From the IMG/VR virus record IMGVR_UViG_3300048575_000412, positions 1 through 50,102 of that record: a stretch of 50,102 nucleotides of DNA. One strand, 5' to 3'. The stretch comes from a virus. Its lineage: Duplodnaviria; Caudoviricetes. The notes beneath the pieces are model-generated. The model was not told where the DNA came from. It did no database searches and worked only from the letters and a program-made list of their open reading frames with translations. The translations under genes were made by a program, and so were the position numbers. Below are positions 1-50,102 of this stretch, piece after piece. Every line of letters begins with the position of its first letter. The first letter of the stretch is position 1.

Positions 1-4
1 GGTC

Positions 5-679
5 TCAAGCCTCGTCGATGTTTTTGGGGATGACGGTGAAGGTGTAGGCGGCCACCCACGGGTTCGCGTCCCAAGCTCCGGGGCCGTTGATCCGGTCCCA
101 AAGGTCCCGATACCAATCCGTCGCGCCGGGAAACCACCTGCCGTCCTGACAAGATGCGGCGAGATCATCCGCAAATCGGTTGAAGGTGTTGCCGTGCCAG
201 ACACCCTCGTCGGAAGCATCTGCCTCGCTGATGTTTTGCAGCCGCTCAACGCGGACGTCGGTGACGATCAGAGTGAGACGTGACGCCCAACGGGGCATGT
301 GCATGCCCTGGCGGAATCGGCCTTCGTGGAAGTGGTCGAAGGACTTGAGCTTGTTGTCGACGAAACCGTCGGCCTCATACCTGATGCGGGTGTCCGCCGC
401 CTTCATTTGCGATGGCCGCAGGTCATCAAAAGCCAAGGTGGTGCGCCAATGCTCGCGGACATAGAGGCGGTCGCCTGGCTTTGGTTTCCGGTGCAAGTCA
501 AGAAGGGCGCGATCAGTTATGACGATGCGACCGCCGACTACGCCGCTTGCATTCCAATATCCAGACCGGCTTTCGAGCTGGTAAGGCTGCGGATTGAGCG
601 CGCGCCGCGTCTGCGTCTTCCGACCGCCCAACAGGGCACGCACCATTGGGGCCGAAAACGGTATTGGGCGGTCGGTCAT
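5..679 (-). CDS. Conserved phage protein, ASCH/PUA-like
   Basis: N-terminal PIPFSAPMVRALLGGRKTQTRR, GDRLYVRE, HMPRWASRLTL, WDANPWV are typical of this phage family. Confidence 0.7.
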   Translation of the reverse strand: MTDRPIPFSAPMVRALLGGRKTQTRRALNPQPYQLESRSGYWNASGVVGGRIVITDRALLDLHRKPKPGDRLYVREHWRTTLAFDDLRPSQMKAADTRIRYEADGFVDNKLKSFDHFHEGRFRQGMHMPRWASRLTLIVTDVRVERLQNISEADASDEGVWHGNTFNRFADDLAASCQDGRWFPGATDWYRDLWDRINGPGAWDANPWVAAYTFTVIPKNIDEA

Positions 680-701
680 GGCTGAAGTCCTCTCTCTGGC
701 G

Positions 702-1694
702 TCAGAGCGCGCCGTTGGCCGGCGCCATTTCCGGCTTGCCGCGATAGCAGGGCAGGCCGGTTGCCATGGCGGCGCGGGCGAGGTCTTCCTCGATCTGGCC
801 GGTGATGACGACGTCGGGGCGGTGGAGCTTGAAGAACCACTTGATCGTGCCGCCGGCGGCGCGATAGCGCAGGCGCACCGGAATGCGCGTCGCCGTGCCC
901 ATGAAGAAGGGCGGGATGTTGAGGATGAAGAGGCCGGGCACCGTGATGCGGTTGCCCGCGGCGTCCTTGTGCTCCTCGTCCCAGGTGATCTGCCCTTCGC
1001 CGCTCTGGAGAACGACGCTGTTCTTCACCCGGCTCTCGACATGGATCTGCAGGCCGCGCGACAGCGCCACCATCTCGTTGGGCGCCGCGACCTTGAGGCC
1101 GAAGGTTTCGAGATAGTGATCGACCTCGCGCGCGTCGGGGGCGGCGAGTTCCGGCAGGTGATCCTCGATCCACTCGGCGAAATCGCCCTGGTCCATGGGC
1201 TTGCCGTCCTGGGCGATCCAGGCCTTCCATTCCTCGGAAAGCGGAAAGGGATAGTGGACGCGGTGCTTGCCGTTGTCGGCCCGGCCCCCGGAGGCGTCGA
1301 CGTGATAGTCGACGATGGTGGTCAGCGAAGGCTCGCGCCAGTCGGTATCGGCGAAGATGACGCTGTCCGCCGTCTTGTGGCGGTTGGTGAGGTCAATGAG
1401 GCTGTCGAGAGTGTAGACCGTCGCCGTGCCCTTCTTGCGCTCAGGGCTGACGCGATATTCTTCGATCAGACTGCGGATAGAGGACGCCTTGCCGCTCTTG
1501 CGGTCGATCAGGATCGGAATTTCCCCGGGCAGGCTGTCGTGGCTTGGGTAGATGGTCACGAGCTCGGTGCCGGCATCGTCGGCGAGGCGGCGGACGGCCT
1601 CGATGTCGATCGGCGCGCCGGAGACGAGGCTGGTGGTGGAGAGTAGCGCTTCGCCGTCCGGCGCGGTGTTGGTGGTCTTCGCGGTCATGTCCAT
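702..1694 (-). CDS. DUF2303 (YfdQ-like) protein
   Basis: 330 aa with IVDYH...HRVHYPFPLSEEWKAW, MDQGDFAEWIED, IPPFF and RLRYR motifs; RBS GGAAGG/AAGGA-like upstream. Confidence 0.8.
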   Translation of the reverse strand: MDMTAKTTNTAPDGEALLSTTSLVSGAPIDIEAVRRLADDAGTELVTIYPSHDSLPGEIPILIDRKSGKASSIRSLIEEYRVSPERKKGTATVYTLDSLIDLTNRHKTADSVIFADTDWREPSLTTIVDYHVDASGGRADNGKHRVHYPFPLSEEWKAWIAQDGKPMDQGDFAEWIEDHLPELAAPDAREVDHYLETFGLKVAAPNEMVALSRGLQIHVESRVKNSVVLQSGEGQITWDEEHKDAAGNRITVPGLFILNIPPFFMGTATRIPVRLRYRAAGGTIKWFFKLHRPDVVITGQIEEDLARAAMATGLPCYRGKPEMAPANGAL

Positions 1695-1721
1695 GGTCCT
1701 TTCTGGAGGGTGAGGCGGGGA

Positions 1722-2063
1722 TTACTGGCGCGGCGTTTCGATGGCCCGGGGGCCGCCGAACATGTCGCGCTGGTTGGGATGTTCGGTGGAAAGACCGCCG
1801 TCCTCGGTGACCCAGAAGACGTCGGCGCGGCGCGGGCGTTTCGGCACGGTGGTCGAAATGTCGTTGTTGATGGTCGCCATGTTGTTCTGCACCGAGAACT
1901 TCATCTTCAGCGTCAGGGAGCCCTTGAAGGTGCCCTTGGGTGCCTCGTCGGACATGGCATAGAGTTCGCGCAGGACCTCGGCGATCTTGGTCGAGAGATC
2001 GGCCTTGAGTTCGCCCTGCTCGAGAACGCCGACCAGCATGTCGGCCTCGCGGATAATCTTCAT
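1722..2063 (-). CDS. YfdP-like small protein (usual DUF2303 partner)
   Basis: KGSLTLK...FWVTEDGGLSTEHPNQ pattern; AAGGAG RBS; directly upstream of DUF2303. Confidence 0.65.
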   Translation of the reverse strand: MKIIREADMLVGVLEQGELKADLSTKIAEVLRELYAMSDEAPKGTFKGSLTLKMKFSVQNNMATINNDISTTVPKRPRRADVFWVTEDGGLSTEHPNQRDMFGGPRAIETPRQ

Positions 2064-2158
2064 GGTGTGGCTCCTTTTTTTGTCCTCACGGACTGTTGGT
2101 CCTCCGGACGGGGCGCGGAACGATCCGCGACGGCCGTTCGGCCTGTAGGCTTGCGTCG

Positions 2159-2635
2159 TCAGAAGGGAATGTCGTCGTCGAGGTCGCGCGAAAAACTGCC
2201 GGTCGAGGCAGCGCCCGTGGGCGCGCGGCTACCCTCCCGGCCGTAGTCCTCCGGACCGCCGGCGGGTGGCGGGCGGTTGCCGCCAGACGAGCCGAGCAGC
2301 GTCAGGTTGGCGTTAAAGCCCTGCAGGACGACCTCGGTCGAGTAGAGGTCCTGTCCCGCCTGGTCCTGCCATTTGCGGGTCTGGAGCTGGCCCTCGACAT
2401 AGACCGGCGAGCCCTTCTTCAGGTACTGCTCGACCACCTTGGCGAGGCCTTCGGAAAAGACGGTGATCGAGTGCCACTCGGTCCTTTCCTTGCGCTCGCC
2501 GGTGTTCTTGTCGCGCCAGCTTTCGGAGGTGGCGAGGCGAAAACTGGCGATCGGTCGGCCGTCCTGGGTGCGGCGGATTTCGGGGTCGGCGCCGAGATGG
2601 CCGATCAGGATGACCTTGTTGACGGAACCGGCCAT
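2159..2635 (-). CDS. ssb: Single-stranded DNA-binding protein
   Basis: [19 protein letters not shown]...TEWH...[12 protein letters not shown], acidic tail DDDIPF. Confidence 0.98.
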
Positions 2636-3621
2636 TACCTGGCCTCCTCTCGTTGGGGAGTGGTGGGGAAGGCGTTATGTTCGACGCCATCGAGCAGGCG
2701 GCCGGCGTCGCTCTTCTTGACGCGACGCATGATGTGGAAGCGCTCGCCGTGAAAGCCAGTCCCGCCGGCAAGGTTCAGCCAGGCGATACCCTTGCGGGCC
2801 TGGTTGAATTCGCCGGAGTAGTCGGCGCGCCAGTCCGGATCTTCGCGGTCGCGGTCGAGCGCAGCGATCCAGTTGCCCCACTGCTTGAACAGGTAAGGGA
2901 TGCCGTAGGCGGCGCAGAAGTCGCGCGCGGCGCGGTGCCAGTCCGGATGGCTGGGCCGAACATCAGGCCCACTTTCTCCGCCTGACACCAGCCATTTGAG
3001 GAATTCCCAGCCGCGCCAGTCGATCGGACCAAGCGCGGGTTCGTAGGATACCCACGTCGTCCAGCCTTCGGCGGCAAGACAGGCCAGCATGTCGCGACGC
3101 TCGTTGGCGCGGCGTTGGTCCTCGACAGAGACGCCGAGCCAGAGATTTTGAAGGGGCCAGCTCTGGACCTCTCGCGGCGCGCCGGAGAAACCCGACCAGT
3201 TGACATAGATGTCTTCCAACAGGTCGGACTGGCTCATGAAGTCGAACATGCGTTCGGCCCGCTTGGTCAACACCTGGAAAGTGTGGTGCGGATTGCACGC
3301 GATGACGGTAAGTACGTCGATGATCCACTCGTCGGGAACGTTCTCGGCGAACAGATCGCCATGCGCGCAGACGAAGATTTTTCTCGGTCTCGTCCACTGA
3401 GACGGCTGGTGAAGCCACTGGCGGTTCAGGCGGACTTCGCCGGTCCAGACGTGCTTGCCGTTGACCTGCTTGGTCAGGCCCTTGCGGCTCGGAAGGTTCT
3501 TGAGGCGGGTACCGGCGAGGGCCATCGCATAGCAGTTCGTGCAGGCCGGGGAGACGATGGAACAACCGGTGATCGGGTTCCAGGTTGCGTCTGCCCATTC
3601 GATATCGGTGTGGTCAGCCAT
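2635..3621 (-). CDS. DUF5131 (phage Gp37/Gp68) radical-SAM-like protein
   Basis: Start trimmed to MADHTDIEW; [55 protein letters not shown]. Confidence 0.9.
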
Positions 3622-3793
3622 GGACCTTCTCCCGATTGAGCTTGACCTTGTCGATCTCGCCGGGGCGGGCACATTTGCGCGCCTCGTCGGCGGTTTCGGC
3701 GTGCACGGCCTGAATGGTCCCGTCCTTGAAATGGACGCGGAAGGGCAGGGCCGTTTCGGGGGCATGGATGCGCCGGGAAGGGCGGTTAGCCAT
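3614..3793 (-). CDS. Hypothetical phage protein (59 aa)
   Basis: MANRPSRRIHAPE...; overlaps both neighbours by 8 nt, fits operon packing. Confidence 0.55.
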   Translation of the reverse strand: MANRPSRRIHAPETALPFRVHFKDGTIQAVHAETADEARKCARPGEIDKVKLNREKVHG

Positions 3794-4130
3794 GGGCCTT
3801 GCCTCCCAGCAGCGCTGTGGTGCCGTCGACCAGCGCGAGGTAGGCGATGGCGAGGCGCAGCGCGGCTGCGGGTTCGGTGAGCGCGCGCGGGTTGCCCTCG
3901 ATAATGGCGGTGGCCAGCAGTTCGGCGCCGTCGAAATCGATCGGGCCGGCAAGGAGCTTGCCACCGGCATCGAGCAGGACGGCCGCACCCGCGCCATAGG
4001 TCGCCAGGCGGGCGTCGCCCATCTTCGTCGTGCCATCGCGGATCTCTCCGGGCGCGGCCGTGGCAAACATCGCGTGACCGTTGGAAAAGGTTCGTTCCGG
4101 CGCTGGGCAAAGAACAAGGTCGGGTTTCAT
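3786..4130 (-). CDS. Hypothetical phage protein (114 aa)
   Basis: MKPDLVLCPAPERT...; starts 2 nt after the HD gene stop with GAGG RBS. Confidence 0.6.
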   Translation of the reverse strand: MKPDLVLCPAPERTFSNGHAMFATAAPGEIRDGTTKMGDARLATYGAGAAVLLDAGGKLLAGPIDFDGAELLATAIIEGNPRALTEPAAALRLAIAYLALVDGTTALLGGKAHG

Positions 4131-4132
4131 GA

Positions 4133-4849
4133 TCAGCCTCGCTTGGCGGTTTTGGGAGCGCTTGCGGCCACATGGGCGCGGTGGGCGGCCTGGACGTCGC
4201 AGAAGAGCTGGTAGCCGCGCAGCTTCTTGAAGAGCGCGGTGAAGCGCTCCTCGGCGAGCATCGGCCCCCAGATCTTGAGCGAGGCCCAGGGCAGGGGTTT
4301 CAGCGCCTTCTGGGTCTTCACCCATTCGCCGGCTTGTCGACCGAACAGCGCCTGCGCTTCGGCATGGAGCATGCGCTGGTCCATCTGGTGGACGGTCATG
4401 CGCTGGCGATTGGTCCAGGCCGAGGGCGGCGGCAGACGCGCTGCCGTATAGATCGCCTCGTCCCATCCGGCCTTGATGTCGGCGATCGCCAGATGCAGGG
4501 CCTGGCCCATGGCCGCGCCGTGGCGATAGGCCAGAACGGCGGCCAGCAGAGACTGGAAAGGCCGCGTCTTGTCGCCAATCAGGAACTCATGGCCGTCATG
4601 CAGCAGGAAGAGCGCGGCCGTCAGTTCGTCCTCGCCCTCGGCCAGCAGCGTCTCCGCGCCCATGACGCAATGCTGCGCCACGGAAAACGCGCCATCCTTG
4701 GGCGCGCCGCTGAAACGGGCAATGCGCGAAAGCCGCCCGGCCATCACGGCAAAATCGACCTCGGCCGGTAGCGGACGCGCGAGATCCATCAGACTGCCAT
4801 CCGTGCGGAAACAATCGATCGAGGCGGTTGAGAGCGGGCGGATGGTCAT
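4133..4849 (-). CDS. HD-domain phosphohydrolase (YfdR/YfbR-like)
   Basis: RLSRIARFSG...FSVAQHC...LLHDGHE.LIGD.TRP HD signature; ATGA overlap with upstream gene. Confidence 0.85.
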   Translation of the reverse strand: MTIRPLSTASIDCFRTDGSLMDLARPLPAEVDFAVMAGRLSRIARFSGAPKDGAFSVAQHCVMGAETLLAEGEDELTAALFLLHDGHEFLIGDKTRPFQSLLAAVLAYRHGAAMGQALHLAIADIKAGWDEAIYTAARLPPPSAWTNRQRMTVHQMDQRMLHAEAQALFGRQAGEWVKTQKALKPLPWASLKIWGPMLAEERFTALFKKLRGYQLFCDVQAAHRAHVAASAPKTAKRG

Positions 4850-5571
4850 GCTTTGTCCTCGCGGTAGAAGATGACGTCCGGCACATAGCCGCACTCGGCG
4901 GCGAGGTGCCGCATGGGGATGTTGTTGCCGAAGGTGCCGAACTTGAGGGGCTTGCCGTAGACGTTCGCAACGGCCTGGCGAACGCAGGAGACGAGGTGCC
5001 GGCCAAGCCCGGACCGCCGGAACTGCGGCTCGACATAGAGCAGGTAGAGCCAGACGAAGTCTTCGCCCTCAACTTCGTGATAGACGGCCATGCCGTGGGT
5101 CTTGCCCTCCGCATCCCGGGCAAAGATGCCAACGCTGTTTTCGGTGGGCGGCGTGCTGTCTTCGTTGGTAAAGCCTTCGGCGACCATGCGCTTCCAATAG
5201 TCCACCGCTTCGGTCAGGCTGCGCCCGGAAAGAAGCCCGACTTCGTAGGTGAGGCCGGCATTCGGCGAGCAGGTGGTGAAGGCTTTGGCCTTGGGCGAAA
5301 GCCCGAGGGATTTTGCCATGTGACGGTCGCGATATTCGGCCCAGCCCGGATAGGACACCTCCATGATCGCCGCAAAATCGGTGTGATGACCGAGCAGAAT
5401 CTGGCGTAAGAATTTGCGAGCGTAGAAGTGCGACAGTTCGTCGAGTGCGAAGCCGATCGCGGCGGACAGCTCGGCCGCCTCGGCGCGGTCTGCGGCGGCG
5501 CCGCCGCGCACCAGAAGCAGGATGCCGAGGCCGACATTGACGGCCAGCGAGAGGATGAGGAGCGCGCCCAT
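4846..5571 (-). CDS. GNAT acetyltransferase with N-terminal membrane anchor
   Basis: Hydrophobic N-terminus LLILSLAVNVGLGILLLV; C-terminal LYVEPQFRRSGLGRHLV (acetyl-CoA motif A) and NNIPMRHLAAECGY. Confidence 0.8.
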   Translation of the reverse strand: MGALLILSLAVNVGLGILLLVRGGAAADRAEAAELSAAIGFALDELSHFYARKFLRQILLGHHTDFAAIMEVSYPGWAEYRDRHMAKSLGLSPKAKAFTTCSPNAGLTYEVGLLSGRSLTEAVDYWKRMVAEGFTNEDSTPPTENSVGIFARDAEGKTHGMAVYHEVEGEDFVWLYLLYVEPQFRRSGLGRHLVSCVRQAVANVYGKPLKFGTFGNNIPMRHLAAECGYVPDVIFYREDKA

Positions 5572-5573
5572 CG

Positions 5574-6182
5574 TCAGACCCTCGCCGCCACTTCCTGCGC
5601 CCGGTTCCAGTCCGACAGCGCATCCATGGTCATCCATGCGGCTGTGCTGACGGAGAGGAAGGCGGCGAGCGCCAGAAGGGCGAGGGTGAGGTCGGGATGG
5701 CGCGCCGACCACCGGGGAGGGACGGCGATCGGCGCCGGCACGCGCGCGCCGAACGGGGTCAGGTGGTCCGCTTGCGCGGCCGCCGGTTCGGCGTCATGCT
5801 GCGTGCGGGGATTGAAGGAAGGGGAACTGCAATGTTCAGACGTGCCGCCATCGTCGCAGTCGTCATCACGGAATTTGTATCGCCCGCTCTGGCCGATGAA
5901 GAAGGCAAGCGAAACGCCATGCACCACATTGCCAGCGTGCTCGCAGTCACCAAACTCTGCCCGAGCGTCGAGGCCAACATCACCAACCTGACGCTGGTCG
6001 GGGTCAGCCAGGGCATCGAAGTTGGTCCCGATGGCCCCGATGGCAGGATGATCGCCGCCGACGCCCGCTACCAGATCGAGTCGATGAAGGACACGCCTGT
6101 CGAACAGATCTGCATGTCGGCGCTGCTGCTCTACGGTGAAGGCGGGCTCAACGTTCCTGGACTGCTGCGCGAAAAGTGACAT
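5574..6182 (-). CDS. First ORF of the leftward operon (202 aa); C-terminal TM segment; N-terminal part overlies an antisense cargo gene
   Basis: ATG at 6182 with AGGAGAG RBS; stop 2 nt before next ATG (5571); C-terminus LTLALLALAAFLSVSTAAW looks like a genuine phage membrane peptide. Confidence 0.55.
   Translation of the reverse strand: MSLFAQQSRNVEPAFTVEQQRRHADLFDRRVLHRLDLVAGVGGDHPAIGAIGTNFDALADPDQRQVGDVGLDARAEFGDCEHAGNVVHGVSLAFFIGQSGRYKFRDDDCDDGGTSEHCSSPSFNPRTQHDAEPAAAQADHLTPFGARVPAPIAVPPRWSARHPDLTLALLALAAFLSVSTAAWMTMDALSDWNRAQEVAARV
5832..6179 (+). CDS. Secreted/periplasmic cargo protein (115 aa), antisense to operon
   Basis: AAGGAAGGGG RBS; signal peptide MFRRAAIVAVVITEFVSPALA|DE; two Cys; coding-like third-position bias. 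Confidence 0.75.
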   Translation: MFRRAAIVAVVITEFVSPALADEEGKRNAMHHIASVLAVTKLCPSVEANITNLTLVGVSQGIEVGPDGPDGRMIAADARYQIESMKDTPVEQICMSALLLYGEGGLNVPGLLREK

Positions 6183-6193
6183 GGGGCTCTCTC

Positions 6194-6300
6194 CTGTCGG
6201 TCGTTCCCGCCGGACCCCCGTCGCCGCCGCCAGGAGGCGTTGGCGGCGGCGACGGGCTGGCGGAGAAGTCCCGCTTCGGGATTGGCGGAACGAGCGACAG
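6194..6300 (-). other. Structured 5' leader of the leftward transcript (two adjacent stem-loops)
   Basis: Perfect 16-bp stem 6217-6232/6241-6256 with 8-nt loop; small hairpin TCCCG-N3-CGGGA 6269-6281; imperfect outer pairing 6194-6211/6284-6300. Confidence 0.6.
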
Positions 6301-6348
6301 TGTGCATAACGCACGTCATCCAGTCAACAGATAAAGTGCATAACGCAC
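6299..6348 (-). promoter_or_regulatory. pL-like promoter with two repressor operators
   Basis: TTGACT (6327-6322)-17 nt-CACACT; operators GTGCATAACGCAC at 6302-6314 and 6336-6348. Confidence 0.75.
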
Positions 6349-6414
6349 ATGTTGGGTGTGCGAAAGGCCTTCCCACGCTCTTACGTAGGAATCACGGATC
6401 GACGATGGTGAGAG

Positions 6415-7023
6415 TTAGCGCGGCCTGATCCAGTCGATCGGAGCGGCCCATTCGACCTGCTGGTCTTCAATATCGGGATAGAGCGGGTTCAGGCTCTGTA
6501 GCGTCCAGAGGGAATCGGTGGAGCCGCGGCGAAGGACTTTGACGAAGATCTTGCCATTGGCCAGCTGGACGACGCAGCGGCGGTTGACGAGGGATTCCGG
6601 TGGCATCAGTCTCGAATAGTAGAGGAGCGTACGATCCTCGTATGCCGGGAACATCGAGTCTCCGCTCACCTCGACGGCCACGGTTGTGGGGCTGCAATCC
6701 GCCGGCGCATCGACCGTTTCTTGGCCCCCGTCATCAATGGCATAGACTTCCGCCCCTGCGCCGACACGGCCCTTGAGTGGCACCTCGACGATCTGTCCGG
6801 GGCCTTGTCCTTCGCCGGTCAGGAGCCACGCCTCACTGACGCGCAAGGCCTTCGCATACTTGGCTGCGGCGCGCGATAGCCCGCGCGTGCCGTTCTCATG
6901 CTGCGCATAGGTATCGTAGGACCAGCCGAAGAATTTGGCGGCGGCCTTCGCGTCGTTGAAGCCCCGTTCGATACGGGCCTTCTCCAGGCGTTTTGCGGGT
7001 TCTGGGCGATCATCATAGCTCAT
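6415..7023 (-). CDS. cI: CI-like repressor (XRE HTH + S24 autopeptidase)
   Basis: HTH AAAKFFGWSYDTYAQHENG, WLLTGEG linker, VGAG cleavage site, GDSM serine and FVK lysine of S24; divergent from cro. Confidence 0.93.
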   Translation of the reverse strand: MSYDDRPEPAKRLEKARIERGFNDAKAAAKFFGWSYDTYAQHENGTRGLSRAAAKYAKALRVSEAWLLTGEGQGPGQIVEVPLKGRVGAGAEVYAIDDGGQETVDAPADCSPTTVAVEVSGDSMFPAYEDRTLLYYSRLMPPESLVNRRCVVQLANGKIFVKVLRRGSTDSLWTLQSLNPLYPDIEDQQVEWAAPIDWIRPR

Positions 7024-7026
7024 GGC

Positions 7027-7089
7027 GTGCATTTTGCACAATTTCGGTGTGCGTTTCGACTTGACATTGTCGTGTGCGTTATGCACATC
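7027..7089 (+). promoter_or_regulatory. pR-like promoter with operators
   Basis: TTGACA 7061-7066-17 nt-CACATC; operators GTGCATTTTGCAC 7027-7039 and GTGCGTTATGCAC 7074-7086; same geometry as pL. Confidence 0.78.
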
Positions 7090-7096
7090 ATGGGTC

Positions 7097-7291
7097 ATGC
7101 AAAAGGATATCGACATCAAATTGCTCCGGGAAAAACACGGTTGGACGCAGGATCAACTGGCCGAACAGCTAGGCGTCGATCGTTCCAGCATTTCCCGTAT
7201 GGAGAACGGTGGCCGCGTGCGCGGGCCCGTCCGAAAACTCCTGGAGAAGCTCTCCTTTGGGGAAGCCCTCCAAAGGGAGGCCGCCGAATGA
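7097..7291 (+). CDS. cro: Cro-like XRE HTH regulator
   Basis: IKLLREKHGWTQDQLAEQLGVDRSSISRMENG; divergent from cI. Confidence 0.88.
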   Translation: MQKDIDIKLLREKHGWTQDQLAEQLGVDRSSISRMENGGRVRGPVRKLLEKLSFGEALQREAAE

Positions 7292-7431
7292 TGTCCTGTC
7301 CGTCCTGCTCATGTTGCGGTCCCCCGTGATCTGATGGGCTGATCTTCTCAATTCCGAACCATTCCCGCCACGGGAAACGACGCCGGGTTTTCCCGGCGCG
7401 GGAAAGTTTTTTTGTCTTTGGAGCCAATGCG

Positions 7432-7923
7432 ATGGACGCTTTTCTCTTCCGCCTGAAGGCCGCCCAGTTCGATCTGATCGAAGCCTGCTGCGGCATCGAG
7501 CGCGCCGCTGAAAAATGCGGCTATGGCAAGACGACTGTGGGGCGCTGGAAGGATCGCAATGACCCGACTGTCATGCCGATCCCCGCCGTCGTTGCGCTGG
7601 AGGCCGATTGCGGCCGCGCCTTCGTCACCGCCGTCATGGCGGCCGCCAACAAGCGGCGGCTGACGGATCCGGAGGATGAGAAGGCGCAGCAGGCCGGAAT
7701 CCTGTCGGCCCATGCCGACCTGATGCAGCGCATGGCCGCGCTCGCCGGCGACGTGGCCACCGCCTATTCCGACGGCGTGGTCAGCCCGACGGAAGCCCAC
7801 ATCATCGATCGCGGGGCGTCGGAAGCGGAGCGTTCGCTGTCGGACTTCCGCCAGTCGATCGCGGGCGTCAAGGCCGCCGGCGGCGAGCGTGGCGGGCTGA
7901 AGATCATCGGGGAACACGAATGA
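7432..7923 (+). CDS. CII-family regulatory protein
   Basis: Position after cro; GIERAA...KTTVGRW HTH, DGVVSPTEA motif typical of phage CII family. Confidence 0.7.
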   Translation: MDAFLFRLKAAQFDLIEACCGIERAAEKCGYGKTTVGRWKDRNDPTVMPIPAVVALEADCGRAFVTAVMAAANKRRLTDPEDEKAQQAGILSAHADLMQRMAALAGDVATAYSDGVVSPTEAHIIDRGASEAERSLSDFRQSIAGVKAAGGERGGLKIIGEHE

Positions 7924-8162
7924 TGATCGCGCGCTCGCCGATTGAACCCGATCTTCTGCCGACCCCGGACATGTGTGTCATCGACTGCGACGGCGCGGTT
8001 TTCTCGATCGTCGCGCGCGGCGATGTCAAGGACGTGGCCGCTCTGGTCTCGGTCGAAGGCGCCCGCGACTGGCGCCCGCGCCGCGCCATCATGACCCGGA
8101 CGCTGAGCGATGCCTGGCCGGAGCGCAAGGCGACCGTGGCAAGCAAGGGGAAGCGTCGATGA
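7920..8162 (+). CDS. Hypothetical phage protein
   Basis: ATGA overlaps at both ends. Confidence 0.6.
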   Translation: MMIARSPIEPDLLPTPDMCVIDCDGAVFSIVARGDVKDVAALVSVEGARDWRPRRAIMTRTLSDAWPERKATVASKGKRR

Positions 8163-8587
8163 AGGATGTGGCCATCCGTCTGCAGTCGCATCCGCTGGTC
8201 GAGCTGGCGTGCCAGCACGCCGAGCGGCTTGGCTGCTCGCCGGAGAAGCTGTGCCTTGCGCTGCTGACGACCACCCTGCGGTCCGGCCTTGTCGACGGAA
8301 TTCTCGATGGAGACAGCCCGGACGAAATCTGCCCGCGCCATGGCGTCGTCGCCTGTAACTGGCCGCTTGGAAAGCGTCAGAAGCGAATATTGGCGCACAT
8401 CGTCTCCCATGCCGATGCCAACGGTCTTTTCTGCGGCTCCTATTCTGCCATCGGCGCGGCCACGGGCATCGTCGACGTCGCCAACTCGCTGCGCGCGCTG
8501 ATCCGGCGGGGCGAGATCGAGCGGGTGCGCATGGGAACGAACGCAAACCCGACCATCCTGCGAATTGCCAGCGGAGGGCAGGGTTGA
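8159..8587 (+). CDS. Hypothetical protein with C-terminal winged HTH
   Basis: MKDVAIRL...; SYSAIGAATGIVDVANSLRALIRRGEIER wHTH-like; ATGA coupling. Confidence 0.6.
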   Translation: MKDVAIRLQSHPLVELACQHAERLGCSPEKLCLALLTTTLRSGLVDGILDGDSPDEICPRHGVVACNWPLGKRQKRILAHIVSHADANGLFCGSYSAIGAATGIVDVANSLRALIRRGEIERVRMGTNANPTILRIASGGQG

Positions 8588-11196
8588 TGGATTACACCAC
8601 CTTCCTCAAGGACAAGGTGCAGATGGCCCCTTCGGGCGGCTTCGATGTTGCGCTCGACGAGATCAATCCCATACTGCTGCCGCATCAGAAGGCGATGGTC
8701 ATCTGGGCCTGCCGCGGCGGTCGCCGCGCGATCTTCGCCGCCTTCGGTCTCGGCAAGTCGATCATCCAGCTTGAAATCCTGCGCCTGGTCCTGTCGCGGT
8801 TCGGCGGGCGTGGCCTGCTGGTGCTGCCGCTGGGCGTGCGGCAGGAATTCCGCCGCGATGCCAGGACGCTCGAGACCGGCGATCATCCGAAGATCAGCGA
8901 TGCGCAGCGCAAGGCCCTCAGCCTCTGGCGCGCGGGACGCGCCGATCGCAACTACGATCTGGCCTTCATCCGCTCCGTCTCGGCCGCCGGCGAGACCGGG
9001 CTCTACATGACCAATTACGAGACGGTCCGCGACGGCAAGATCGACCCGCGCGCCTTCATGGCTGCCAGCCTCGACGAGGCGTCGTGCCTGCGCGGGTTCG
9101 GCGGCAGCAAGACCTTCCGCGAATTCATGCGGCTGTTCGACGGGATCCGCTTCAAGTTCGTCGCCACCGCGACGCCGAGCCCGAATGAATTCATCGAACT
9201 GCTGGCCTATTCCGCATTCCTCGAGGTCATGGATGTCGGGCAGGCGAAGACCCGGTTCTTCAAGCGCAATTCGGAGAAGGCGGACACGCTGTCCATCCAT
9301 CCCCACAAGGAACGCGAATTCTGGCTCTGGGTCGCCAGCTGGGGCCTGTTCGTCGAGCGGCCTTCCGATCTCGGTTTCTCCGACGAGGGCTACGACCTGC
9401 CGGACATGGTGGTCAACTGGCACGAGCTGCCGGCCGATCACGCCGGGGCGGGCACAGAGAAGAACGGGCAGGGCAGGCTGCTGCGCAACGCGGCCGCTTC
9501 GCTGTCCGAAGCGGCGCGCGAAAAACGCGACAGCCTGTCTGCCCGGATCGACAAGATGATGTCGCTTCGCGCCGAGGACCCGGACGCCCATCGGCTGATC
9601 TGGCACGACCTCGAGGCGGAGCGTCATGCGATCGAGGCGGCCATCCCGGGCATCGCCACGGTCTACGGCGCCCAGGACCTCGATCATCGCGAGCAGTCGA
9701 TCATCGACTTTTCCAACGGCGAACTGCCGGAGCTGGCGGGCAAGGCCTCGATTATGGGCTCGGGCTGCAATTTCCAGCGGCACTGCCATTGGGCGATCTT
9801 TCTCGGCATCGGCTTCAAGTTCAACGACTTCATCCAGGCCGTCCACCGCATCCAGCGATTCCTGCAGACGCACACCGTGCGCATCGACCTGATCTACACC
9901 GAGGCCGAGCGTCCGGTGCGCGACAGCCTCGAAGCGAAATGGCGCAGGCATATCGAGCAAAGGGCCATCATGACCAAGATCATCAAGAAATTCGGGCTTT
10001 CGGCCGCCGCCATGGCCGAGACCCTGCAGCGGTCCATGGGCGTCGAGCGGATCGAGGTTTCCGGGCCGGGCTATCGGCTCGTCAACAATGATTGCGTGCT
10101 GGAGTGCCAGCAGATGGCGGAAAACAGCGTCGACCTCATCGTCACGTCGATCCCGTTTTCGACGCAGTACGAATATTCGCCGAACTATGCCGACTTCGGC
10201 CACACCGACGACAACGAGCATTTCTGGAAGCAGATGGACTTCCTGATCCCGGAACTGCTGCGGGTGCTCTCGCCCGGCCGCGTGGCGGCAATCCATGTGA
10301 AGGACAGGATCGTCCCGGGCGGCATGACAGGCCTCGGCTTCCAGACGGTCTATCCCTTTTCCGACGATTGCGTCGCCCGCTTCAAGAGCCACGGTTTCGC
10401 ATTCCTGTCGCGCAAGACGATCACCACCGACGTCGTGAGGGAGAACAACCAGACCTATCGCCTCGGCTGGTCCGAACAGTGCAAGGACGGCAGCCGCATG
10501 GGCAATGGCATGCCGGAATATCTGCTGATCTTCCGCAAGCCGCCATCCGACGCGTCGAACGGCTATGCCGACAGCCCGGTGAAGAAGGACAAGCGCGAAT
10601 GGGTCGGTGCCGCCGGCGCCTGGACGCATCCGGAAGGCTATTCCCGCGCCCGCTGGCAGCTGGATGCCCATGGCTACATGCCGAGCGGCGGAAACCGTCA
10701 GTTGACGCCGCAGGAGTTCGCCGGCCTCGAGCATCACCAGATCTTCAAGCTGTGGAAGCGCTACAGCCTCGATGCCGTCTACGACTTCGAGCACCACGTG
10801 AAGATTGCCGAAGCGCTGGAGGAAAAGGGCATGCTGCCTTCGACCTTCATGCTCCTGCCGCCGCATTCCAAGCATGAAGACGTCTGGACGGACGTTACCC
10901 GCATGCTGTCGATGAACACGCTGCAGGCTGCGGCCGGCAAGGAAATGCATCTGTGCCCGCTGCAGTTCGACATCGTCGACCGGGCGATCGCGCAATATAC
11001 CGAGCCGGGCGAGACGGTGTTCGATCCCTTCGGCGGGCTGATGACCGTTCCCTACCGCGCGATCGGCAAGGGACGCAAGGCGATCGCCAGCGAACTCAAC
11101 CCCGCCTATTTCCTCGACGGCTGCAAATATGTGGAAGCGGAAGCGCGCCGCATGGCCATGCCGAGCCTCTTCGATCTGATGGAGGCGGCCGAGTGA
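8587..11196 (+). CDS. SF2 (SNF2-like) helicase fused to amino-DNA methyltransferase (N4C/N6A, beta-class order)
   Basis: AFGLGKS (Walker A), LDEAS, TATPSPN, QAVHRIQRF; then NNDC..SVDLIVTSIPF (motif IV), HLCPLQ, VFDPFGG (motif I), ELNPAY. Confidence 0.9.
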   Translation: MDYTTFLKDKVQMAPSGGFDVALDEINPILLPHQKAMVIWACRGGRRAIFAAFGLGKSIIQLEILRLVLSRFGGRGLLVLPLGVRQEFRRDARTLETGDHPKISDAQRKALSLWRAGRADRNYDLAFIRSVSAAGETGLYMTNYETVRDGKIDPRAFMAASLDEASCLRGFGGSKTFREFMRLFDGIRFKFVATATPSPNEFIELLAYSAFLEVMDVGQAKTRFFKRNSEKADTLSIHPHKEREFWLWVASWGLFVERPSDLGFSDEGYDLPDMVVNWHELPADHAGAGTEKNGQGRLLRNAAASLSEAAREKRDSLSARIDKMMSLRAEDPDAHRLIWHDLEAERHAIEAAIPGIATVYGAQDLDHREQSIIDFSNGELPELAGKASIMGSGCNFQRHCHWAIFLGIGFKFNDFIQAVHRIQRFLQTHTVRIDLIYTEAERPVRDSLEAKWRRHIEQRAIMTKIIKKFGLSAAAMAETLQRSMGVERIEVSGPGYRLVNNDCVLECQQMAENSVDLIVTSIPFSTQYEYSPNYADFGHTDDNEHFWKQMDFLIPELLRVLSPGRVAAIHVKDRIVPGGMTGLGFQTVYPFSDDCVARFKSHGFAFLSRKTITTDVVRENNQTYRLGWSEQCKDGSRMGNGMPEYLLIFRKPPSDASNGYADSPVKKDKREWVGAAGAWTHPEGYSRARWQLDAHGYMPSGGNRQLTPQEFAGLEHHQIFKLWKRYSLDAVYDFEHHVKIAEALEEKGMLPSTFMLLPPHSKHEDVWTDVTRMLSMNTLQAAAGKEMHLCPLQFDIVDRAIAQYTEPGETVFDPFGGLMTVPYRAIGKGRKAIASELNPAYFLDGCKYVEAEARRMAMPSLFDLMEAAE

Positions 11197-11675
11197 CCGC
11201 TCCCATGCTCTTCATCGTCACCGACCATGCGGAAAAGGCCGTGCTCGGTCTCCTCGGCCTGCCGCTCAAGGCGGTGCCTGCCTGGCTGTCGGTCGTGTCG
11301 ACACCGGAGCGTCTGGCGACCTTACCGACCGGCGCACCGGTCATGTCCTTGTGGGTTTCGGATGGCTCGCTGATCGAACAGCTGTGGCGCGAGGAGCGCG
11401 TGCGCCGCGCCTTCGACATCGACTATGACCGCCACGCCGCGCGGATCGCCGACTGGCTGAACCGCACCGCCGCGCGCGAGGCCGCGCTGATCGCCGAATA
11501 CTGCGCCGAGCGCGGCGAGCCCGTGCCGGCCATGGCGCAAGCCAATCACCCATCGGACGGCGGCGCAATCGCTGCAGTGAAGGGCAAAGCCCGACTGGCG
11601 GACGCCGTGGGCGTCGAACCGCCGCCGTCCGTGCCATCTTCCATCCCCCAGAAACGTGCCGCGAGGTGGTCATGA
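11193..11675 (+). CDS. Hypothetical phage protein
   Basis: GTGA overlap with MTase stop, ATGA overlap with next gene. Confidence 0.6.
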   Translation: MTAPMLFIVTDHAEKAVLGLLGLPLKAVPAWLSVVSTPERLATLPTGAPVMSLWVSDGSLIEQLWREERVRRAFDIDYDRHAARIADWLNRTAAREAALIAEYCAERGEPVPAMAQANHPSDGGAIAAVKGKARLADAVGVEPPPSVPSSIPQKRAARWS

Positions 11676-12202
11676 CCGCGATTCAGATCTTTGGCGACAA
11701 GCCGTTCGACATGAACCCGGCGCGGTTCGAGGCGCTGGCCGACCACCAGAAGGGCGAGCTGGTGCGGCTGATGTCCGAGCGTGGCTATGGCAAGGCGGCG
11801 CTGGTCAAGATCCTCGGCCAGCCGCTGGACCGGATCGTCGGTCTCTACCGTGAACGGAGCGCCTTCAGGACCGCCGCCTTCGACCGGGCGACCGGCGAGG
11901 ATTTTCCGCCGGCCAAGCAGGGGCGGACCGTCCGCGGGACGCTTTCAGCCCGGGCCGAGCGGATCCTGCTTTTGATTGCCCGTTCGGGCGGCCGGATCAA
12001 CCATAGTTTCCATGCGCTCGAGCTCGAAGCTGGCCTGTCGTCCTCGGCGGCCAAGGTGGCAGTCGGCAAGCTCTTGGAGCGCGGCCTCATCCTGCGCGAA
12101 TCGACCGACACGCGCGGCCGCTCCACCTTCGTCCTGACCGACAAGGGCGGGGCATTGGCCGACACGCTGACCACAAGCGGCGAGGGTGGTGGCGATGCGT
12201 GA
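11672..12202 (+). CDS. Winged-HTH (MarR-like) protein
   Basis: LELEAGLSSSAAKVAVGKLLERGLILRE...RGRSTFVLTDKG. Confidence 0.65.
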   Translation: MTAIQIFGDKPFDMNPARFEALADHQKGELVRLMSERGYGKAALVKILGQPLDRIVGLYRERSAFRTAAFDRATGEDFPPAKQGRTVRGTLSARAERILLLIARSGGRINHSFHALELEAGLSSSAAKVAVGKLLERGLILRESTDTRGRSTFVLTDKGGALADTLTTSGEGGGDA

Positions 12203-12503
12203 GCGGAAACCGAAAATCCTGCTGGTCGTCGCGCCGAGCATTACCGAGGCCCACAAGACGGCAAAGGCCCATGGTGTCGATCCGCAGGCCTGCGACGGAT
12301 TGCTGCGCACTGTCACCAACGCGCACCATTTGCGCGGCTGGAGCCATGGCACGCCCGTCATCTTTACCAACCGCGCCACCTGGGGCCGCAGCGCCGCGGC
12401 GCTGGCGCTCGACACGGCGCTCGACGCCTACCTGCGCACTGGCCGCCTGCGCCTCGCCGGCGACGCCGACATCATCGAACTGAAAGGGGAGATGCGGGCA
12501 TGA
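12195..12503 (+). CDS. Hypothetical phage protein
   Basis: MRERKPKILLVVAP...LRGWSHGTPV; 8-nt overlap with upstream gene. Confidence 0.6.
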   Translation: MRERKPKILLVVAPSITEAHKTAKAHGVDPQACDGLLRTVTNAHHLRGWSHGTPVIFTNRATWGRSAAALALDTALDAYLRTGRLRLAGDADIIELKGEMRA

Positions 12504-14410
12504 CTTTCGAGCTCTCCCGGATCTCCGGATATTCTACTCGCGATGACGCGCGAGATCGCAGAACGCCGTACCTTCATGTTTGTCGGCCGGGCTTGGTCCG
12601 CCGCGCGAACCGATCAGGTCTCAATTGTCTTCATCAACGCCATCAGATGTGTCCTGAAGGCTTTAACGTCGCTGCCGAAGTGAGCCTGCCTGTGGCAGTT
12701 AGGGCAGAGGGCAATGACATGCCTGGGATCGTCTGGGCCGCCGTCAGAGACGCGACGGATATGGTGGGGCTCGAGGTATGGAGTGCCTGTAGGACGCAGG
12801 AAGGGGGCCTTCGCTTTGCATTTCTCGCAGTGCCCGCCAGCCCTCGCAAGAACGTAGTCGCGCACGTCGGCAGAACGTTGGTAGATGTTCCGTGTCGCGT
12901 TGGCCGACGGGACGGAAGCTCTGGCCGCAGCATATGCTCTGGTTCGCAGAACAGACAGATCTCCGGCGGCACTCGGCGGGATCTGCGCTTCGACGACATC
13001 CGCCACAACGTCGAGCGGACGAAGTTCGAAAACGATTGCCTGGCGTGGCTTGCCTTCGCTGTCCTCCCCCTCTTCCCAATGCCATCCCTGGCAGATCATC
13101 TCATCTTTGAAGACGATGTGTCGGAGCGGGTATTCCTTTTCAAAAAAGAGCAGAGATTTTCCGTCGAGCAAGTGATTGGCAATCGCCTTGTTGCCGCCCG
13201 TCAACGTCATGTCGCCTCTCTGACCCTCGCCAAAGTACTCGATCAGACCATCGGCGTGCTGGCGATCGTTGTAGCCGTACTCGAGACCGCGTTTCCCACT
13301 TATGATGAAGATGACCGGGTGGCTCGCCGGCGTAATGATTCCACTCTGTCTTTGGCCGCCATATTTGGCGTGAATGTCATTGCGACGATTATAGGCAGTG
13401 CCGCGTTCAAAGCCAAAACTCATGAATTCTACCTCCGAAAACTGCACAGCTTGCCCTTTGTGTGCACGATGACAAGCGGCGGTACTGCGCTGGTCGTGTG
13501 TGTGCGGGTCACGTGCGAGCAGGCGCTCAATACCATGGACAGAGCCTCGGGGTGCGTCTTGGCCCAGACAGCTGACGGTTTCGGCCAGGACTTGGCAAAC
13601 CCTGCCATGTCCAACTCGCTACGCGAGCATGCCTTCATACCTTGCTGCCAGGGTCGAATGCTCGTGCACCGGGCCGAGAAGAGCGGTCTGCACGAGTACT
13701 CCGATCGAGTGCTGACGGTGATCAATCAAAGCATTGTCTTTGCCCATCGCAATGATCGTTATCTTGATGTTGTGGGGCCCTTCCTGACGGTTTTCCCATC
13801 CTGGGACGACCAAGGGTGGATCAAATACTATGTCATTTCCGAAGGACACGTTCTCATCGTCAATCTCAACGTTCCAGACCCGGAAAGAGAGCTCAAAGCT
13901 GGTGACAATAAACGAGTGCAACAGAAGTGTTCGTCGGTTCCAGTTGACGATTCGAATTACCAATTCCTCGTTTGCGTCGGTCCGCGGAAGCAAGTCAATC
14001 GTCGGAGGTGCGTCCCCAAGCTGAAAATCCGTTTGCTTCTGTGCTGCCTCTGCTTGTTTGAACAGGCTTCCGATCGTGAAAGCCGCCGCTATAGCCGCCG
14101 CCCATCCGCTCAAGGCGCCGACCCAAGTTACGAGACAATTGGCAGTTCCGTCACACAGGGCCCTCTGGGAGATTGGGTTGCCAAATATGAGGCACGCCCC
14201 AATGGCAGAGACCACAATTGGACCGAGCCATCGCATGACTTTGTCCGGAATATCGGTTTTCATTTTGCCCCCTACCTATCCGCAACCGATGATAATCACC
14301 GGCAGCATGGAAGTTCAATGGCGGAGCCCAGCCTGACCTTCCACGCATCGTGTCTCCGTCTGCGCCGCGGCGCTATTGCCAAAGGCGATAGTGAGGGATG
14401 CGCGGCATGA
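12500..14410 (+). CDS. 636-codon bridging ORF overlying two antisense cargo genes; protein function doubtful
   Basis: ATGA-coupled to upstream stop (12500-12503) with AAGGGGAG RBS and ATGA-coupled to primase start (14407-14410); no recognisable domain. Confidence 0.4.
   Translation: MTFELSRISGYSTRDDARDRRTPYLHVCRPGLVRRANRSGLNCLHQRHQMCPEGFNVAAEVSLPVAVRAEGNDMPGIVWAAVRDATDMVGLEVWSACRTQEGGLRFAFLAVPASPRKNVVAHVGRTLVDVPCRVGRRDGSSGRSICSGSQNRQISGGTRRDLRFDDIRHNVERTKFENDCLAWLAFAVLPLFPMPSLADHLIFEDDVSERVFLFKKEQRFSVEQVIGNRLVAARQRHVASLTLAKVLDQTIGVLAIVVAVLETAFPTYDEDDRVARRRNDSTLSLAAIFGVNVIATIIGSAAFKAKTHEFYLRKLHSLPFVCTMTSGGTALVVCVRVTCEQALNTMDRASGCVLAQTADGFGQDLANPAMSNSLREHAFIPCCQGRMLVHRAEKSGLHEYSDRVLTVINQSIVFAHRNDRYLDVVGPFLTVFPSWDDQGWIKYYVISEGHVLIVNLNVPDPERELKAGDNKRVQQKCSSVPVDDSNYQFLVCVGPRKQVNRRRCVPKLKIRLLLCCLCLFEQASDRESRRYSRRPSAQGADPSYETIGSSVTQGPLGDWVAKYEARPNGRDHNWTEPSHDFVRNIGFHFAPYLSATDDNHRQHGSSMAEPSLTFHASCLRLRRGAIAKGDSEGCAA
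12614..13423 (-). CDS. SRA-like + HNH endonuclease (McrA-type, putative modification-dependent restriction)
   Basis: GGAGG RBS; N-terminal IHAKYGGQRQSGI...GY.D...YFGEGQRGDM..GN.AI SRA-like; C-terminal CEKC...YLEPHH...GGPD...VIALCPNCHRQAH HNH. Confidence 0.88.
   Translation of the reverse strand: MSFGFERGTAYNRRNDIHAKYGGQRQSGIITPASHPVIFIISGKRGLEYGYNDRQHADGLIEYFGEGQRGDMTLTGGNKAIANHLLDGKSLLFFEKEYPLRHIVFKDEMICQGWHWEEGEDSEGKPRQAIVFELRPLDVVADVVEAQIPPSAAGDLSVLRTRAYAAARASVPSANATRNIYQRSADVRDYVLARAGGHCEKCKAKAPFLRPTGTPYLEPHHIRRVSDGGPDDPRHVIALCPNCHRQAHFGSDVKAFRTHLMALMKTIET
13619..14263 (-). CDS. Membrane protein of unknown function (two N-terminal TM helices)
   Basis: WLGPIVVSAIGACLIFG and WVGALSGWAAAIAAAFTI hydrophobic segments; GGTAGGGGG RBS; visibly more A/T than flanking phage genes. 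Confidence 0.75.
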   Translation of the reverse strand: MKTDIPDKVMRWLGPIVVSAIGACLIFGNPISQRALCDGTANCLVTWVGALSGWAAAIAAAFTIGSLFKQAEAAQKQTDFQLGDAPPTIDLLPRTDANEELVIRIVNWNRRTLLLHSFIVTSFELSFRVWNVEIDDENVSFGNDIVFDPPLVVPGWENRQEGPHNIKITIIAMGKDNALIDHRQHSIGVLVQTALLGPVHEHSTLAARYEGMLA

Positions 14411-15696
14411 GCACGATCCTCGACAAATTCATCATCCGCGCTCGCGAAGTCTCCTTTGCCGATGCCTGCGACCGGCTGAAAATCCCGGACGCGCCGAAGG
14501 GCAAGCCGGAATATCAGGGGCCATGCCCGGCCGAGGGCGGCAAGGATCGCTTTTCGGTCAACCGAAAAAAAGGCGTCTGGAACTGCCGCGGATGCTCGAC
14601 CGGCGGCCATGACGGGATCGGCCTTGCCGCCCACTGGCTCGGTCTCGATCTGCGCAACCGGGCGCAATTCCTGCTGGCCTGCGCGGCCGTGCTCTGTGAA
14701 CCGGTTCCGTCCGAAGGCGAGCGCGAGACGGACGAGGAGCGCGAGGCTCGACTAGCCCGCATTGCCGCGGCCAAGGCCCGCACCGAGCAGCGCCGCGCCG
14801 ACAACGAGAAATCGGCGGGAGACTATCGGGCCAAGGAAATCAGCAAGGCGCGCGGCCTGTGGCTGCATGCCGTCGACTGCGGTGCCGACGGAAAAGAGGC
14901 CGTGCGCGGCGCAACCGTGATCGCCGGCTATCTCAAGGCCCGCACCGGCTTCGACGTGCCGGGCGGAGTGTTCGATCACCTACGCTTCATTCCCGCCTGC
15001 ACCTACTGGCATGGGCAGGACGATCTCGGCAGGCCCCTGCCGATCTATAGCGGCCCCGCCATGGTCGCGCCCTTCGTTGACCCGGATGGCCGGATCGTCG
15101 GCTGTCACCTGACATGGATCGATCTCGGCCGCGCGCCAAAGCACCGACCGGATCTCGGCCTCGACGAGAAGGGCGAACCGCTTCCGACCAAGAAGATGCG
15201 CGGCGCGAAGAAGGGCGGGTTGATCCCAGTCTTCGGTGATCCGCAGGCCCGGCGCTGGGTTGGCGGCGAGGGGATCGAGAGCGTGGTCGCCATTGCCGGC
15301 CCGGAGGGTTTTCGCGCCGACACCTTCTATTTCGCCGCCGGCGACATCGGCAATCTGGCCGGCCCGGCTGATCCCGATTTCGCCTTCTTCCATCCGACGT
15401 TGAAAAAGCAGGACGCGGCCGGCCGGTGGAAGCGGGTGAAGGTCAAGGGGCCGGTGCCCCGGCAGGCGCAAGGCCCGGACGAAGCCGTCCAGGTGCCCGA
15501 TCACGTGATCGAGCTGGTGCTGATCGCCGACGGCGACAGCGAGCCGGTGGCAACCGCCTCCGACATGGCCCGCGCCGAGGCACGGCTCGGCCGGGAAGGG
15601 CGCACCGTCACCACCTGGTGGCCGCCGGAAGGACAGGATTTTGCCGACGCCATGGTGGCCGCGATGGCGCAGGAAGACGGGGCAGGGAATGACTGA
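14407..15696 (+). CDS. DNA primase-like protein (P4-alpha-type Zn domain + Toprim)
   Basis: GPCPAEGGKDRF...WNCRGC; GCHLTWID; GEGIES and LIADGD Toprim motifs; PPEGQDFAD. Confidence 0.85.
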   Translation: MSTILDKFIIRAREVSFADACDRLKIPDAPKGKPEYQGPCPAEGGKDRFSVNRKKGVWNCRGCSTGGHDGIGLAAHWLGLDLRNRAQFLLACAAVLCEPVPSEGERETDEEREARLARIAAAKARTEQRRADNEKSAGDYRAKEISKARGLWLHAVDCGADGKEAVRGATVIAGYLKARTGFDVPGGVFDHLRFIPACTYWHGQDDLGRPLPIYSGPAMVAPFVDPDGRIVGCHLTWIDLGRAPKHRPDLGLDEKGEPLPTKKMRGAKKGGLIPVFGDPQARRWVGGEGIESVVAIAGPEGFRADTFYFAAGDIGNLAGPADPDFAFFHPTLKKQDAAGRWKRVKVKGPVPRQAQGPDEAVQVPDHVIELVLIADGDSEPVATASDMARAEARLGREGRTVTTWWPPEGQDFADAMVAAMAQEDGAGND

Positions 15697-17497
15697 CAAG
15701 CAGAAGCCGGGCATTCCGGAGGCCGTCGCACGCATCCTCGCCGAGGCGACCGCGCAGCGGGCCGGATATGCCCAAAACCCCGAAACCCCTGAAGGCCCTG
15801 CGGGCGAGACTGTCGCGGCCGTGGCCGGGGACAGCGATGCCGATCCGGCCACCGTCGAATTCTGCGCCGAGATGGACCATTCCGACACGGACAACGGCAA
15901 GCGCCTCAGGCTGCACTTCGGCGACGACCTGCTGGTGGTCGCCCAGGAGAAGGGCAAGAATCCGACCTTCGCCGTCTGGACCGGTTCGCACTGGGACGTC
16001 GCCAATGGCGGGCCGAAGGCCAAGGCGATCGGCCAGCGCATCGGCGACCGGATCGCGGCCGAGGTTTCCTACATCAGGCCCAATCCCTACGAGCAGATGG
16101 TGATCGACCAGGCCGAAGAGGCGCGCAAGAAGCCGGAAGGCGAGCGCGGCGCGCTGGAAAGGAAACTGATCGCCGAGGCCGACAAGGCGCTCGAAGCCCA
16201 TGGCAAGCGGGTGAAACGCCGGCTTGACCATGCGGTGACTTCGAAGAACGTCGCCAAGATCAACGCCATGCTCGAAACCATCGCGCCGCACATCATGCGC
16301 AGCCCCGACGATTTCAACGCTGACAAGTGGATGGTCGCGGTCAAGAACGCCACGCTCCGATTCGAGCGCACCATGGCCAAGCGCCGCAACCCGCGCCATG
16401 TCAGCCTCGAGGATACGCCGGACGCGCCGGAGTTCATTGAAGTCTGCACTGATTTCCGCCTCAAGGTCATCGACGGCCATCGCCGCAAGGACCTGATCAC
16501 CAGTGTTGCGGCCGTCTCCTACGATCCGAAGGCGAAGTGCCCGACCTGGGACGCCTTCATCTCCAGCAAGCTGCCCGACGAGGCGGTGCGCCGGCTGGTG
16601 CAGGTGAGTTCGGGGCTCAGCATGCTCGGGATCACCGTGCAATATCTGTTCTTCCACTATGGCAACGGGGCGAACGGCAAGTCGGTCTACATGGAAACGC
16701 TCTGCCGGGTGCTGGGCGAGGCGGCCGTGACGCTGCCCTCGACCTCGATCATCGGCGAGGGCGGCTCATCGGGCGGCGCAAGCCCGGATCTGGCGCGCCT
16801 CTACGGCAAGCGCTTGCTGCGCGTCAAGGAGCTGCCGGAGGGCGAGGATCTGCGCGAGAACCTGGTCAAGGAACTGACCGGCGGCGAGACCGTCACGGCC
16901 CGCGACCTCTTCTCGGGCTACATGGACTTCGAGCCGAAATTCATCGCCATGATGAGCGGCAATGGCTATCCGCGCATTTCCGGCACCGACGACGGCATAT
17001 GGCGGCGCATGGCGGTCATCCACTGGCCGCGCCAGATCGCCAAGGAAGACCGTCGTGAATTCCAGGACGTGATCGCCAGTTTCGAGCCGGAATATCCGGG
17101 CATCCTCAACTGGCTGATCGAGGGCGTGAAGATCTATTTGCGCGAAGGGTTGGTGATCCCCGAGGCCGTGGTGCAGGCGACGCAGGCCTATCGCGACGAC
17201 ATGGACCGCACGGCGGCCTTCGTCGCGCGCTGCATCCAGCGCGACGACAATGCCCCGCCCGTCGAGGGCAAGGTGCTCTACCAGGCCTTCTGCGACTTCA
17301 CCATCGACCAGGGCGGCAAGCCGATGAACAACACCGCCTTCGGGCGCGACATGGGCAAGAAGTTCGAAAAAGACCGATCGTCCGGCGTCGTGCTCTATCG
17401 CGGCATTCGCCTCGTCAACGTTCCCCATGTCGACCGCGGCCAGGAGCCGCCGCCCGGCCGCTTCGACCGAGACGAGCCTTTCCCGGAGCCCTTCTGA
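15689..17497 (+). CDS. P4-family/D5-like SF3 helicase (primase-associated)
   Basis: DTDNGKRL, CPTWDAFI, YGNGANGKS Walker A, VKELTGGETVTARDL, DDGIWRR. Confidence 0.92.
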   Translation: MTDKQKPGIPEAVARILAEATAQRAGYAQNPETPEGPAGETVAAVAGDSDADPATVEFCAEMDHSDTDNGKRLRLHFGDDLLVVAQEKGKNPTFAVWTGSHWDVANGGPKAKAIGQRIGDRIAAEVSYIRPNPYEQMVIDQAEEARKKPEGERGALERKLIAEADKALEAHGKRVKRRLDHAVTSKNVAKINAMLETIAPHIMRSPDDFNADKWMVAVKNATLRFERTMAKRRNPRHVSLEDTPDAPEFIEVCTDFRLKVIDGHRRKDLITSVAAVSYDPKAKCPTWDAFISSKLPDEAVRRLVQVSSGLSMLGITVQYLFFHYGNGANGKSVYMETLCRVLGEAAVTLPSTSIIGEGGSSGGASPDLARLYGKRLLRVKELPEGEDLRENLVKELTGGETVTARDLFSGYMDFEPKFIAMMSGNGYPRISGTDDGIWRRMAVIHWPRQIAKEDRREFQDVIASFEPEYPGILNWLIEGVKIYLREGLVIPEAVVQATQAYRDDMDRTAAFVARCIQRDDNAPPVEGKVLYQAFCDFTIDQGGKPMNNTAFGRDMGKKFEKDRSSGVVLYRGIRLVNVPHVDRGQEPPPGRFDRDEPFPEPF

Positions 17498-17528
17498 TGA
17501 CCCCGCAACCCCTGAACGACTTTGTCCG

Positions 17529-17792
17529 AACCGTCAGAAATCGCCTCAAACTATCTGACAGTCCCGACAGTTGAGCGGATAGTTCGCCGGATAGTTGAAA
17601 GGCGAAAAGGTGAGCAAAAACAACGAGCGCTGACAGTTCGGATAGTTTTGGGGGGGCTATACGTAAAGGGTGTGGGGAGGTGTGGAGGAATGCATATGTT
17701 ATGCGGGAAATAACTATCCGAACTGTCTAAGTCTATGAAATGTAACAATAAAACTATCCGTAAACTGTCAGAATAACTGTCGGAACTATCAG
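17529..17792. repeat. Iteron array, putative replication origin
   Basis: About 13 copies of 9-mer AACT(A/G)TC(C/A/G)G; 17555-17647 in reverse orientation, 17712-17792 forward; A/T-rich; directly after helicase. Confidence 0.8.
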
Positions 17793-17806
17793 AAAGGGTT
17801 TCTGCC

Positions 17807-18583
17807 ATGAAAACGATGACCATTGAGGCCTTCCTGACCTGGGCTTTCACGGCCGAACTCTGCAAGGTGGGCGGTGGCGGGGACGGGCTGACGGCAGTTT
17901 CGGCCAGCAACTGGAGCTTCACCAAGGATCTGCTGACGCTCGGAACACTGATCGACCGCTCGCCCAACCATTACGGCGTCATCCCCGGCTTCATCGAAGA
18001 CGGCGAGCCGCATCCCGACGCGCTGGTGGTCGGCGATGCCGTTCGCGCCCTGGCCGCCCGTGGCTTCGATATCCCGGAGGGCTGGCAGCCTTTCCCGGAA
18101 TGGTCCGACGACCATGGGCTGATCGCGGCCGAAGTCGCGCGCGTGGTCGGCGAGGTCCGGTTGAAGGGCGAGCGCCTGGCCGGCCGCCACGTCGTCGCCC
18201 TCGTCACCAGCGCTGCCATCCTCGGGCGCGGGCCGGACTGGGAGGCGAGCGAGCCGAAGACGCGCATGGTCGAGATCGGCGGCATGCCGGCGTGGTTCGT
18301 CCTCAAGAAGACGCGCGACACCTTCGGGCGGGTCTATGAGTTCGAGGCGGATGGCCTCGACCGGGTGAAGCGCCGGCCGAAGCGCGGCGCCTATCGCAAG
18401 TTTGAGTTGTCGTTCTCGATCCGCGGTGCGATCCTTGCCCGGCTGGACTGGGAACTGTGGCAGGACGCTCTTCTCGACATGGCTGGATGGCTCGAAGGGC
18501 GGCTCGAATCGCACCGGATCGCGCCGTTTTATCCTGACCGCCATCCATGGCGAGGGTCTGTGCGCCGCGCTGTTTCCGCCTAA
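17807..18583 (+). CDS. Hypothetical protein at the late-regulator (Q-like) position
   Basis: 258 aa with HPDA..V motif; last early gene before candidate late promoter; function inferred from position only. Confidence 0.6.
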   Translation: MKTMTIEAFLTWAFTAELCKVGGGGDGLTAVSASNWSFTKDLLTLGTLIDRSPNHYGVIPGFIEDGEPHPDALVVGDAVRALAARGFDIPEGWQPFPEWSDDHGLIAAEVARVVGEVRLKGERLAGRHVVALVTSAAILGRGPDWEASEPKTRMVEIGGMPAWFVLKKTRDTFGRVYEFEADGLDRVKRRPKRGAYRKFELSFSIRGAILARLDWELWQDALLDMAGWLEGRLESHRIAPFYPDRHPWRGSVRRAVSA

Positions 18584-18641
18584 GGCTCTGAAAAGGCGAA
18601 ACAAACATGCCGCATTCCGCCTCTTGATCTGCGACGGTTGG

Positions 18642-18706
18642 TTGACATAGATTGAGCACAGTGAAAAAGGTTCGAAAAACCCGCTCGGCGAAAGCCCGGC
18701 GGGTTT
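18642..18706 (+). promoter_or_regulatory. Candidate late promoter followed by GAAA-loop hairpin
   Basis: TTGACA at 18642; hairpin AAACCCGC..GGC-GAAA-GCC..GCGGGTTT 18677-18706. Confidence 0.5.
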
Positions 18707-18794
18707 CGCGTTTCCGGGCCTTGGTTGTCCGAGCCGATGGAGGCTGCCATGAACCCCGCCGCTGTAATGGCGGCACCTCGAAGGGCATGAAGCG

Positions 18795-19415
18795 ATGTCG
18801 CTGGTGATCAATTGGCAGGATGTCTCGGGCCTGCGAAGGCTTGAGAACGCCATGGCTCGCCTCGACGGACCGCAGAAGCACATGGTGTTGCAGCGCGCGG
18901 TCAACCATACGGGCGAAAAGGCCCGAACGCAGGTGACGCGGGTATTGGCTCGCCAGACCGGACTGCCTTACGGCGTTGTCAAGAAGGCCTTGAAGGTCGG
19001 CAAGGCGTCGGGGGCATCGATCACCGATGGCGAGGTCACGGTCAGGACGGATGCCAATCTGTCCTACGTCATCACGTCGAGCGGCGGCGATATCTCGCTC
19101 AAATACTTCAAGGCACGCGAAACGAGGGCTGGCGTCACCGCTGCCCCGCGCGGCCAGCGCCAGCTTTTCGCCGGCACGTTCATGAAGGGTGGCCGTTTCC
19201 CCAACCGGGTCACGGCCAAAGGGCTGAACGGTCACGTCTACCGAAGGACAGGCAAGGGCAGGGGGCCATTGGAGTTGCAAGACTCGGGCGTCATCATCCC
19301 GGCTGAGATGGTATCGGGCGCATCGGCTTCGGCCTTCACCGATATCGTCGAGGCCGAGCTGCCGAAGCGGGTCATGCACGAGATCGAGTACCTCGCCCCC
19401 GGCATCTTCGACTGA
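18795..19415 (+). CDS. Minor tail protein Z-like phage protein
   Basis: RAVNHTGEKARTQV, ISLKYFKARETRAGV, GHVYRRTG motifs. Confidence 0.65.
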   Translation: MSLVINWQDVSGLRRLENAMARLDGPQKHMVLQRAVNHTGEKARTQVTRVLARQTGLPYGVVKKALKVGKASGASITDGEVTVRTDANLSYVITSSGGDISLKYFKARETRAGVTAAPRGQRQLFAGTFMKGGRFPNRVTAKGLNGHVYRRTGKGRGPLELQDSGVIIPAEMVSGASASAFTDIVEAELPKRVMHEIEYLAPGIFD

Positions 19416-19562
19416 CCCCACCCCCCCTGGTCAAGGGACCGTATCCGGCCCCGCCCCCCTGCGGGCGGAGAAGCGCCCGATATCTGTCTAGGCTGAGGGT
19501 AAATTCGAAGCCTAAACTTCTAAAGAGCGGCTAAAGAGCTAAAGAGACACGGTAAAGACCGC
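19416..19562. other. Putative cos/packaging region
   Basis: Non-coding gap just upstream of terS, G/C runs then about six TAAA(G/C) direct repeats 19500-19557. Confidence 0.5.
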
Positions 19563-20228
19563 ATGGAAGCCTCTGTCAGCAAAGGCGAGTTCGCGGCGAT
19601 CATCGGTGTATCTCCGGGGCGCGTCAGCCAGTATCTCGCGGAAGGCAAGATCAGCTCGGCCGCGCTTGTCGGCTCGGGCCGAAATGCAAAGATCGACGTC
19701 GAGCGGGCTAAGGCCGATTTGCGGCTGACGCTGGACGTGGCGCAGCGGCTCGGCAATGGGATCGAGACGAGGATCGACGCGGCTCCGGTCATGGTTGCCG
19801 CGGGCGAGACAGCAGTCTCGGCCGGACCGGCGCACCAGGCGCCGAGCGGGCCGGCGCCGATCGCCCTGACTGGCATCGACCATGAGATCAAGCAGCAGAA
19901 GCTTGAGCAGATTCGGCGGGCGAACCGTAACGGCGCTATTGCCGATGCGCAGGCGCGAGGCCAGCTGATCGAGACCGAGGCGGCACGCGCCGAAATGGCT
20001 CGTGTGGCCTCGTCGATGTTGCTGGTGTTCGAAGGGGGCATGACCGACCTGGCATCGGCCGTCGCTTCCGAGTTCAAGATCCCGCAACGAGACGTGCTCC
20101 ACCTTCTCAGGCGCGAGCTGCGGACCATCCGGGCGAGCGCTGCGAAGCAGATGGCAGCGATGGCGCTCACCGTCGACGAGACGATCGCCACGCCGCTCGA
20201 CGCCGAAGAGATCGAGACCATCAACTGA
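19563..20228 (+). CDS. Terminase small subunit
   Basis: N-terminal HTH SKGEFAAIIGVSPGRVSQY; RGQLIE coiled-coil; precedes terL. Confidence 0.8.
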   Translation: MEASVSKGEFAAIIGVSPGRVSQYLAEGKISSAALVGSGRNAKIDVERAKADLRLTLDVAQRLGNGIETRIDAAPVMVAAGETAVSAGPAHQAPSGPAPIALTGIDHEIKQQKLEQIRRANRNGAIADAQARGQLIETEAARAEMARVASSMLLVFEGGMTDLASAVASEFKIPQRDVLHLLRRELRTIRASAAKQMAAMALTVDETIATPLDAEEIETIN

Positions 20229-22192
20229 TGACCTCGATCATCGTCGACACGGCCAACGCGCGGCGCATCGGCTACGATGTACTGCAGGAGATCCTGACGC
20301 CTCCGCCGGAGGTCGACTATCTCGCTTGGGCCGAGAAGAACATCGTCTTCTCGGATCGCGAAAGCCCGTTTCCCGGGCACTACAACCGCAATCTCTTCGC
20401 CTATTTCGACGAGGTTCTGCGGGCGCTTTCGCCAGACGATCCCTGTCGGGTCGTCACAATCGCCAAGTCCGCCCAGATCGGCGGCACTGTGGTCGCCAAC
20501 ATCTTCACCGGCGGCTCAATGGACATGGACCCGGGGGATTTCCTCTACGTCCATCCAACGGAAAACAACGCACAGCGCTGGAGCAAGATGAAACTTGCGC
20601 CGATGCTGCGCAACACCACCTCGCTAACCCGGCTCTTCCCGATGAAGAACCGGGATGGATCCGACAGCGTCCTTTACAAGGAGCGTGTCGATGGCCGCGG
20701 GGCAATCCAGATCTCCGGCGCGAACTCGCCGGCGTCACTCAGCCAGGTGACGATGAAACGTCAGGTCCAGGACGACCTGTCAAAATGGGAGAACAATTCC
20801 GGCGGTGACCCGGAAACGCAGGCCGACAGCCGCAGCCGCGCGCACGAATTCGCGAAGATCCTGAAGATCTCGACGCCTCTGGTCATGCCGGGGTGCCGGA
20901 TCACCAAGAACTTCGAGGACGGAAGTCAGGAGTATCCCTACGTTCCATGTCCCCATTGCGGGCACTTTCAGGTGCTCGAATGGGAGAATATGCTGGCCAA
21001 CCTCAACGAGGAGAAGCCAGAAGACGCGCATTTCTCCTGCATCGAGTGTGGCTGTTCGATCGAGGAGCATCATCGAAACCAGATGATGCGCCAGCTGGAG
21101 TTCCGGGCGCACAATCCGAAAGCCAAGCGGCAGCACCGATCGTTCTACATCTGGTCGGCCTATTCGGTCCTGCAGAGCTGGGAACGCATCGCCCGGGAAT
21201 GGCTGAGCGCGCGCGGGGACCCGGCGTCCGAACAGACGTTTCTCAATGACACGGTCGGCAAGGCCTATGTCACGGCCGGCGAGGCGCCGCCTTGGGAAAG
21301 CCTGCGCGATCGCGGGGCGAATTCGGACTATGCCAAGGGCAAGATCGCGCTTGGCGGGATCATCCTGACGATCGGAATCGACTGCCAGGCGGACCGCGTC
21401 GAGTGGCAGGCCGTCGCCTTCGGCCGGGACTTCCGCCGTTTTGTCGTCGACTATGGGATCATCCCGGGTCACATCTCCGACAAGACTTGTCAGGAGAGGC
21501 TCGACGCCCTGGTCGTGCAGCGCTGGTCGAACCACTACGGGCGGCGCATCACGCCGGATAAGGTGGCGATCGACGGCAATGCCTTTACCGAGGATGTCTG
21601 GGACTGGGCAAAGCGGCATCCCGCGTCGCGTGTCGTCATGGTGCGCGGCGGCAATACCGACAGCGCGCCGCTGACCCAGCGGGTGAAGAAGGAACGCAAC
21701 AACAAGACCGGCAAGTTGCTGAAATATTCGCGCCGCTTCTACACCTTCAACGCCTCGGTGCTGAAGATGGCGCTCTATCGCAACGTGTCGAAGACTGATC
21801 CGCTGGAGCGTGGCTTCGTCGGTTTCCCGACCGGCTTCGAGGATGAGTATTACCGTCAGCTGACCGCTGAGCGGCGCGTTCCGAAGAAGCGCAAGGACGG
21901 GTTTACCGAATACAAGTGGGAGAAGGACCCCTCCCAGGCGAACGAAGCGCTCGACACCATGAACCAGGCGGAAGCCGCAGCCATCCTGTTCGGCGTTCGC
22001 GGCATGCCGGAGGCCATCTGGGATCGCCTCGAGGCGGAACGCGAGAGCTTCGCGCCAGACGCACAACTCGATTTCGAGGATGGACTGTTTGCTGTCAAGC
22101 AAGCGGCCACCTCTTCCGCTTCGCCCCAGTCCGGGGCGGAACGCAAACCGCCTGAGAAGGCGAAGACGAACCGGTGGGCAAAGCGCAAATGA
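20228..22192 (+). CDS. Terminase large subunit (lambda GpA family)
   Basis: KSAQIGGT Walker A, GANSPASL, ISTP, CPHC...CIEC, GIDCQADR, NEALD. Confidence 0.95.
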   Translation: MTSIIVDTANARRIGYDVLQEILTPPPEVDYLAWAEKNIVFSDRESPFPGHYNRNLFAYFDEVLRALSPDDPCRVVTIAKSAQIGGTVVANIFTGGSMDMDPGDFLYVHPTENNAQRWSKMKLAPMLRNTTSLTRLFPMKNRDGSDSVLYKERVDGRGAIQISGANSPASLSQVTMKRQVQDDLSKWENNSGGDPETQADSRSRAHEFAKILKISTPLVMPGCRITKNFEDGSQEYPYVPCPHCGHFQVLEWENMLANLNEEKPEDAHFSCIECGCSIEEHHRNQMMRQLEFRAHNPKAKRQHRSFYIWSAYSVLQSWERIAREWLSARGDPASEQTFLNDTVGKAYVTAGEAPPWESLRDRGANSDYAKGKIALGGIILTIGIDCQADRVEWQAVAFGRDFRRFVVDYGIIPGHISDKTCQERLDALVVQRWSNHYGRRITPDKVAIDGNAFTEDVWDWAKRHPASRVVMVRGGNTDSAPLTQRVKKERNNKTGKLLKYSRRFYTFNASVLKMALYRNVSKTDPLERGFVGFPTGFEDEYYRQLTAERRVPKKRKDGFTEYKWEKDPSQANEALDTMNQAEAAAILFGVRGMPEAIWDRLEAERESFAPDAQLDFEDGLFAVKQAATSSASPQSGAERKPPEKAKTNRWAKRK

Positions 22193-23805
22193 CGGAAAAG
22201 CAGAGGGTCAGGGTCAAGGCGGTCGGGGTTCCCCAGACCGGCCGTCCCACCGCCGCCTATCTGCGCGACACGCCTTCGGGCGTGATTGCGTCCCGTCCGG
22301 CCTCGCTGCGCGAGCATCGCGACGAGGTGCGGCGCGTCTGGTGGCGCGCGGCCGGGCTTGCCATGGACCTGATCCAGAACTCGGGCCGGCTGCGCGGTGC
22401 GACCGACCAGATCATCGCCGATACCGTCGGCGTGGAGCTGGCGCTCAACCCGAAGCCGGACCTGACGCGGTTCGGCTACAGCGAAAAGGAAGCGATCGAG
22501 TGGGTCCGGCTGGTCAAGGCCCGGTTCAAGACCTGGGCATGGAACCCGATCGAGTGCGACTTCCGCGCCAAGTTCACACTGCCGCAGATGACCGATATCG
22601 GCATCCGGCACTGGCTTGCCTTTGGTGAAAGCCTCGGCGTCGTCGACTATCTGCCGCGGTCGCAGCGCCTGCCGGGATGCCAGACCGGCACGAAGTTCCT
22701 GCTGCTGCAGCCGCAAAAGCTGGTGCAGGACACCAACGAGATCGAGGGTCTGTTCCAGGGCGTCGTTCATGATGCCTATGGACGGCCGACGCACTACCGC
22801 TTCGAGGAGAAGCGGGCAGGGATCACTGCCAAGCGGGATTATCCGGCGCGCGACCGCGACGGGCGCCAGCTGGTCATGCATGCCTTCGACCCGTTCTCGT
22901 CGGAAGACGTGCGCGGGATCGCCGTGATCATCTCGACGGTCCGGAAATACCTGATGGCGGAAAATGTCGACGACGCGGCGGCGCAGGTGCGATTCCTGCA
23001 AACGATCTATGCCGTGACGCTGACCAGCGACAGGCCCTCGGCGGATGCCTTCGAGGCGCTGGAGGCGCTCAAGGAAACCGGCGCCGACAACGCCGCGGAC
23101 ATCGCCACCGACTTCGTCGACTACTTCAAGGCGCAGCTCGACCGCGCCGCCGAAAGCGAAGTGCGGCTTGGCGCTGGGGCAGGCGTGTCGCACCTGGCTC
23201 CCGGCGAGAAACTGGAATTCCAGACGCCGGATGCGCCTGGCACGGACTATCCGGAGTTCATCGGCGCCCTGCACCGAGAGACGGCGCGGGCGCTGGGCAT
23301 CAGCTATGGCGGCTACACGCTCGACTACACCAAGGCGACTTACGCCTCCACGATGATGGAGAATTCGGCACTCTGGCCGATCGCTCAGCGCCGAACGGAC
23401 CGGATCGCCGCGCCGCATGTGCTGGTGCCCTATGCCAGCTGGCTCGACGAGGAAATCGAGGAAGGCCTCATTCCGTTCAAGGGGGGCGTAGAGGTCTATC
23501 GCGCCAACCGCGATGCGATCCAGTGGGCGGTCTGTTTCGGACCTTCCAAGCCGACGGCCGACGACGGAAAGCGGGCCAAGGCGGCCAGCGAGCGCCTGGC
23601 CAATGGGACGAGTTCGATCGAGGCCGAATGCGCCGAGCTTGGACAGGATCCGGAAGAGGTCTTCGAAAGCCGCGTCCGTTGGCACGAGCGCTACAAGGCG
23701 GCCGGCATGGTCTCGCCCTTCGAGCGTGGCATGGCCAGCGAACCGGCGGGAAGTGGCGACGGCGAGGACAAGCCCGCCGCGGACAAGCAGAAGGCAGATG
23801 CCTGA
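22189..23805 (+). CDS. Portal protein (lambda family)
   Basis: DLIQNSG...VGVEL, H.FDP...VRGI, LAPGEKLEF, ALGISY..T.DY.KATYAS. Confidence 0.9.
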   Translation: MTEKQRVRVKAVGVPQTGRPTAAYLRDTPSGVIASRPASLREHRDEVRRVWWRAAGLAMDLIQNSGRLRGATDQIIADTVGVELALNPKPDLTRFGYSEKEAIEWVRLVKARFKTWAWNPIECDFRAKFTLPQMTDIGIRHWLAFGESLGVVDYLPRSQRLPGCQTGTKFLLLQPQKLVQDTNEIEGLFQGVVHDAYGRPTHYRFEEKRAGITAKRDYPARDRDGRQLVMHAFDPFSSEDVRGIAVIISTVRKYLMAENVDDAAAQVRFLQTIYAVTLTSDRPSADAFEALEALKETGADNAADIATDFVDYFKAQLDRAAESEVRLGAGAGVSHLAPGEKLEFQTPDAPGTDYPEFIGALHRETARALGISYGGYTLDYTKATYASTMMENSALWPIAQRRTDRIAAPHVLVPYASWLDEEIEEGLIPFKGGVEVYRANRDAIQWAVCFGPSKPTADDGKRAKAASERLANGTSSIEAECAELGQDPEEVFESRVRWHERYKAAGMVSPFERGMASEPAGSGDGEDKPAADKQKADA

Positions 23806-24071
23806 TGGCGATGGTAACGATCAACGGGGCGAGCGTCGACGCGGAAGATCCGTGCGCGCTCTACCAGGCGCTTTATGCCACCAAGCTGCGGATGCTTGCC
23901 GGGGAACAGGTCGGCGAAATGTCGCTCCAGTCGCCGGTGACGCGCGAGACCGTCGTGTTCTCGCCGGGCAGCCTGGCTGCGCTCGACAGGGAGCTGGTGC
24001 GGCTCTCCGATGCCTGCACGCTCAAGACCACCGGACGGCGCGTTACGCGCCGCTGGAAGTTCCGGTACTGA
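23805..24071 (+). CDS. Head completion protein (gpW-like)
   Basis: 88 aa, LYATKLRMLAGEQV...LAALDREL pattern; TGATG coupling to portal. Confidence 0.6.
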   Translation: MAMVTINGASVDAEDPCALYQALYATKLRMLAGEQVGEMSLQSPVTRETVVFSPGSLAALDRELVRLSDACTLKTTGRRVTRRWKFRY

Positions 24072-24084
24072 AGGACAATAGCCG

Positions 24085-25005
24085 ATGAGCTTTCGATATG
24101 GTCATATTGCCCAGCGGCTGTTCGACACGCCGCTGATGTACGATCCGCGCAAGGCCGAGGCGTTCCTGCATGGTCTCGGCAGCCGCATTGCCGGCGACAC
24201 GATCGTCATCACCAACCCGGAAGGGGCGGTCGATCACAAGGGCGGCGGCAATGGCCGACCGATCGCAGGAAAGATCGGCAATCGCCTCGAGCGGGCCTAT
24301 TCGCGGGCCAACATGCTGCCGTTCGACATGATCGACAATATCGCGATCATTCCGATCGAGGGTAGCCTGGTGCACAAGGGTGGCTGGATCGGATCGAACT
24401 CCGGCGAAACGTCCTATCAGGGTTTGCAGGCGCAGGTCGCCATGGCCCGGCAGTCCAGCCAGGTGCGTGGCGTGGCTTACGAGGTCGACAGTTACGGCGG
24501 CGAAGTGAACGGCGGGTTCGAAGCTGCCGCCGCGATGGCTCAGCTTTCGAAGGAAAAGCCGACGATCGCGATCCTGACCGATTTCGCCTATTCGGCCGGC
24601 TACCTGCTGGCCTCCCAGGCACGGCAGATTGTCATGCCGCGCTACGGTGGCGCCGGATCGATCGGCGTCATCATGATCCATGCCGACTATTCGCAGGCGC
24701 TGGACAATGAAGGGATCCGCCTGACCATCATTCGCGCCGGCAAGAAGAAGGCCGACGGTAATCCCTACGAGCCGCTCAATGCCGATTTGGCCGAGAAGTG
24801 GCAGGCGCAAGCCGAACTGATGCGGCAGGACTTTGCCGAGGTCGTGGCCAAGGGCCGGCGCGGGCGGATCACCAAGGCCAAGGCGCTGGCGACCGAAGCC
24901 GGTGTATTCGACGCAGCCGAAGCCGTTTCGATGGGCCTTGCCGACGCCATCGGAGACCCGCACGAGGCGTTCGCCGCCTTCGTCCGGGAAGTAAACCGGG
25001 CCTGA
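24085..25005 (+). CDS. Prohead protease, S49 family
   Basis: IAIIPIEGSL, DSYGGEV, AYSAGYLLAS, GSIGVI, GKKKADGNP, GLADAIG. Confidence 0.92.
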   Translation: MSFRYGHIAQRLFDTPLMYDPRKAEAFLHGLGSRIAGDTIVITNPEGAVDHKGGGNGRPIAGKIGNRLERAYSRANMLPFDMIDNIAIIPIEGSLVHKGGWIGSNSGETSYQGLQAQVAMARQSSQVRGVAYEVDSYGGEVNGGFEAAAAMAQLSKEKPTIAILTDFAYSAGYLLASQARQIVMPRYGGAGSIGVIMIHADYSQALDNEGIRLTIIRAGKKKADGNPYEPLNADLAEKWQAQAELMRQDFAEVVAKGRRGRITKAKALATEAGVFDAAEAVSMGLADAIGDPHEAFAAFVREVNRA

Positions 25006-25021
25006 CCCCCAGGAGACAAAG

Positions 25022-25588
25022 ATGACCAGCCTGATTTCTGCGATCCGGGCCGCCGTGCGCCCCGGAGCAATCCCCGATTCTCTTGATGAGAATGAACCGG
25101 GCGCGCTCGCGTCCACGACCGAACTGCCTCTTCCCGAGGCTCAAACCACCGGAGGTGACATGTCTAACATTCAGACTGCGCCCGGCGTTGCTGCTGCAGC
25201 CGCCGGCACACTCGCCGCCGTCGCTGCCGCCGCTTCCGGTGGTGCCGACGGTTTCAAGACCGCCATGGACCGCATGAACGCGGTCCTTAGCGCCGATGGC
25301 ATCAAGGGCGACGCCAAGCGTATGAGCGCTGCCCTTGAACTCGCCAATGCTTCGTCGGGCATGGATGCCGAAGCGGTTATCGCCTTCGTCACCGCGAATG
25401 TCCCGGCGACCAAAGCCGAGGCCTCTGCACCTGCAGCGCCTGCTGCAAGTGCGCAGACCTATGAGCAGCAGCGCACCGCTGCAGCCAATCTCGCCATGCC
25501 GAGCGGTACCGCCTCGGCCACCGAAACCGTCGGTGCATCCTGGAAGGATGCAATCGCCAAGGCCGGCGTTGGCCGGAAGGGAGCATAA
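25022..25588 (+). CDS. Scaffold-like Ala-rich protein
   Basis: Between protease and decoration gene; AGGAG RBS; second GGAGG RBS and ATG at 25160. Confidence 0.6.
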   Translation: MTSLISAIRAAVRPGAIPDSLDENEPGALASTTELPLPEAQTTGGDMSNIQTAPGVAAAAAGTLAAVAAAASGGADGFKTAMDRMNAVLSADGIKGDAKRMSAALELANASSGMDAEAVIAFVTANVPATKAEASAPAAPAASAQTYEQQRTAAANLAMPSGTASATETVGASWKDAIAKAGVGRKGA

Positions 25589-25591
25589 GCC

Positions 25592-26245
25592 ATGGCCGTT
25601 CTCACCGAAAAACTCGGTCCCGGTTCCTGCATCATTCAGGAAGGGGACCACTACTACAGCCGTGACGTCGTTACGGTGAATGCCGGGGAAGGGGTGACCT
25701 ATCCGGCGAACACCGTCCTCGGTCAGATCTCGCTCGGGGCAATCACCGCCGCGGCGAAGGCCGGCGGGAATGCCGCCAATACCGGTGCGATCACCCTGGA
25801 CGCCACGACCCCTATCCTCGCCGGCGCACTGCCTGGCGTCTACACGGTCCGTTGCGTTGCGGTCGCTTCCAACAGCGGGACCTTCCGGGTCGAAGACCCG
25901 AACGGTTACATGCTCGGAGATGTCGTCGTCGGCGCCACGTTCGCCGACCAGATCAAGTTCTCGATCGCTGACGGGAGCCAAGACTTCGTCCTGGGCGAGG
26001 GCTTCGACATTACCGTCGCAGCCGGGACCGGGAAATACGTCATCTGGAACCCTGCCAATGTCGACGGCAGCCAGGTGGTCGCCGGCATCCTCATCTACCC
26101 GGTCACGGGCGAGGAAGATGCGGCGGTTCTGCGCCGCCATTCGCAGGTCAAGGCACCGGCGCTCAACTGGTTCACGGGCGCCACCACCAACAACAAGAAC
26201 GCCGGCATCGCAGGTCTTGCGAAGCTCGGCATCATCGCTCGCTAA
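25592..26245 (+). CDS. Head decoration protein with internal insertion
   Basis: YSRDVVTV...NTVLGQI and WNPANVDGSQVVAGIL...LAKLGIIAR halves flank a beta-rich insert. Confidence 0.8.
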   Translation: MAVLTEKLGPGSCIIQEGDHYYSRDVVTVNAGEGVTYPANTVLGQISLGAITAAAKAGGNAANTGAITLDATTPILAGALPGVYTVRCVAVASNSGTFRVEDPNGYMLGDVVVGATFADQIKFSIADGSQDFVLGEGFDITVAAGTGKYVIWNPANVDGSQVVAGILIYPVTGEEDAAVLRRHSQVKAPALNWFTGATTNNKNAGIAGLAKLGIIAR

Positions 26246-26257
26246 GGAGATACCAAC

Positions 26258-27274
26258 ATGGCATCCATGGATATTTTCAAGGACGATGCCTTCTCGATGG
26301 TGGAACTCTCCGCCGCCGTGAGGGATGTGTCCTACGTTCCGCAGCTGCTCGGTTCGCTCGGTGTATTCGACGAAAAGGGCGTTTTCACCCGCAAGATCGC
26401 GATCGAAAAGAAGGGCGACAGCCTTTCGCTGATCCCGACTTCTCCGGATGGCGCGGCCCCACGCCAGAACATCCAGCAGCAGGCCAACATTCGCGACTTC
26501 CGCACCGTCCGTCTCGCGGATTCGTTTACGCTCCATGCTTCCGAGGTCGCCGAAATGCGGGCGTTCGGTACGGAAAGCGAGCTCAAGGTGGTGCAGGTCG
26601 AATATGCCGAGCGAATGGCCGACGTTCGCACCAACATGGACCTGACGCACGAATTCCACCGGCTCGGTGCCTTGCAGGGGAAGCTGCTCGACGCCGACGG
26701 AACCAGCGTCATCTATGACTACTTTGACGAGTTCGACATCGTCGAAGAAGCCGCAGTCGACTTCACCCTCGACGTCGCCACGACCGATGTCCGGGGCAAG
26801 TGCCATGAACTGACCCGCGACCTCGCGCGGTCTGCGAAGGGGGCCTTCACCAGCAGCACGAGCGTGCACGCCCTGGTCGGGGATGGCTTCTATGATGATT
26901 TCATCAACCATCCGAATGTGATCCGCACCTATGAAGGCTGGGCTGCTGCGGCCGACCTTCGCCAGAACGTTGCCTTCGAGTCCTTCACCTTCGGCGGGAT
27001 CACCTGGCACAACTATCGCGGAACCGACGATAATTCGACGGTCGCCATTGACCCCGACGAAGTGAAGTTCTTCCCGGTCGGTGCCAAGGACGTGTTCAAG
27101 AAGTTCATGGCCCCGGCGAACGAATTCATGCCTTTCGTCGGCACCAAGGGTCAGGATGTCTATGCGATGAACATCCTCGACCGCGACCGCGAGGCCTGGG
27201 CCAAGGGCGAACTCTATTCCTACCCGCTCTACATGTGCGTGCGCCCGCAGGCACTTCGCAAGGGCGTCCGCTGA
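26258..27274 (+). CDS. Major capsid protein (lambda E family)
   Basis: MDIFKDDAFSMVEL, THEFHRLGALQG.LLDADG, FGGITW.NYRG, SYPL..C.RP. Confidence 0.93.
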   Translation: MASMDIFKDDAFSMVELSAAVRDVSYVPQLLGSLGVFDEKGVFTRKIAIEKKGDSLSLIPTSPDGAAPRQNIQQQANIRDFRTVRLADSFTLHASEVAEMRAFGTESELKVVQVEYAERMADVRTNMDLTHEFHRLGALQGKLLDADGTSVIYDYFDEFDIVEEAAVDFTLDVATTDVRGKCHELTRDLARSAKGAFTSSTSVHALVGDGFYDDFINHPNVIRTYEGWAAAADLRQNVAFESFTFGGITWHNYRGTDDNSTVAIDPDEVKFFPVGAKDVFKKFMAPANEFMPFVGTKGQDVYAMNILDRDREAWAKGELYSYPLYMCVRPQALRKGVR

Positions 27275-27281
27275 TCTCGCG

Positions 27282-27303
27282 GCGGCGCGGTTCGCCGCGC
27301 CGC
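27282..27303 (+). terminator. Hairpin after capsid gene (terminator or stabiliser)
   Basis: GCGGCGCGG-TTCG-CCGCGCCGC followed by pyrimidine-rich tract. Confidence 0.55.
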
Positions 27304-27333
27304 AATCCTTCCATTCTTCCTTTGGAGGCCGAC

Positions 27334-27756
27334 ATGGCCAAGCTCATAGCATCCAACACCGGAACCCGAACCCAGGCGATCAAGGTCCGCGGCGGTTCCG
27401 TGTCGCTTCGCCCGAACACCAGCCTTCCTGTCGAACCTCATCCCGATCTCGATGAGGAAAAGACTCTTCACTTCGCATCCCTCGGCGTGACCTTCTCAGT
27501 TCCCGGCGAGAAGCCGCTCGCCGCGGATGCGAAGGGCCAGAAGAAGGCTAAGCGTTCGACCGCAGCTGCCGCTGATCTCGCTGCTGCAGAGAAAGCAGCC
27601 GCCGAGCAGGCCGCCGCTGATCTCGCTGCCGCAGAGAAGGCGGTGGCGGATGCGCGGGAACTGCTCGACGTCGTGGGCGACGACATGGTGGCCAAGGCTG
27701 CGGCCGAGGATGAGCTGAAGGCGGCCGAGGCCGCGCTTGCCGCGCTCAAGGCCTAA
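27334..27756 (+). CDS. Ala-rich head accessory protein with internal repeat
   Basis: GGAGG RBS; AAADLAAAEKA twice (45-nt period, 27568 and 27613). Confidence 0.7.
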   Translation: MAKLIASNTGTRTQAIKVRGGSVSLRPNTSLPVEPHPDLDEEKTLHFASLGVTFSVPGEKPLAADAKGQKKAKRSTAAAADLAAAEKAAAEQAAADLAAAEKAVADARELLDVVGDDMVAKAAAEDELKAAEAALAALKA

Positions 27757-27761
27757 AACCC

Positions 27762-28145
27762 ATGGATTTCGCAGAAGCCCGCGCACGCCTGCCGTCTATG
27801 ACGCGGCAGGTGTTCGGCGAACCCGTGACCATCACGCCGATGGCCCTCGGGCGCATGAAGGGCGGGCTGGACGGAACGCGGACCGCTCAGAGCGGCGTGG
27901 CCGGCAGGTTCGACTTCGACCCGGACGAACTTTCGCTCGGCGGAGGGCGCTCGACCACGGAACGGGCGAAGATCGGGGGCGAGAGTGCCACCGTGTCCTT
28001 CGATCGGGCGGCACTCGCCTGGCATCCGGTTTCCGGCGACAGGGTATCGCGGGTCGTCGACGGCGTCACGGAGGTCTACGAAGTCATGCGCCCCGGCCGC
28101 GACGGCTCCACCGTCGTCATCTTCTGGCTGTCGAGGGTTTCCTGA
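27762..28145 (+). CDS. Head-tail joining protein (FII-like)
   Basis: 127 aa, VFGEPVTI...GDRV...YEV; position. Confidence 0.65.
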   Translation: MDFAEARARLPSMTRQVFGEPVTITPMALGRMKGGLDGTRTAQSGVAGRFDFDPDELSLGGGRSTTERAKIGGESATVSFDRAALAWHPVSGDRVSRVVDGVTEVYEVMRPGRDGSTVVIFWLSRVS

Positions 28146-28927
28146 TGGGCATCGTCCGGGAGCTTGTGCAGATCGCCGTCACCGAAGCCCTGCGCGGCAG
28201 GACCATCGCCGAGGGGCGCGTGCATGACAGCCTGATCCGTGCGCTTCCGCAGATCATGGACAAAGGCTCGCATCCGGTGATCGCTGTGTCGATCGAGGAT
28301 TGCACCAGTTCCGTCAGCGACGGCCTCTTCCGCACCGATACGGCGATGACGCTGATGCTGCAGCTGGCCATCGCCTCGTCCGTCACCATCCCGGTCACGA
28401 CCGGCGAGGGCGAGGCGAGGCAGACGGTCGCTCTTGAGATCGGCGACACGGACGCGGCGCTCGAGGCCTATCTCAACCTGCTCGATCGCCAGTGGCGTAT
28501 TGCCCTTTCCGATCCCGATAACGCCTGGTCGGAGCTTTTCCGCCGGTTGGTGCCAACTGTCGGCAAGATCGACGATATCCGCCTGACCGATCCGGAGACA
28601 GGGCGCAAGCATGCGGCAAGGATCGTCGAGATCACGATCATGCCTATCGCCGAACCCTATCCGGGCCAGGCGGACACGGATGTGGTGCGCGCCGGACTGG
28701 CGCAGATCGCGACCATTGCGGAATACGCCGATCTCGCTGCCATCCTGACGGCCTCGCTCGACGCCGGCCAGGACCTGTTTGCCTGGCAGGTGGTTCAGGG
28801 GCGGCTCATGTCGCTTGCGGCCCTTCCGGCGCAGATCGGCGTCGGCACGCCTGACGACGGCGAGGAAGTGGTCTTCACCGAAACCACGCTCGACATCGCC
28901 GGCGAGATCGAGGATCCGGCCGAATGA
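28145..28927 (+). CDS. Neck/tail completion protein
   Basis: ALRGRTIAEGRVHDS...PVIAVSIED; position; TGATG coupling. Confidence 0.6.
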   Translation: MGIVRELVQIAVTEALRGRTIAEGRVHDSLIRALPQIMDKGSHPVIAVSIEDCTSSVSDGLFRTDTAMTLMLQLAIASSVTIPVTTGEGEARQTVALEIGDTDAALEAYLNLLDRQWRIALSDPDNAWSELFRRLVPTVGKIDDIRLTDPETGRKHAARIVEITIMPIAEPYPGQADTDVVRAGLAQIATIAEYADLAAILTASLDAGQDLFAWQVVQGRLMSLAALPAQIGVGTPDDGEEVVFTETTLDIAGEIEDPAE

Positions 28928-29466
28928 GCGACCGCGACCTGGTGCAGATCATCCTTTCCCTGCGCGAGGAAGTGCGCAGCCTGCGCCGCGCGGTGCAGGG
29001 CGTGCAGCGCTTCGGGACCGTGCATGATGTCGACGGCGATTCGCGGCGCGTGCAGCTGCGGCTTGCCGGCGAGGACGGCTCTGAGTTTTTGTCGCCGAAA
29101 CGGCCTTGGGCCGATTTCGCCGGGAATGAGAAATCCTGGCGACCGCCGAGCAAGGGGCAGCAGATGCTGATGCTCTCACCGTTCGGCGACATGCGGCAGG
29201 GGGTGGCCGTGCCGCTGACCTTTTCGAACGCAAACCCGGCGCCGACCAGCGCGCTCGATGCGCGGATCCTGTCGTCCTTCGGGGGCGGGCTGATCGGCTT
29301 TACCGATGGCGGTGCCGAGGCGCAGCTCTTTGCCGGCCGTGTCGATCTCGGCGCTTCCGGCGGGAAGCGCGTGGCGCGGGTCGGCGACAAGGTGCATGTG
29401 CAGAGTGGATCCTCGACAGGTTTCTGGCCGATCGTCGAAGGCTCGGACAAGGTGTTCGCGGCATGA
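28924..29466 (+). CDS. Baseplate spike (P2 gpV-like)
   Basis: GTVHDVD..RVQL, WRPPSKGQQM, VARVGD. Confidence 0.85.
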   Translation: MSDRDLVQIILSLREEVRSLRRAVQGVQRFGTVHDVDGDSRRVQLRLAGEDGSEFLSPKRPWADFAGNEKSWRPPSKGQQMLMLSPFGDMRQGVAVPLTFSNANPAPTSALDARILSSFGGGLIGFTDGGAEAQLFAGRVDLGASGGKRVARVGDKVHVQSGSSTGFWPIVEGSDKVFAA

Positions 29467-29855
29467 CGCAATTCGGCATGGATCGCCACACCGGTCGCTG
29501 GAATTCCGGATGGGAATCGGTAGCTCAGGCGATCGAGGTTCTCCTGACGACGCGCTATTTCGAGCGGGTCTTGCGCGAATATGTGGGCTCTCCGCTTCCC
29601 GCTCTGCTGGGCGAGACGGCGAACCTCGAGACGGTCTCGAAGTTCCGCTGGGCGATCGCGATCACCATCCTGCTGTTCGAGCCGCGGTTCGTGCCAAAGC
29701 AGATTGCCATGACGCGGCTTGACCGGACGGGCGATTCCTCCTGGGTCATCCGCGGCATCTATCGCCCGCGTGCCCATCTCGGCGACTTTACCGAGGCCGG
29801 CGAAGTCACACTCACCATCGGCGCTTCGGGCGCCGGACAGATCGTTGCGGGGTAG
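29463..29855 (+). CDS. Baseplate wedge gpW/gp25
   Basis: GMDRHTG, QAIEVLLTT..ERV.REYGS-like, FEPRF. Confidence 0.88.
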   Translation: MTQFGMDRHTGRWNSGWESVAQAIEVLLTTRYFERVLREYVGSPLPALLGETANLETVSKFRWAIAITILLFEPRFVPKQIAMTRLDRTGDSSWVIRGIYRPRAHLGDFTEAGEVTLTIGASGAGQIVAG

Positions 29856-29857
29856 TC

Positions 29858-30715
29858 ATGGTCGATCTTACGAGCCTGCCGGCCCCGGCGATGATCGCCA
29901 CAGTCGACGCCGAGGCGATCATCGCGCGGATGGCGGCGAGCTTCACGTCCTGGGCACTCGACGAGTACGGCGTCGACGTGACGGGCATCGTTTCGCTCGA
30001 GGGCGAGCCGATCGCCGTGCAGATGCAGTTCTACGCTTTTCAAGAAGCGCAGATGCGCGCGGCGTTCAACGACGTCCTGAAATCCAACCTGCTCGCCTTC
30101 GCGGGCGGGAGCGATCTCGACCACATCGCCGCCGACCATGGCGTAACGCGTCTTGTCGGCGAAACAGATTCCGCACTTCGCAGCCGGGTCGTGCTCGCCG
30201 ACCAGGGCAATTCGGCGGCCGGGCCTGAGGAATGGTATGAGTTCCATGCGCGTTCCGCTTCCGCCGAGGTCGAGGACGTGGCCGTGTACCGGACAGGGAC
30301 CGGCCCGGAAATCGGGGTCGCGGTCTTCTCGACTGCGGAGGGCGGTGTGCCGTCCGCAGAACTGCTGGCGCTCGTCTCGGCCGCGGTGACCTCGCCGTCG
30401 GTGCGCTCGATCAACGATATCGTGTCGGTGGTTGCGGCGACGAAGATCACTGTGGACGTGTCGGCCGACATCTGGCTGTTGCCGGATGCGCCGATGACCG
30501 TCTTTGACGGCCTCGAGGCAACCCTGGTGGCAGCGCTGGATGCCGAGGGCGGTATCGGTTTCGACATCAATACGAGCTGGCTGCATGCGAGGCTGATGGC
30601 ATCGGGCGTGGCAAGGGTCGTCCTGACAAACCCCGTCTCCGACGTGGTGGTCAATGACCGCACGGCGGCCCGTTTCGGCACGGTATCGCTCGTCTACAAG
30701 GGTCGCCTGCGGTGA
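29858..30715 (+). CDS. Baseplate J protein
   Basis: DLTSLPAP, AFAGGSDLDHIA, ETDSALR.R, SAAGP..Y.FHA.SA. Confidence 0.92.
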   Translation: MVDLTSLPAPAMIATVDAEAIIARMAASFTSWALDEYGVDVTGIVSLEGEPIAVQMQFYAFQEAQMRAAFNDVLKSNLLAFAGGSDLDHIAADHGVTRLVGETDSALRSRVVLADQGNSAAGPEEWYEFHARSASAEVEDVAVYRTGTGPEIGVAVFSTAEGGVPSAELLALVSAAVTSPSVRSINDIVSVVAATKITVDVSADIWLLPDAPMTVFDGLEATLVAALDAEGGIGFDINTSWLHARLMASGVARVVLTNPVSDVVVNDRTAARFGTVSLVYKGRLR

Positions 30716-31848
30716 GCGTGGTCAGCCTTCTGCCCGACAACAGGACGGTGCTGGAAGACGCGCTCGGCATTGCCACCGACCCGTCGGAAATCATCCTCGC
30801 CGAGATCGATGGGGTGCGCGGGTTCCGATATGCGCGACCGCTTAACGTTTCGGTGGCGCCGTGGCTGGTCCTTGAATACGGGCTCGGGCCGATCTCGGAC
30901 TATTTCGACACCATCGAGGATCTGATCGACCTCGGGCGCGCATGGCAGCGCATCCGGGGAACGCCGTCTGCCCTTGCGCAGGCGCTCGGCTGGATCGGTT
31001 ACCACGCCATCTATCTCGAGGATCGCGCGCGCCGTCGTCGCCGCTGGCATCTCTATCAGGTCGGCATGGGCGAATTGCCGGGCGCCGACGAGGCCAAGCG
31101 CCTCACGGATGCCGAATACCTGGCGGGTCTTTCCGACCCGGCCCGATCGGAGATGTTCCGTGGTTGCCACGGCCACGATGTTCGCGGCATTGAATGGGGC
31201 AATGGCCGTCTCGGCAATGTGCTTTTCGGCGACAGCTCTGGCGTTCGCCTCGACGGCGGATCGGTGAAGTGGAGCCATGGCCGTTCGCACGAGATCCTCG
31301 CCAGTGACACGGTCTATGAGTGGGAGAGCTTTGGCTGGAATGCGGCCTTCGAGGAGTTCGCGTCCGGTGCATGGCCATCGTCTGTGAGCTGGTCGGAAAT
31401 GACGGTCCCGTGGTCGATGATGGGCTCCGAGGTCATGGTCAAGTCGTGGCTTCTGCTGCAGCAGGCCGCGCATGTCGCCTTCTACGACGAAGACGATGCG
31501 ATCATCGGCTATGCCAGGGTGATCCGGGCGCCTGAGAACCTTACGACCGATGACGAGCTGATCCGGGTTTCCTACGCGATCCGGACAGGGTTCGGCGATG
31601 GGGCGGGCCGGACAGTGGCGCGTGTGGCCCTCGTCTACAATCTCGCCGTTCATGAGGGCGTGAAGCCGTTCAAGGCCTGGCTTTCAGCCGAAGAGGTGAT
31701 CGCCGGATCGGGACGAACCGTCGGCATGACGGAGTTCGGCCTGACGTTCCAACGGACCGTCCGCGAAACGATCATGATCACACTGACGATCGACCCGATC
31801 CAGATCGTGCCGGTGCTCTTTGCCAAGCCGGCGCTGTCGCTCGGATAA
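30712..31848 (+). CDS. Baseplate/tail protein I (P2 gpI-like)
   Basis: SLLPDNRTVLE, PWLVLEYGL, RIRGTPSAL..AL. Confidence 0.85.
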   Translation: MSVVSLLPDNRTVLEDALGIATDPSEIILAEIDGVRGFRYARPLNVSVAPWLVLEYGLGPISDYFDTIEDLIDLGRAWQRIRGTPSALAQALGWIGYHAIYLEDRARRRRRWHLYQVGMGELPGADEAKRLTDAEYLAGLSDPARSEMFRGCHGHDVRGIEWGNGRLGNVLFGDSSGVRLDGGSVKWSHGRSHEILASDTVYEWESFGWNAAFEEFASGAWPSSVSWSEMTVPWSMMGSEVMVKSWLLLQQAAHVAFYDEDDAIIGYARVIRAPENLTTDDELIRVSYAIRTGFGDGAGRTVARVALVYNLAVHEGVKPFKAWLSAEEVIAGSGRTVGMTEFGLTFQRTVRETIMITLTIDPIQIVPVLFAKPALSLG

Positions 31849-31860
31849 CAGGACAAATCG

Positions 31861-34800
31861 ATGACCAATGTGTTTGACCCCGGCGCCTATCCCGCGCTGG
31901 CCAATATCCATGACCGAAGCCAGGCAAGGCCGTCGGTCGACCGCGTCTATTTCGGCGAGGGCGATTACGGGCAGGCGACCGACCTCAACGACGCCTTCTC
32001 GACGGAAGAGCGCAAGCGCCGCGAGGTCGGTGACCTCATCGCATCCGACGGCGACCGGCTGTCTGGCGGCGACGTGATCGTCGATGCCGACGCCGGAACG
32101 GTGCTGATCACCGCCGGCTCGATCTACCTGCGAGGGGCGCCGCGTTCCGTCGACGCCGCGACGCTGGTCGATGTGCCGATGACAGGCGACGTCGAACTCG
32201 GCGTGCGTGTCGTCGTCGTGCCGGTCACCGCGGCCGACGACGCGATCTATTACGGGCTCGTTGCGGGAACGGAGAGCTATGCCGAGCCCGGCGCGGTGCG
32301 CACCACCATGGCCGTCACCTGGGCATTCGACAGCGACGAGGGCGATGGCGAATTCTATCGCTATGCGCTGCTTCGCAACGGATCGGTGATCTCACAGAGT
32401 GCGCCGCCGACCCTGACGGGGGTGCAGAAGCAGATCGGCGTCTATGACAATGATGCGCATGGCAACTATATCGTTCGCGGCTGTCACGTCAGCGCTCTTG
32501 GTCTCAACGGCCTCGATCGCATCTTCTCGGTGGCGGCGGGCGTCTGCAACGTGCTGGGTGTCAAGGTCAATCGCCCGGTCGACAATCGCTTCGAGGTGGA
32601 AGAGGACCCGGATTTCGCGACCGTCGACCTGGAGACGCACAGTTTTTCCGATGGGGGAAGCGGCACGGTCGCCCTGACCGTGCGGCGCCCGCCGATCGCG
32701 GCGATCAATACGCTTATCGTGGTCAAGGAGAAGACTGTCACCCTCACCAAGGGCGTGACCGATGCCATCGATCCGCTTCCCGACGACGGGGTCGTTTCGA
32801 TCATCGAGGTCAAGCAGCTTTCCACCACCTATGTTACAGCGACCGACTATGTCCGCAACGGCGACGCCGTCGACTGGTCGCCGGGCGGGGCGGAACCGGC
32901 AACAGGGTCCAGCTATACGGTCAAGTATCGCTATTTCGATTCCGTCGTCGCCGACAGCTTCACCTCGACCACGGTCACCGTGTCCGGCGGCGTGACCGGA
33001 ACGGATGTGTTCATCGGCTACGACTACAAGCTGCCGCGCCATGACCGCATCCTGATCGGCCCGGACGGGGCGCTGAGTTATCTGCGCGGCCTTTCTTCCC
33101 CTGAGAACCCGCATCCGCCCGCCGAGCCGGACGATGCCCTGTCGCTCTGCGTGGTGAAGAACGACTGGTATGGGAAGCCTGACATCGACAATAACGGGAC
33201 CCGGTCGCTGAGCTTCCGCCGTCTCAACCAGCTCGAAACGCGGCTGTCGCAGGCGATCGACTTGGTTCTTCTGGAGCGGCTGAAGTCGGACGCGAATGCG
33301 CGGGCGGCCGGGCCGACGCTCGGGGTCTTCACCGACCCCTTCTGGGATGACAGCCGGCGCGATCTCGGCGAGACGCAGGATGCGGCCTGCTTCGACGGCA
33401 CGCTGCAGATCGCGATCGAGCCGACGATTCACGCGGTCAGGCTGCCGGCGTTCGGGCTGCTCGACTATACCGAGGGTCTATTGCTGGCGCAGGATCTGCG
33501 CACCGCCTGCGAGAGGATCAATCCCTATATGAACTTCTCGCCGGTCCCGCCGCGAATGACGATAGAGCCTTCCAGCGACTTCTGGACCGAGGTCGAGAGC
33601 GTCACGCTGTCGGATGTGACCCGCACCTTCGGCACAGGCAACCAAACCCGGGTGCGCTCGACCGTAACATCGGAGACTGTCGACACGACCCGCCTTCCGT
33701 TCCTGCGCGAGATCGAAATCACATTCGAGATCGCGGGCCTTGGGGCAGGCGAGATTGTGCCGGTGCTGACCTTCGATGGTGTCGACGTGCATCCCGGCGT
33801 GGGCACCGTGGTCGCCAATACGGAAGGTGTCGCTTCCGGGTCTTTCATGATCCCGGCCAATGTCGCCGCCGGCACCAAGTCGGTGCGCGCCGAGGGCGCG
33901 GCCGGGCTGGCCTGCGGCACCACTTTTCGCGGGCAAGGCCGGCTGGAAACCTCGACCCAGCAGACAACGACGGTTCTGGAGAGGTTTTCCGACATCGTGG
34001 CCCGTCGTCCCAACCGGGATTCCGACGGAACGGGCAATCGTTCCGACCCGCAGGCGCAGAGCTTTGCCCTGGTCGAGGGGCGATTCATCTCCGCCGTGAA
34101 CCTGTGGTTCTGCAAGATCGGCGATCGGGCCAATCCCATCGACGTGGACATCGTCACGATGGAAAACGGCTTCCCGACCCGAACCGTCGTGGCGACGGCG
34201 CGACTCGGCATGGCGGCCGTCCTGACCGGCGTGTGGACGAAGGTACCATTCGAGGTCCCCGTCTATATCCCTGCGGATACTTATCTCGCCCTCGTGGTGC
34301 GCACCGACGACGGCGAGCATTCCATAGCCATCGCCAATCTCGGCGATTTCGACGCGGCCAACCAGAAGTGGGTCGCCGCACAACCCTATATTACCGGGGA
34401 CAGGTTCTCCGGTTCGAACAACTTCACCTGGGTCGCCCATCCGGACAGCGATCTTACCTTCCGCACGCTCTCGCCGGTGTTTTCGCCGCTGACGAAGACG
34501 ATCAACCTGGGCAGCTTCGCCGCCGTCGACGTCTCCGACATCCTGATCCGCGCCGATATCATCCTGCCGGAGGCCTCCTGCTCGGTGGTGTTCACGGTCA
34601 AGGTCGGCGATGTGACCTATACGGTCGCCCCGGACCAGACGCTGGAGCTCGAAGAATACTTCACCGGAACGGTGCAGGTGTCCGCGGTGCTGACCGGGAA
34701 TGCCAGGGTGTCGCCGGTTCTGGCGCCTGACATCAGCGTGATCTTCGGCAAGATGAAGGCCTCCGGGCGGTATGTGGGGCTCGGCTTCACCATGGGCGAC

Positions 34801-35055
34801 CCGGTGCAGCTCGACATCGTGTTCTCCGCCCAGTTCCCTGTCGGGTCGGCCGTGACCGTCAAGGCAGATGCGAACGACGACACATTCGTTGCCGCTTCGC
34901 TGGTCGGCGCTGTGCCTATCGATGGCGGGTACACGGAATACACCTATCGCATCGCCGCCCACGAGGCGGCCGACGGCGGGCGTCTCGAGCTGGTTCTCTC
35001 CGGCACGCCGGGTGCCCGTCCCGTGGTCGCGGATCTCCGCTCCTTCACCTTCTGA
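31861..35055 (+). CDS. Large baseplate/tail structural protein (DUF4815-like)
   Basis: 1064 aa; YDNDAHGNYIVRG, YKLPRHD, GVFTDPF.DDS.RD, INPY, DPQAQSF. Confidence 0.75.
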   Translation: MTNVFDPGAYPALANIHDRSQARPSVDRVYFGEGDYGQATDLNDAFSTEERKRREVGDLIASDGDRLSGGDVIVDADAGTVLITAGSIYLRGAPRSVDAATLVDVPMTGDVELGVRVVVVPVTAADDAIYYGLVAGTESYAEPGAVRTTMAVTWAFDSDEGDGEFYRYALLRNGSVISQSAPPTLTGVQKQIGVYDNDAHGNYIVRGCHVSALGLNGLDRIFSVAAGVCNVLGVKVNRPVDNRFEVEEDPDFATVDLETHSFSDGGSGTVALTVRRPPIAAINTLIVVKEKTVTLTKGVTDAIDPLPDDGVVSIIEVKQLSTTYVTATDYVRNGDAVDWSPGGAEPATGSSYTVKYRYFDSVVADSFTSTTVTVSGGVTGTDVFIGYDYKLPRHDRILIGPDGALSYLRGLSSPENPHPPAEPDDALSLCVVKNDWYGKPDIDNNGTRSLSFRRLNQLETRLSQAIDLVLLERLKSDANARAAGPTLGVFTDPFWDDSRRDLGETQDAACFDGTLQIAIEPTIHAVRLPAFGLLDYTEGLLLAQDLRTACERINPYMNFSPVPPRMTIEPSSDFWTEVESVTLSDVTRTFGTGNQTRVRSTVTSETVDTTRLPFLREIEITFEIAGLGAGEIVPVLTFDGVDVHPGVGTVVANTEGVASGSFMIPANVAAGTKSVRAEGAAGLACGTTFRGQGRLETSTQQTTTVLERFSDIVARRPNRDSDGTGNRSDPQAQSFALVEGRFISAVNLWFCKIGDRANPIDVDIVTMENGFPTRTVVATARLGMAAVLTGVWTKVPFEVPVYIPADTYLALVVRTDDGEHSIAIANLGDFDAANQKWVAAQPYITGDRFSGSNNFTWVAHPDSDLTFRTLSPVFSPLTKTINLGSFAAVDVSDILIRADIILPEASCSVVFTVKVGDVTYTVAPDQTLELEEYFTGTVQVSAVLTGNARVSPVLAPDISVIFGKMKASGRYVGLGFTMGDPVQLDIVFSAQFPVGSAVTVKADANDDTFVAASLVGAVPIDGGYTEYTYRIAAHEAADGGRLELVLSGTPGARPVVADLRSFTF

Positions 35056-35063
35056 GGTCCATC

Positions 35064-36365
35064 ATGAGTGTCGACAACGTCACGCCCAGCCGGGAATATC
35101 CGCTGCCTTTTGCCGATAACAAGCCGTCCTACGATGTCGGTCGCCTGATTGCAGCATTTACGGCCTTAGACCTCGATGTCGCGCAGTTGTTCACGCTCGT
35201 TGCGCTGAAGGCGGCGCTTGCAAGCCCTGCCTTCGAGGGGAATCCGACGGCGCCGACGCAGCCCGTGGGGACCAACAACAACACGCTGGCGACCACGGGG
35301 CATGTGCAGGCGGCGCTCTCGGCCTTCCTCGACGATGCCGAGGGGGCGATCGCGACGATCACCGAACTGCAGGCGGCGCTTTCCGGGGCCGGCGTAGTCG
35401 AGGACCTGATGGCGTTGATCGCGCTCAAGGCCCCGCTCGAGAGCCCCGCACTGACGGGGACACCGACGGCGCCGACGGCCGCGCCGGGAACCAACACGGC
35501 GCAGCTGGCGACTACGGCATTCGTTGAGGCCATGAAGACGGCGATCGTTGCCGCGGCGCCGACCACGCTGAACACGCTTGCCAAGCTTGCCGCATCGATC
35601 GGAAATGATGCGAACTTCATCGCTACCGTCAGTTCGGCACTTTCCACCAAGGCGGGGCTGGAGAGCCCTGCCTTCACCGGCAATCCTACGGTCCCGACGC
35701 AGGGGCCCGGGAACAATACGACGCGGGCGGCCAACACCGCTTTTGTGAAGGCGGCGGTCGACCTGGCCATCTCCAACTTGTCGGCGGCTGTTGCCTTCAG
35801 TCTGGCGACGAAGGCCAGTCTTGCCAGCCCGGCCTTTGAGGGCAACCCGACGGTGCCGACGCAGGCCGAGGGGAACAACTCAACCAGAGCCGCGAACACT
35901 GCCTTTGTCGGAAGAGCTGTGGCGGCGTCGAGCGCCTTTGCCATCCTGCAGGACCGGCGCCCCGCGGGAACTGATGCCGGCGGCGCTCTGGCTGGCGCCT
36001 GGTACACCCGCACACTCAACGCCGAGGTATCAGATATTTCCGGCTTTGTGAGCCTGGCCGGGAATGCCTTCACCGTGACGGCGGACTGCCTTTGCGAGTT
36101 CTGGTCGGTGTTCCACCGCGTCGGGGTCGGCAAGTGCCGGATATGGAACATGACCGACGCAGTCGAGACGGCGGTTGGCTCCCCGGCCGCGGCATCATCC
36201 GGTGCGGGGGTTTCCGCCCTGTCGTCCGGGGCCTGCGTGCTTGTCACCGGCAAGCAGTACCGGATGGAATACCGCGTCTCCGATACGCAGCCGACCAACG
36301 GGCAGGGCCTGGCCCTCGATGTCGGCATAGAGGTCTATGCGCAGGTGTTGCTGCGCCGGTTCTGA
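35064..36365 (+). CDS. Tail fibre protein
   Basis: Four KA.L.SPA..G.PT.PT...G.N....A.T.FV fibre repeats and AP.TLNTL.KLAA..GND.NF motif. Confidence 0.85.
   Translation: MSVDNVTPSREYPLPFADNKPSYDVGRLIAAFTALDLDVAQLFTLVALKAALASPAFEGNPTAPTQPVGTNNNTLATTGHVQAALSAFLDDAEGAIATITELQAALSGAGVVEDLMALIALKAPLESPALTGTPTAPTAAPGTNTAQLATTAFVEAMKTAIVAAAPTTLNTLAKLAASIGNDANFIATVSSALSTKAGLESPAFTGNPTVPTQGPGNNTTRAANTAFVKAAVDLAISNLSAAVAFSLATKASLASPAFEGNPTVPTQAEGNNSTRAANTAFVGRAVAASSAFAILQDRRPAGTDAGGALAGAWYTRTLNAEVSDISGFVSLAGNAFTVTADCLCEFWSVFHRVGVGKCRIWNMTDAVETAVGSPAAASSGAGVSALSSGACVLVTGKQYRMEYRVSDTQPTNGQGLALDVGIEVYAQVLLRRF
35208..35910 (+). repeat. Four tail-fibre repeats
   Basis: Repeat units starting near 35208, 35427, 35648 and 35811. 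Confidence 0.8.
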
Positions 36366-36432
36366 CGCTGTCTTTCTTTGCCCATCCCGCCCTTGGGCAA
36401 GGCGACCCTTCTCGAAATATGAGGATTGAACC

Positions 36433-37938
36433 ATGACCAGCCCGGTCTTCGGTATCACCATTGCACGTGATGCCAACGAGGCGGCAACGCCGTCCAATGC
36501 CCAGATGAGCGTCATCGGCATCTGCATGCCGATCGACAAGGCAACGACCGCCTCCACGGAAGTCTTTGCTGCGGCCTTTCCGCTCGACACCCCGGTTCGC
36601 CTGAACTCCAACGAGACCGCCGTTCTCGCGCTCTGCGACCAGGACGGCGACTTCATCGACGCGATCGAGGGGATCAACGCGCAGCTCGGCTCCTACCAGA
36701 TGGCGGCCGAGCTGGTGGTGGTGCGTGTCGAGGAAGGGGTCGACATCGAGGAGACGATGGCTAACATCGCCGGCAGCTCTGTCTCGGGCACGGGTATCCA
36801 CGCGTTCCTCAATGCCGGCGCCGAGGTCGGGGTCTATCCCCGCCTGCTGATCTGCCCCGGCTTCACCCTCGACCGCGATACCGGCGTCACCAGCGTGACG
36901 ATCACCAACCAGGGTTCTGGCTATACCAGCGCGCCGACGGTTGCCTTTACCGGTGGCGGTGGCACGGGGGCCGCCGGCACCGCCGTGCTCGGTTCCGGCG
37001 CCGACGCGGAGAAGGTCGTGAGCGTGACGATCACCAATCCGGGCTCCGGCTATACCAGCGCGCCGACCGTCGCATTCTCGGGCGGAGCCGGTTCTGGCGC
37101 GGCCGGCACGGCAGTGATCGCCGACATGGCGAACCCGGTCGCGGCAGCCCTGCCGGCGGTGTGTGAGCAGATCCTTGCGGTCGCGATCGTCGACGGTCCG
37201 GAGACGCTGGCCGAGTTCACCGAATGGGTCGAAACCCTGTCGTCCCGCCGGCTGATCCCGCTGGCCGGTGGCGTGTATGCCGAGGACAACAGCGGTGCCG
37301 CGGTGCTTCGTCCGGCCTCGCCGCGCATCGCCGGCGTTGCCGTCCGGCGCGACTATGAAAGCGACGGCTCGCCGTTCCGCAGCTGGGCCAACCAGCCGAT
37401 CTACGGCATCACGGCGCCGGAGCGTAAGCTGCGCTTCTCGCTTTCCGACGGTGCGACCGAGGGGCAGCAGATCCTGGCCGCCAAGGGCGGGATCATCGTG
37501 CGCGGCGAATCGGGCGACGACTTCGCCATCGCCGACGGTGGCTTCGTCTATATCGGCACGGACAACCTCGCGGCCGATACGATCTGGGACCAGTACCACA
37601 AGGTGCGCGGCCGCGATTACATCGAGCTGACGGTGCTGCGGACCATTCGCCAGTATCTCGGCCGCTTCAACCTGACGACCCAGACGATCCAGAGCGTGGT
37701 CAACACGGTCTCTGGCGTCTGCGACCAGCGCCAGTCGGCCGGAGACATACTCGGCTATCGTTGCCGCTTCGACCCGGTGAAGAACAACCCGGCCGACCTG
37801 CGCGCCGGGCACATCCATGTCGACATGCAGTTCGAGGAGGCCCCGGTTTTCCGCCGCCTGTCGGTCACCTCGCGGCCCTATGCGGCGGCGCTCACCGCGA
37901 CGATCGACGAGATTATCGCGCGCCAGGACATCCTCTAA
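36433..37938 (+). CDS. Tail sheath protein
   Basis: PRLLICPGF, PASPRIAG, SWANQ.I.GI, LRAGHI.VD. Confidence 0.92.
   Translation: MTSPVFGITIARDANEAATPSNAQMSVIGICMPIDKATTASTEVFAAAFPLDTPVRLNSNETAVLALCDQDGDFIDAIEGINAQLGSYQMAAELVVVRVEEGVDIEETMANIAGSSVSGTGIHAFLNAGAEVGVYPRLLICPGFTLDRDTGVTSVTITNQGSGYTSAPTVAFTGGGGTGAAGTAVLGSGADAEKVVSVTITNPGSGYTSAPTVAFSGGAGSGAAGTAVIADMANPVAAALPAVCEQILAVAIVDGPETLAEFTEWVETLSSRRLIPLAGGVYAEDNSGAAVLRPASPRIAGVAVRRDYESDGSPFRSWANQPIYGITAPERKLRFSLSDGATEGQQILAAKGGIIVRGESGDDFAIADGGFVYIGTDNLAADTIWDQYHKVRGRDYIELTVLRTIRQYLGRFNLTTQTIQSVVNTVSGVCDQRQSAGDILGYRCRFDPVKNNPADLRAGHIHVDMQFEEAPVFRRLSVTSRPYAAALTATIDEIIARQDIL
36885..37120 (+). repeat. Tandem duplicated module inserted in sheath
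   Basis: SVTITN(Q/P)GSGYTSAPTVAF(T/S)GG.G.GAAGTAV twice, conserved at DNA level. Confidence 0.85.
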
Positions 37939-37966
37939 TCGTCACCTCACGGAAGGACTGAACATC

Positions 37967-38500
37967 ATGGCTGAGAAGCTTCTCCTGCTCGAGCAGGCCA
38001 ACATCTTCCTCGGTGACGCGAACCCCGAGGATTCCAACCACATCAAGCTCGCCTCGGTCGGCCTGCCGACGCTGGAACGGGTCACCGCCTCGCATCTGGG
38101 CGGCGGCGCGATCTCCGAGGTCAACTGGTCGATGAACGCCTATCGCGCGCTCGAGCCGACCTTCAAGCTCGCCGGCTTTTCCGAGAGTTCCTATCGCCTG
38201 CTCGGGATCGGCTCCTCGGAAGCGCAGCGCTTCACCATCTACGGGATCCTGCGCAACAAGGAGACCGGCAAGCAGCACCAGGCCAAGGCCATCGTGCGCG
38301 GCATCATCGGCCGGCTCGCCGCCGACGCCTTCGAGCGCGCCTCGGCCTTCGGCCACGACCATGGCATTACCGAGGTGACGCGCTACGAGCTGCATGTCGA
38401 CAATCAGGAATGGTTTTACATGGACTACTTCTCGTCCGTCGTGCGGCAGTTAGGCAATGACGAAACCCATGCCATGCGTGTCGCGCTGGGGATCGAATGA
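37967..38500 (+). CDS. Tail tube protein (P2 FII-like)
   Basis: GAAGGA RBS; LP.L...H..GG, LEPTFKLAG, RYEL; follows sheath. Confidence 0.85.
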   Translation: MAEKLLLLEQANIFLGDANPEDSNHIKLASVGLPTLERVTASHLGGGAISEVNWSMNAYRALEPTFKLAGFSESSYRLLGIGSSEAQRFTIYGILRNKETGKQHQAKAIVRGIIGRLAADAFERASAFGHDHGITEVTRYELHVDNQEWFYMDYFSSVVRQLGNDETHAMRVALGIE

Positions 38501-38973
38501 TGCCGCCGCGCCAGACCCATGACGACCCGCTCGGCGAGGCTCTCGCCGGCGGGCCGTTCGAACCTGTCGCCGAACCGGCTGAGGCGCATGCGCCTGTCAT
38601 GGTCGACCTCAACCAGTTCGTGACGACGGCGGGGCGGTCCCAACCGGACCCTGTCCCGGCCGAGCCGGGAGAGGCGGAAGAGGACGAGCCGGTCGTCGCC
38701 TATGACGACGAGGCGCGGGGCGGGCGGGTCTACAACCTGCTCGTGGCGCCGCGGGTCAATGGCGAACTCCTCGACCGCGTGACCATGCGCATGCCGGAAC
38801 AGGGCGATATCGACGCCTTCTTCGCCGGATCGGTCGCGGGAAATCGCGGCATGATCTGCCGGCTGACCGGGCTGCACCCGGCCGTCTTCGCCCGCCTGAA
38901 ATGGACCGATGCGGAAGCGCTCCATCAGCTTTACCGCGATATTGCCCCGTCTTTCGTGACGGGCGAGGAGTGA
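38497..38973 (+). CDS. Tail assembly chaperone
   Basis: VTMRMP..GD, ICRLTGL....L...D pattern; between tube and TMP. Confidence 0.75.
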   Translation: MMPPRQTHDDPLGEALAGGPFEPVAEPAEAHAPVMVDLNQFVTTAGRSQPDPVPAEPGEAEEDEPVVAYDDEARGGRVYNLLVAPRVNGELLDRVTMRMPEQGDIDAFFAGSVAGNRGMICRLTGLHPAVFARLKWTDAEALHQLYRDIAPSFVTGEE

Positions 38974-38977
38974 TCCC

Positions 38978-40837
38978 TTGAGCCGACTGACCGCCTCGCT
39001 CGTCGTCGACCTGGTCGACAAGACCGGCGCCAAGACCCAAGCCATCATCGGCAATATGGACCGTCTGAAGCGGGCCGAGCGCGACTATATGCTGGCCGAC
39101 CGGGGCGTGCGGCTCTCGAACCGCGACCGGGCGCTCGAGCGGATGATGATGGAGCGGCAGGCCGCCGACGAGGCCCGGCGGCAGAAGATGATGTTTCTGG
39201 CAAGCCGCATCGGAACCGGCGTGGCGATCGGTGGCGTGATGGCGGCCAAGGCCTATACCAACTTTGCCGACCTGGAGCGGCGAGTGAACCGCATCGTCAT
39301 CAACGCCGACAAGGGGGCAGGGGCGATCGACCCGACCATCCGCAGGCTCCAGCAGGTTGCCGACCTGACCCGCACCAGTTTCGACGAGGTCGTCGGAGGC
39401 CTCGAGGCGCTTGTCGCATCCGGGCGAAGCTTGGACGAATCGCTCGCCTTTCTGTCCGCGGTGGCGCTCACCGCGCAGGCGTCCGGTGCGGCGATGAACG
39501 ACGTGGCGCTGACGGCCGATGCCATGTCGTCCTCGCTCAAGATCAATGCCGACGAGATGCAGCGGGCCTTCGACATTCTGGTCGCGGGCGGCAAGGCTGG
39601 CAAGTTCGAGCTGAAGGACATGGCGCAGTATCTGCCGTCGCTGCTTCCGGCCATGTCGGCCATGGGCTACGAGGGGACAGAGGGCCTGCAGAAGGTCGTC
39701 GCCATGCTGCAGGTGATGCGCAACCAGGCGGGCTCCAGCTCGGAGGCCGCGACCTATCTCGGCAATGTGCTGAACAAGGTCTATTCCGAGGAGACAGCCT
39801 CCAAGTTCAAGAAGATGGGCGTCGACCTTCCCGGGGCTCTCGCCAAGGCGAAGAAGGAAGGCCGCGACGTGCTCGACGTCTTCCTCGACATGACGATGAT
39901 CGCCACCAAGGGCGACCTGTCGAAGTTGCCGAAACTGTTCACCGATGCGGAATTCCAGAAAGGCATGCGTGCGCTGATCATGCAGCGGCCGGAACTGGAA
40001 GCCATGGTGAACAGCCTTGGCAATGTCGACGGAACGGCGCTCAAGGATTTCGGGCAGATCGCCGAGGACAGCGCGGCCAAGATCCAGAAACTTTCGAACC
40101 TCTGGGACAAGTTCGTCACACAGGTCGGCGGCGGGGTAGCGACGATTGCAAACCCGACGCTCGAATATCTCACGCAAGAGGTCGACGACTTCACCGCGCG
40201 GCTGAACGCCAAGAGCGCGTTTCCGATCAACAACGTCGAAGACCAGCGCAAGGAAGGCGATGCCTACAAGGCCCGCTATCGGCAGAAACATCCCGATGCG
40301 TGGTTCTGGCAGGTCAACGAGGCCTACATGGACGCGCAGGCGAAGGTCGGTCGCGGCGAGCAGGCGACGGTCTTCGACGAACTCAGCAAGGCATCGGTCG
40401 GGCGGCAGAACCAGCCGATCCCGCGCGGCATGCCCGCCCCGAGGCAGCGCCCGCAGAAGAACGCGTTCGGCCTCTACGATAACCCCTATCGCTACGGCAA
40501 TGGTCATGAGGAAATGATGGCCGCTCAAGGCCGCATGGAAGCGAATGCAACGCCCGTTCCGCTGGACAAGGCAGCCGAAGGTTTCATGGATTTTCATGGA
40601 CTGGTTGAGGCCGGCAGCACCGCCTCCGACAAGATTGCTGAGGGCGGTGGCAAGGCCGGGCAGAAGGCGGCCGAGACCATGCAGGCGGGGGCATCGGGGA
40701 TCGGCGCCGCCATTGCGCAGAGTTTCCTCGCCAAGGTGCAGGGCTCGCTCGGCGCGCTGCTGGCCAATGCCGGCGGCGGTCGGCCGACGGGGCAGGTCGT
40801 CAAAGAACAGGCCAATGGCCAATTCGTGGATCCCTAA
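38978..40837 (+). CDS. Tape measure protein
   Basis: TTG start with GAGGAG RBS; AFDILVAGGKAGKFELKDMAQYLP core. Confidence 0.9.
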   Translation: MSRLTASLVVDLVDKTGAKTQAIIGNMDRLKRAERDYMLADRGVRLSNRDRALERMMMERQAADEARRQKMMFLASRIGTGVAIGGVMAAKAYTNFADLERRVNRIVINADKGAGAIDPTIRRLQQVADLTRTSFDEVVGGLEALVASGRSLDESLAFLSAVALTAQASGAAMNDVALTADAMSSSLKINADEMQRAFDILVAGGKAGKFELKDMAQYLPSLLPAMSAMGYEGTEGLQKVVAMLQVMRNQAGSSSEAATYLGNVLNKVYSEETASKFKKMGVDLPGALAKAKKEGRDVLDVFLDMTMIATKGDLSKLPKLFTDAEFQKGMRALIMQRPELEAMVNSLGNVDGTALKDFGQIAEDSAAKIQKLSNLWDKFVTQVGGGVATIANPTLEYLTQEVDDFTARLNAKSAFPINNVEDQRKEGDAYKARYRQKHPDAWFWQVNEAYMDAQAKVGRGEQATVFDELSKASVGRQNQPIPRGMPAPRQRPQKNAFGLYDNPYRYGNGHEEMMAAQGRMEANATPVPLDKAAEGFMDFHGLVEAGSTASDKIAEGGGKAGQKAAETMQAGASGIGAAIAQSFLAKVQGSLGALLANAGGGRPTGQVVKEQANGQFVDP

Positions 40838-40840
40838 ATC

Positions 40841-41260
40841 ATGCTGATGCAGATCGGGCCGGTTGCCTTCGACCTTCGCTTCAATCTCGACGGGCTGTCG
40901 CGCGAGACGCTGCGCGACTTCGCCGAAAAGCCGGTGGTCGGCGCGATGCCTCCGCTCGAGGACATGGGCGACGGGGTGGAGCGCATGGCGCTCGCCGGTC
41001 GGCTTGTGCCGCAGAAGCTTGGCCGGCTGTCGTCGCTCGACGTGCTGCGCAGCGCGCAGGCGACCGGGCTGCCGCAGCTTCTGGTGCGCGGCGACGGCCG
41101 GGTGTTCGGCTGGTACGTGATCATCCGCATCACGGACGGCCATAGCTTCCTCGACGCGCGCGGAGTGGGCCAGATGGTGGACATGACCATCGACCTTGCC
41201 AAAACGAGCCAGCCGACCGGCCAGGGCTATTTCTCGGCATTGTGGAGCCTCCTGTCATGA
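40841..41260 (+). CDS. Tail protein gpU-like
   Basis: MLMQIGPVAF, LVRGDG.V.GWYVI, G..Q. Confidence 0.85.
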   Translation: MLMQIGPVAFDLRFNLDGLSRETLRDFAEKPVVGAMPPLEDMGDGVERMALAGRLVPQKLGRLSSLDVLRSAQATGLPQLLVRGDGRVFGWYVIIRITDGHSFLDARGVGQMVDMTIDLAKTSQPTGQGYFSALWSLLS

Positions 41261-41490
41261 GCGAGACGGAAACGGTCACGGTCAGGCGTGAGGGCCTGAC
41301 GCTTTCGGGCCTGCTGGCGCGGCACTATCGCGCCGTCATTCCGGGCGTCTGCGAACAGGTCTGGGCGCTCAACCAGGACCTGGCGCGCCGCGGCGCCGAA
41401 TTGCCGCTCGGAACGGTGGTCACCGTGCCGGTCAAGTCGTCGATCGAGACCGCCGCCGCCGGCGTCAAGGTTACGGGGCTGTTCGACTGA
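41257..41490 (+). CDS. Tail protein X (LysM-like)
   Basis: TLSGLLARHY...LNQDLA...LPLGTVVTVP. Confidence 0.85.
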   Translation: MSETETVTVRREGLTLSGLLARHYRAVIPGVCEQVWALNQDLARRGAELPLGTVVTVPVKSSIETAAAGVKVTGLFD

Positions 41491-42506
41491 TGGCTGGCAG
41501 GGTTCATTTCCTCGTTTCGGTCAGCGGGCGGGTGGTGACACGCAATTTCCTGCCCATCCTGCTGTCGGTGTCGATCACCAAGGGCACGGACCAGACGGCG
41601 GACACGGCACGCTTCGATCTCGACGACAAGGGCGGGACGTTGCGCTGGCCGGAGACGGGCACGCCTGTTCATGTCGAACTGGGCCGGGAGGGCGGCGCCA
41701 TCCGATCCTTCGACGGCGAGGTCGACACCGCGAGCTGGGCGCTATCGCGCTCTTCCGGGGCGGTGCTGTCGGTGACGGCACGCTCTGTCTCGCTCAAGGG
41801 CAAGGCCAAGCAACCCGCAGAGAAGCATTGGGAAAAGAAAGCATTGCCGAACATTCTTAAGGAAGCAGGTGAGCAGGCCGGAATAACCATGCAGGTGCAC
41901 GGCGATTTCGCTTCCGTCATCCCGGACTGGGAGGCGATGGACGCCGAGAGCTTCATTTCCTTCGGGGAACGGCTGGCGCGCGAGCATGACGCCATCTTCC
42001 GGATCGAGGGCACGCGCGGGGTATTCGTGCCCTACGGAGCCTCGGCCTCGGGGGCGGGTCTTTCGGCGATCGCGGTGACCCGCGACAGGATGATCTCCGC
42101 CTCGGGTTTTGCGCCGGTGACCGACCGCCCGCGGCTGAAGGAAAAGGTCGAGACCTACTACGACCTCGACGAGGCGAAGCGCGTGGCCGAACGCTATGCC
42201 AGCGGCGACGATGTCGAGGCGGACGGGCAGGCGACTTTCGCCGCGGCCGACAAGGACACGGCCAAGCGCCGTGCCAAGGCCGGGGCGGCCAAGGCGAACC
42301 GCGACAAGGCGAGTGGCAGCGTCACCATTGACGGCGACGCCACCGGCCAGCCGGGCGGCACGGCGACGCTCATGGGCCTGCGCGCCGGTGTCGACGGCAC
42401 CTACACGATCACGTCGATCACCGACGAGCTGTCGCGGTCGTCCGGATACACCACCACGCTCTCGCTGGGAGAGCCGCAGGGCAGTGCGGGTCAGGACGGC
42501 CGGTAA
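41490..42506 (+). CDS. Baseplate hub / late control protein D
   Basis: ADTARFDLDD, ESFISFGERLARE, G.RAGVDGTY.I, GYTT.L.L. Confidence 0.88.
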   Translation: MAGRVHFLVSVSGRVVTRNFLPILLSVSITKGTDQTADTARFDLDDKGGTLRWPETGTPVHVELGREGGAIRSFDGEVDTASWALSRSSGAVLSVTARSVSLKGKAKQPAEKHWEKKALPNILKEAGEQAGITMQVHGDFASVIPDWEAMDAESFISFGERLAREHDAIFRIEGTRGVFVPYGASASGAGLSAIAVTRDRMISASGFAPVTDRPRLKEKVETYYDLDEAKRVAERYASGDDVEADGQATFAAADKDTAKRRAKAGAAKANRDKASGSVTIDGDATGQPGGTATLMGLRAGVDGTYTITSITDELSRSSGYTTTLSLGEPQGSAGQDGR

Positions 42507-42516
42507 ACCGCATCAA

Positions 42517-42780
42517 ATGGCTTGTTCAAGACGTCTCGTCCTCGAGCGCCTCGACGAGGGCTGTCATCTCGTCCGTCGTCAGCACCCGGATTTCGCCGAA
42601 GCCCAGGCTGTTGACGAAGATTACGATCCAATGGCCGCCGGAAACATGGATGGCCAGATGAAAGGTCTGCTGAATTTCGGTCATGGCTTTCCTCCTTTGC
42701 CAGACCAGGAAAGCGTGGGCGCCGATCTCCCGCTAGTCACAGATTTGCAAGTCGAAGTCGCGATGTTTCAGGCCATCTGA
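42517..42780 (+). CDS. 87-aa bridging ORF overlying an antisense small gene; function doubtful
   Basis: ATG 10 nt after gpD stop; stop followed 6 nt later by an ATG (42787) in frame with endolysin. Confidence 0.3.
   Translation: MACSRRLVLERLDEGCHLVRRQHPDFAEAQAVDEDYDPMAAGNMDGQMKGLLNFGHGFPPLPDQESVGADLPLVTDLQVEVAMFQAI
42526..42684 (-). CDS. Small antisense cargo protein (52 aa), below the ORF-track cutoff
   Basis: AAAGGAGG RBS; MTEIQQTFHLAIHVSGGHWIVIFVNSLGFGEIRVLTTDEMTALVEALEDETS. Confidence 0.6.
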   Translation of the reverse strand: MTEIQQTFHLAIHVSGGHWIVIFVNSLGFGEIRVLTTDEMTALVEALEDETS

Positions 42781-42888
42781 CATGTCATGTCTCTGACCTT
42801 GCACCACAATTCGCATTCTGAGCTTCGTAACGCGCTGGCGAGCGCGTGGAACCTGCCGCCCGATAGGGCAAACCAAGAGGACATCGTC

Positions 42889-43614
42889 ATGAATTTCGAA
42901 CAGTGGCTTCAGAGCCGGCTGACGGCACATCGTTACCCCGTCGGACCGATCGACGGAGTGATCGGCGAGGACACGATCGCTGCCCTGAAGGCCTTCCAGA
43001 AGGTGCGTGGTCTGGCCGTTACAGGAAAGGCCGACGGTTCCACCGTGGCCATGCTCCGCACGCCGGCGTCGACCGTGCTTCCGGAGATCAAGTCCGGCAT
43101 TCCCGACCGGGATGTTGCGCCGGCACAGGAAACCTTCCCGCCGTCGAAGACGATCTGGCCGCGGCAGGCCGACTGCATGTCCTATTACGGACCGGTCGGC
43201 CAGAACCAGGTGCAGATCGATATCCCGTTCGACATGGTGCTGGCCTGGGACAAGAGCGCGCGCGTCCGCAAGATAACGCTGCACAAGCGCGTGGCGCCTT
43301 CGGCCGAGAAAGTCCTGCAGCGGGTCGCCGGCATCTACTCCGCCCCGGAGCGGGCCGACCTGGGCATCAACATTTTCGGTGGCTCGCTCAATGTCCGTCG
43401 CATGCGCGGCGGCTCCAGCTACTCGATGCATTCCTGGGGCATCGCGATCGACTTCGACCCGGAACGCAACCAGCTCAAGTGGGGCGCGCCGAACGCGCGG
43501 CTCTCGCATCGTGATGCCCTGCCGTTCTGGGCGGAGTGGGAGAGCGAGGGCTGGCTTTCGCTCGGCCGTGCCCGGAACTTCGACTGGATGCACGTTCAGG
43601 CAGCGAGGCTCTAA
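42889..43614 (+). CDS. Endolysin: PG-binding domain + M15 peptidase
   Basis: LQSRL..GPIDGVIGEDTIAALKAFQ...GL.VTG.AD; R..RGG...SMHSWGIAIDF, DWMHVQ. Confidence 0.92.
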   Translation: MNFEQWLQSRLTAHRYPVGPIDGVIGEDTIAALKAFQKVRGLAVTGKADGSTVAMLRTPASTVLPEIKSGIPDRDVAPAQETFPPSKTIWPRQADCMSYYGPVGQNQVQIDIPFDMVLAWDKSARVRKITLHKRVAPSAEKVLQRVAGIYSAPERADLGINIFGGSLNVRRMRGGSSYSMHSWGIAIDFDPERNQLKWGAPNARLSHRDALPFWAEWESEGWLSLGRARNFDWMHVQAARL

Positions 43615-43616
43615 CC

Positions 43617-43898
43617 ATGGCCATGAAAACCGGCGAGCCGTCCTGGCGCTGGCGCCGCATCGTCATCTTCGCGGTGACGGCTTTCTGCCTCTGGCAGATC
43701 AACGGGCTGGTGGATGCGCTCGACAGTGAGCTGAACCGTCTGATCGCCTACGGCCTGCTGGTCCTGATCGGCGTGCTGGTGCTTGGCTACACCGGGCTCG
43801 CCACCGTGCAGGACGTCATCGCCATCTGGCGCACCGGGCGCGCGCTTCCCTATGCGCCGCCGGGCGACCCATCGAACGAAGGAAGGAACGAGAAATGA
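43617..43898 (+). CDS. Holin-like membrane protein
   Basis: WRWRRIV then two TM helices; directly after endolysin. Confidence 0.65.
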   Translation: MAMKTGEPSWRWRRIVIFAVTAFCLWQINGLVDALDSELNRLIAYGLLVLIGVLVLGYTGLATVQDVIAIWRTGRALPYAPPGDPSNEGRNEK

Positions 43899-44188
43899 CC
43901 GCCACCACCAAGGGCTATAATTGCGCCGCAGGTGCATGGACCGAGATCGCCGCAGGCAAGATCAATGTGCTGGTCTCGCTGCGCACGATCGGCGCCGGGT
44001 ATCTCAAGACGGCATCCAGCCTTCCCGCCGATGCGCCCAATCCGGATGCGGCGCCGGGTGCGGCGGCCTATGACTTTCTGACGGTGTCGAACGAAAAGCC
44101 GGCCTCCTTCGCCTTTTCCGACACGACGACGAAGGTCTATTTCTGGCCGGTCGGCAAAGCCCTCATCGTCGAAGTCGTTGCGGAGTAG
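43895..44188 (+). CDS. Small beta-rich protein, paralogue of 46708-47007
   Basis: MTATTKGYNCAAGAWT...VYFWP; ATGA coupling and GAAGGAAGG RBS. Confidence 0.7.
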   Translation: MTATTKGYNCAAGAWTEIAAGKINVLVSLRTIGAGYLKTASSLPADAPNPDAAPGAAAYDFLTVSNEKPASFAFSDTTTKVYFWPVGKALIVEVVAE

Positions 44189-44192
44189 CCCG

Positions 44193-45572
44193 ATGAAGGT
44201 GCTGGAACTCGGGCTTCCGTCGTTCGGCGTGGGAAAGCTCGCCCATGGCAAGGGTGTGCGGATCACACAGATCAATATCGTCGACATGAGCCAGTCGAAT
44301 GGAAGCGGTCGCGGCCTGATCAACCAGCTGTACTCGTCGACGGCTATCCCGGCTGCGCAAATGTTCGGCAATGACTATGTGCTGAAAGCTGTCGCCGATC
44401 CGACCGACAGCAATGTCGGGCAGGTCGATTCCGTGTCGGACGACGCCGCGGCTGCCGGTTCGATCTGGCCGCTGACGCTTTCGCGCATGCTGGACTATTG
44501 GTCATCGGTTGGTGCGCCGATCCCCGAGGTGGTGTTCATCCCCTGCGCCAAGGGCGGCACATCGATCACACAATGGCTTCCGGGCGCTGATCACCTTGAC
44601 CGCTCGACGCTCTACGGTTCGGCGCTCTACCGCGCCCGGCAGGCCGGCACGGGCCAGCCCGGCGTGTTGACGATCGTTCACCGCATCCAGGGCGAGACGG
44701 ACGCCGCGGCCGGAATGTCGCAGGCCACCTTTGAGGGCCATCTCGCAACGCTGGCGCCGGCTGTCCGCGCGGACTTCGGCTGCGACCTTGTCGTGTCGAA
44801 ATTTCCCTACTGCACCTCGGCCAATGCCAATGCCGGCCAGGCGGCAATCTGGGCGGCGATCGAGGCGGCGTGGGCATCGGACTATATCCGGCCCGGCGCC
44901 GATCTCAGCACCGTTCGCGTCGACAGCGGGGACGGCTTGCACATGGCAGGCAACCTGCCCATCTCGGTTGCTGCGGACAAGATGGTGACGACATTGCAGG
45001 CGGCCTGCCGCAAGCCGGTCGGGATCATCTCCGAGCCGAACCTCATACCGACGCCGGATGCCGTAAGTGCCTGGGCGGGCAATGCCCGCGTGACCTCGGT
45101 CGCCGACGTAGCTGCGAGCCCGTTCACGGGGCTGACGACGCTTGACCGGATCACGACGATTTCGGATGGCGCGACGACCAGCAAGCTTGCGCTGACGCCG
45201 ACATTCTCTGTCGTCAGCAGCGTCGGCTATACGATCTCTGCCGTGGTCAAGGCGGAGACGCTGCAATTCCTGCAGCTCACCGGAAACACCGCCGTGTGGG
45301 GCGCCACGAGCTATATCAACTTCGACATGGTCAAGGGGCTGGTTGGCAACAAGTCCGGCTTCGTCGGCCACGTCGAGCCCCTCGGCGACGGCTTCTTTCG
45401 GATCGAGGCCTTCCTTGCTTCCCTCGCCACCAGTGCGGCGTCGCAGATCGCGTTTCGCACGATCCCGCTGCTGACCAGCGCTCGCGCGCCGTTCACCAGC
45501 CCCGACGATGCCTCGTTTCTCATCGGCAATGTGAAGTGCGAGGCGCGGCAGTCTGCCAGCCCGTATGTCTGA
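44193..45572 (+). CDS. SGNH/SASA-family carbohydrate O-acetylesterase + C-terminal CBM-like domain
   Basis: SQSN, CAKGGTSI..W, QGETD, DGLH blocks; C-terminal NL..P..W, YTISAVVKA, GDGFFRI. Confidence 0.75.
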   Translation: MKVLELGLPSFGVGKLAHGKGVRITQINIVDMSQSNGSGRGLINQLYSSTAIPAAQMFGNDYVLKAVADPTDSNVGQVDSVSDDAAAAGSIWPLTLSRMLDYWSSVGAPIPEVVFIPCAKGGTSITQWLPGADHLDRSTLYGSALYRARQAGTGQPGVLTIVHRIQGETDAAAGMSQATFEGHLATLAPAVRADFGCDLVVSKFPYCTSANANAGQAAIWAAIEAAWASDYIRPGADLSTVRVDSGDGLHMAGNLPISVAADKMVTTLQAACRKPVGIISEPNLIPTPDAVSAWAGNARVTSVADVAASPFTGLTTLDRITTISDGATTSKLALTPTFSVVSSVGYTISAVVKAETLQFLQLTGNTAVWGATSYINFDMVKGLVGNKSGFVGHVEPLGDGFFRIEAFLASLATSAASQIAFRTIPLLTSARAPFTSPDDASFLIGNVKCEARQSASPYV

Positions 45573-45612
45573 CCCCACATCCTCACATCAACGCCTGCCA
45601 ACGGAAACACCC

Positions 45613-46101
45613 ATGACCACCATCCTTCTTCGCCTCCGGGCGGCTCTGGCCGCCTGGGAGGTCATCCTTTTGTCGATCGTCTGCCTCGTCATCTATTACG
45701 AGGGCATCGGGCCGATCCGCGATCTTCGCTATGTCGGCACGGTCATCACCTATGTGCCGCTGATCGGCGACCTGGTCGAAGGGCGCGTGGCGAAAGCCGA
45801 GCGCGCGGCTCGAGTCGATGGAGCGGCGGCCGAGAAATCAGCCTGGGAGGAACTTCGCCGGCGGGCGGAGATCGCAGCGCAACAGGCGCGGGCGAAAGCG
45901 CAGGCCAAGGTCGACGCGGCCGAGGCAGCGCGTCTGGCGACTGAGCGGGACCATGTCGAGCAGCTCGACGACCTCAACGACATCATCGACCAGGAAAGGA
46001 CCGGCCATGCCCCGGCTGACAAAGCTTCGTCTGACTCTCCCTCTTGCGCTCCTATGCCTCGCCGGGTGCTCGACGGGCTCAACGCGATCGGCCGTCGTTG
46101 A
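45613..46101 (+). CDS. i-spanin (Rz-like)
   Basis: N-terminal TM, long Ala/Arg/Glu coiled coil, C-terminal Cys; overlaps lipoprotein gene. Confidence 0.7.
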   Translation: MTTILLRLRAALAAWEVILLSIVCLVIYYEGIGPIRDLRYVGTVITYVPLIGDLVEGRVAKAERAARVDGAAAEKSAWEELRRRAEIAAQQARAKAQAKVDAAEAARLATERDHVEQLDDLNDIIDQERTGHAPADKASSDSPSCAPMPRRVLDGLNAIGRR

Positions 46102-46300
46102 GACGGAAGTGGCGGCAATTCCGCTGGCCGCGCGGGTTGCTTGTCCGGACCCGGTGAATATCCCGGCTTCTGCGACGGCAAGCCAGACCGAGCAATGGCG
46201 GCTCTGGGGCCGGGACCGCAAGGCGCTTGCGGACTGCCGCGACCGGCACGGGGCGCTCGCCAAGGGAATCGATGCGATCGAGGGGCAGGGGGTGAAATGA
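46007..46300 (+). CDS. o-spanin (Rz1-like lipoprotein)
   Basis: AAAGGA RBS; lipobox LAGC; CPDPV.IP...W..DR.AL.DC..RH.AL. Confidence 0.8.
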   Translation: MPRLTKLRLTLPLALLCLAGCSTGSTRSAVVETEVAAIPLAARVACPDPVNIPASATASQTEQWRLWGRDRKALADCRDRHGALAKGIDAIEGQGVK

Positions 46301-46635
46301 CCGACGGCAATTCGGAACGGGCGATCGGCCGGCTCGAGGGGAAGGTCGACGCACTCGTCGGCGCGGTTGAGGACCAGACCGAGAAGAGCGAGAAGCGCTA
46401 TGCACGCATCTATCAGGAACTGGAGCAGATCCGGCTGGACGCGGCGGAAAGCCGACGGAATGTCAGCGACCTGAAAACCCGCATGGATGCCGACGCGGAA
46501 ACCTTATCCGACATCCGCAAATGGCGTGAACGCTTCATCGGCATGCAGATGCTTTGGGCGATGATTGCCGCTTCGCTCGGGGGCGCACTGGTCGCCTTCT
46601 GGAAGTGGATCGCCGTGAAGATCGGGCTCGTCTAG
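46297..46635 (+). CDS. Coiled-coil protein with C-terminal TM (DUF1515/XhlA-like)
   Basis: IGRLEGKVDAL coiled coil; C-terminal LWAMIAASLGGALVAFW. Confidence 0.65.
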   Translation: MTDGNSERAIGRLEGKVDALVGAVEDQTEKSEKRYARIYQELEQIRLDAAESRRNVSDLKTRMDADAETLSDIRKWRERFIGMQMLWAMIAASLGGALVAFWKWIAVKIGLV

Positions 46636-46707
46636 CCCGACGCCGCACTACCGAACAACAGAACATCAACGGGAACCCGCGCCGCCGGCCGGGGGAAAGG
46701 ATTTTCC

Positions 46708-47007
46708 ATGACCGCCTTGTGGAAGGGCATCTGGTGCCAAGCGAACCAGTGGACCCTGCTTTCGGCCGCACATCTCTCCGTGCTCATCAACCTGCCGAAG
46801 ACCGGCGTTCTCTACATCGCCACGACAGACGGCGACCCGCCGACGGCGACGCCGGACCCCGACGCCTCGCCCGGCACGCCGGAATACGATTTTGGCACGA
46901 TCACCAACCTCAAGCCCTATGGCGGCACCTTCCTCGACGGAACGACCAGCGTCTACGGCTGGCCCGAGGGGCCGGACGGGCTCCGCGCCGAAGTGCAGAC
47001 GGAATAG
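46708..47007 (+). CDS. Small beta-rich protein, paralogue of 43895-44188
   Basis: AAAGGA RBS; MTALWKGIWCQANQWT...VYGWP. Confidence 0.7.
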   Translation: MTALWKGIWCQANQWTLLSAAHLSVLINLPKTGVLYIATTDGDPPTATPDPDASPGTPEYDFGTITNLKPYGGTFLDGTTSVYGWPEGPDGLRAEVQTE

Positions 47008-47012
47008 CGCCC

Positions 47013-47198
47013 ATGGCCTCGCTGCAGTTCAACCGGCCGCGGCTTGCCCTGGGGCAGGTCTATGCCTGGACGCTCGACGTTCCCAACGAAGACCCGCCCG
47101 CGGGCATGGGCTGGGTCGTGCGCAGCGGTTCCGAAGACATCTATCTCATCGATCACACAGGGGCCTATGTCTACGCCCCGCTGGAGGCAGAACTGTGA
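47013..47198 (+). CDS. Small hypothetical protein (61 aa)
   Basis: MASLQFNRPRL...YLIDHTGAYVYAPLEAEL; GTGA overlap with the next gene. Confidence 0.55.
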   Translation: MASLQFNRPRLALGQVYAWTLDVPNEDPPAGMGWVVRSGSEDIYLIDHTGAYVYAPLEAEL

Positions 47199-49900
47199 GC
47201 AAGGTTCAGAGCAAGAACGCCATTCTCTATGACATCGGGAACGACGCAGGGCCGTTGCGCGACGCGATCGTCGATGCGATCGGCGAGGGCACCACGACGG
47301 ATTCCGGCCTGATCTCGGCCGCCGACAAGACCAAGCTGGACGGCATCGCCGCCGGCGCCACGGCCAACGACACGGACGCGAGCCTTCGTGACCGCACGAC
47401 TCATACCGGCGAGCAGGCGATCGAGACGATCACCGGGCTTGCGACCGCTCTGGCGGGAAAGGCGACGCCGGCCGATGTGGCGGCGGCGCTGGCCGGGCTG
47501 GTCGATAGTTCGCCGACCACGCTCGACACGCTGAACGAACTGGCCGCGGCGCTGGGCGACGACCCGGCTTTCGCGACGACCGTTTCGACGGCGCTGGGCA
47601 ACCGGCTGCGGGTGGACGCCGCGCAGGGGCTGACGGATCCGCAGAAGGCGCAGGGGCGGGACAATCTGGGGCTGGGGAGTGCTGCGCTGGCTGCGTCCGG
47701 GGACTTCGCCACGGCGGCGCAGGGCGGGAAGGCGGATACGGCGGTGCAGCCGGGGGATTTGACGACGGTCTTCGTTTCGGATCGTACGACTCTGGCGGCG
47801 CTTACCGCGTCGACGTCTCTGCTGGCCTTCAGCCGCGAAGCTGCAAGCCCTGTCGATTGGCCGTTCGATGGCTCGGACCTGTCGGCAAAGGTGGCGCTCG
47901 ATGTGAACAAGATCGGTTTCGTCGCGCCGACCGCCGACCCGACCGGAGCAACCGGCGCATGGCGGAGAAACCTGCGGCTCTCTCGCATCTATCCCGAAGA
48001 CGGGGGTGTATTTGGCAACGACACGGATGACCCGAATGCTATGGTCAACATGCAACGCGCTGCCGATTTTGCGGCGCGCGAGGGCTGTGTTCTGCGGCTG
48101 AAGGCGGGCGGGCTCTACCGCATTCCCGGATTTCTGGCGACTCGCTCCCATCTCTATTTCGAGCGTGAGGCCGGCGCCGTGCTGCGTCAGACCGAATGGT
48201 CCTATGCCGTGGCGGGCGGCGGGCAATTTTTCGGCAATGTCTACTACACGACCGACCCGAACGAGATGGTGCAGGAAGACGTGCGGTTCGATCTGGAGAT
48301 TGACGGCTCGCTTTTGCAGCGTCCGACCTATGGTTACGCGGTCAGCGCCACGTCGAACACGATCGTTCTTCCTGCGAATTTCGACGGCAAGATCCGGCCC
48401 GGGAAATCGCTGTTGACGGTTGTCTTTGGGACTGGCGGGGGTAACAGCCAGATCCGTCGCGTGCAGAGCTGGGATGCCGGAACGCGCACCGCCACGTTGT
48501 ATCTCGCGTGGACGACGATCCCCGACACGACAAGCTTTGTCGGGGAAGGCGGGAACGACAATGCAATGGCAATCGCAAGGGGTGTACGAAACTTTTCGGG
48601 CCGGATCTTTGCGCATGACTATCCGACGACATGGCTGTCCAATGGGTCGGGAGGCAAGGCCTTCAACGCCGAAAAGGGCTGCCGCGATATCGACATCGAA
48701 ATCATCGCAAAGCGCTGCGGATGGGGCGGGTTCATCCAGGCGGTTCCCGGCGTTTTTGTTCCCGGGGAAGGGGATGAGCCATACACTTCCGAAAACATCG
48801 CCCTTGGCAACAACAGGATGTGGTCAAGGGATATCCGCCTCAGGATCGATGCCGAGGATTGCGAAAGCGCTTTCGGTCTGTTTGGCCTGACGAGCGACAG
48901 CGACCCCCTGGGCGACGGCAATATCAGCAAGGCGATCGTCGACGTGTCGGCCCGCAACTGCGGCCATTCCGTTTCCCGCCCGTTGGCAACGACGACGAAC
49001 GTCAAGAGCGGGATCATCACGATCGGCGAGGGGCAAAACGCCCGTATACACCTGCAGTCCGTGATCGACAGCGATTTCGCACCGGTCTGGCCGGAGGCGG
49101 GCCAGCCGTTCGCCGGCGCTGGACTGTCCGGTGGTGTCGGCGCCGTGGTGCATGGATGGGGACCGGATGTTCATATTACCGGCACCCACATTGGCCCCGT
49201 CGACAGCTTGTGGATGCTGGACAACGTTCGCACCATGGGGGACGACGCAGGCCCGACGGGTGTGCCGCAGAATGTCTATGGTTTCGACCTTGACTTGCGC
49301 CACCGCAGCGGGTCGCAGCCAACAAACGGTCTGTTCTGGCAGCGCAACACCATTGCGAACGTCGCCAATACCGAGATTGCCGCGCGGCTCAAGGCCGACG
49401 TCGACTACTGGCCGACGACGATCATCGGGAACGACCTTGCCTTCGACAACGTGCATGTCGAGGTGCACGCGCGCCTGGCCGGAAACAACGAGCAGCGCGG
49501 TGCGCGCGGGCCGGCCTCGCAGATCCGCGCCAAGCGCAACGATCTCTCGGTGCTGACGGGGTTCCGTTCGCTCGATATCCATCATTTCGAACGGGGACTG
49601 TCAGTCGCAGGCAATGTGATCGAGAAGATCCTGACGGCGACGAAAGCGCACGACTTCGGCACGGTGACGGCGCATTCCGGCGTTTCGACGACGGTCACCG
49701 TGGCTGGTGTCACAATCGGATCGGGGACCGGACGCTTCGTCAATGTCACGTTCAATGGTTCTGACCCCGCAGGCCTAGTGTTTTCGGCGCGGGTCACGGC
49801 CGATGACACCGTGACGATCTATTGCTTCAACACGACGGCGGCTTCCGTCGTGGCGGGCAACCGGACCTATTCCGTTATGGTGTCGCAGACGACCACATAG
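47195..49900 (+). CDS. Tailspike/second fibre, putative beta-helical depolymerase or receptor-binding protein
   Basis: GTG start with GGAGG RBS; SAADKTKLDGI and P.TLDTLNELAAALGDD fibre motifs; TGAW.R, DD..NMQRA.D spike-neck motif; beta-rich C-terminus. Confidence 0.75.
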   Translation: MSKVQSKNAILYDIGNDAGPLRDAIVDAIGEGTTTDSGLISAADKTKLDGIAAGATANDTDASLRDRTTHTGEQAIETITGLATALAGKATPADVAAALAGLVDSSPTTLDTLNELAAALGDDPAFATTVSTALGNRLRVDAAQGLTDPQKAQGRDNLGLGSAALAASGDFATAAQGGKADTAVQPGDLTTVFVSDRTTLAALTASTSLLAFSREAASPVDWPFDGSDLSAKVALDVNKIGFVAPTADPTGATGAWRRNLRLSRIYPEDGGVFGNDTDDPNAMVNMQRAADFAAREGCVLRLKAGGLYRIPGFLATRSHLYFEREAGAVLRQTEWSYAVAGGGQFFGNVYYTTDPNEMVQEDVRFDLEIDGSLLQRPTYGYAVSATSNTIVLPANFDGKIRPGKSLLTVVFGTGGGNSQIRRVQSWDAGTRTATLYLAWTTIPDTTSFVGEGGNDNAMAIARGVRNFSGRIFAHDYPTTWLSNGSGGKAFNAEKGCRDIDIEIIAKRCGWGGFIQAVPGVFVPGEGDEPYTSENIALGNNRMWSRDIRLRIDAEDCESAFGLFGLTSDSDPLGDGNISKAIVDVSARNCGHSVSRPLATTTNVKSGIITIGEGQNARIHLQSVIDSDFAPVWPEAGQPFAGAGLSGGVGAVVHGWGPDVHITGTHIGPVDSLWMLDNVRTMGDDAGPTGVPQNVYGFDLDLRHRSGSQPTNGLFWQRNTIANVANTEIAARLKADVDYWPTTIIGNDLAFDNVHVEVHARLAGNNEQRGARGPASQIRAKRNDLSVLTGFRSLDIHHFERGLSVAGNVIEKILTATKAHDFGTVTAHSGVSTTVTVAGVTIGSGTGRFVNVTFNGSDPAGLVFSARVTADDTVTIYCFNTTAASVVAGNRTYSVMVSQTTT

Positions 49901-50102
49901 CGTCGGCGTCTACCTCGTAAGGCAGGCCGGCAACAATATCCTCGTCCAGGTCCAACAGATCCATCCGCTGGAGGACCTCGTTTTCAAGCGCTTCCAGCTG
50001 AGCTGTCAATGCCGACATATCTTCTTCATCTGTCAGCGCTCGTTTTCTTTCGATCTCCTTGCGCAGGATATCAATGGCTGGCTGGTTTCCGGCATCAAAC
50101 AT
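49875..50102 (-). CDS. 3' end of a convergent gene, probably truncated by the window edge
   Basis: Acidic helical peptide; lower GC than phage genes; overlaps spike stop by 26 nt. Confidence 0.5.
   Translation of the reverse strand: MFDAGNQPAIDILRKEIERKRALTDEEDMSALTAQLEALENEVLQRMDLLDLDEDIVAGLPYEVDADAMWSSATP

What the first reader, a model, noticed from the sequence alone, without database searches (positions are those of the whole stretch)
5574..42780. Recurrent architecture: antisense cargo genes overlaid by in-register bridging ORFs that keep each operon continuously translatable
Seen: at all three internal sites where genes oppose the operon (5832-6179; 12614-13423 plus 13619-14263; 42526-42684), an operon-strand ORF in exact codon register spans the insert without a stop. 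It starts at an RBS or beside the upstream stop and ends at or within 6 nt of the next in-frame start. Established: untranslated RNA invites Rho-dependent polarity, and coupled genes need upstream translation. Inference: this is a general cargo-acquisition strategy, with a ribosome bridge that avoids polarity while lytic transcription silences the cargo by antisense. Caveat: in-register shadow ORFs are common at this GC, so the evidence is the end coupling and the stop-free non-coding flanks, not length.
Basis: partly seen in the sequence, partly recalled or inferred. Interest (0 to 1): 0.85.

Follow-up and report, generated by a model that had tools for sequence, protein, structure and literature searches.

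The report
Stop-free coupled ORFs bridging antisense phage cargo
In this phage and many relatives, genes inserted backwards into an operon are overlaid by a forward reading frame that is kept free of stop codons and joined to its neighbours, though the protein it would encode is not conserved, as if only its translation mattered.

Summary
Within the window alone only site 2 (12500-14410) is improbable; sites 1 and 3 look like ordinary GC-driven shadow ORFs.

Relatives settle site 2. Both cargo genes are real: an HNH/type IV restriction-like nuclease and a membrane protein, "geneA". In 40 of 48 geneA-homolog loci and 42 of 76 HNH-homolog loci, the in-register opposite-strand frame has no stop across the gene. 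It usually starts and ends in 4-nt ATGA/GTGA overlaps with flanking replication genes.

- **Codon avoidance:** bridged HNH genes use 0 of 730 Leu codons as TTA/CTA and 0 of 493 Ser codons as TCA. Non-bridged relatives of similar GC3 use 19% and 13%.
- **No protein-level selection:** the bridge's amino-acid sequence is essentially unconstrained.
- **Other cargo:** HicB-like and other genes sit in the same register under one bridge.

Selection therefore keeps these frames open and coupled. A translated spacer that preserves operon continuity is the best explanation. The Rho/polarity mechanism and antisense silencing are untested. Site 1 has weak comparative support; site 3 has none. Some antisense HNH genes are not bridged.

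The parts
12186..12503 (+). Upstream operon gene ('up', 105 aa, no family hit). Its TGA overlaps the bridge's ATG.
   Evidence: Homologs sit upstream of the variable slot in 8 of 13 related phage loci.
12500..14410 (+). Site-2 bridging ORF: 636 codons, no stop, ATGA overlaps at both ends, no family hit.
   Evidence: Homology to relative L023 stops at 12503 and resumes at 14408.
12614..13423 (-). Cargo 1: HNH nuclease, type IV methyl-directed restriction-like, 269 aa. RBS GGAGG lies before ATG 13423. No TTA/CTA/TCA codons.
   Evidence: Pfam HNH 1.3e-08, 35.3 bits against a cut-off of 21.4. phrog_15103 3.2e-76. PADLOC mREase_IV 2.6e-19. Codon counts.
13424..13618 (.). 65-codon spacer between the two cargo genes. 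It is stop-free in the bridge frame and also in the cargo frame.
   Evidence: P(open in the bridge frame) is about 0.19.
13619..14263 (-). Cargo 2, 'geneA': 214-aa membrane protein with two N-terminal helices and a C-terminal beta-sandwich. No TTA/CTA/TCA codons, although 31% of its other four-fold codons end in A.
   Evidence: 47 homologs. Codon counts. AF2 pLDDT 86. Only generic Ig-like fold matches.
14289..14318 (-). Promoter-like site upstream of geneA (TTGAAC-18-TATCAT). A candidate cargo promoter inside the bridge ORF.
   Evidence: Two sites were found against a mean of 1.0 in shuffles, so this is position only, not significance.
14407..15696 (+). Primase gene (Zn ribbon + DUF7146). Its start ATG 14407 overlaps the bridge's TGA.
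5574..6182 (-). Site-1 operon-strand ORF, 202 codons. SD AGGAGAGAG precedes ATG 6182, and the ORF ends 2 nt before the GNAT start. The last ~85 codons are conserved at protein level in two relatives.
5832..6179 (+). Site-1 cargo: 115-aa secreted-type protein with an RBS and signal-peptide-like N-terminus. In register with the site-1 ORF.
   Evidence: 6 homologs at 54-88% identity.
4846..5571 (-). GNAT acetyltransferase gene downstream of the site-1 ORF. Start ATG 5571 is preceded by GAGGG.
6415..7119 (-). S24 (LexA/CI-type) repressor gene upstream of site 1.
42517..42780 (+). Site-3 operon-strand ORF, 87 codons. It starts 10 nt after the upstream gene's stop codon. No SD was seen. It ends at a single TGA in the lysin frame.
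42526..42684 (-). Site-3 cargo: 52-aa protein with a strong RBS (GGAGGA). One good homolog cluster in 1.8 billion representatives.
42787..42888 (+). 34-codon in-frame leader ahead of the conserved lysin start at ATG 42889. It belongs to the 364-bp insertion 42507-42870 relative to L070.
41490..42506 (+). gpD-like tail/baseplate gene upstream of site 3.

Best explanation
At site 2, the operon-strand ORF over the antisense cargo is a translated spacer, or 'bridge'. The same is probable at site 1 and possible at site 3.

How it would work: ribosomes finishing the upstream gene re-initiate at an SD-plus-ATGA junction. They read through the cargo in the one antisense frame whose stops can be removed by synonymous changes alone (no TTA, CTA or TCA in the cargo). 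They terminate in a second SD-plus-ATGA junction on the start of the next essential gene (primase, DnaB or D5 helicase).

What selection acts on: the absence of stops, a shared codon register for all cargo genes and spacers, and the two junctions. It does not act on the encoded peptide.

The likely benefit is continuity of the lytic operon, meaning no long untranslated RNA for Rho to act on and intact translational coupling. The cargo (defence-type genes) would be expressed from its own promoter in the lysogen.

Shown: selection for openness and coupling, and lack of selection on the bridge sequence.
Inferred: that the bridge is translated, the anti-polarity benefit, and when the cargo is expressed.
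For: GeneA family, 48 loci after dropping 8 duplicate loci:
- 40 of 48 have no in-register antisense stop. That is 0 in 8,735 codons, against 59 expected from neighbours' codon usage or 169 from the genes' own A3.
- 34 of those 40 bridges end in RTGA on the start of an operon-strand ORF of at least 60 aa.
- 23 of 40 start with the same 4-nt overlap on an upstream stop, and 32 of 40 start within 25 nt of one.
- SD-like motifs precede both junctions.
- Controls in the same loci: 26 of 93 ordinary ORFs have no antisense stop. Of the 22 of these not at a locus edge, 5 end that way.

HNH family, 76 distinct loci, 74 of them without geneA nearby:
- 42 are bridged.
- Bridged genes: 0 of 730 Leu codons are TTA/CTA and 0 of 493 Ser codons are TCA, with A3 of 0.16 in other codon families.
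- 27 non-bridged relatives: 97 of 502 and 58 of 438, with A3 of 0.19.
- The bridged set forms 23 clusters at 70% identity.
- One bridge of 524 codons runs over cargo with GC3 0.33-0.39 (L043/L156).

Flanking and cargo context:
- Flanking ORFs were sampled in 7 bridged HNH loci. 8 of the 10 ORFs hit replication families: primase, D5, DnaB, MT-A70 and RuvC (RuvC only marginally). 2 had no hit.
- HNH, geneA, a HicB-like gene (L025, phrog_497) and others lie in one register under one bridge.
- The four geneA homologs that run co-directionally with their neighbours (L003, L019, L020, L022) carry 3-4 antisense stops each.

Protein-level selection:
- GeneA codon-position identity is 0.39/0.46/0.30, so the cargo frame is the selected one.
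- Bridge amino-acid identity is 0.140 against a null of 0.137±0.002 for geneA, and 0.269 against 0.260±0.002 for HNH.

Window:
- The homology break with L023 lies exactly at the two ATGA junctions.
Against: - No expression or ribosome data exist. No sequencing run holds more than 0.15 of the locus's sampled words.
- Downstream genes carry their own SD, so coupling is not obviously required.
- Bridging is not obligatory. 34 of 76 HNH homologs and 8 of 48 geneA homologs carry antisense stops. At least L177 and L187 are antisense-embedded between PHROG-verified methyltransferase and primase-polymerase genes. L005 and L014 look the same.
- The context of most non-bridged HNH loci could not be called.
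- Loci are phylogenetically related, so the counts are not independent events.
- The HNH bridge shows a small excess of amino-acid identity over the null.
- Sites 1 and 3 are compatible with chance within the window. Site 3 lacks an SD or ATGA junction. The 3' third of the site-1 ORF is conserved at protein level, so that ORF may be partly a real gene.
Confidence: 0.7

Rival explanations
1. True dual coding. The operon-strand ORF encodes a functional protein made in the lytic cycle, overlapping antisense with lysogeny-expressed cargo, as reported for gene 10 and olg1 of Pseudomonas phage Fc02.
For: - The ORFs have all the marks of real operon genes: SD, start and stop junctions.
- There is a small excess of bridge amino-acid identity over the null in the HNH set.
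- The last ~85 residues of the site-1 ORF are conserved in P0059 and P0061 even where the N-terminal part differs.
- Fc02 gives a precedent (PMC9936078; abstract, sections 3.3 and 4 read).
Against: - No family hit for any bridge in Pfam, PHROGs, PADLOC or NCBIfam.
- Bridge identity equals the synonymous-resampling null for geneA.
- GeneA third positions are saturated at 0.30 identity.
- One bridge runs over unrelated cargo combinations in either order, so its product cannot be one protein family.
Confidence: 0.12
2. Chance: ordinary in-register shadow ORFs of a 64% GC genome that happen to reach the neighbouring genes.
For: - 26 of 47 genes in the window have open in-register antisense frames. 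Shadows of 713 and 795 aa cross gene borders elsewhere.
- P(open) is about 0.35 for site 1 and 0.2-0.5 for site 3.
- NTGA endings occur in 13 of 22 control shadows.
Against: - Site 2 alone is about 0.002.
- Stop counts in both cargo families are bimodal: zero, or mostly 2-12 (range 1-18), at the same GC3.
- Open frames exist at GC3 0.33-0.39.
- Junctions coincide with verified gene starts.
- Multi-gene cargo shares one register.
Confidence: 0.03
3. The frame is kept open for a reason other than operon continuity. One possibility is that ribosomes on the operon mRNA prevent pairing with cargo mRNA and RNase III cleavage. Another is that the bridge-plus-cargo unit persists because a gene-shaped cassette bounded by ATGA junctions recombines cleanly between phages.
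For: - The cassette boundaries equal the ORF boundaries.
- The same slot holds gene-precise modules in relatives: methyltransferases and PAPS-reductase-like genes coupled at both ends.
- Downstream genes have their own SD.
Against: Recombination convenience explains the junctions but not the continued avoidance of three codons across sequences with saturated synonymous sites. The RNA-protection variant still requires translation, so it differs from the main explanation only in the benefit.
Confidence: 0.15

Closest known systems
[quoted passage not shown]
   Same: In-register (-1) antisense ORFs whose stops are avoided through synonymous choices in the annotated gene, while the antisense translation shows no protein-level selection.
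   Different: That survey of 929 genomes gives no function or context. 'Phage' and 'translational coupling' occur 0 times in its text. Here the ORFs sit in a defined context, antisense cargo inside phage replication operons. They have SD-plus-ATGA junctions at both ends and a within-family contrast between bridged and non-bridged members.
Antisense overlap of lytic-operon gene 10 with lysogenic olg1/olg2 in Pseudomonas phage Fc02 (PMC9936078; abstract and sections 3.3 and 4 read)
   Same: A lysogeny-expressed exclusion-type gene lies antisense under an ORF of the early lytic operon, and the arrangement is conserved among related phages.
   Different: In Fc02 both products are reported to be active in exclusion, and no bridging or anti-polarity role is proposed. 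Here the operon-strand sequence is unconstrained and covers unrelated cargo.
Translational coupling and Rho-dependent polarity in operons (established knowledge, recalled; the Rho review PMC12360218 was seen only in a search listing)
   Same: 4-nt start/stop overlaps with an SD inside the preceding ORF. Untranslated RNA is a Rho substrate.
   Different: The classical cases couple functional genes. Here one of the coupled 'genes' appears to exist only to be translated.
Prophage morons and defence islands (established knowledge, recalled)
   Same: Cargo with lower GC than the phage (0.54 against 0.64), defence-type content (HNH/type IV restriction-like, HicB-like), and a variable slot.
   Different: Morons are described as autonomous units, usually with their own promoter and terminator. 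Here no terminator is evident and the cargo is wrapped in an operon-strand ORF.

Membership tests
Chance GC-driven shadow ORF | Openness is explained by codon usage and composition alone. | tested here: not met
   Site 2 P is about 0.002 in the window. 0 stops in 8,735 geneA codons against 59-169 expected. HNH expected 4.8 per gene, observed 0 in 43 genes. Sites 1 and 3 taken alone do meet this feature.
Chance GC-driven shadow ORF | ORF ends bear no relation to neighbouring gene starts and stops. | tested here: not met
   34 of 40 geneA bridges and 26 of 42 HNH bridges end in RTGA on an ORF of at least 60 aa, against 5 of 22 controls. 8 of 10 flanking ORFs sampled in 7 HNH loci hit replication families.
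Antisense overlapping protein-coding gene pair | Both frames are under purifying selection at amino-acid level. | tested here: not met
   Bridge identity 0.140 against a null of 0.137±0.002. HNH set 0.269 against 0.260±0.002, a marginal excess. Cargo third positions are saturated.
Antisense overlapping protein-coding gene pair | Both frames are translated. | not testable with these tools
   No run holds the locus well. No Ribo-seq is available.
Translationally coupled operon gene | SD 5-10 nt before the start, start overlapping the upstream stop, and stop overlapping the downstream start. | tested here: met
   Site 2. Family-wide. Site 1 has an SD and a 2-nt gap at its end. Site 3 has neither an SD nor an overlap.
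HNH endonuclease / type IV methyl-directed restriction enzyme (cargo 12614-13423) | HNH catalytic domain above the curated threshold. | tested here: met
   PF01844 35.3 bits against a cut-off of 21.4. PADLOC mREase_IV 2.6e-19. Histidine and cysteine columns in the C-terminal HNH region are invariant in 4 sequences.
HNH endonuclease / type IV methyl-directed restriction enzyme (cargo 12614-13423) | Modification-dependent cleavage. | not testable with these tools
   The N-terminal ~170 residues have no named domain.
Moron (autonomous prophage cargo unit) | Own promoter and terminator. | tested here: inconclusive
   One promoter-like site lies in the right place at 14318-14289, but the count is not above shuffles. 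No terminator-like site follows the HNH gene.

The most novel reading that the evidence does not exclude
A previously unrecognised class of selected ORF: reading frames of hundreds of codons that purifying selection maintains only against stop codons and only at their junctions. They would serve as ribosome tracks that let temperate phages carry defence cargo backwards inside essential, translationally coupled operons. Cargo plus bridge would form a gene-shaped cassette that swaps between phages at ATGA junctions. This would also give a concrete function to the unexplained 'stop-codon avoidance without protein selection' seen in antisense ORFs genome-wide.
Probability: 0.55. Interest if true: 0.9.

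Novelty: new variant of a known kind. Interest (0 to 1): 0.86.

Why it matters
If the reading is right:
- Selection can act on the act of translation over hundreds of codons, independently of the product.
- It would explain how phages place lysogeny-expressed defence genes antisense in lytic operons without breaking them.
- It would give a rule for recognising such cargo: zero TTA/CTA/TCA, a shared register, and ATGA junctions on the other strand.
- It would warn annotators that either strand may be called at these loci.
- It would offer a natural system for measuring Rho polarity and translational coupling, because one synonymous change in the cargo introduces a stop in the bridge.

Tried and rejected
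- **First 'control' withdrawn.** In one search, 9 of 21 geneA homologs lacked TTA/CTA/TCA, and I read that as ordinary codon usage. Searches showed these loci carry the same architecture, so they are not a control.
- **Which strand is real.** I considered that the 636-aa ORF is the real gene and the cargo its shadow. Family hits, 47 geneA homologs and the codon-position test reject that.
- **Target-site duplication.** By eye, the two site-2 junctions resemble each other over about 14 nt. I could not separate a duplication from the shared SD-ATGA grammar, because L023's right junction differs.
- **Searches that found little or nothing.** Single-protein scans of viral contigs for HNH and geneA found 1 and 0 loci; alignments were needed. 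Scans for the GNAT neighbour, the site-1 cargo and the site-3 cargo found no DNA loci. Sites 1 and 3 therefore could not be tested at DNA level. In the 79 lysin-neighbour loci, no site-3 cargo homolog appeared.
- **Sequencing runs.** The best run holds 0.15 of the sampled words. I did not lay reads and draw nothing from this search.
- **Strand-context heuristics.** Two heuristics for the HNH loci were too noisy, mostly returning '?' in loci of 50-57% GC. Only hand-checked cases are used.
- **GeneA fold.** The fold search gave only generic Ig-like beta-sandwich matches, so no function is assigned.
- **Automated count caveat.** The geneA count of 40 of 48 scores L017 as not bridged, because the match started further upstream. 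Anchored at 4001, it has a 598-codon open frame ending in ATGA.
- **Identifications made by eye.** The HicA/HicB-like reading of L012 and the 352-aa membrane protein of L013 are by eye. Only L025's HicB-like gene was tested.
- **Literature.** Five searches found no description of coupled bridging ORFs over antisense phage cargo. Supplements were not consulted.

Full report
**What the window is.** The window is a complete 50,102-bp phage record of about 64% GC.
- Genes at 5-7119 run on the minus strand. They include an SSB, a dNMP-phosphatase-like protein, a GNAT and an S24 repressor.
- Genes at 7432-49900 run on the plus strand. They include a methyltransferase, a primase, a D5-like helicase, then structural genes and a lysin.
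A fifth candidate, 37913-38395(-), is the shadow of a real structural gene.

**The observation.** All three operon-strand frames exist and are in exact codon register with the cargo.

Site 2 is the clean case.
- ORF 12500-14410(+) begins at an ATG that overlaps the upstream gene's TGA, with an SD 8 nt before it.
- It ends at a TGA that overlaps the primase ATG at 14407, again with an SD before it.

Two corrections apply to the other sites.
- Site 1: the listed GTG 6314 lies inside an operator-like repeat. The credible start is ATG 6182, behind AGGAGAGAG.
- Site 3: the listed start lies deep inside the upstream gene. An in-frame ATG at 42517 follows that gene's stop codon by 10 nt. The bridge frame is the lysin's own frame, broken by a single TGA. 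The conserved lysin start is 42889, not 42787.

**Chance within the window.**
- 26 of 47 genes here have a fully open in-register antisense frame, and shadows of 713 and 795 aa cross gene borders.
- With the phage's codon usage and Markov-resampled flanks, openness has a probability of about 0.35 at site 1 and 0.2-0.5 at site 3.
- At site 2 it is about 0.002. That figure includes the need for two cargo genes to share a register.
- The window alone therefore singles out only site 2.

**The cargo is real.**
- 12614-13423(-) is an HNH nuclease: Pfam above cut-off, phrog_15103 at 3e-76, PADLOC type IV restriction model at 3e-19.
- 13619-14263(-), 'geneA', has 47 homologs in Rhizobiales-type genomes. 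It is predicted with confidence as two membrane helices plus a beta-sandwich.
- The site-1 cargo has 6 homologs with a conserved core behind a signal-peptide-like N-terminus.
- The site-3 cargo has one good homolog cluster.
- None of the bridge ORFs hits any family.

**The slot at site 2.**
- Thirteen related phage loci carry the primase. Eight of them also carry the upstream gene.
- Between the two genes lies a variable slot of 0.2-3.2 kb.
- The slot normally holds forward genes: DNA methyltransferases and PAPS-reductase-like genes. In several of the 8 loci these overlap the upstream gene's stop, the primase start, or both, by 4 nt.
- Homology between the window and its closest relative ends at 12503 and resumes at 14408, exactly the two junctions.
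- In L025 the last slot ORF (313 aa, no family hit) covers, in register, an antisense HicB-like gene and ends in ATGA on the primase start.

**The decisive comparison: geneA.**
- I gathered geneA homologs from species-representative genomes (21 loci) and from viral contigs (34 loci).
- After dropping 8 duplicate loci, 48 genes remained, the window included.
- 40 have no TTA, CTA or TCA. Each of these is wholly covered by an in-register opposite-strand ORF.
- 34 of the 40 ORFs end in RTGA on the start of an operon-strand ORF of at least 60 aa.
- 23 begin with the same overlap on an upstream stop, and 32 begin within 25 nt of one.
- SD-like motifs precede both junctions.
- Expected antisense stops in these 40 genes are 59 under the neighbours' GC3-rich usage, or 169 under the genes' own third-position A content. 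None was observed in 8,735 codons.
- Among 93 ordinary ORFs in the same loci, 26 have no antisense stop. Of the 22 of these not at a locus edge, 5 end in such a junction.
- The four homologs that run co-directionally with their neighbours carry 3-4 antisense stops each.

**An independent family: HNH.**
- An alignment of four HNH homologs retrieved 80 viral loci, 76 of them distinct. 74 lack geneA nearby.
- 42 are bridged. 26 have an RTGA junction on an ORF of at least 60 aa, and 25 have the overlap at their start.
- The other 34 carry 1-18 antisense stops.
- Codon usage makes the point directly:

| HNH set | TTA/CTA among Leu | TCA among Ser | A-ending share, other four-fold families |
|---|---|---|---|
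| Bridged (43 genes, window included) | 0 of 730 | 0 of 493 | 0.16 |
| Non-bridged, GC3 0.50-0.72 (27 genes) | 97 of 502 | 58 of 438 | 0.19 |

- The bridged set spans 23 clusters at 70% identity.
- One bridge of 524 codons runs over HNH plus geneA with GC3 of only 0.33-0.39. It lies between a marginal RuvC-like hit and a DnaB helicase.
- I sampled 10 flanking ORFs in 7 bridged loci. 8 hit replication families: primase, D5-type helicase, DnaB, MT-A70 methyltransferase and, marginally, RuvC. 2 had no hit.

**Which strand is selected, and for what.**
- In codon alignments of geneA, identity is 0.39, 0.46 and 0.30 at positions 1, 2 and 3. The cargo frame is therefore the protein under selection, and its synonymous sites are saturated.
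- The bridge's amino-acid identity is 0.140, against 0.137±0.002 when synonymous codons are resampled.
- For HNH it is 0.269 against 0.260±0.002, a marginal excess that residual shared ancestry could explain.
- What is conserved is therefore openness, register and junctions, not sequence.
- Cargo of different kinds lies in one register under one bridge, and geneA and HNH occur in either order. The kinds are geneA, HNH, a HicB-like gene, a HicA/HicB-like pair and a 352-aa membrane protein. The last two are identified by eye only.

**Interpretation.** The simplest account is a translated spacer. The exact-register frame is the only antisense frame that can be cleared of stops by synonymous changes alone, involving just three Leu/Ser codons. 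The junctions are those of any coupled gene in these operons. A full-length ORF starting at the upstream stop suggests that continuous ribosome cover is what is selected, rather than mere re-initiation near the next gene. That fits protection from Rho-dependent termination, and it equally fits protection of the RNA. I could test none of translation, the Rho link or antisense silencing of the cargo.

**Against generality.**
- 8 of 48 geneA homologs and 34 of 76 HNH homologs are not bridged.
- L177 and L187 are antisense-embedded between PHROG-verified methyltransferase and primase-polymerase genes, yet carry 2-4 antisense stops. L005 and L014 look similar.
- For most non-bridged HNH loci I could not call the context.
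- Loci are related by descent, so the counts overstate the number of independent events.

**Sites 1 and 3.**
- No DNA relatives could be fetched for either cargo.
- Site 1: the 202-aa ORF has a 202-aa relative at 74% identity, and a 220-aa relative that shares only the last ~85 residues behind a different N-terminal part. The frame is thus kept open in relatives. Its 3' third may be real coding sequence, with the cargo-overlapping part acting as a leader.
- Site 3: the 364-bp insertion relative to L070 is covered by two tiled ORFs in the lysin frame. There is no SD or overlap, and the probability is not low.

**Literature.**
- A 2019 preprint reports stop-codon avoidance without protein-level selection in antisense ORFs of 929 genomes. 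It proposes no function, and neither 'phage' nor 'translational coupling' occurs in its text.
- Phage Fc02 has an antisense overlap between a lytic-operon gene and a lysogenic exclusion gene, with both products reported active.
- Five searches found no account of coupled bridging ORFs over antisense cargo.

**Verdict.** Selection for an open, coupled bridge is strongly supported at site 2 and across two cargo families. The mechanism is inferred.

Noticed in passing
window 6302-6348: Two copies of the 13-nt palindrome GTGCGTTATGCAC, at 6336-6348 and 6302-6314, flank a TTGACT hexamer at 6322-6327 just downstream of the S24 repressor gene. This looks like an operator/promoter for the minus-strand unit that starts with the site-1 ORF.
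   Followed up: partly
window 6217-6256: A GC-rich hairpin with a 16-bp stem and no T-run. It lies 38 nt after the site-1 cargo's stop on the plus strand and just upstream of the SD of the minus-strand ORF.
   Followed up: no
window 12614-14263 (-): GeneA, the 195-nt spacer and the HNH gene form one minus-strand frame interrupted by a single TAG at 13619-13621. The spacer is stop-free on both strands in this register.
   Followed up: partly
window 12487-12503 and 14391-14410: The two site-2 junctions resemble each other over about 14 nt with one indel. This could be a duplication made at insertion, or just shared SD-ATGA grammar.
   Followed up: partly
L023-L035, slot between the 'up' homolog and the primase: A hot spot of 0.2-3.2 kb. 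It holds DNA methyltransferases, PAPS-reductase-like genes or antisense cargo in different relatives. The forward genes often overlap a neighbouring gene's stop or start by 4 nt.
   Followed up: yes
L012 3698-4480 and 6648-7355: Two geneA paralogs flank the primase gene of one prophage. Each lies under its own bridge with 4-nt overlaps. The second bridge also covers a HicA/HicB-like pair, identified by eye only.
   Followed up: partly
window; L041, L043, L018: GeneA and the HNH gene recur together, but in either order: geneA then HNH in the window, HNH then geneA elsewhere. They may form a two-gene defence module.
   Followed up: partly
L009 vs L010: A near-identical geneA pair (92% aa identity) differs equally at all three codon positions (identity 0.93/0.95/0.93). 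L010 has gained one CTA that breaks its bridge, which may be a recent loss.
   Followed up: no
window 42787-42889: The lysin ORF as listed has a 34-codon in-frame leader that close relative L070 lacks. The conserved RBS and start are at 42889.
   Followed up: yes
window 5574-5831 (-), proteins P0059 and P0061: The last ~85 residues of the site-1 ORF, including a hydrophobic stretch, are highly conserved in two relatives. One of them has an unrelated N-terminal part. This may be a small real gene lacking its own start.
   Followed up: partly

What the first reader, a model, noticed from the sequence alone, without database searches (positions are those of the whole stretch)
12500..14410. 636-codon ORF bridging a two-gene antisense island, ATGA-coupled at both ends
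Seen: it starts in ATGA with the upstream stop and ends in ATGA with the primase start. Both cargo genes share the same codon register, and about 150 codons of non-cargo DNA (12500-12613, 13424-13618, 14264-14410) are also stop-free. The cargos therefore use no TTA, CTA or TCA codon, although the membrane gene is A/T-richer and uses many other A-ending codons. Inference: selection keeps the frame open so the primase-helicase stays coupled; the product may be junk or a de novo protein.
Basis: partly seen in the sequence, partly recalled or inferred. Interest (0 to 1): 0.8.

Follow-up and report, generated by a model that had tools for sequence, protein, structure and literature searches.

The report
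Stop-free bridge frame across antisense cassette
A phage operon reads straight through two defence-type genes lying backwards inside it, and those genes avoid the three codons that would put a stop in the operon's reading frame, a pattern repeated in dozens of related prophages.

Summary
ORF 12500-14410 (+, 636 codons) starts in ATGA on the stop of the upstream gene and ends in ATGA on the primase start. It spans two minus-strand genes in exact codon register: a McrA-like HNH nuclease and a two-helix membrane protein. Neither gene has a TTA, CTA or TCA codon.

This is not a codon-bias shadow. Among 120 distinct homologues of the HNH gene, 57 have none of these codons, where 2.1 were expected, and the counts are bimodal. 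All other A-ending codons are used normally. The stop-free state goes with tight nesting between opposite-strand genes: NTGA junctions at both ends in 27 of 57 stop-free genes against 1 of 63 others. Membrane-gene homologues in 33 of 34 viral loci are spanned in the same way.

HNH synonymous sites evolve freely (dN/dS 0.04-0.16 in both groups). Selection therefore acts on the open frame and not on the product's sequence.

Best reading: a translated "bridge" frame keeps the lytic operon's mRNA covered by ribosomes across the antisense cassette, so primase and helicase are not lost to polarity. Translation itself is untested. Five literature searches found no description of this.

The parts
12186..12503 (+). 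Upstream operon gene (105 aa, phrog_27832). Its TGA stop (12501-12503) overlaps the ATG of the bridge frame.
   Evidence: phrog_27832, E 1.9e-23. Conserved in relatives L002 (88%) and L003 (75%).
12486..12491 (+). Shine-Dalgarno-like GGGGAG, 8 nt upstream of ATG 12500.
   Evidence: The flank including this motif and the ATGA is conserved in L002 and L003.
12500..14410 (+). Bridge reading frame of 636 codons. It matches no protein family and coincides exactly with the variable cassette slot.
   Evidence: No Pfam, NCBIfam, PADLOC or PHROG hit. DNA homology to L002 stops at 12503 and resumes at 14408. GC1/GC3 are 0.62/0.62, so the frame has no coding signature.
12614..13423 (-). Cargo gene 1: McrA-like HNH nuclease of 269 aa, type IV restriction-like. 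ATG at 13423, with an alternative GTG at 13447.
   Evidence: Full-length phrog_15103 match, E 3.2e-76. Pfam HNH, E 1.3e-8. PADLOC mREase_IV, E 2.9e-19. PDB hits to ScoMcrA 5zmm/5zmn and E. coli McrA 6ghc. 2470 homologues. No TTA, CTA or TCA.
13424..13618 (.). Spacer of 65 codons between the two cargo genes, stop-free in the bridge frame.
13619..14263 (-). Cargo gene 2: membrane protein of 214 aa, with two N-terminal transmembrane helices, a long helix and an Ig-like beta-sandwich.
   Evidence: 47 homologues with no Pfam family. AlphaFold model with pLDDT 86. Only generic beta-sandwich fold matches. No TTA, CTA or TCA.
14289..14318 (-). Promoter-like site (TTGAAC, 18 nt, TATCAT) upstream of the membrane gene. 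It could be the cassette's own promoter.
   Evidence: This is a consensus match only (2 found against 0.6 expected) and is not evidence of function.
14393..14398 (+). Shine-Dalgarno-like GAGGGA, 8 nt upstream of the primase ATG at 14407.
14407..15696 (+). Primase gene. Its ATG overlaps the TGA stop of the bridge frame (14408-14410).
   Evidence: phrog_510, E 2.3e-72. Pfam DUF7146 and Zn_Ribbon_Prim. The start is aligned with L002 (GTGA) and L003 (ATGA).
15641..17497 (+). D5-type helicase/primase C-terminal gene, the next gene in the operon.
   Evidence: Pfam D5_N. phrog_1156, E 1.3e-128.

Best explanation
Layout. The stretch 12504-14407 is an accessory cassette of two genes, a McrA-like HNH nuclease and a membrane protein. 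It sits backwards in a variable slot of the phage's early/replication operon, between a 105-aa gene and the primase.

Proposed mechanism. On the operon strand, a reading frame is kept free of stop codons across the whole cassette. Ribosomes that finish the upstream gene restart at the overlapping ATG (ATGA, with a GGGGAG motif upstream). They translate 636 codons of sequence with no meaning of its own, and stop at the TGA that overlaps the primase ATG. There they, or fresh ribosomes on the GAGGGA motif, start the primase.

Inferred purpose. The operon mRNA is antisense to the cargo over about 1.9 kb. Translation keeps this stretch covered by ribosomes, so it is not left naked to Rho-dependent termination or polarity, and the coupling chain to primase and helicase is not broken. 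The cost falls on the cargo genes, which may not use TTA, CTA or TCA.

Shown: the anatomy; family-wide selection against stops; the link between the stop-free state and coupled nesting; the lack of constraint on the product's sequence.

Inferred: that the frame is translated, and that the benefit is anti-polarity or coupling.
For: 1. Anatomy.

2. The slot. Homology to the closest relative, L002, breaks exactly at 12503 and resumes at 14408. Relatives hold + strand genes there. These are a C5 DNA methylase of 619-676 aa in L002, L004, L005 and L011, a PAPS-reductase-like gene in L005 and L014, and a 76-aa remnant in L003. NTGA is kept at both ends in L002 and L003.

3. Stop avoidance across the family.
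- 32 of 80 genomic HNH homologues lack TTA, CTA and TCA.
- 45 of 64 viral-contig HNH homologues lack them.
- After removing identical CDS, 57 of 120 lack them, against 2.1 expected from a GC3-dependent fit. In that group 0 forbidden codons were seen among 1604 Leu and Ser codons, where 212 were expected.
- The counts are bimodal: 0 in 57 genes, 1 in 3, 4 in 16.
- Other A-ending codon fractions are the same in both groups.
- The same trinucleotides occur about 10 times each in the other two frames of these genes.
- Genes with GC3 of 0.34-0.42 (L039, L102) also have none.

4. Coupling.
- Both NTGA junctions, with partner ORFs of at least 50 codons, occur in 32 of 57 stop-free genes. They occur in 3 of 90 ordinary shadow ORFs (Fisher 1.4e-13).
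- A nesting test that does not depend on the frame being open gave both junctions in 27 of 57 stop-free genes against 1 of 63 others.
- SD 4-mers lie upstream of 34 of 45 bridge starts and 34 of 49 downstream gene starts, against 137 of 1140 random positions.

5. Generality.
- Membrane-gene homologues in 34 viral loci, only 5 with an adjacent HNH gene, are covered by open antisense frames of 246-598 codons in 33 of 34. An NTGA junction lies downstream in 32 of 34.
- Bridges span HNH plus membrane gene in either order (window; L015, L046, L102). One spans HNH plus two DUF982 genes (L100).
- The cassettes sit in different slots. In L033 the cassette lies between primase and helicase.

6. The product is unconstrained.
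- HNH-frame dN/dS is 0.04-0.16 in stop-free pairs and 0.04-0.16 in other pairs, with dS up to above 2.
- In contigs about 96% identical (run X1), 9 of 11 changes inside the HNH gene are synonymous for HNH, and 7 of those change the bridge product. All 5 changes in non-cargo parts change the bridge product. None makes a stop.

7. Background. Rho terminates transcripts that are not being translated, antisense RNAs included. This comes from the starts of the abstracts of PMC11551753 and PMC5909445 as shown in the listing.
Against: - There is no RNA, ribosome-profiling or protein evidence for this locus. Only a 317-nt contig from an RNA library covers 12721-13037, with no strand information and possible DNA carry-over.
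- The primase has its own SD-like motif, so strict dependence on re-initiation is not required.
- In the Agrobacterium clade the frame carries 1-3 stops in L041, L125, L127, L129 and L131. Only L043 and L157 keep it open, although the neighbouring genes look intact. The frame is therefore dispensable at least there. In that clade the downstream junction is not an NTGA overlap.
- 6 of 57 stop-free genes show neither junction by my criteria.
- Whether these phages have an antitermination system that would make Rho irrelevant is unknown.
- Distinct CDS are not phylogenetically independent. The quick tree needs only 6-10 changes of state.
- My neighbour gene calls are crude and based on GC3.
Confidence: 0.6

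Rival explanations
1. The bridge frame encodes a functional protein: a true antisense overlapping gene, for instance one that switches off or modulates the cargo during lytic growth, as the small antisense gene ith does for Tha in S. aureus prophages.
For: It has an SD-like motif, an ATG start and selection against stops. There are precedents. In S. aureus prophages the product of an antisense gene inhibits the defence protein Tha (PMC11087260, passages read). In Pseudomonas phage Fc02, gene 10 of the lytic operon overlaps the exclusion genes olg1/olg2 in antisense and itself shows exclusion activity (PMC9936078, passages read).
Against: - The HNH gene's synonymous sites are not constrained. 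These sites are first codon positions of the bridge frame. dN/dS and dS are alike in stop-free and other homologues.
- Close-relative changes are mostly non-synonymous in the bridge frame.
- No family matches it.
- Bridge products differ completely with the cargo: HNH alone, membrane gene alone, either gene order, DUF982 genes. No common protein exists.
- The frame shows no GC3 coding signature.
Confidence: 0.13
2. The frame must stay translated for a reason other than expression of the downstream genes. Trailing ribosomes might help the operon's RNA polymerase win head-on conflicts with cargo transcription and so silence the cargo at induction. Or ribosome cover might stop the operon RNA from pairing with cargo mRNA and being cut as double-stranded RNA.
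For: All the stop-avoidance and coupling evidence applies here too. A promoter-like site for the cargo faces the operon. [quoted passage not shown]
Against: Nothing in the sequence separates this from the anti-polarity reading. The precise NTGA overlap with the next gene's start in most cases points to hand-over of ribosomes to the downstream gene.
Confidence: 0.2
3. An ordinary shadow ORF. In GC-rich DNA the frame directly opposite a gene is often open because TTA, CTA and TCA are rare codons, so the ATGA ends and the shared register are coincidence.
For: Many long antisense open frames exist in the window, up to 923 codons opposite the methylase gene. Under the phage's own codon usage P(0) would be 0.63-0.65 per cargo gene. 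The two ATGA motifs belong to conserved flanks. A 2019 preprint reports thousands of long antiparallel ORFs whose products are not under selection (10.1101/724807, passages read).
Against: - The cargo has GC3 of 0.61-0.65 and uses other A-ending codons at about 19-21%.
- P(0) is 0.009 and 0.0077 with matched usage, and 0.0087 for the non-cargo codons.
- 57 of 120 homologues have zero forbidden codons against 2.1 expected, and the distribution is bimodal.
- Genes with GC3 of 0.34-0.42 also have zero.
- Coupled junctions occur in 32 of 57 stop-free genes against 3 of 90 real shadow ORFs.
Confidence: 0.03

Closest known systems
Noncontiguous operons (an antisense gene nested within an operon), as used for Tha/Ith in S. 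aureus prophages (PMC11087260, passages read)
   Same: A gene with its own promoter lies backwards inside an operon of a temperate phage. The cargo is defence-type. The operon's transcript must cross it in antisense.
   Different: In the passages I read, nothing is said of a reading frame kept open across the nested gene, of start/stop overlaps at both ends, or of a codon restriction on the nested gene. In that system the antisense product is a specific inhibitor protein. Here the product's sequence is unconstrained.
Long antiparallel ORFs with stop-codon avoidance (bioRxiv 10.1101/724807, passages read)
   Same: The frame directly opposite a gene is free of stops beyond codon-usage expectation. 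Ka/Ks indicates that the product is not under purifying selection. The authors speculate that translation has some role other than making an essential protein.
   Different: That text contains none of the words 'operon', 'coupling', 'phage' or 'polar'. It gives no link to nesting inside opposite-strand operons, no junction anatomy and no mechanism.
Pseudomonas phage Fc02: olg1/olg2 overlapping gene 10 of the early lytic operon in antisense (PMC9936078, passages read)
   Same: In a temperate phage, lysogeny-expressed exclusion genes lie antisense to, and overlap, an ORF of the lytic operon.
   Different: This is a single phage with short genes and other reading-frame relations. Both strands are claimed to encode active exclusion proteins. 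No comparative evidence for stop avoidance is given in the passages read.
Translational coupling by ATGA overlaps, and Rho-dependent polarity in bacterial operons (established knowledge; Rho's action on untranslated and antisense RNA as stated in the abstract starts of PMC11551753 and PMC5909445, listing)
   Same: Four-base start/stop overlaps with upstream SD motifs. An operon transcript needs ribosome cover to escape Rho.
   Different: Here the coupled 'gene' in the chain is not a gene in the usual sense. It is the back side of two other genes.
McrA / ScoMcrA type IV (modification-dependent) HNH restriction endonucleases, for cargo gene 1
   Same: A C-terminal HNH domain and an N-terminal domain that matches a ScoMcrA fragment. 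It is prophage-borne. That E. coli McrA is also prophage-borne is recalled, not tested.
   Different: Its specificity is unknown. It has 269 aa and lacks the extra domains of the 561-aa ScoMcrA chain.

Membership tests
McrA-like type IV restriction endonuclease (cargo gene 1) | HNH nuclease domain | tested here: met
   Pfam PF01844, E 1.3e-8, above the cutoff. PADLOC mREase_IV, E 2.9e-19 and 1e-17. PDB McrA 6ghc, E 3.1e-17, and ScoMcrA 5zmm, E 4.2e-18.
McrA-like type IV restriction endonuclease (cargo gene 1) | N-terminal domain that reads modified DNA | tested here: inconclusive
   Residues 8-137 match the ScoMcrA fragment 5zmn at 175-300, E 5.6e-6. Homologues carry a precomputed PF26348 hit. 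I did not establish which modification, if any, is read.
McrA-like type IV restriction endonuclease (cargo gene 1) | Cleavage that depends on DNA modification | not testable with these tools
   Needs an enzyme assay.
Noncontiguous operon | An opposite-strand gene nested between genes of one operon | tested here: met
   The minus-strand cargo at 12614-14263 lies between + strand genes with 4-nt overlaps. It is the only minus-strand island in the + block from 8.5 to 50 kb by crude GC3 gene calls.
Noncontiguous operon | One operon transcript runs across the nested gene | not testable with these tools
   No stranded RNA data. No terminator-like site on the + strand apart from one weak 5-bp stem at 12800.
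Protein-coding antisense overlapping gene | Purifying selection on the product's sequence | tested here: not met
   dN/dS and dS of the HNH frame do not differ between stop-free and other homologues. Changes in a 96%-identical relative are mostly non-synonymous in the bridge frame.
Protein-coding antisense overlapping gene | Evidence of translation | not testable with these tools
   Only indirect evidence: SD-like motif, ATG start, stop avoidance.
Shadow ORF from codon bias | Absence of TTA/CTA/TCA explained by composition or codon usage | tested here: not met
   57 zero genes against 2.1 expected.
Moron (accessory gene with its own promoter and terminator) | Own promoter and factor-independent terminator flanking the cargo | tested here: inconclusive
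   A promoter-like site at 14318-14289 (-). No terminator-like site after the HNH gene. These are consensus scans only.

The most novel reading that the evidence does not exclude
Bridge frames may be a general device of alphaproteobacterial temperate phages. Accessory or defence genes can be carried backwards inside essential lytic operons, provided that the operon strand keeps a translated reading frame across them, one with no meaning of its own and coupled at both ends. The codon usage of the cargo (no TTA, CTA or TCA) would then be dictated by the needs of the opposite strand. Cassettes already carrying a stop-free back side would be pre-adapted to move between operon slots. This would be selection on translatability alone, with a protein product that is waste.
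Probability: 0.5. Interest if true: 0.85.

Novelty: new variant of a known kind. Interest (0 to 1): 0.78.

Why it matters
- It would explain one class of long antisense ORFs with stop-codon avoidance whose products are not under selection. A survey of 929 genomes left that puzzle open (10.1101/724807, passages read).
- It would show that a gene's synonymous codon choice can be fixed by the need to keep the other strand translatable. That bears on codon-usage models, on dN/dS methods and on recoding of phage genomes.
- It gives a simple sequence signature for finding accessory and defence cargo nested in prophage operons: an opposite-strand gene without TTA, CTA or TCA, spanned by an NTGA-coupled frame. 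It also warns gene callers, since the 636-codon frame is longer than either real gene.
- It offers a clean experiment on transcription-translation coupling and Rho polarity. One change that is synonymous for the cargo puts a stop in the bridge.
- The slot holds a McrA-like nuclease here and a C5 cytosine methylase in relatives. That hints at conflict between related phages over DNA modification.

Tried and rejected
1. Remnant of an ancestral gene. Relatives hold a 619-676-aa methylase in the slot, close in length to 636 aa. blastp found no similarity between ORF636 and any slot gene. DNA homology ends exactly at the two junctions. The similar length is coincidence.

2. Flanking direct repeats as insertion scars. 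One search found only 13-14-nt GC-rich repeats (12391/14362 and 12331/14399). The junction motifs look like generic SD-spacer-ATGA sequences seen at many junctions. Not pursued.

3. Partial homology of the non-cargo parts of ORF636 to anything in the homologue loci. tblastn gave only E-values of 0.58-0.97.

4. Close phage relatives in the 'phages' collection. Only 4 weak hits, all to the primase part.

5. A single-sequence scan of viral contigs with the HNH protein found 1 weak locus. The alignment-based scans replaced it.

6. Public runs. No run holds half or more of the stretch's words. The laid contigs gave only partial cover. The lack of cover over 13994-14224 says nothing.

7. Fold of the membrane protein. 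Only generic beta-sandwich matches with TM-scores of 0.2-0.5, so no function could be assigned.

8. The careful maximum-likelihood tree did not finish in the time allowed. The quick tree was used.

9. Rows dropped.
- L091 (750-codon fused form) was left out of the tree and of the 120-gene statistics.
- L159 (E 3e-4) fell below my tblastn threshold.
- Identical CDS were merged.
- The dN/dS table kept only pairs of 75-99.5% amino-acid identity within one group.

10. Literature. Five searches found no paper describing a stop-free, coupled frame across an antisense-nested gene. The library lacks most subscription journals. Supplements were not opened, and those of 10.1101/724807 (its S tables of candidate ORFs) could list members of this class.

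11. Not used: the search of protein representatives, complex prediction, the protein-atlas search, and a structure prediction of ORF636.
Full report
**What the window is**

The window is the whole record held for this genome: 50,102 bp, 64% GC, and treated by the tools as a virus record. Crude GC3-based gene calls put minus-strand genes in the first 8.4 kb. A long + strand block follows. It runs through a DNA methylase, small early genes, a primase, a D5-type helicase and then large late genes. The finding lies in the early/replication part of that block.

**The observation**

The ORF 12500-14410 (+, 636 aa) exists as described.
- Its ATG overlaps the TGA of the upstream gene 12186-12503 (phrog_27832) as ATGA.
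- Its TGA overlaps an ATG of the primase ORF as ATGA. That ATG, at 14407, is where the relatives L002 and L003 align their start. A second in-frame ATG lies at 14398.

Two minus-strand genes lie inside the ORF.
- The first (12614-13423) is a full-length member of phrog_15103 (E 3.2e-76). It has a Pfam HNH domain, PADLOC type IV restriction models, PDB matches to E. coli McrA and ScoMcrA, and 2470 homologues.
- The second (13619-14263) has 47 homologues in Rhizobium, Sinorhizobium, Mesorhizobium, Agrobacterium and others, and matches no family. It folds with confidence (pLDDT 86) into two transmembrane helices, a long helix and an Ig-like beta-sandwich.

Both cargo genes are therefore real. They share one codon register, and that register is exactly opposite the + frame. 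A + strand stop can arise only from a TTA, CTA or TCA codon in the cargo. The cargo has none among 39 Leu and 23 Ser codons, although about a fifth of its other four-fold codons end in A. The 152 non-cargo codons are stop-free as well.

**Is it more than chance?**

Long open frames opposite genes are ordinary in this genome. There are 923 open codons opposite the methylase gene, and the phage's own genes (GC3 0.81-0.87) use the three codons at 0.19%. The cargo is different, with GC3 of 0.61-0.65. I took synonymous usage from 34 homologues of matched GC3 that do use these codons.
- P(no forbidden codon) is 0.009 for the HNH gene.
- It is 0.0077 for the membrane gene.
- The non-cargo codons were stop-free in 1745 of 200000 shuffles.

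**Where the ATGA ends come from**

Relatives found through the primase share the flanks. DNA homology to L002 (primase 91% identical) stops at 12503 and resumes at 14408. The ORF therefore coincides exactly with a variable slot. The slot's contents in relatives are as follows.
- A + strand C5 cytosine methylase of 619-676 aa in L002, L004, L005 and L011.
- A PAPS-reductase-like gene in L005 and L014.
- An unknown 231-aa gene in L007 and L009.
- A 76-aa ORF in L003. Its first 46 residues are 80% identical to the start of the PAPS-reductase-like gene, so it is probably a gutted remnant.

The ATGA at the upstream stop and the (A/G)TGA at the primase start are present in L002 and L003 too. They are old features of the flanks and were not made by the island. 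What needs explaining is the 1.9 kb of open frame between them.

**The comparative test**

I fetched DNA of HNH homologues from 80 genome contigs and 65 viral contigs.
- 32 of the 80 genomic homologues have no in-frame TTA, CTA or TCA.
- 45 of the 64 viral-contig homologues analysed have none.
- After merging identical CDS, 57 of 121 have none, and the counts are bimodal: 0 in 57 genes, 1 in 3, 2 in 7, 3 in 6, 4 in 16, 5 or more in 32.
- A GC3-dependent fit to the genes that do use these codons predicts 2.1 zero genes among 120. It predicts 212 forbidden codons among the 1604 Leu and Ser codons of the zero group. None is seen.

In GC3-matched sets, the usage of every other A-ending codon is the same in the two groups. 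For example, GTA is 0.08 against 0.10, CCA 0.19 against 0.21, and GCA 0.18 against 0.17. TTA, CTA and TCA are 0 in the zero group against 0.27, 0.14 and 0.23 in the other. The same three trinucleotides occur about ten times each in the other two frames of the zero-group genes. Genes with GC3 as low as 0.34-0.42 are also free of them (L039, and L102 with its partner gene). On a quick tree the zero state is clustered but needs 6-10 changes, and it sits on long branches. The window groups with two Devosia genes that are also in the zero group.

**Nesting and coupling**

In the zero group, the opposite-strand frame usually starts with a start codon that overlaps the stop of an upstream ORF (NTGA). 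It usually ends with a TGA that overlaps the start of a downstream ORF.
- Both junctions, with partner ORFs of at least 50 codons, occur in 32 of 57 zero-group genes. They occur in 3 of 90 ordinary shadow ORFs in the same loci (Fisher 1.4e-13).
- A test that does not depend on the frame being open gave an upstream junction within 150 nt of the HNH stop in 39 of 57 zero-group genes against 11 of 63 others.
- The same test gave a downstream junction as the first stop within 250 nt of the HNH start in 34 of 57 against 4 of 63. Both were present in 27 of 57 against 1 of 63. Two-gene cassettes fail these narrow windows, so the zero-group figures are underestimates.
- Shine-Dalgarno 4-mers lie 5-17 nt upstream of 34 of 45 bridge starts and 34 of 49 downstream gene starts, against 137 of 1140 random positions.
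- My crude neighbour calls agree. Both neighbours lie on the opposite strand in 19 of 32 zero loci and 12 of 48 others.

The cassettes sit in different places: upstream of the primase (window, L038), between primase and helicase (L033), or downstream of a methylase (L037, L057). Most have flanks unrelated to the window's.

**Generality beyond the HNH gene**

All six membrane-gene homologues seen next to HNH genes lack the three codons. Bridges of 524-617 codons span HNH plus membrane gene in the opposite gene order to the window's (L015, L046, L102). Other bridged partners include two DUF982 genes (L100) and a weak HicB-like match (L047). A separate scan for the membrane gene found 34 viral loci, only 5 of them with an HNH neighbour.
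- In 33 of the 34, an open opposite-strand frame of 246-598 codons covers the gene.
- 32 of the 34 have an NTGA junction downstream, and 23 have one upstream.
- 26 of the 34 have zero forbidden codons even with my crude start calls. Four of these loci are identical to one another.

**What is selected**

Sense third positions are bridge first positions. A useful bridge protein would therefore slow synonymous change in the HNH gene. It does not.
- NG86 dN/dS is 0.04-0.16 in zero-zero pairs and 0.04-0.16 in other pairs, apart from one near-identical pair. dS reaches 1-3 in both groups.
- Contigs of run X1, about 96% identical, cover 12300-12892 and 13080-13466. Inside the HNH gene 9 of 11 changes are synonymous for HNH, and 7 of those change the bridge product. 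All 5 changes in non-cargo parts change the bridge product. None makes a stop.

Selection thus acts on openness alone. The bridge frame shows no family match and no GC3 coding signature.

**Mechanism**

The lytic operon must be read through the backwards cassette, and a translated frame coupled at both ends keeps ribosomes on that stretch of mRNA. Rho terminates transcripts that are not being translated, antisense RNAs included. This is established knowledge and is stated in the abstract starts of PMC11551753 and PMC5909445 (listing). Without the bridge, about 1.9 kb of untranslated antisense RNA would stand before the primase and helicase genes. The exact NTGA hand-over to the next gene fits coupling.

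Two variants cannot be separated from this by sequence alone. In one, ribosome-backed polymerase overrides cargo transcription. In the other, ribosome cover protects the RNA from pairing with cargo mRNA. A functional bridge protein is unlikely for the reasons given above, but Tha/Ith (PMC11087260) and Fc02 gene 10 (PMC9936078) are precedents for active antisense products.

**Evidence against, and limits**

- Nothing here shows transcription or translation.
- The primase has its own SD-like motif.
- In the Agrobacterium clade five members carry 1-3 stops and two keep the frame open. In that clade the downstream end is not an NTGA overlap.
- Six zero-group genes show neither junction.
- Distinct sequences are not independent events. 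The tree is a quick one. Neighbour gene calls are crude.

**Comparison with what is known**

- The layout is a noncontiguous operon in the sense used in PMC11087260.
- Stop avoidance without selection on the product matches the class reported in bioRxiv 10.1101/724807. That text offers no operon or coupling explanation, and does not contain the words 'operon', 'coupling', 'phage' or 'polar'.
- Five full-text searches found no description of a coupled, stop-free frame across an antisense-nested gene. The library is incomplete and supplements were closed.

I therefore rate this a new variant of a known kind.

**Verdict**

The inference that selection keeps the frame open is strongly supported, by about 57 diverged HNH genes and about 30 membrane-gene loci. 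The purpose (anti-polarity or coupling) is inferred, with confidence 0.6.

Noticed in passing
window 12504-14407; L002:2883-5001, L004, L005, L011, L014, L007, L009, L003: The slot between the 105-aa gene and the primase is a hotspot for swapped cargo. Relatives carry a C5 cytosine DNA methylase and/or a PAPS-reductase-like gene there on the + strand. This phage carries a McrA-like, possibly methyl-directed, nuclease instead. The two contents look mutually exclusive, which would fit conflict between related phages over DNA modification.
   Followed up: partly
L003:3306-3536: A 76-aa ORF is coupled by ATGA at both ends. Its first 46 residues are 80% identical to the start of the PAPS-reductase-like gene of L005. 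It looks like a gutted gene kept in frame between the same two neighbours.
   Followed up: partly
window 8440-11211 (-): A 923-codon stop-free frame lies opposite the 870-aa ParB/N6_N4 methylase gene (8584-11196). The gene has GC3 of 0.86 and no TTA, CTA or TCA. This one looks like an ordinary codon-bias shadow, but it was not tested in the same way.
   Followed up: no
L102-L105 (four identical viral contig loci), 2923-4494: The HNH and membrane genes here have GC3 of only 0.39 and 0.34, yet a 524-codon opposite-strand frame is open, with ATGA at both ends. This is the most extreme case of the pattern.
   Followed up: partly
L046:1920-2720 and 2914-4767: Two copies of the membrane gene sit in one locus, one on each side of the HNH gene. 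Each lacks the three codons and each is covered by its own open opposite-strand frame.
   Followed up: partly
L041, L125, L127, L129, L131 versus L043, L157 (Agrobacterium clade): Close relatives in the same context differ. Five have 1-3 stops in the bridge frame and two have none. Here the frame's end is not an NTGA overlap with the 736-aa downstream gene. This may be relaxed selection or decaying prophages.
   Followed up: partly
window 12721-13037: A 317-nt contig from a metatranscriptome library (run X3) matches with 2 differences. The strand is unknown and DNA carry-over is possible, so it does not prove transcription.
   Followed up: no
window 15641-15696: The helicase ORF's first possible start (TTG 15641) overlaps the primase's end by 56 nt. 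The true start is probably further downstream and was not resolved.
   Followed up: no
window 13619-14263 (-): The membrane protein's predicted C-terminal domain is an Ig-like beta-sandwich, outside the membrane, after two transmembrane helices and a 40-residue helix. It recurs with and without the HNH gene in Rhizobiales prophages and may be an exclusion or sensing protein.
   Followed up: partly
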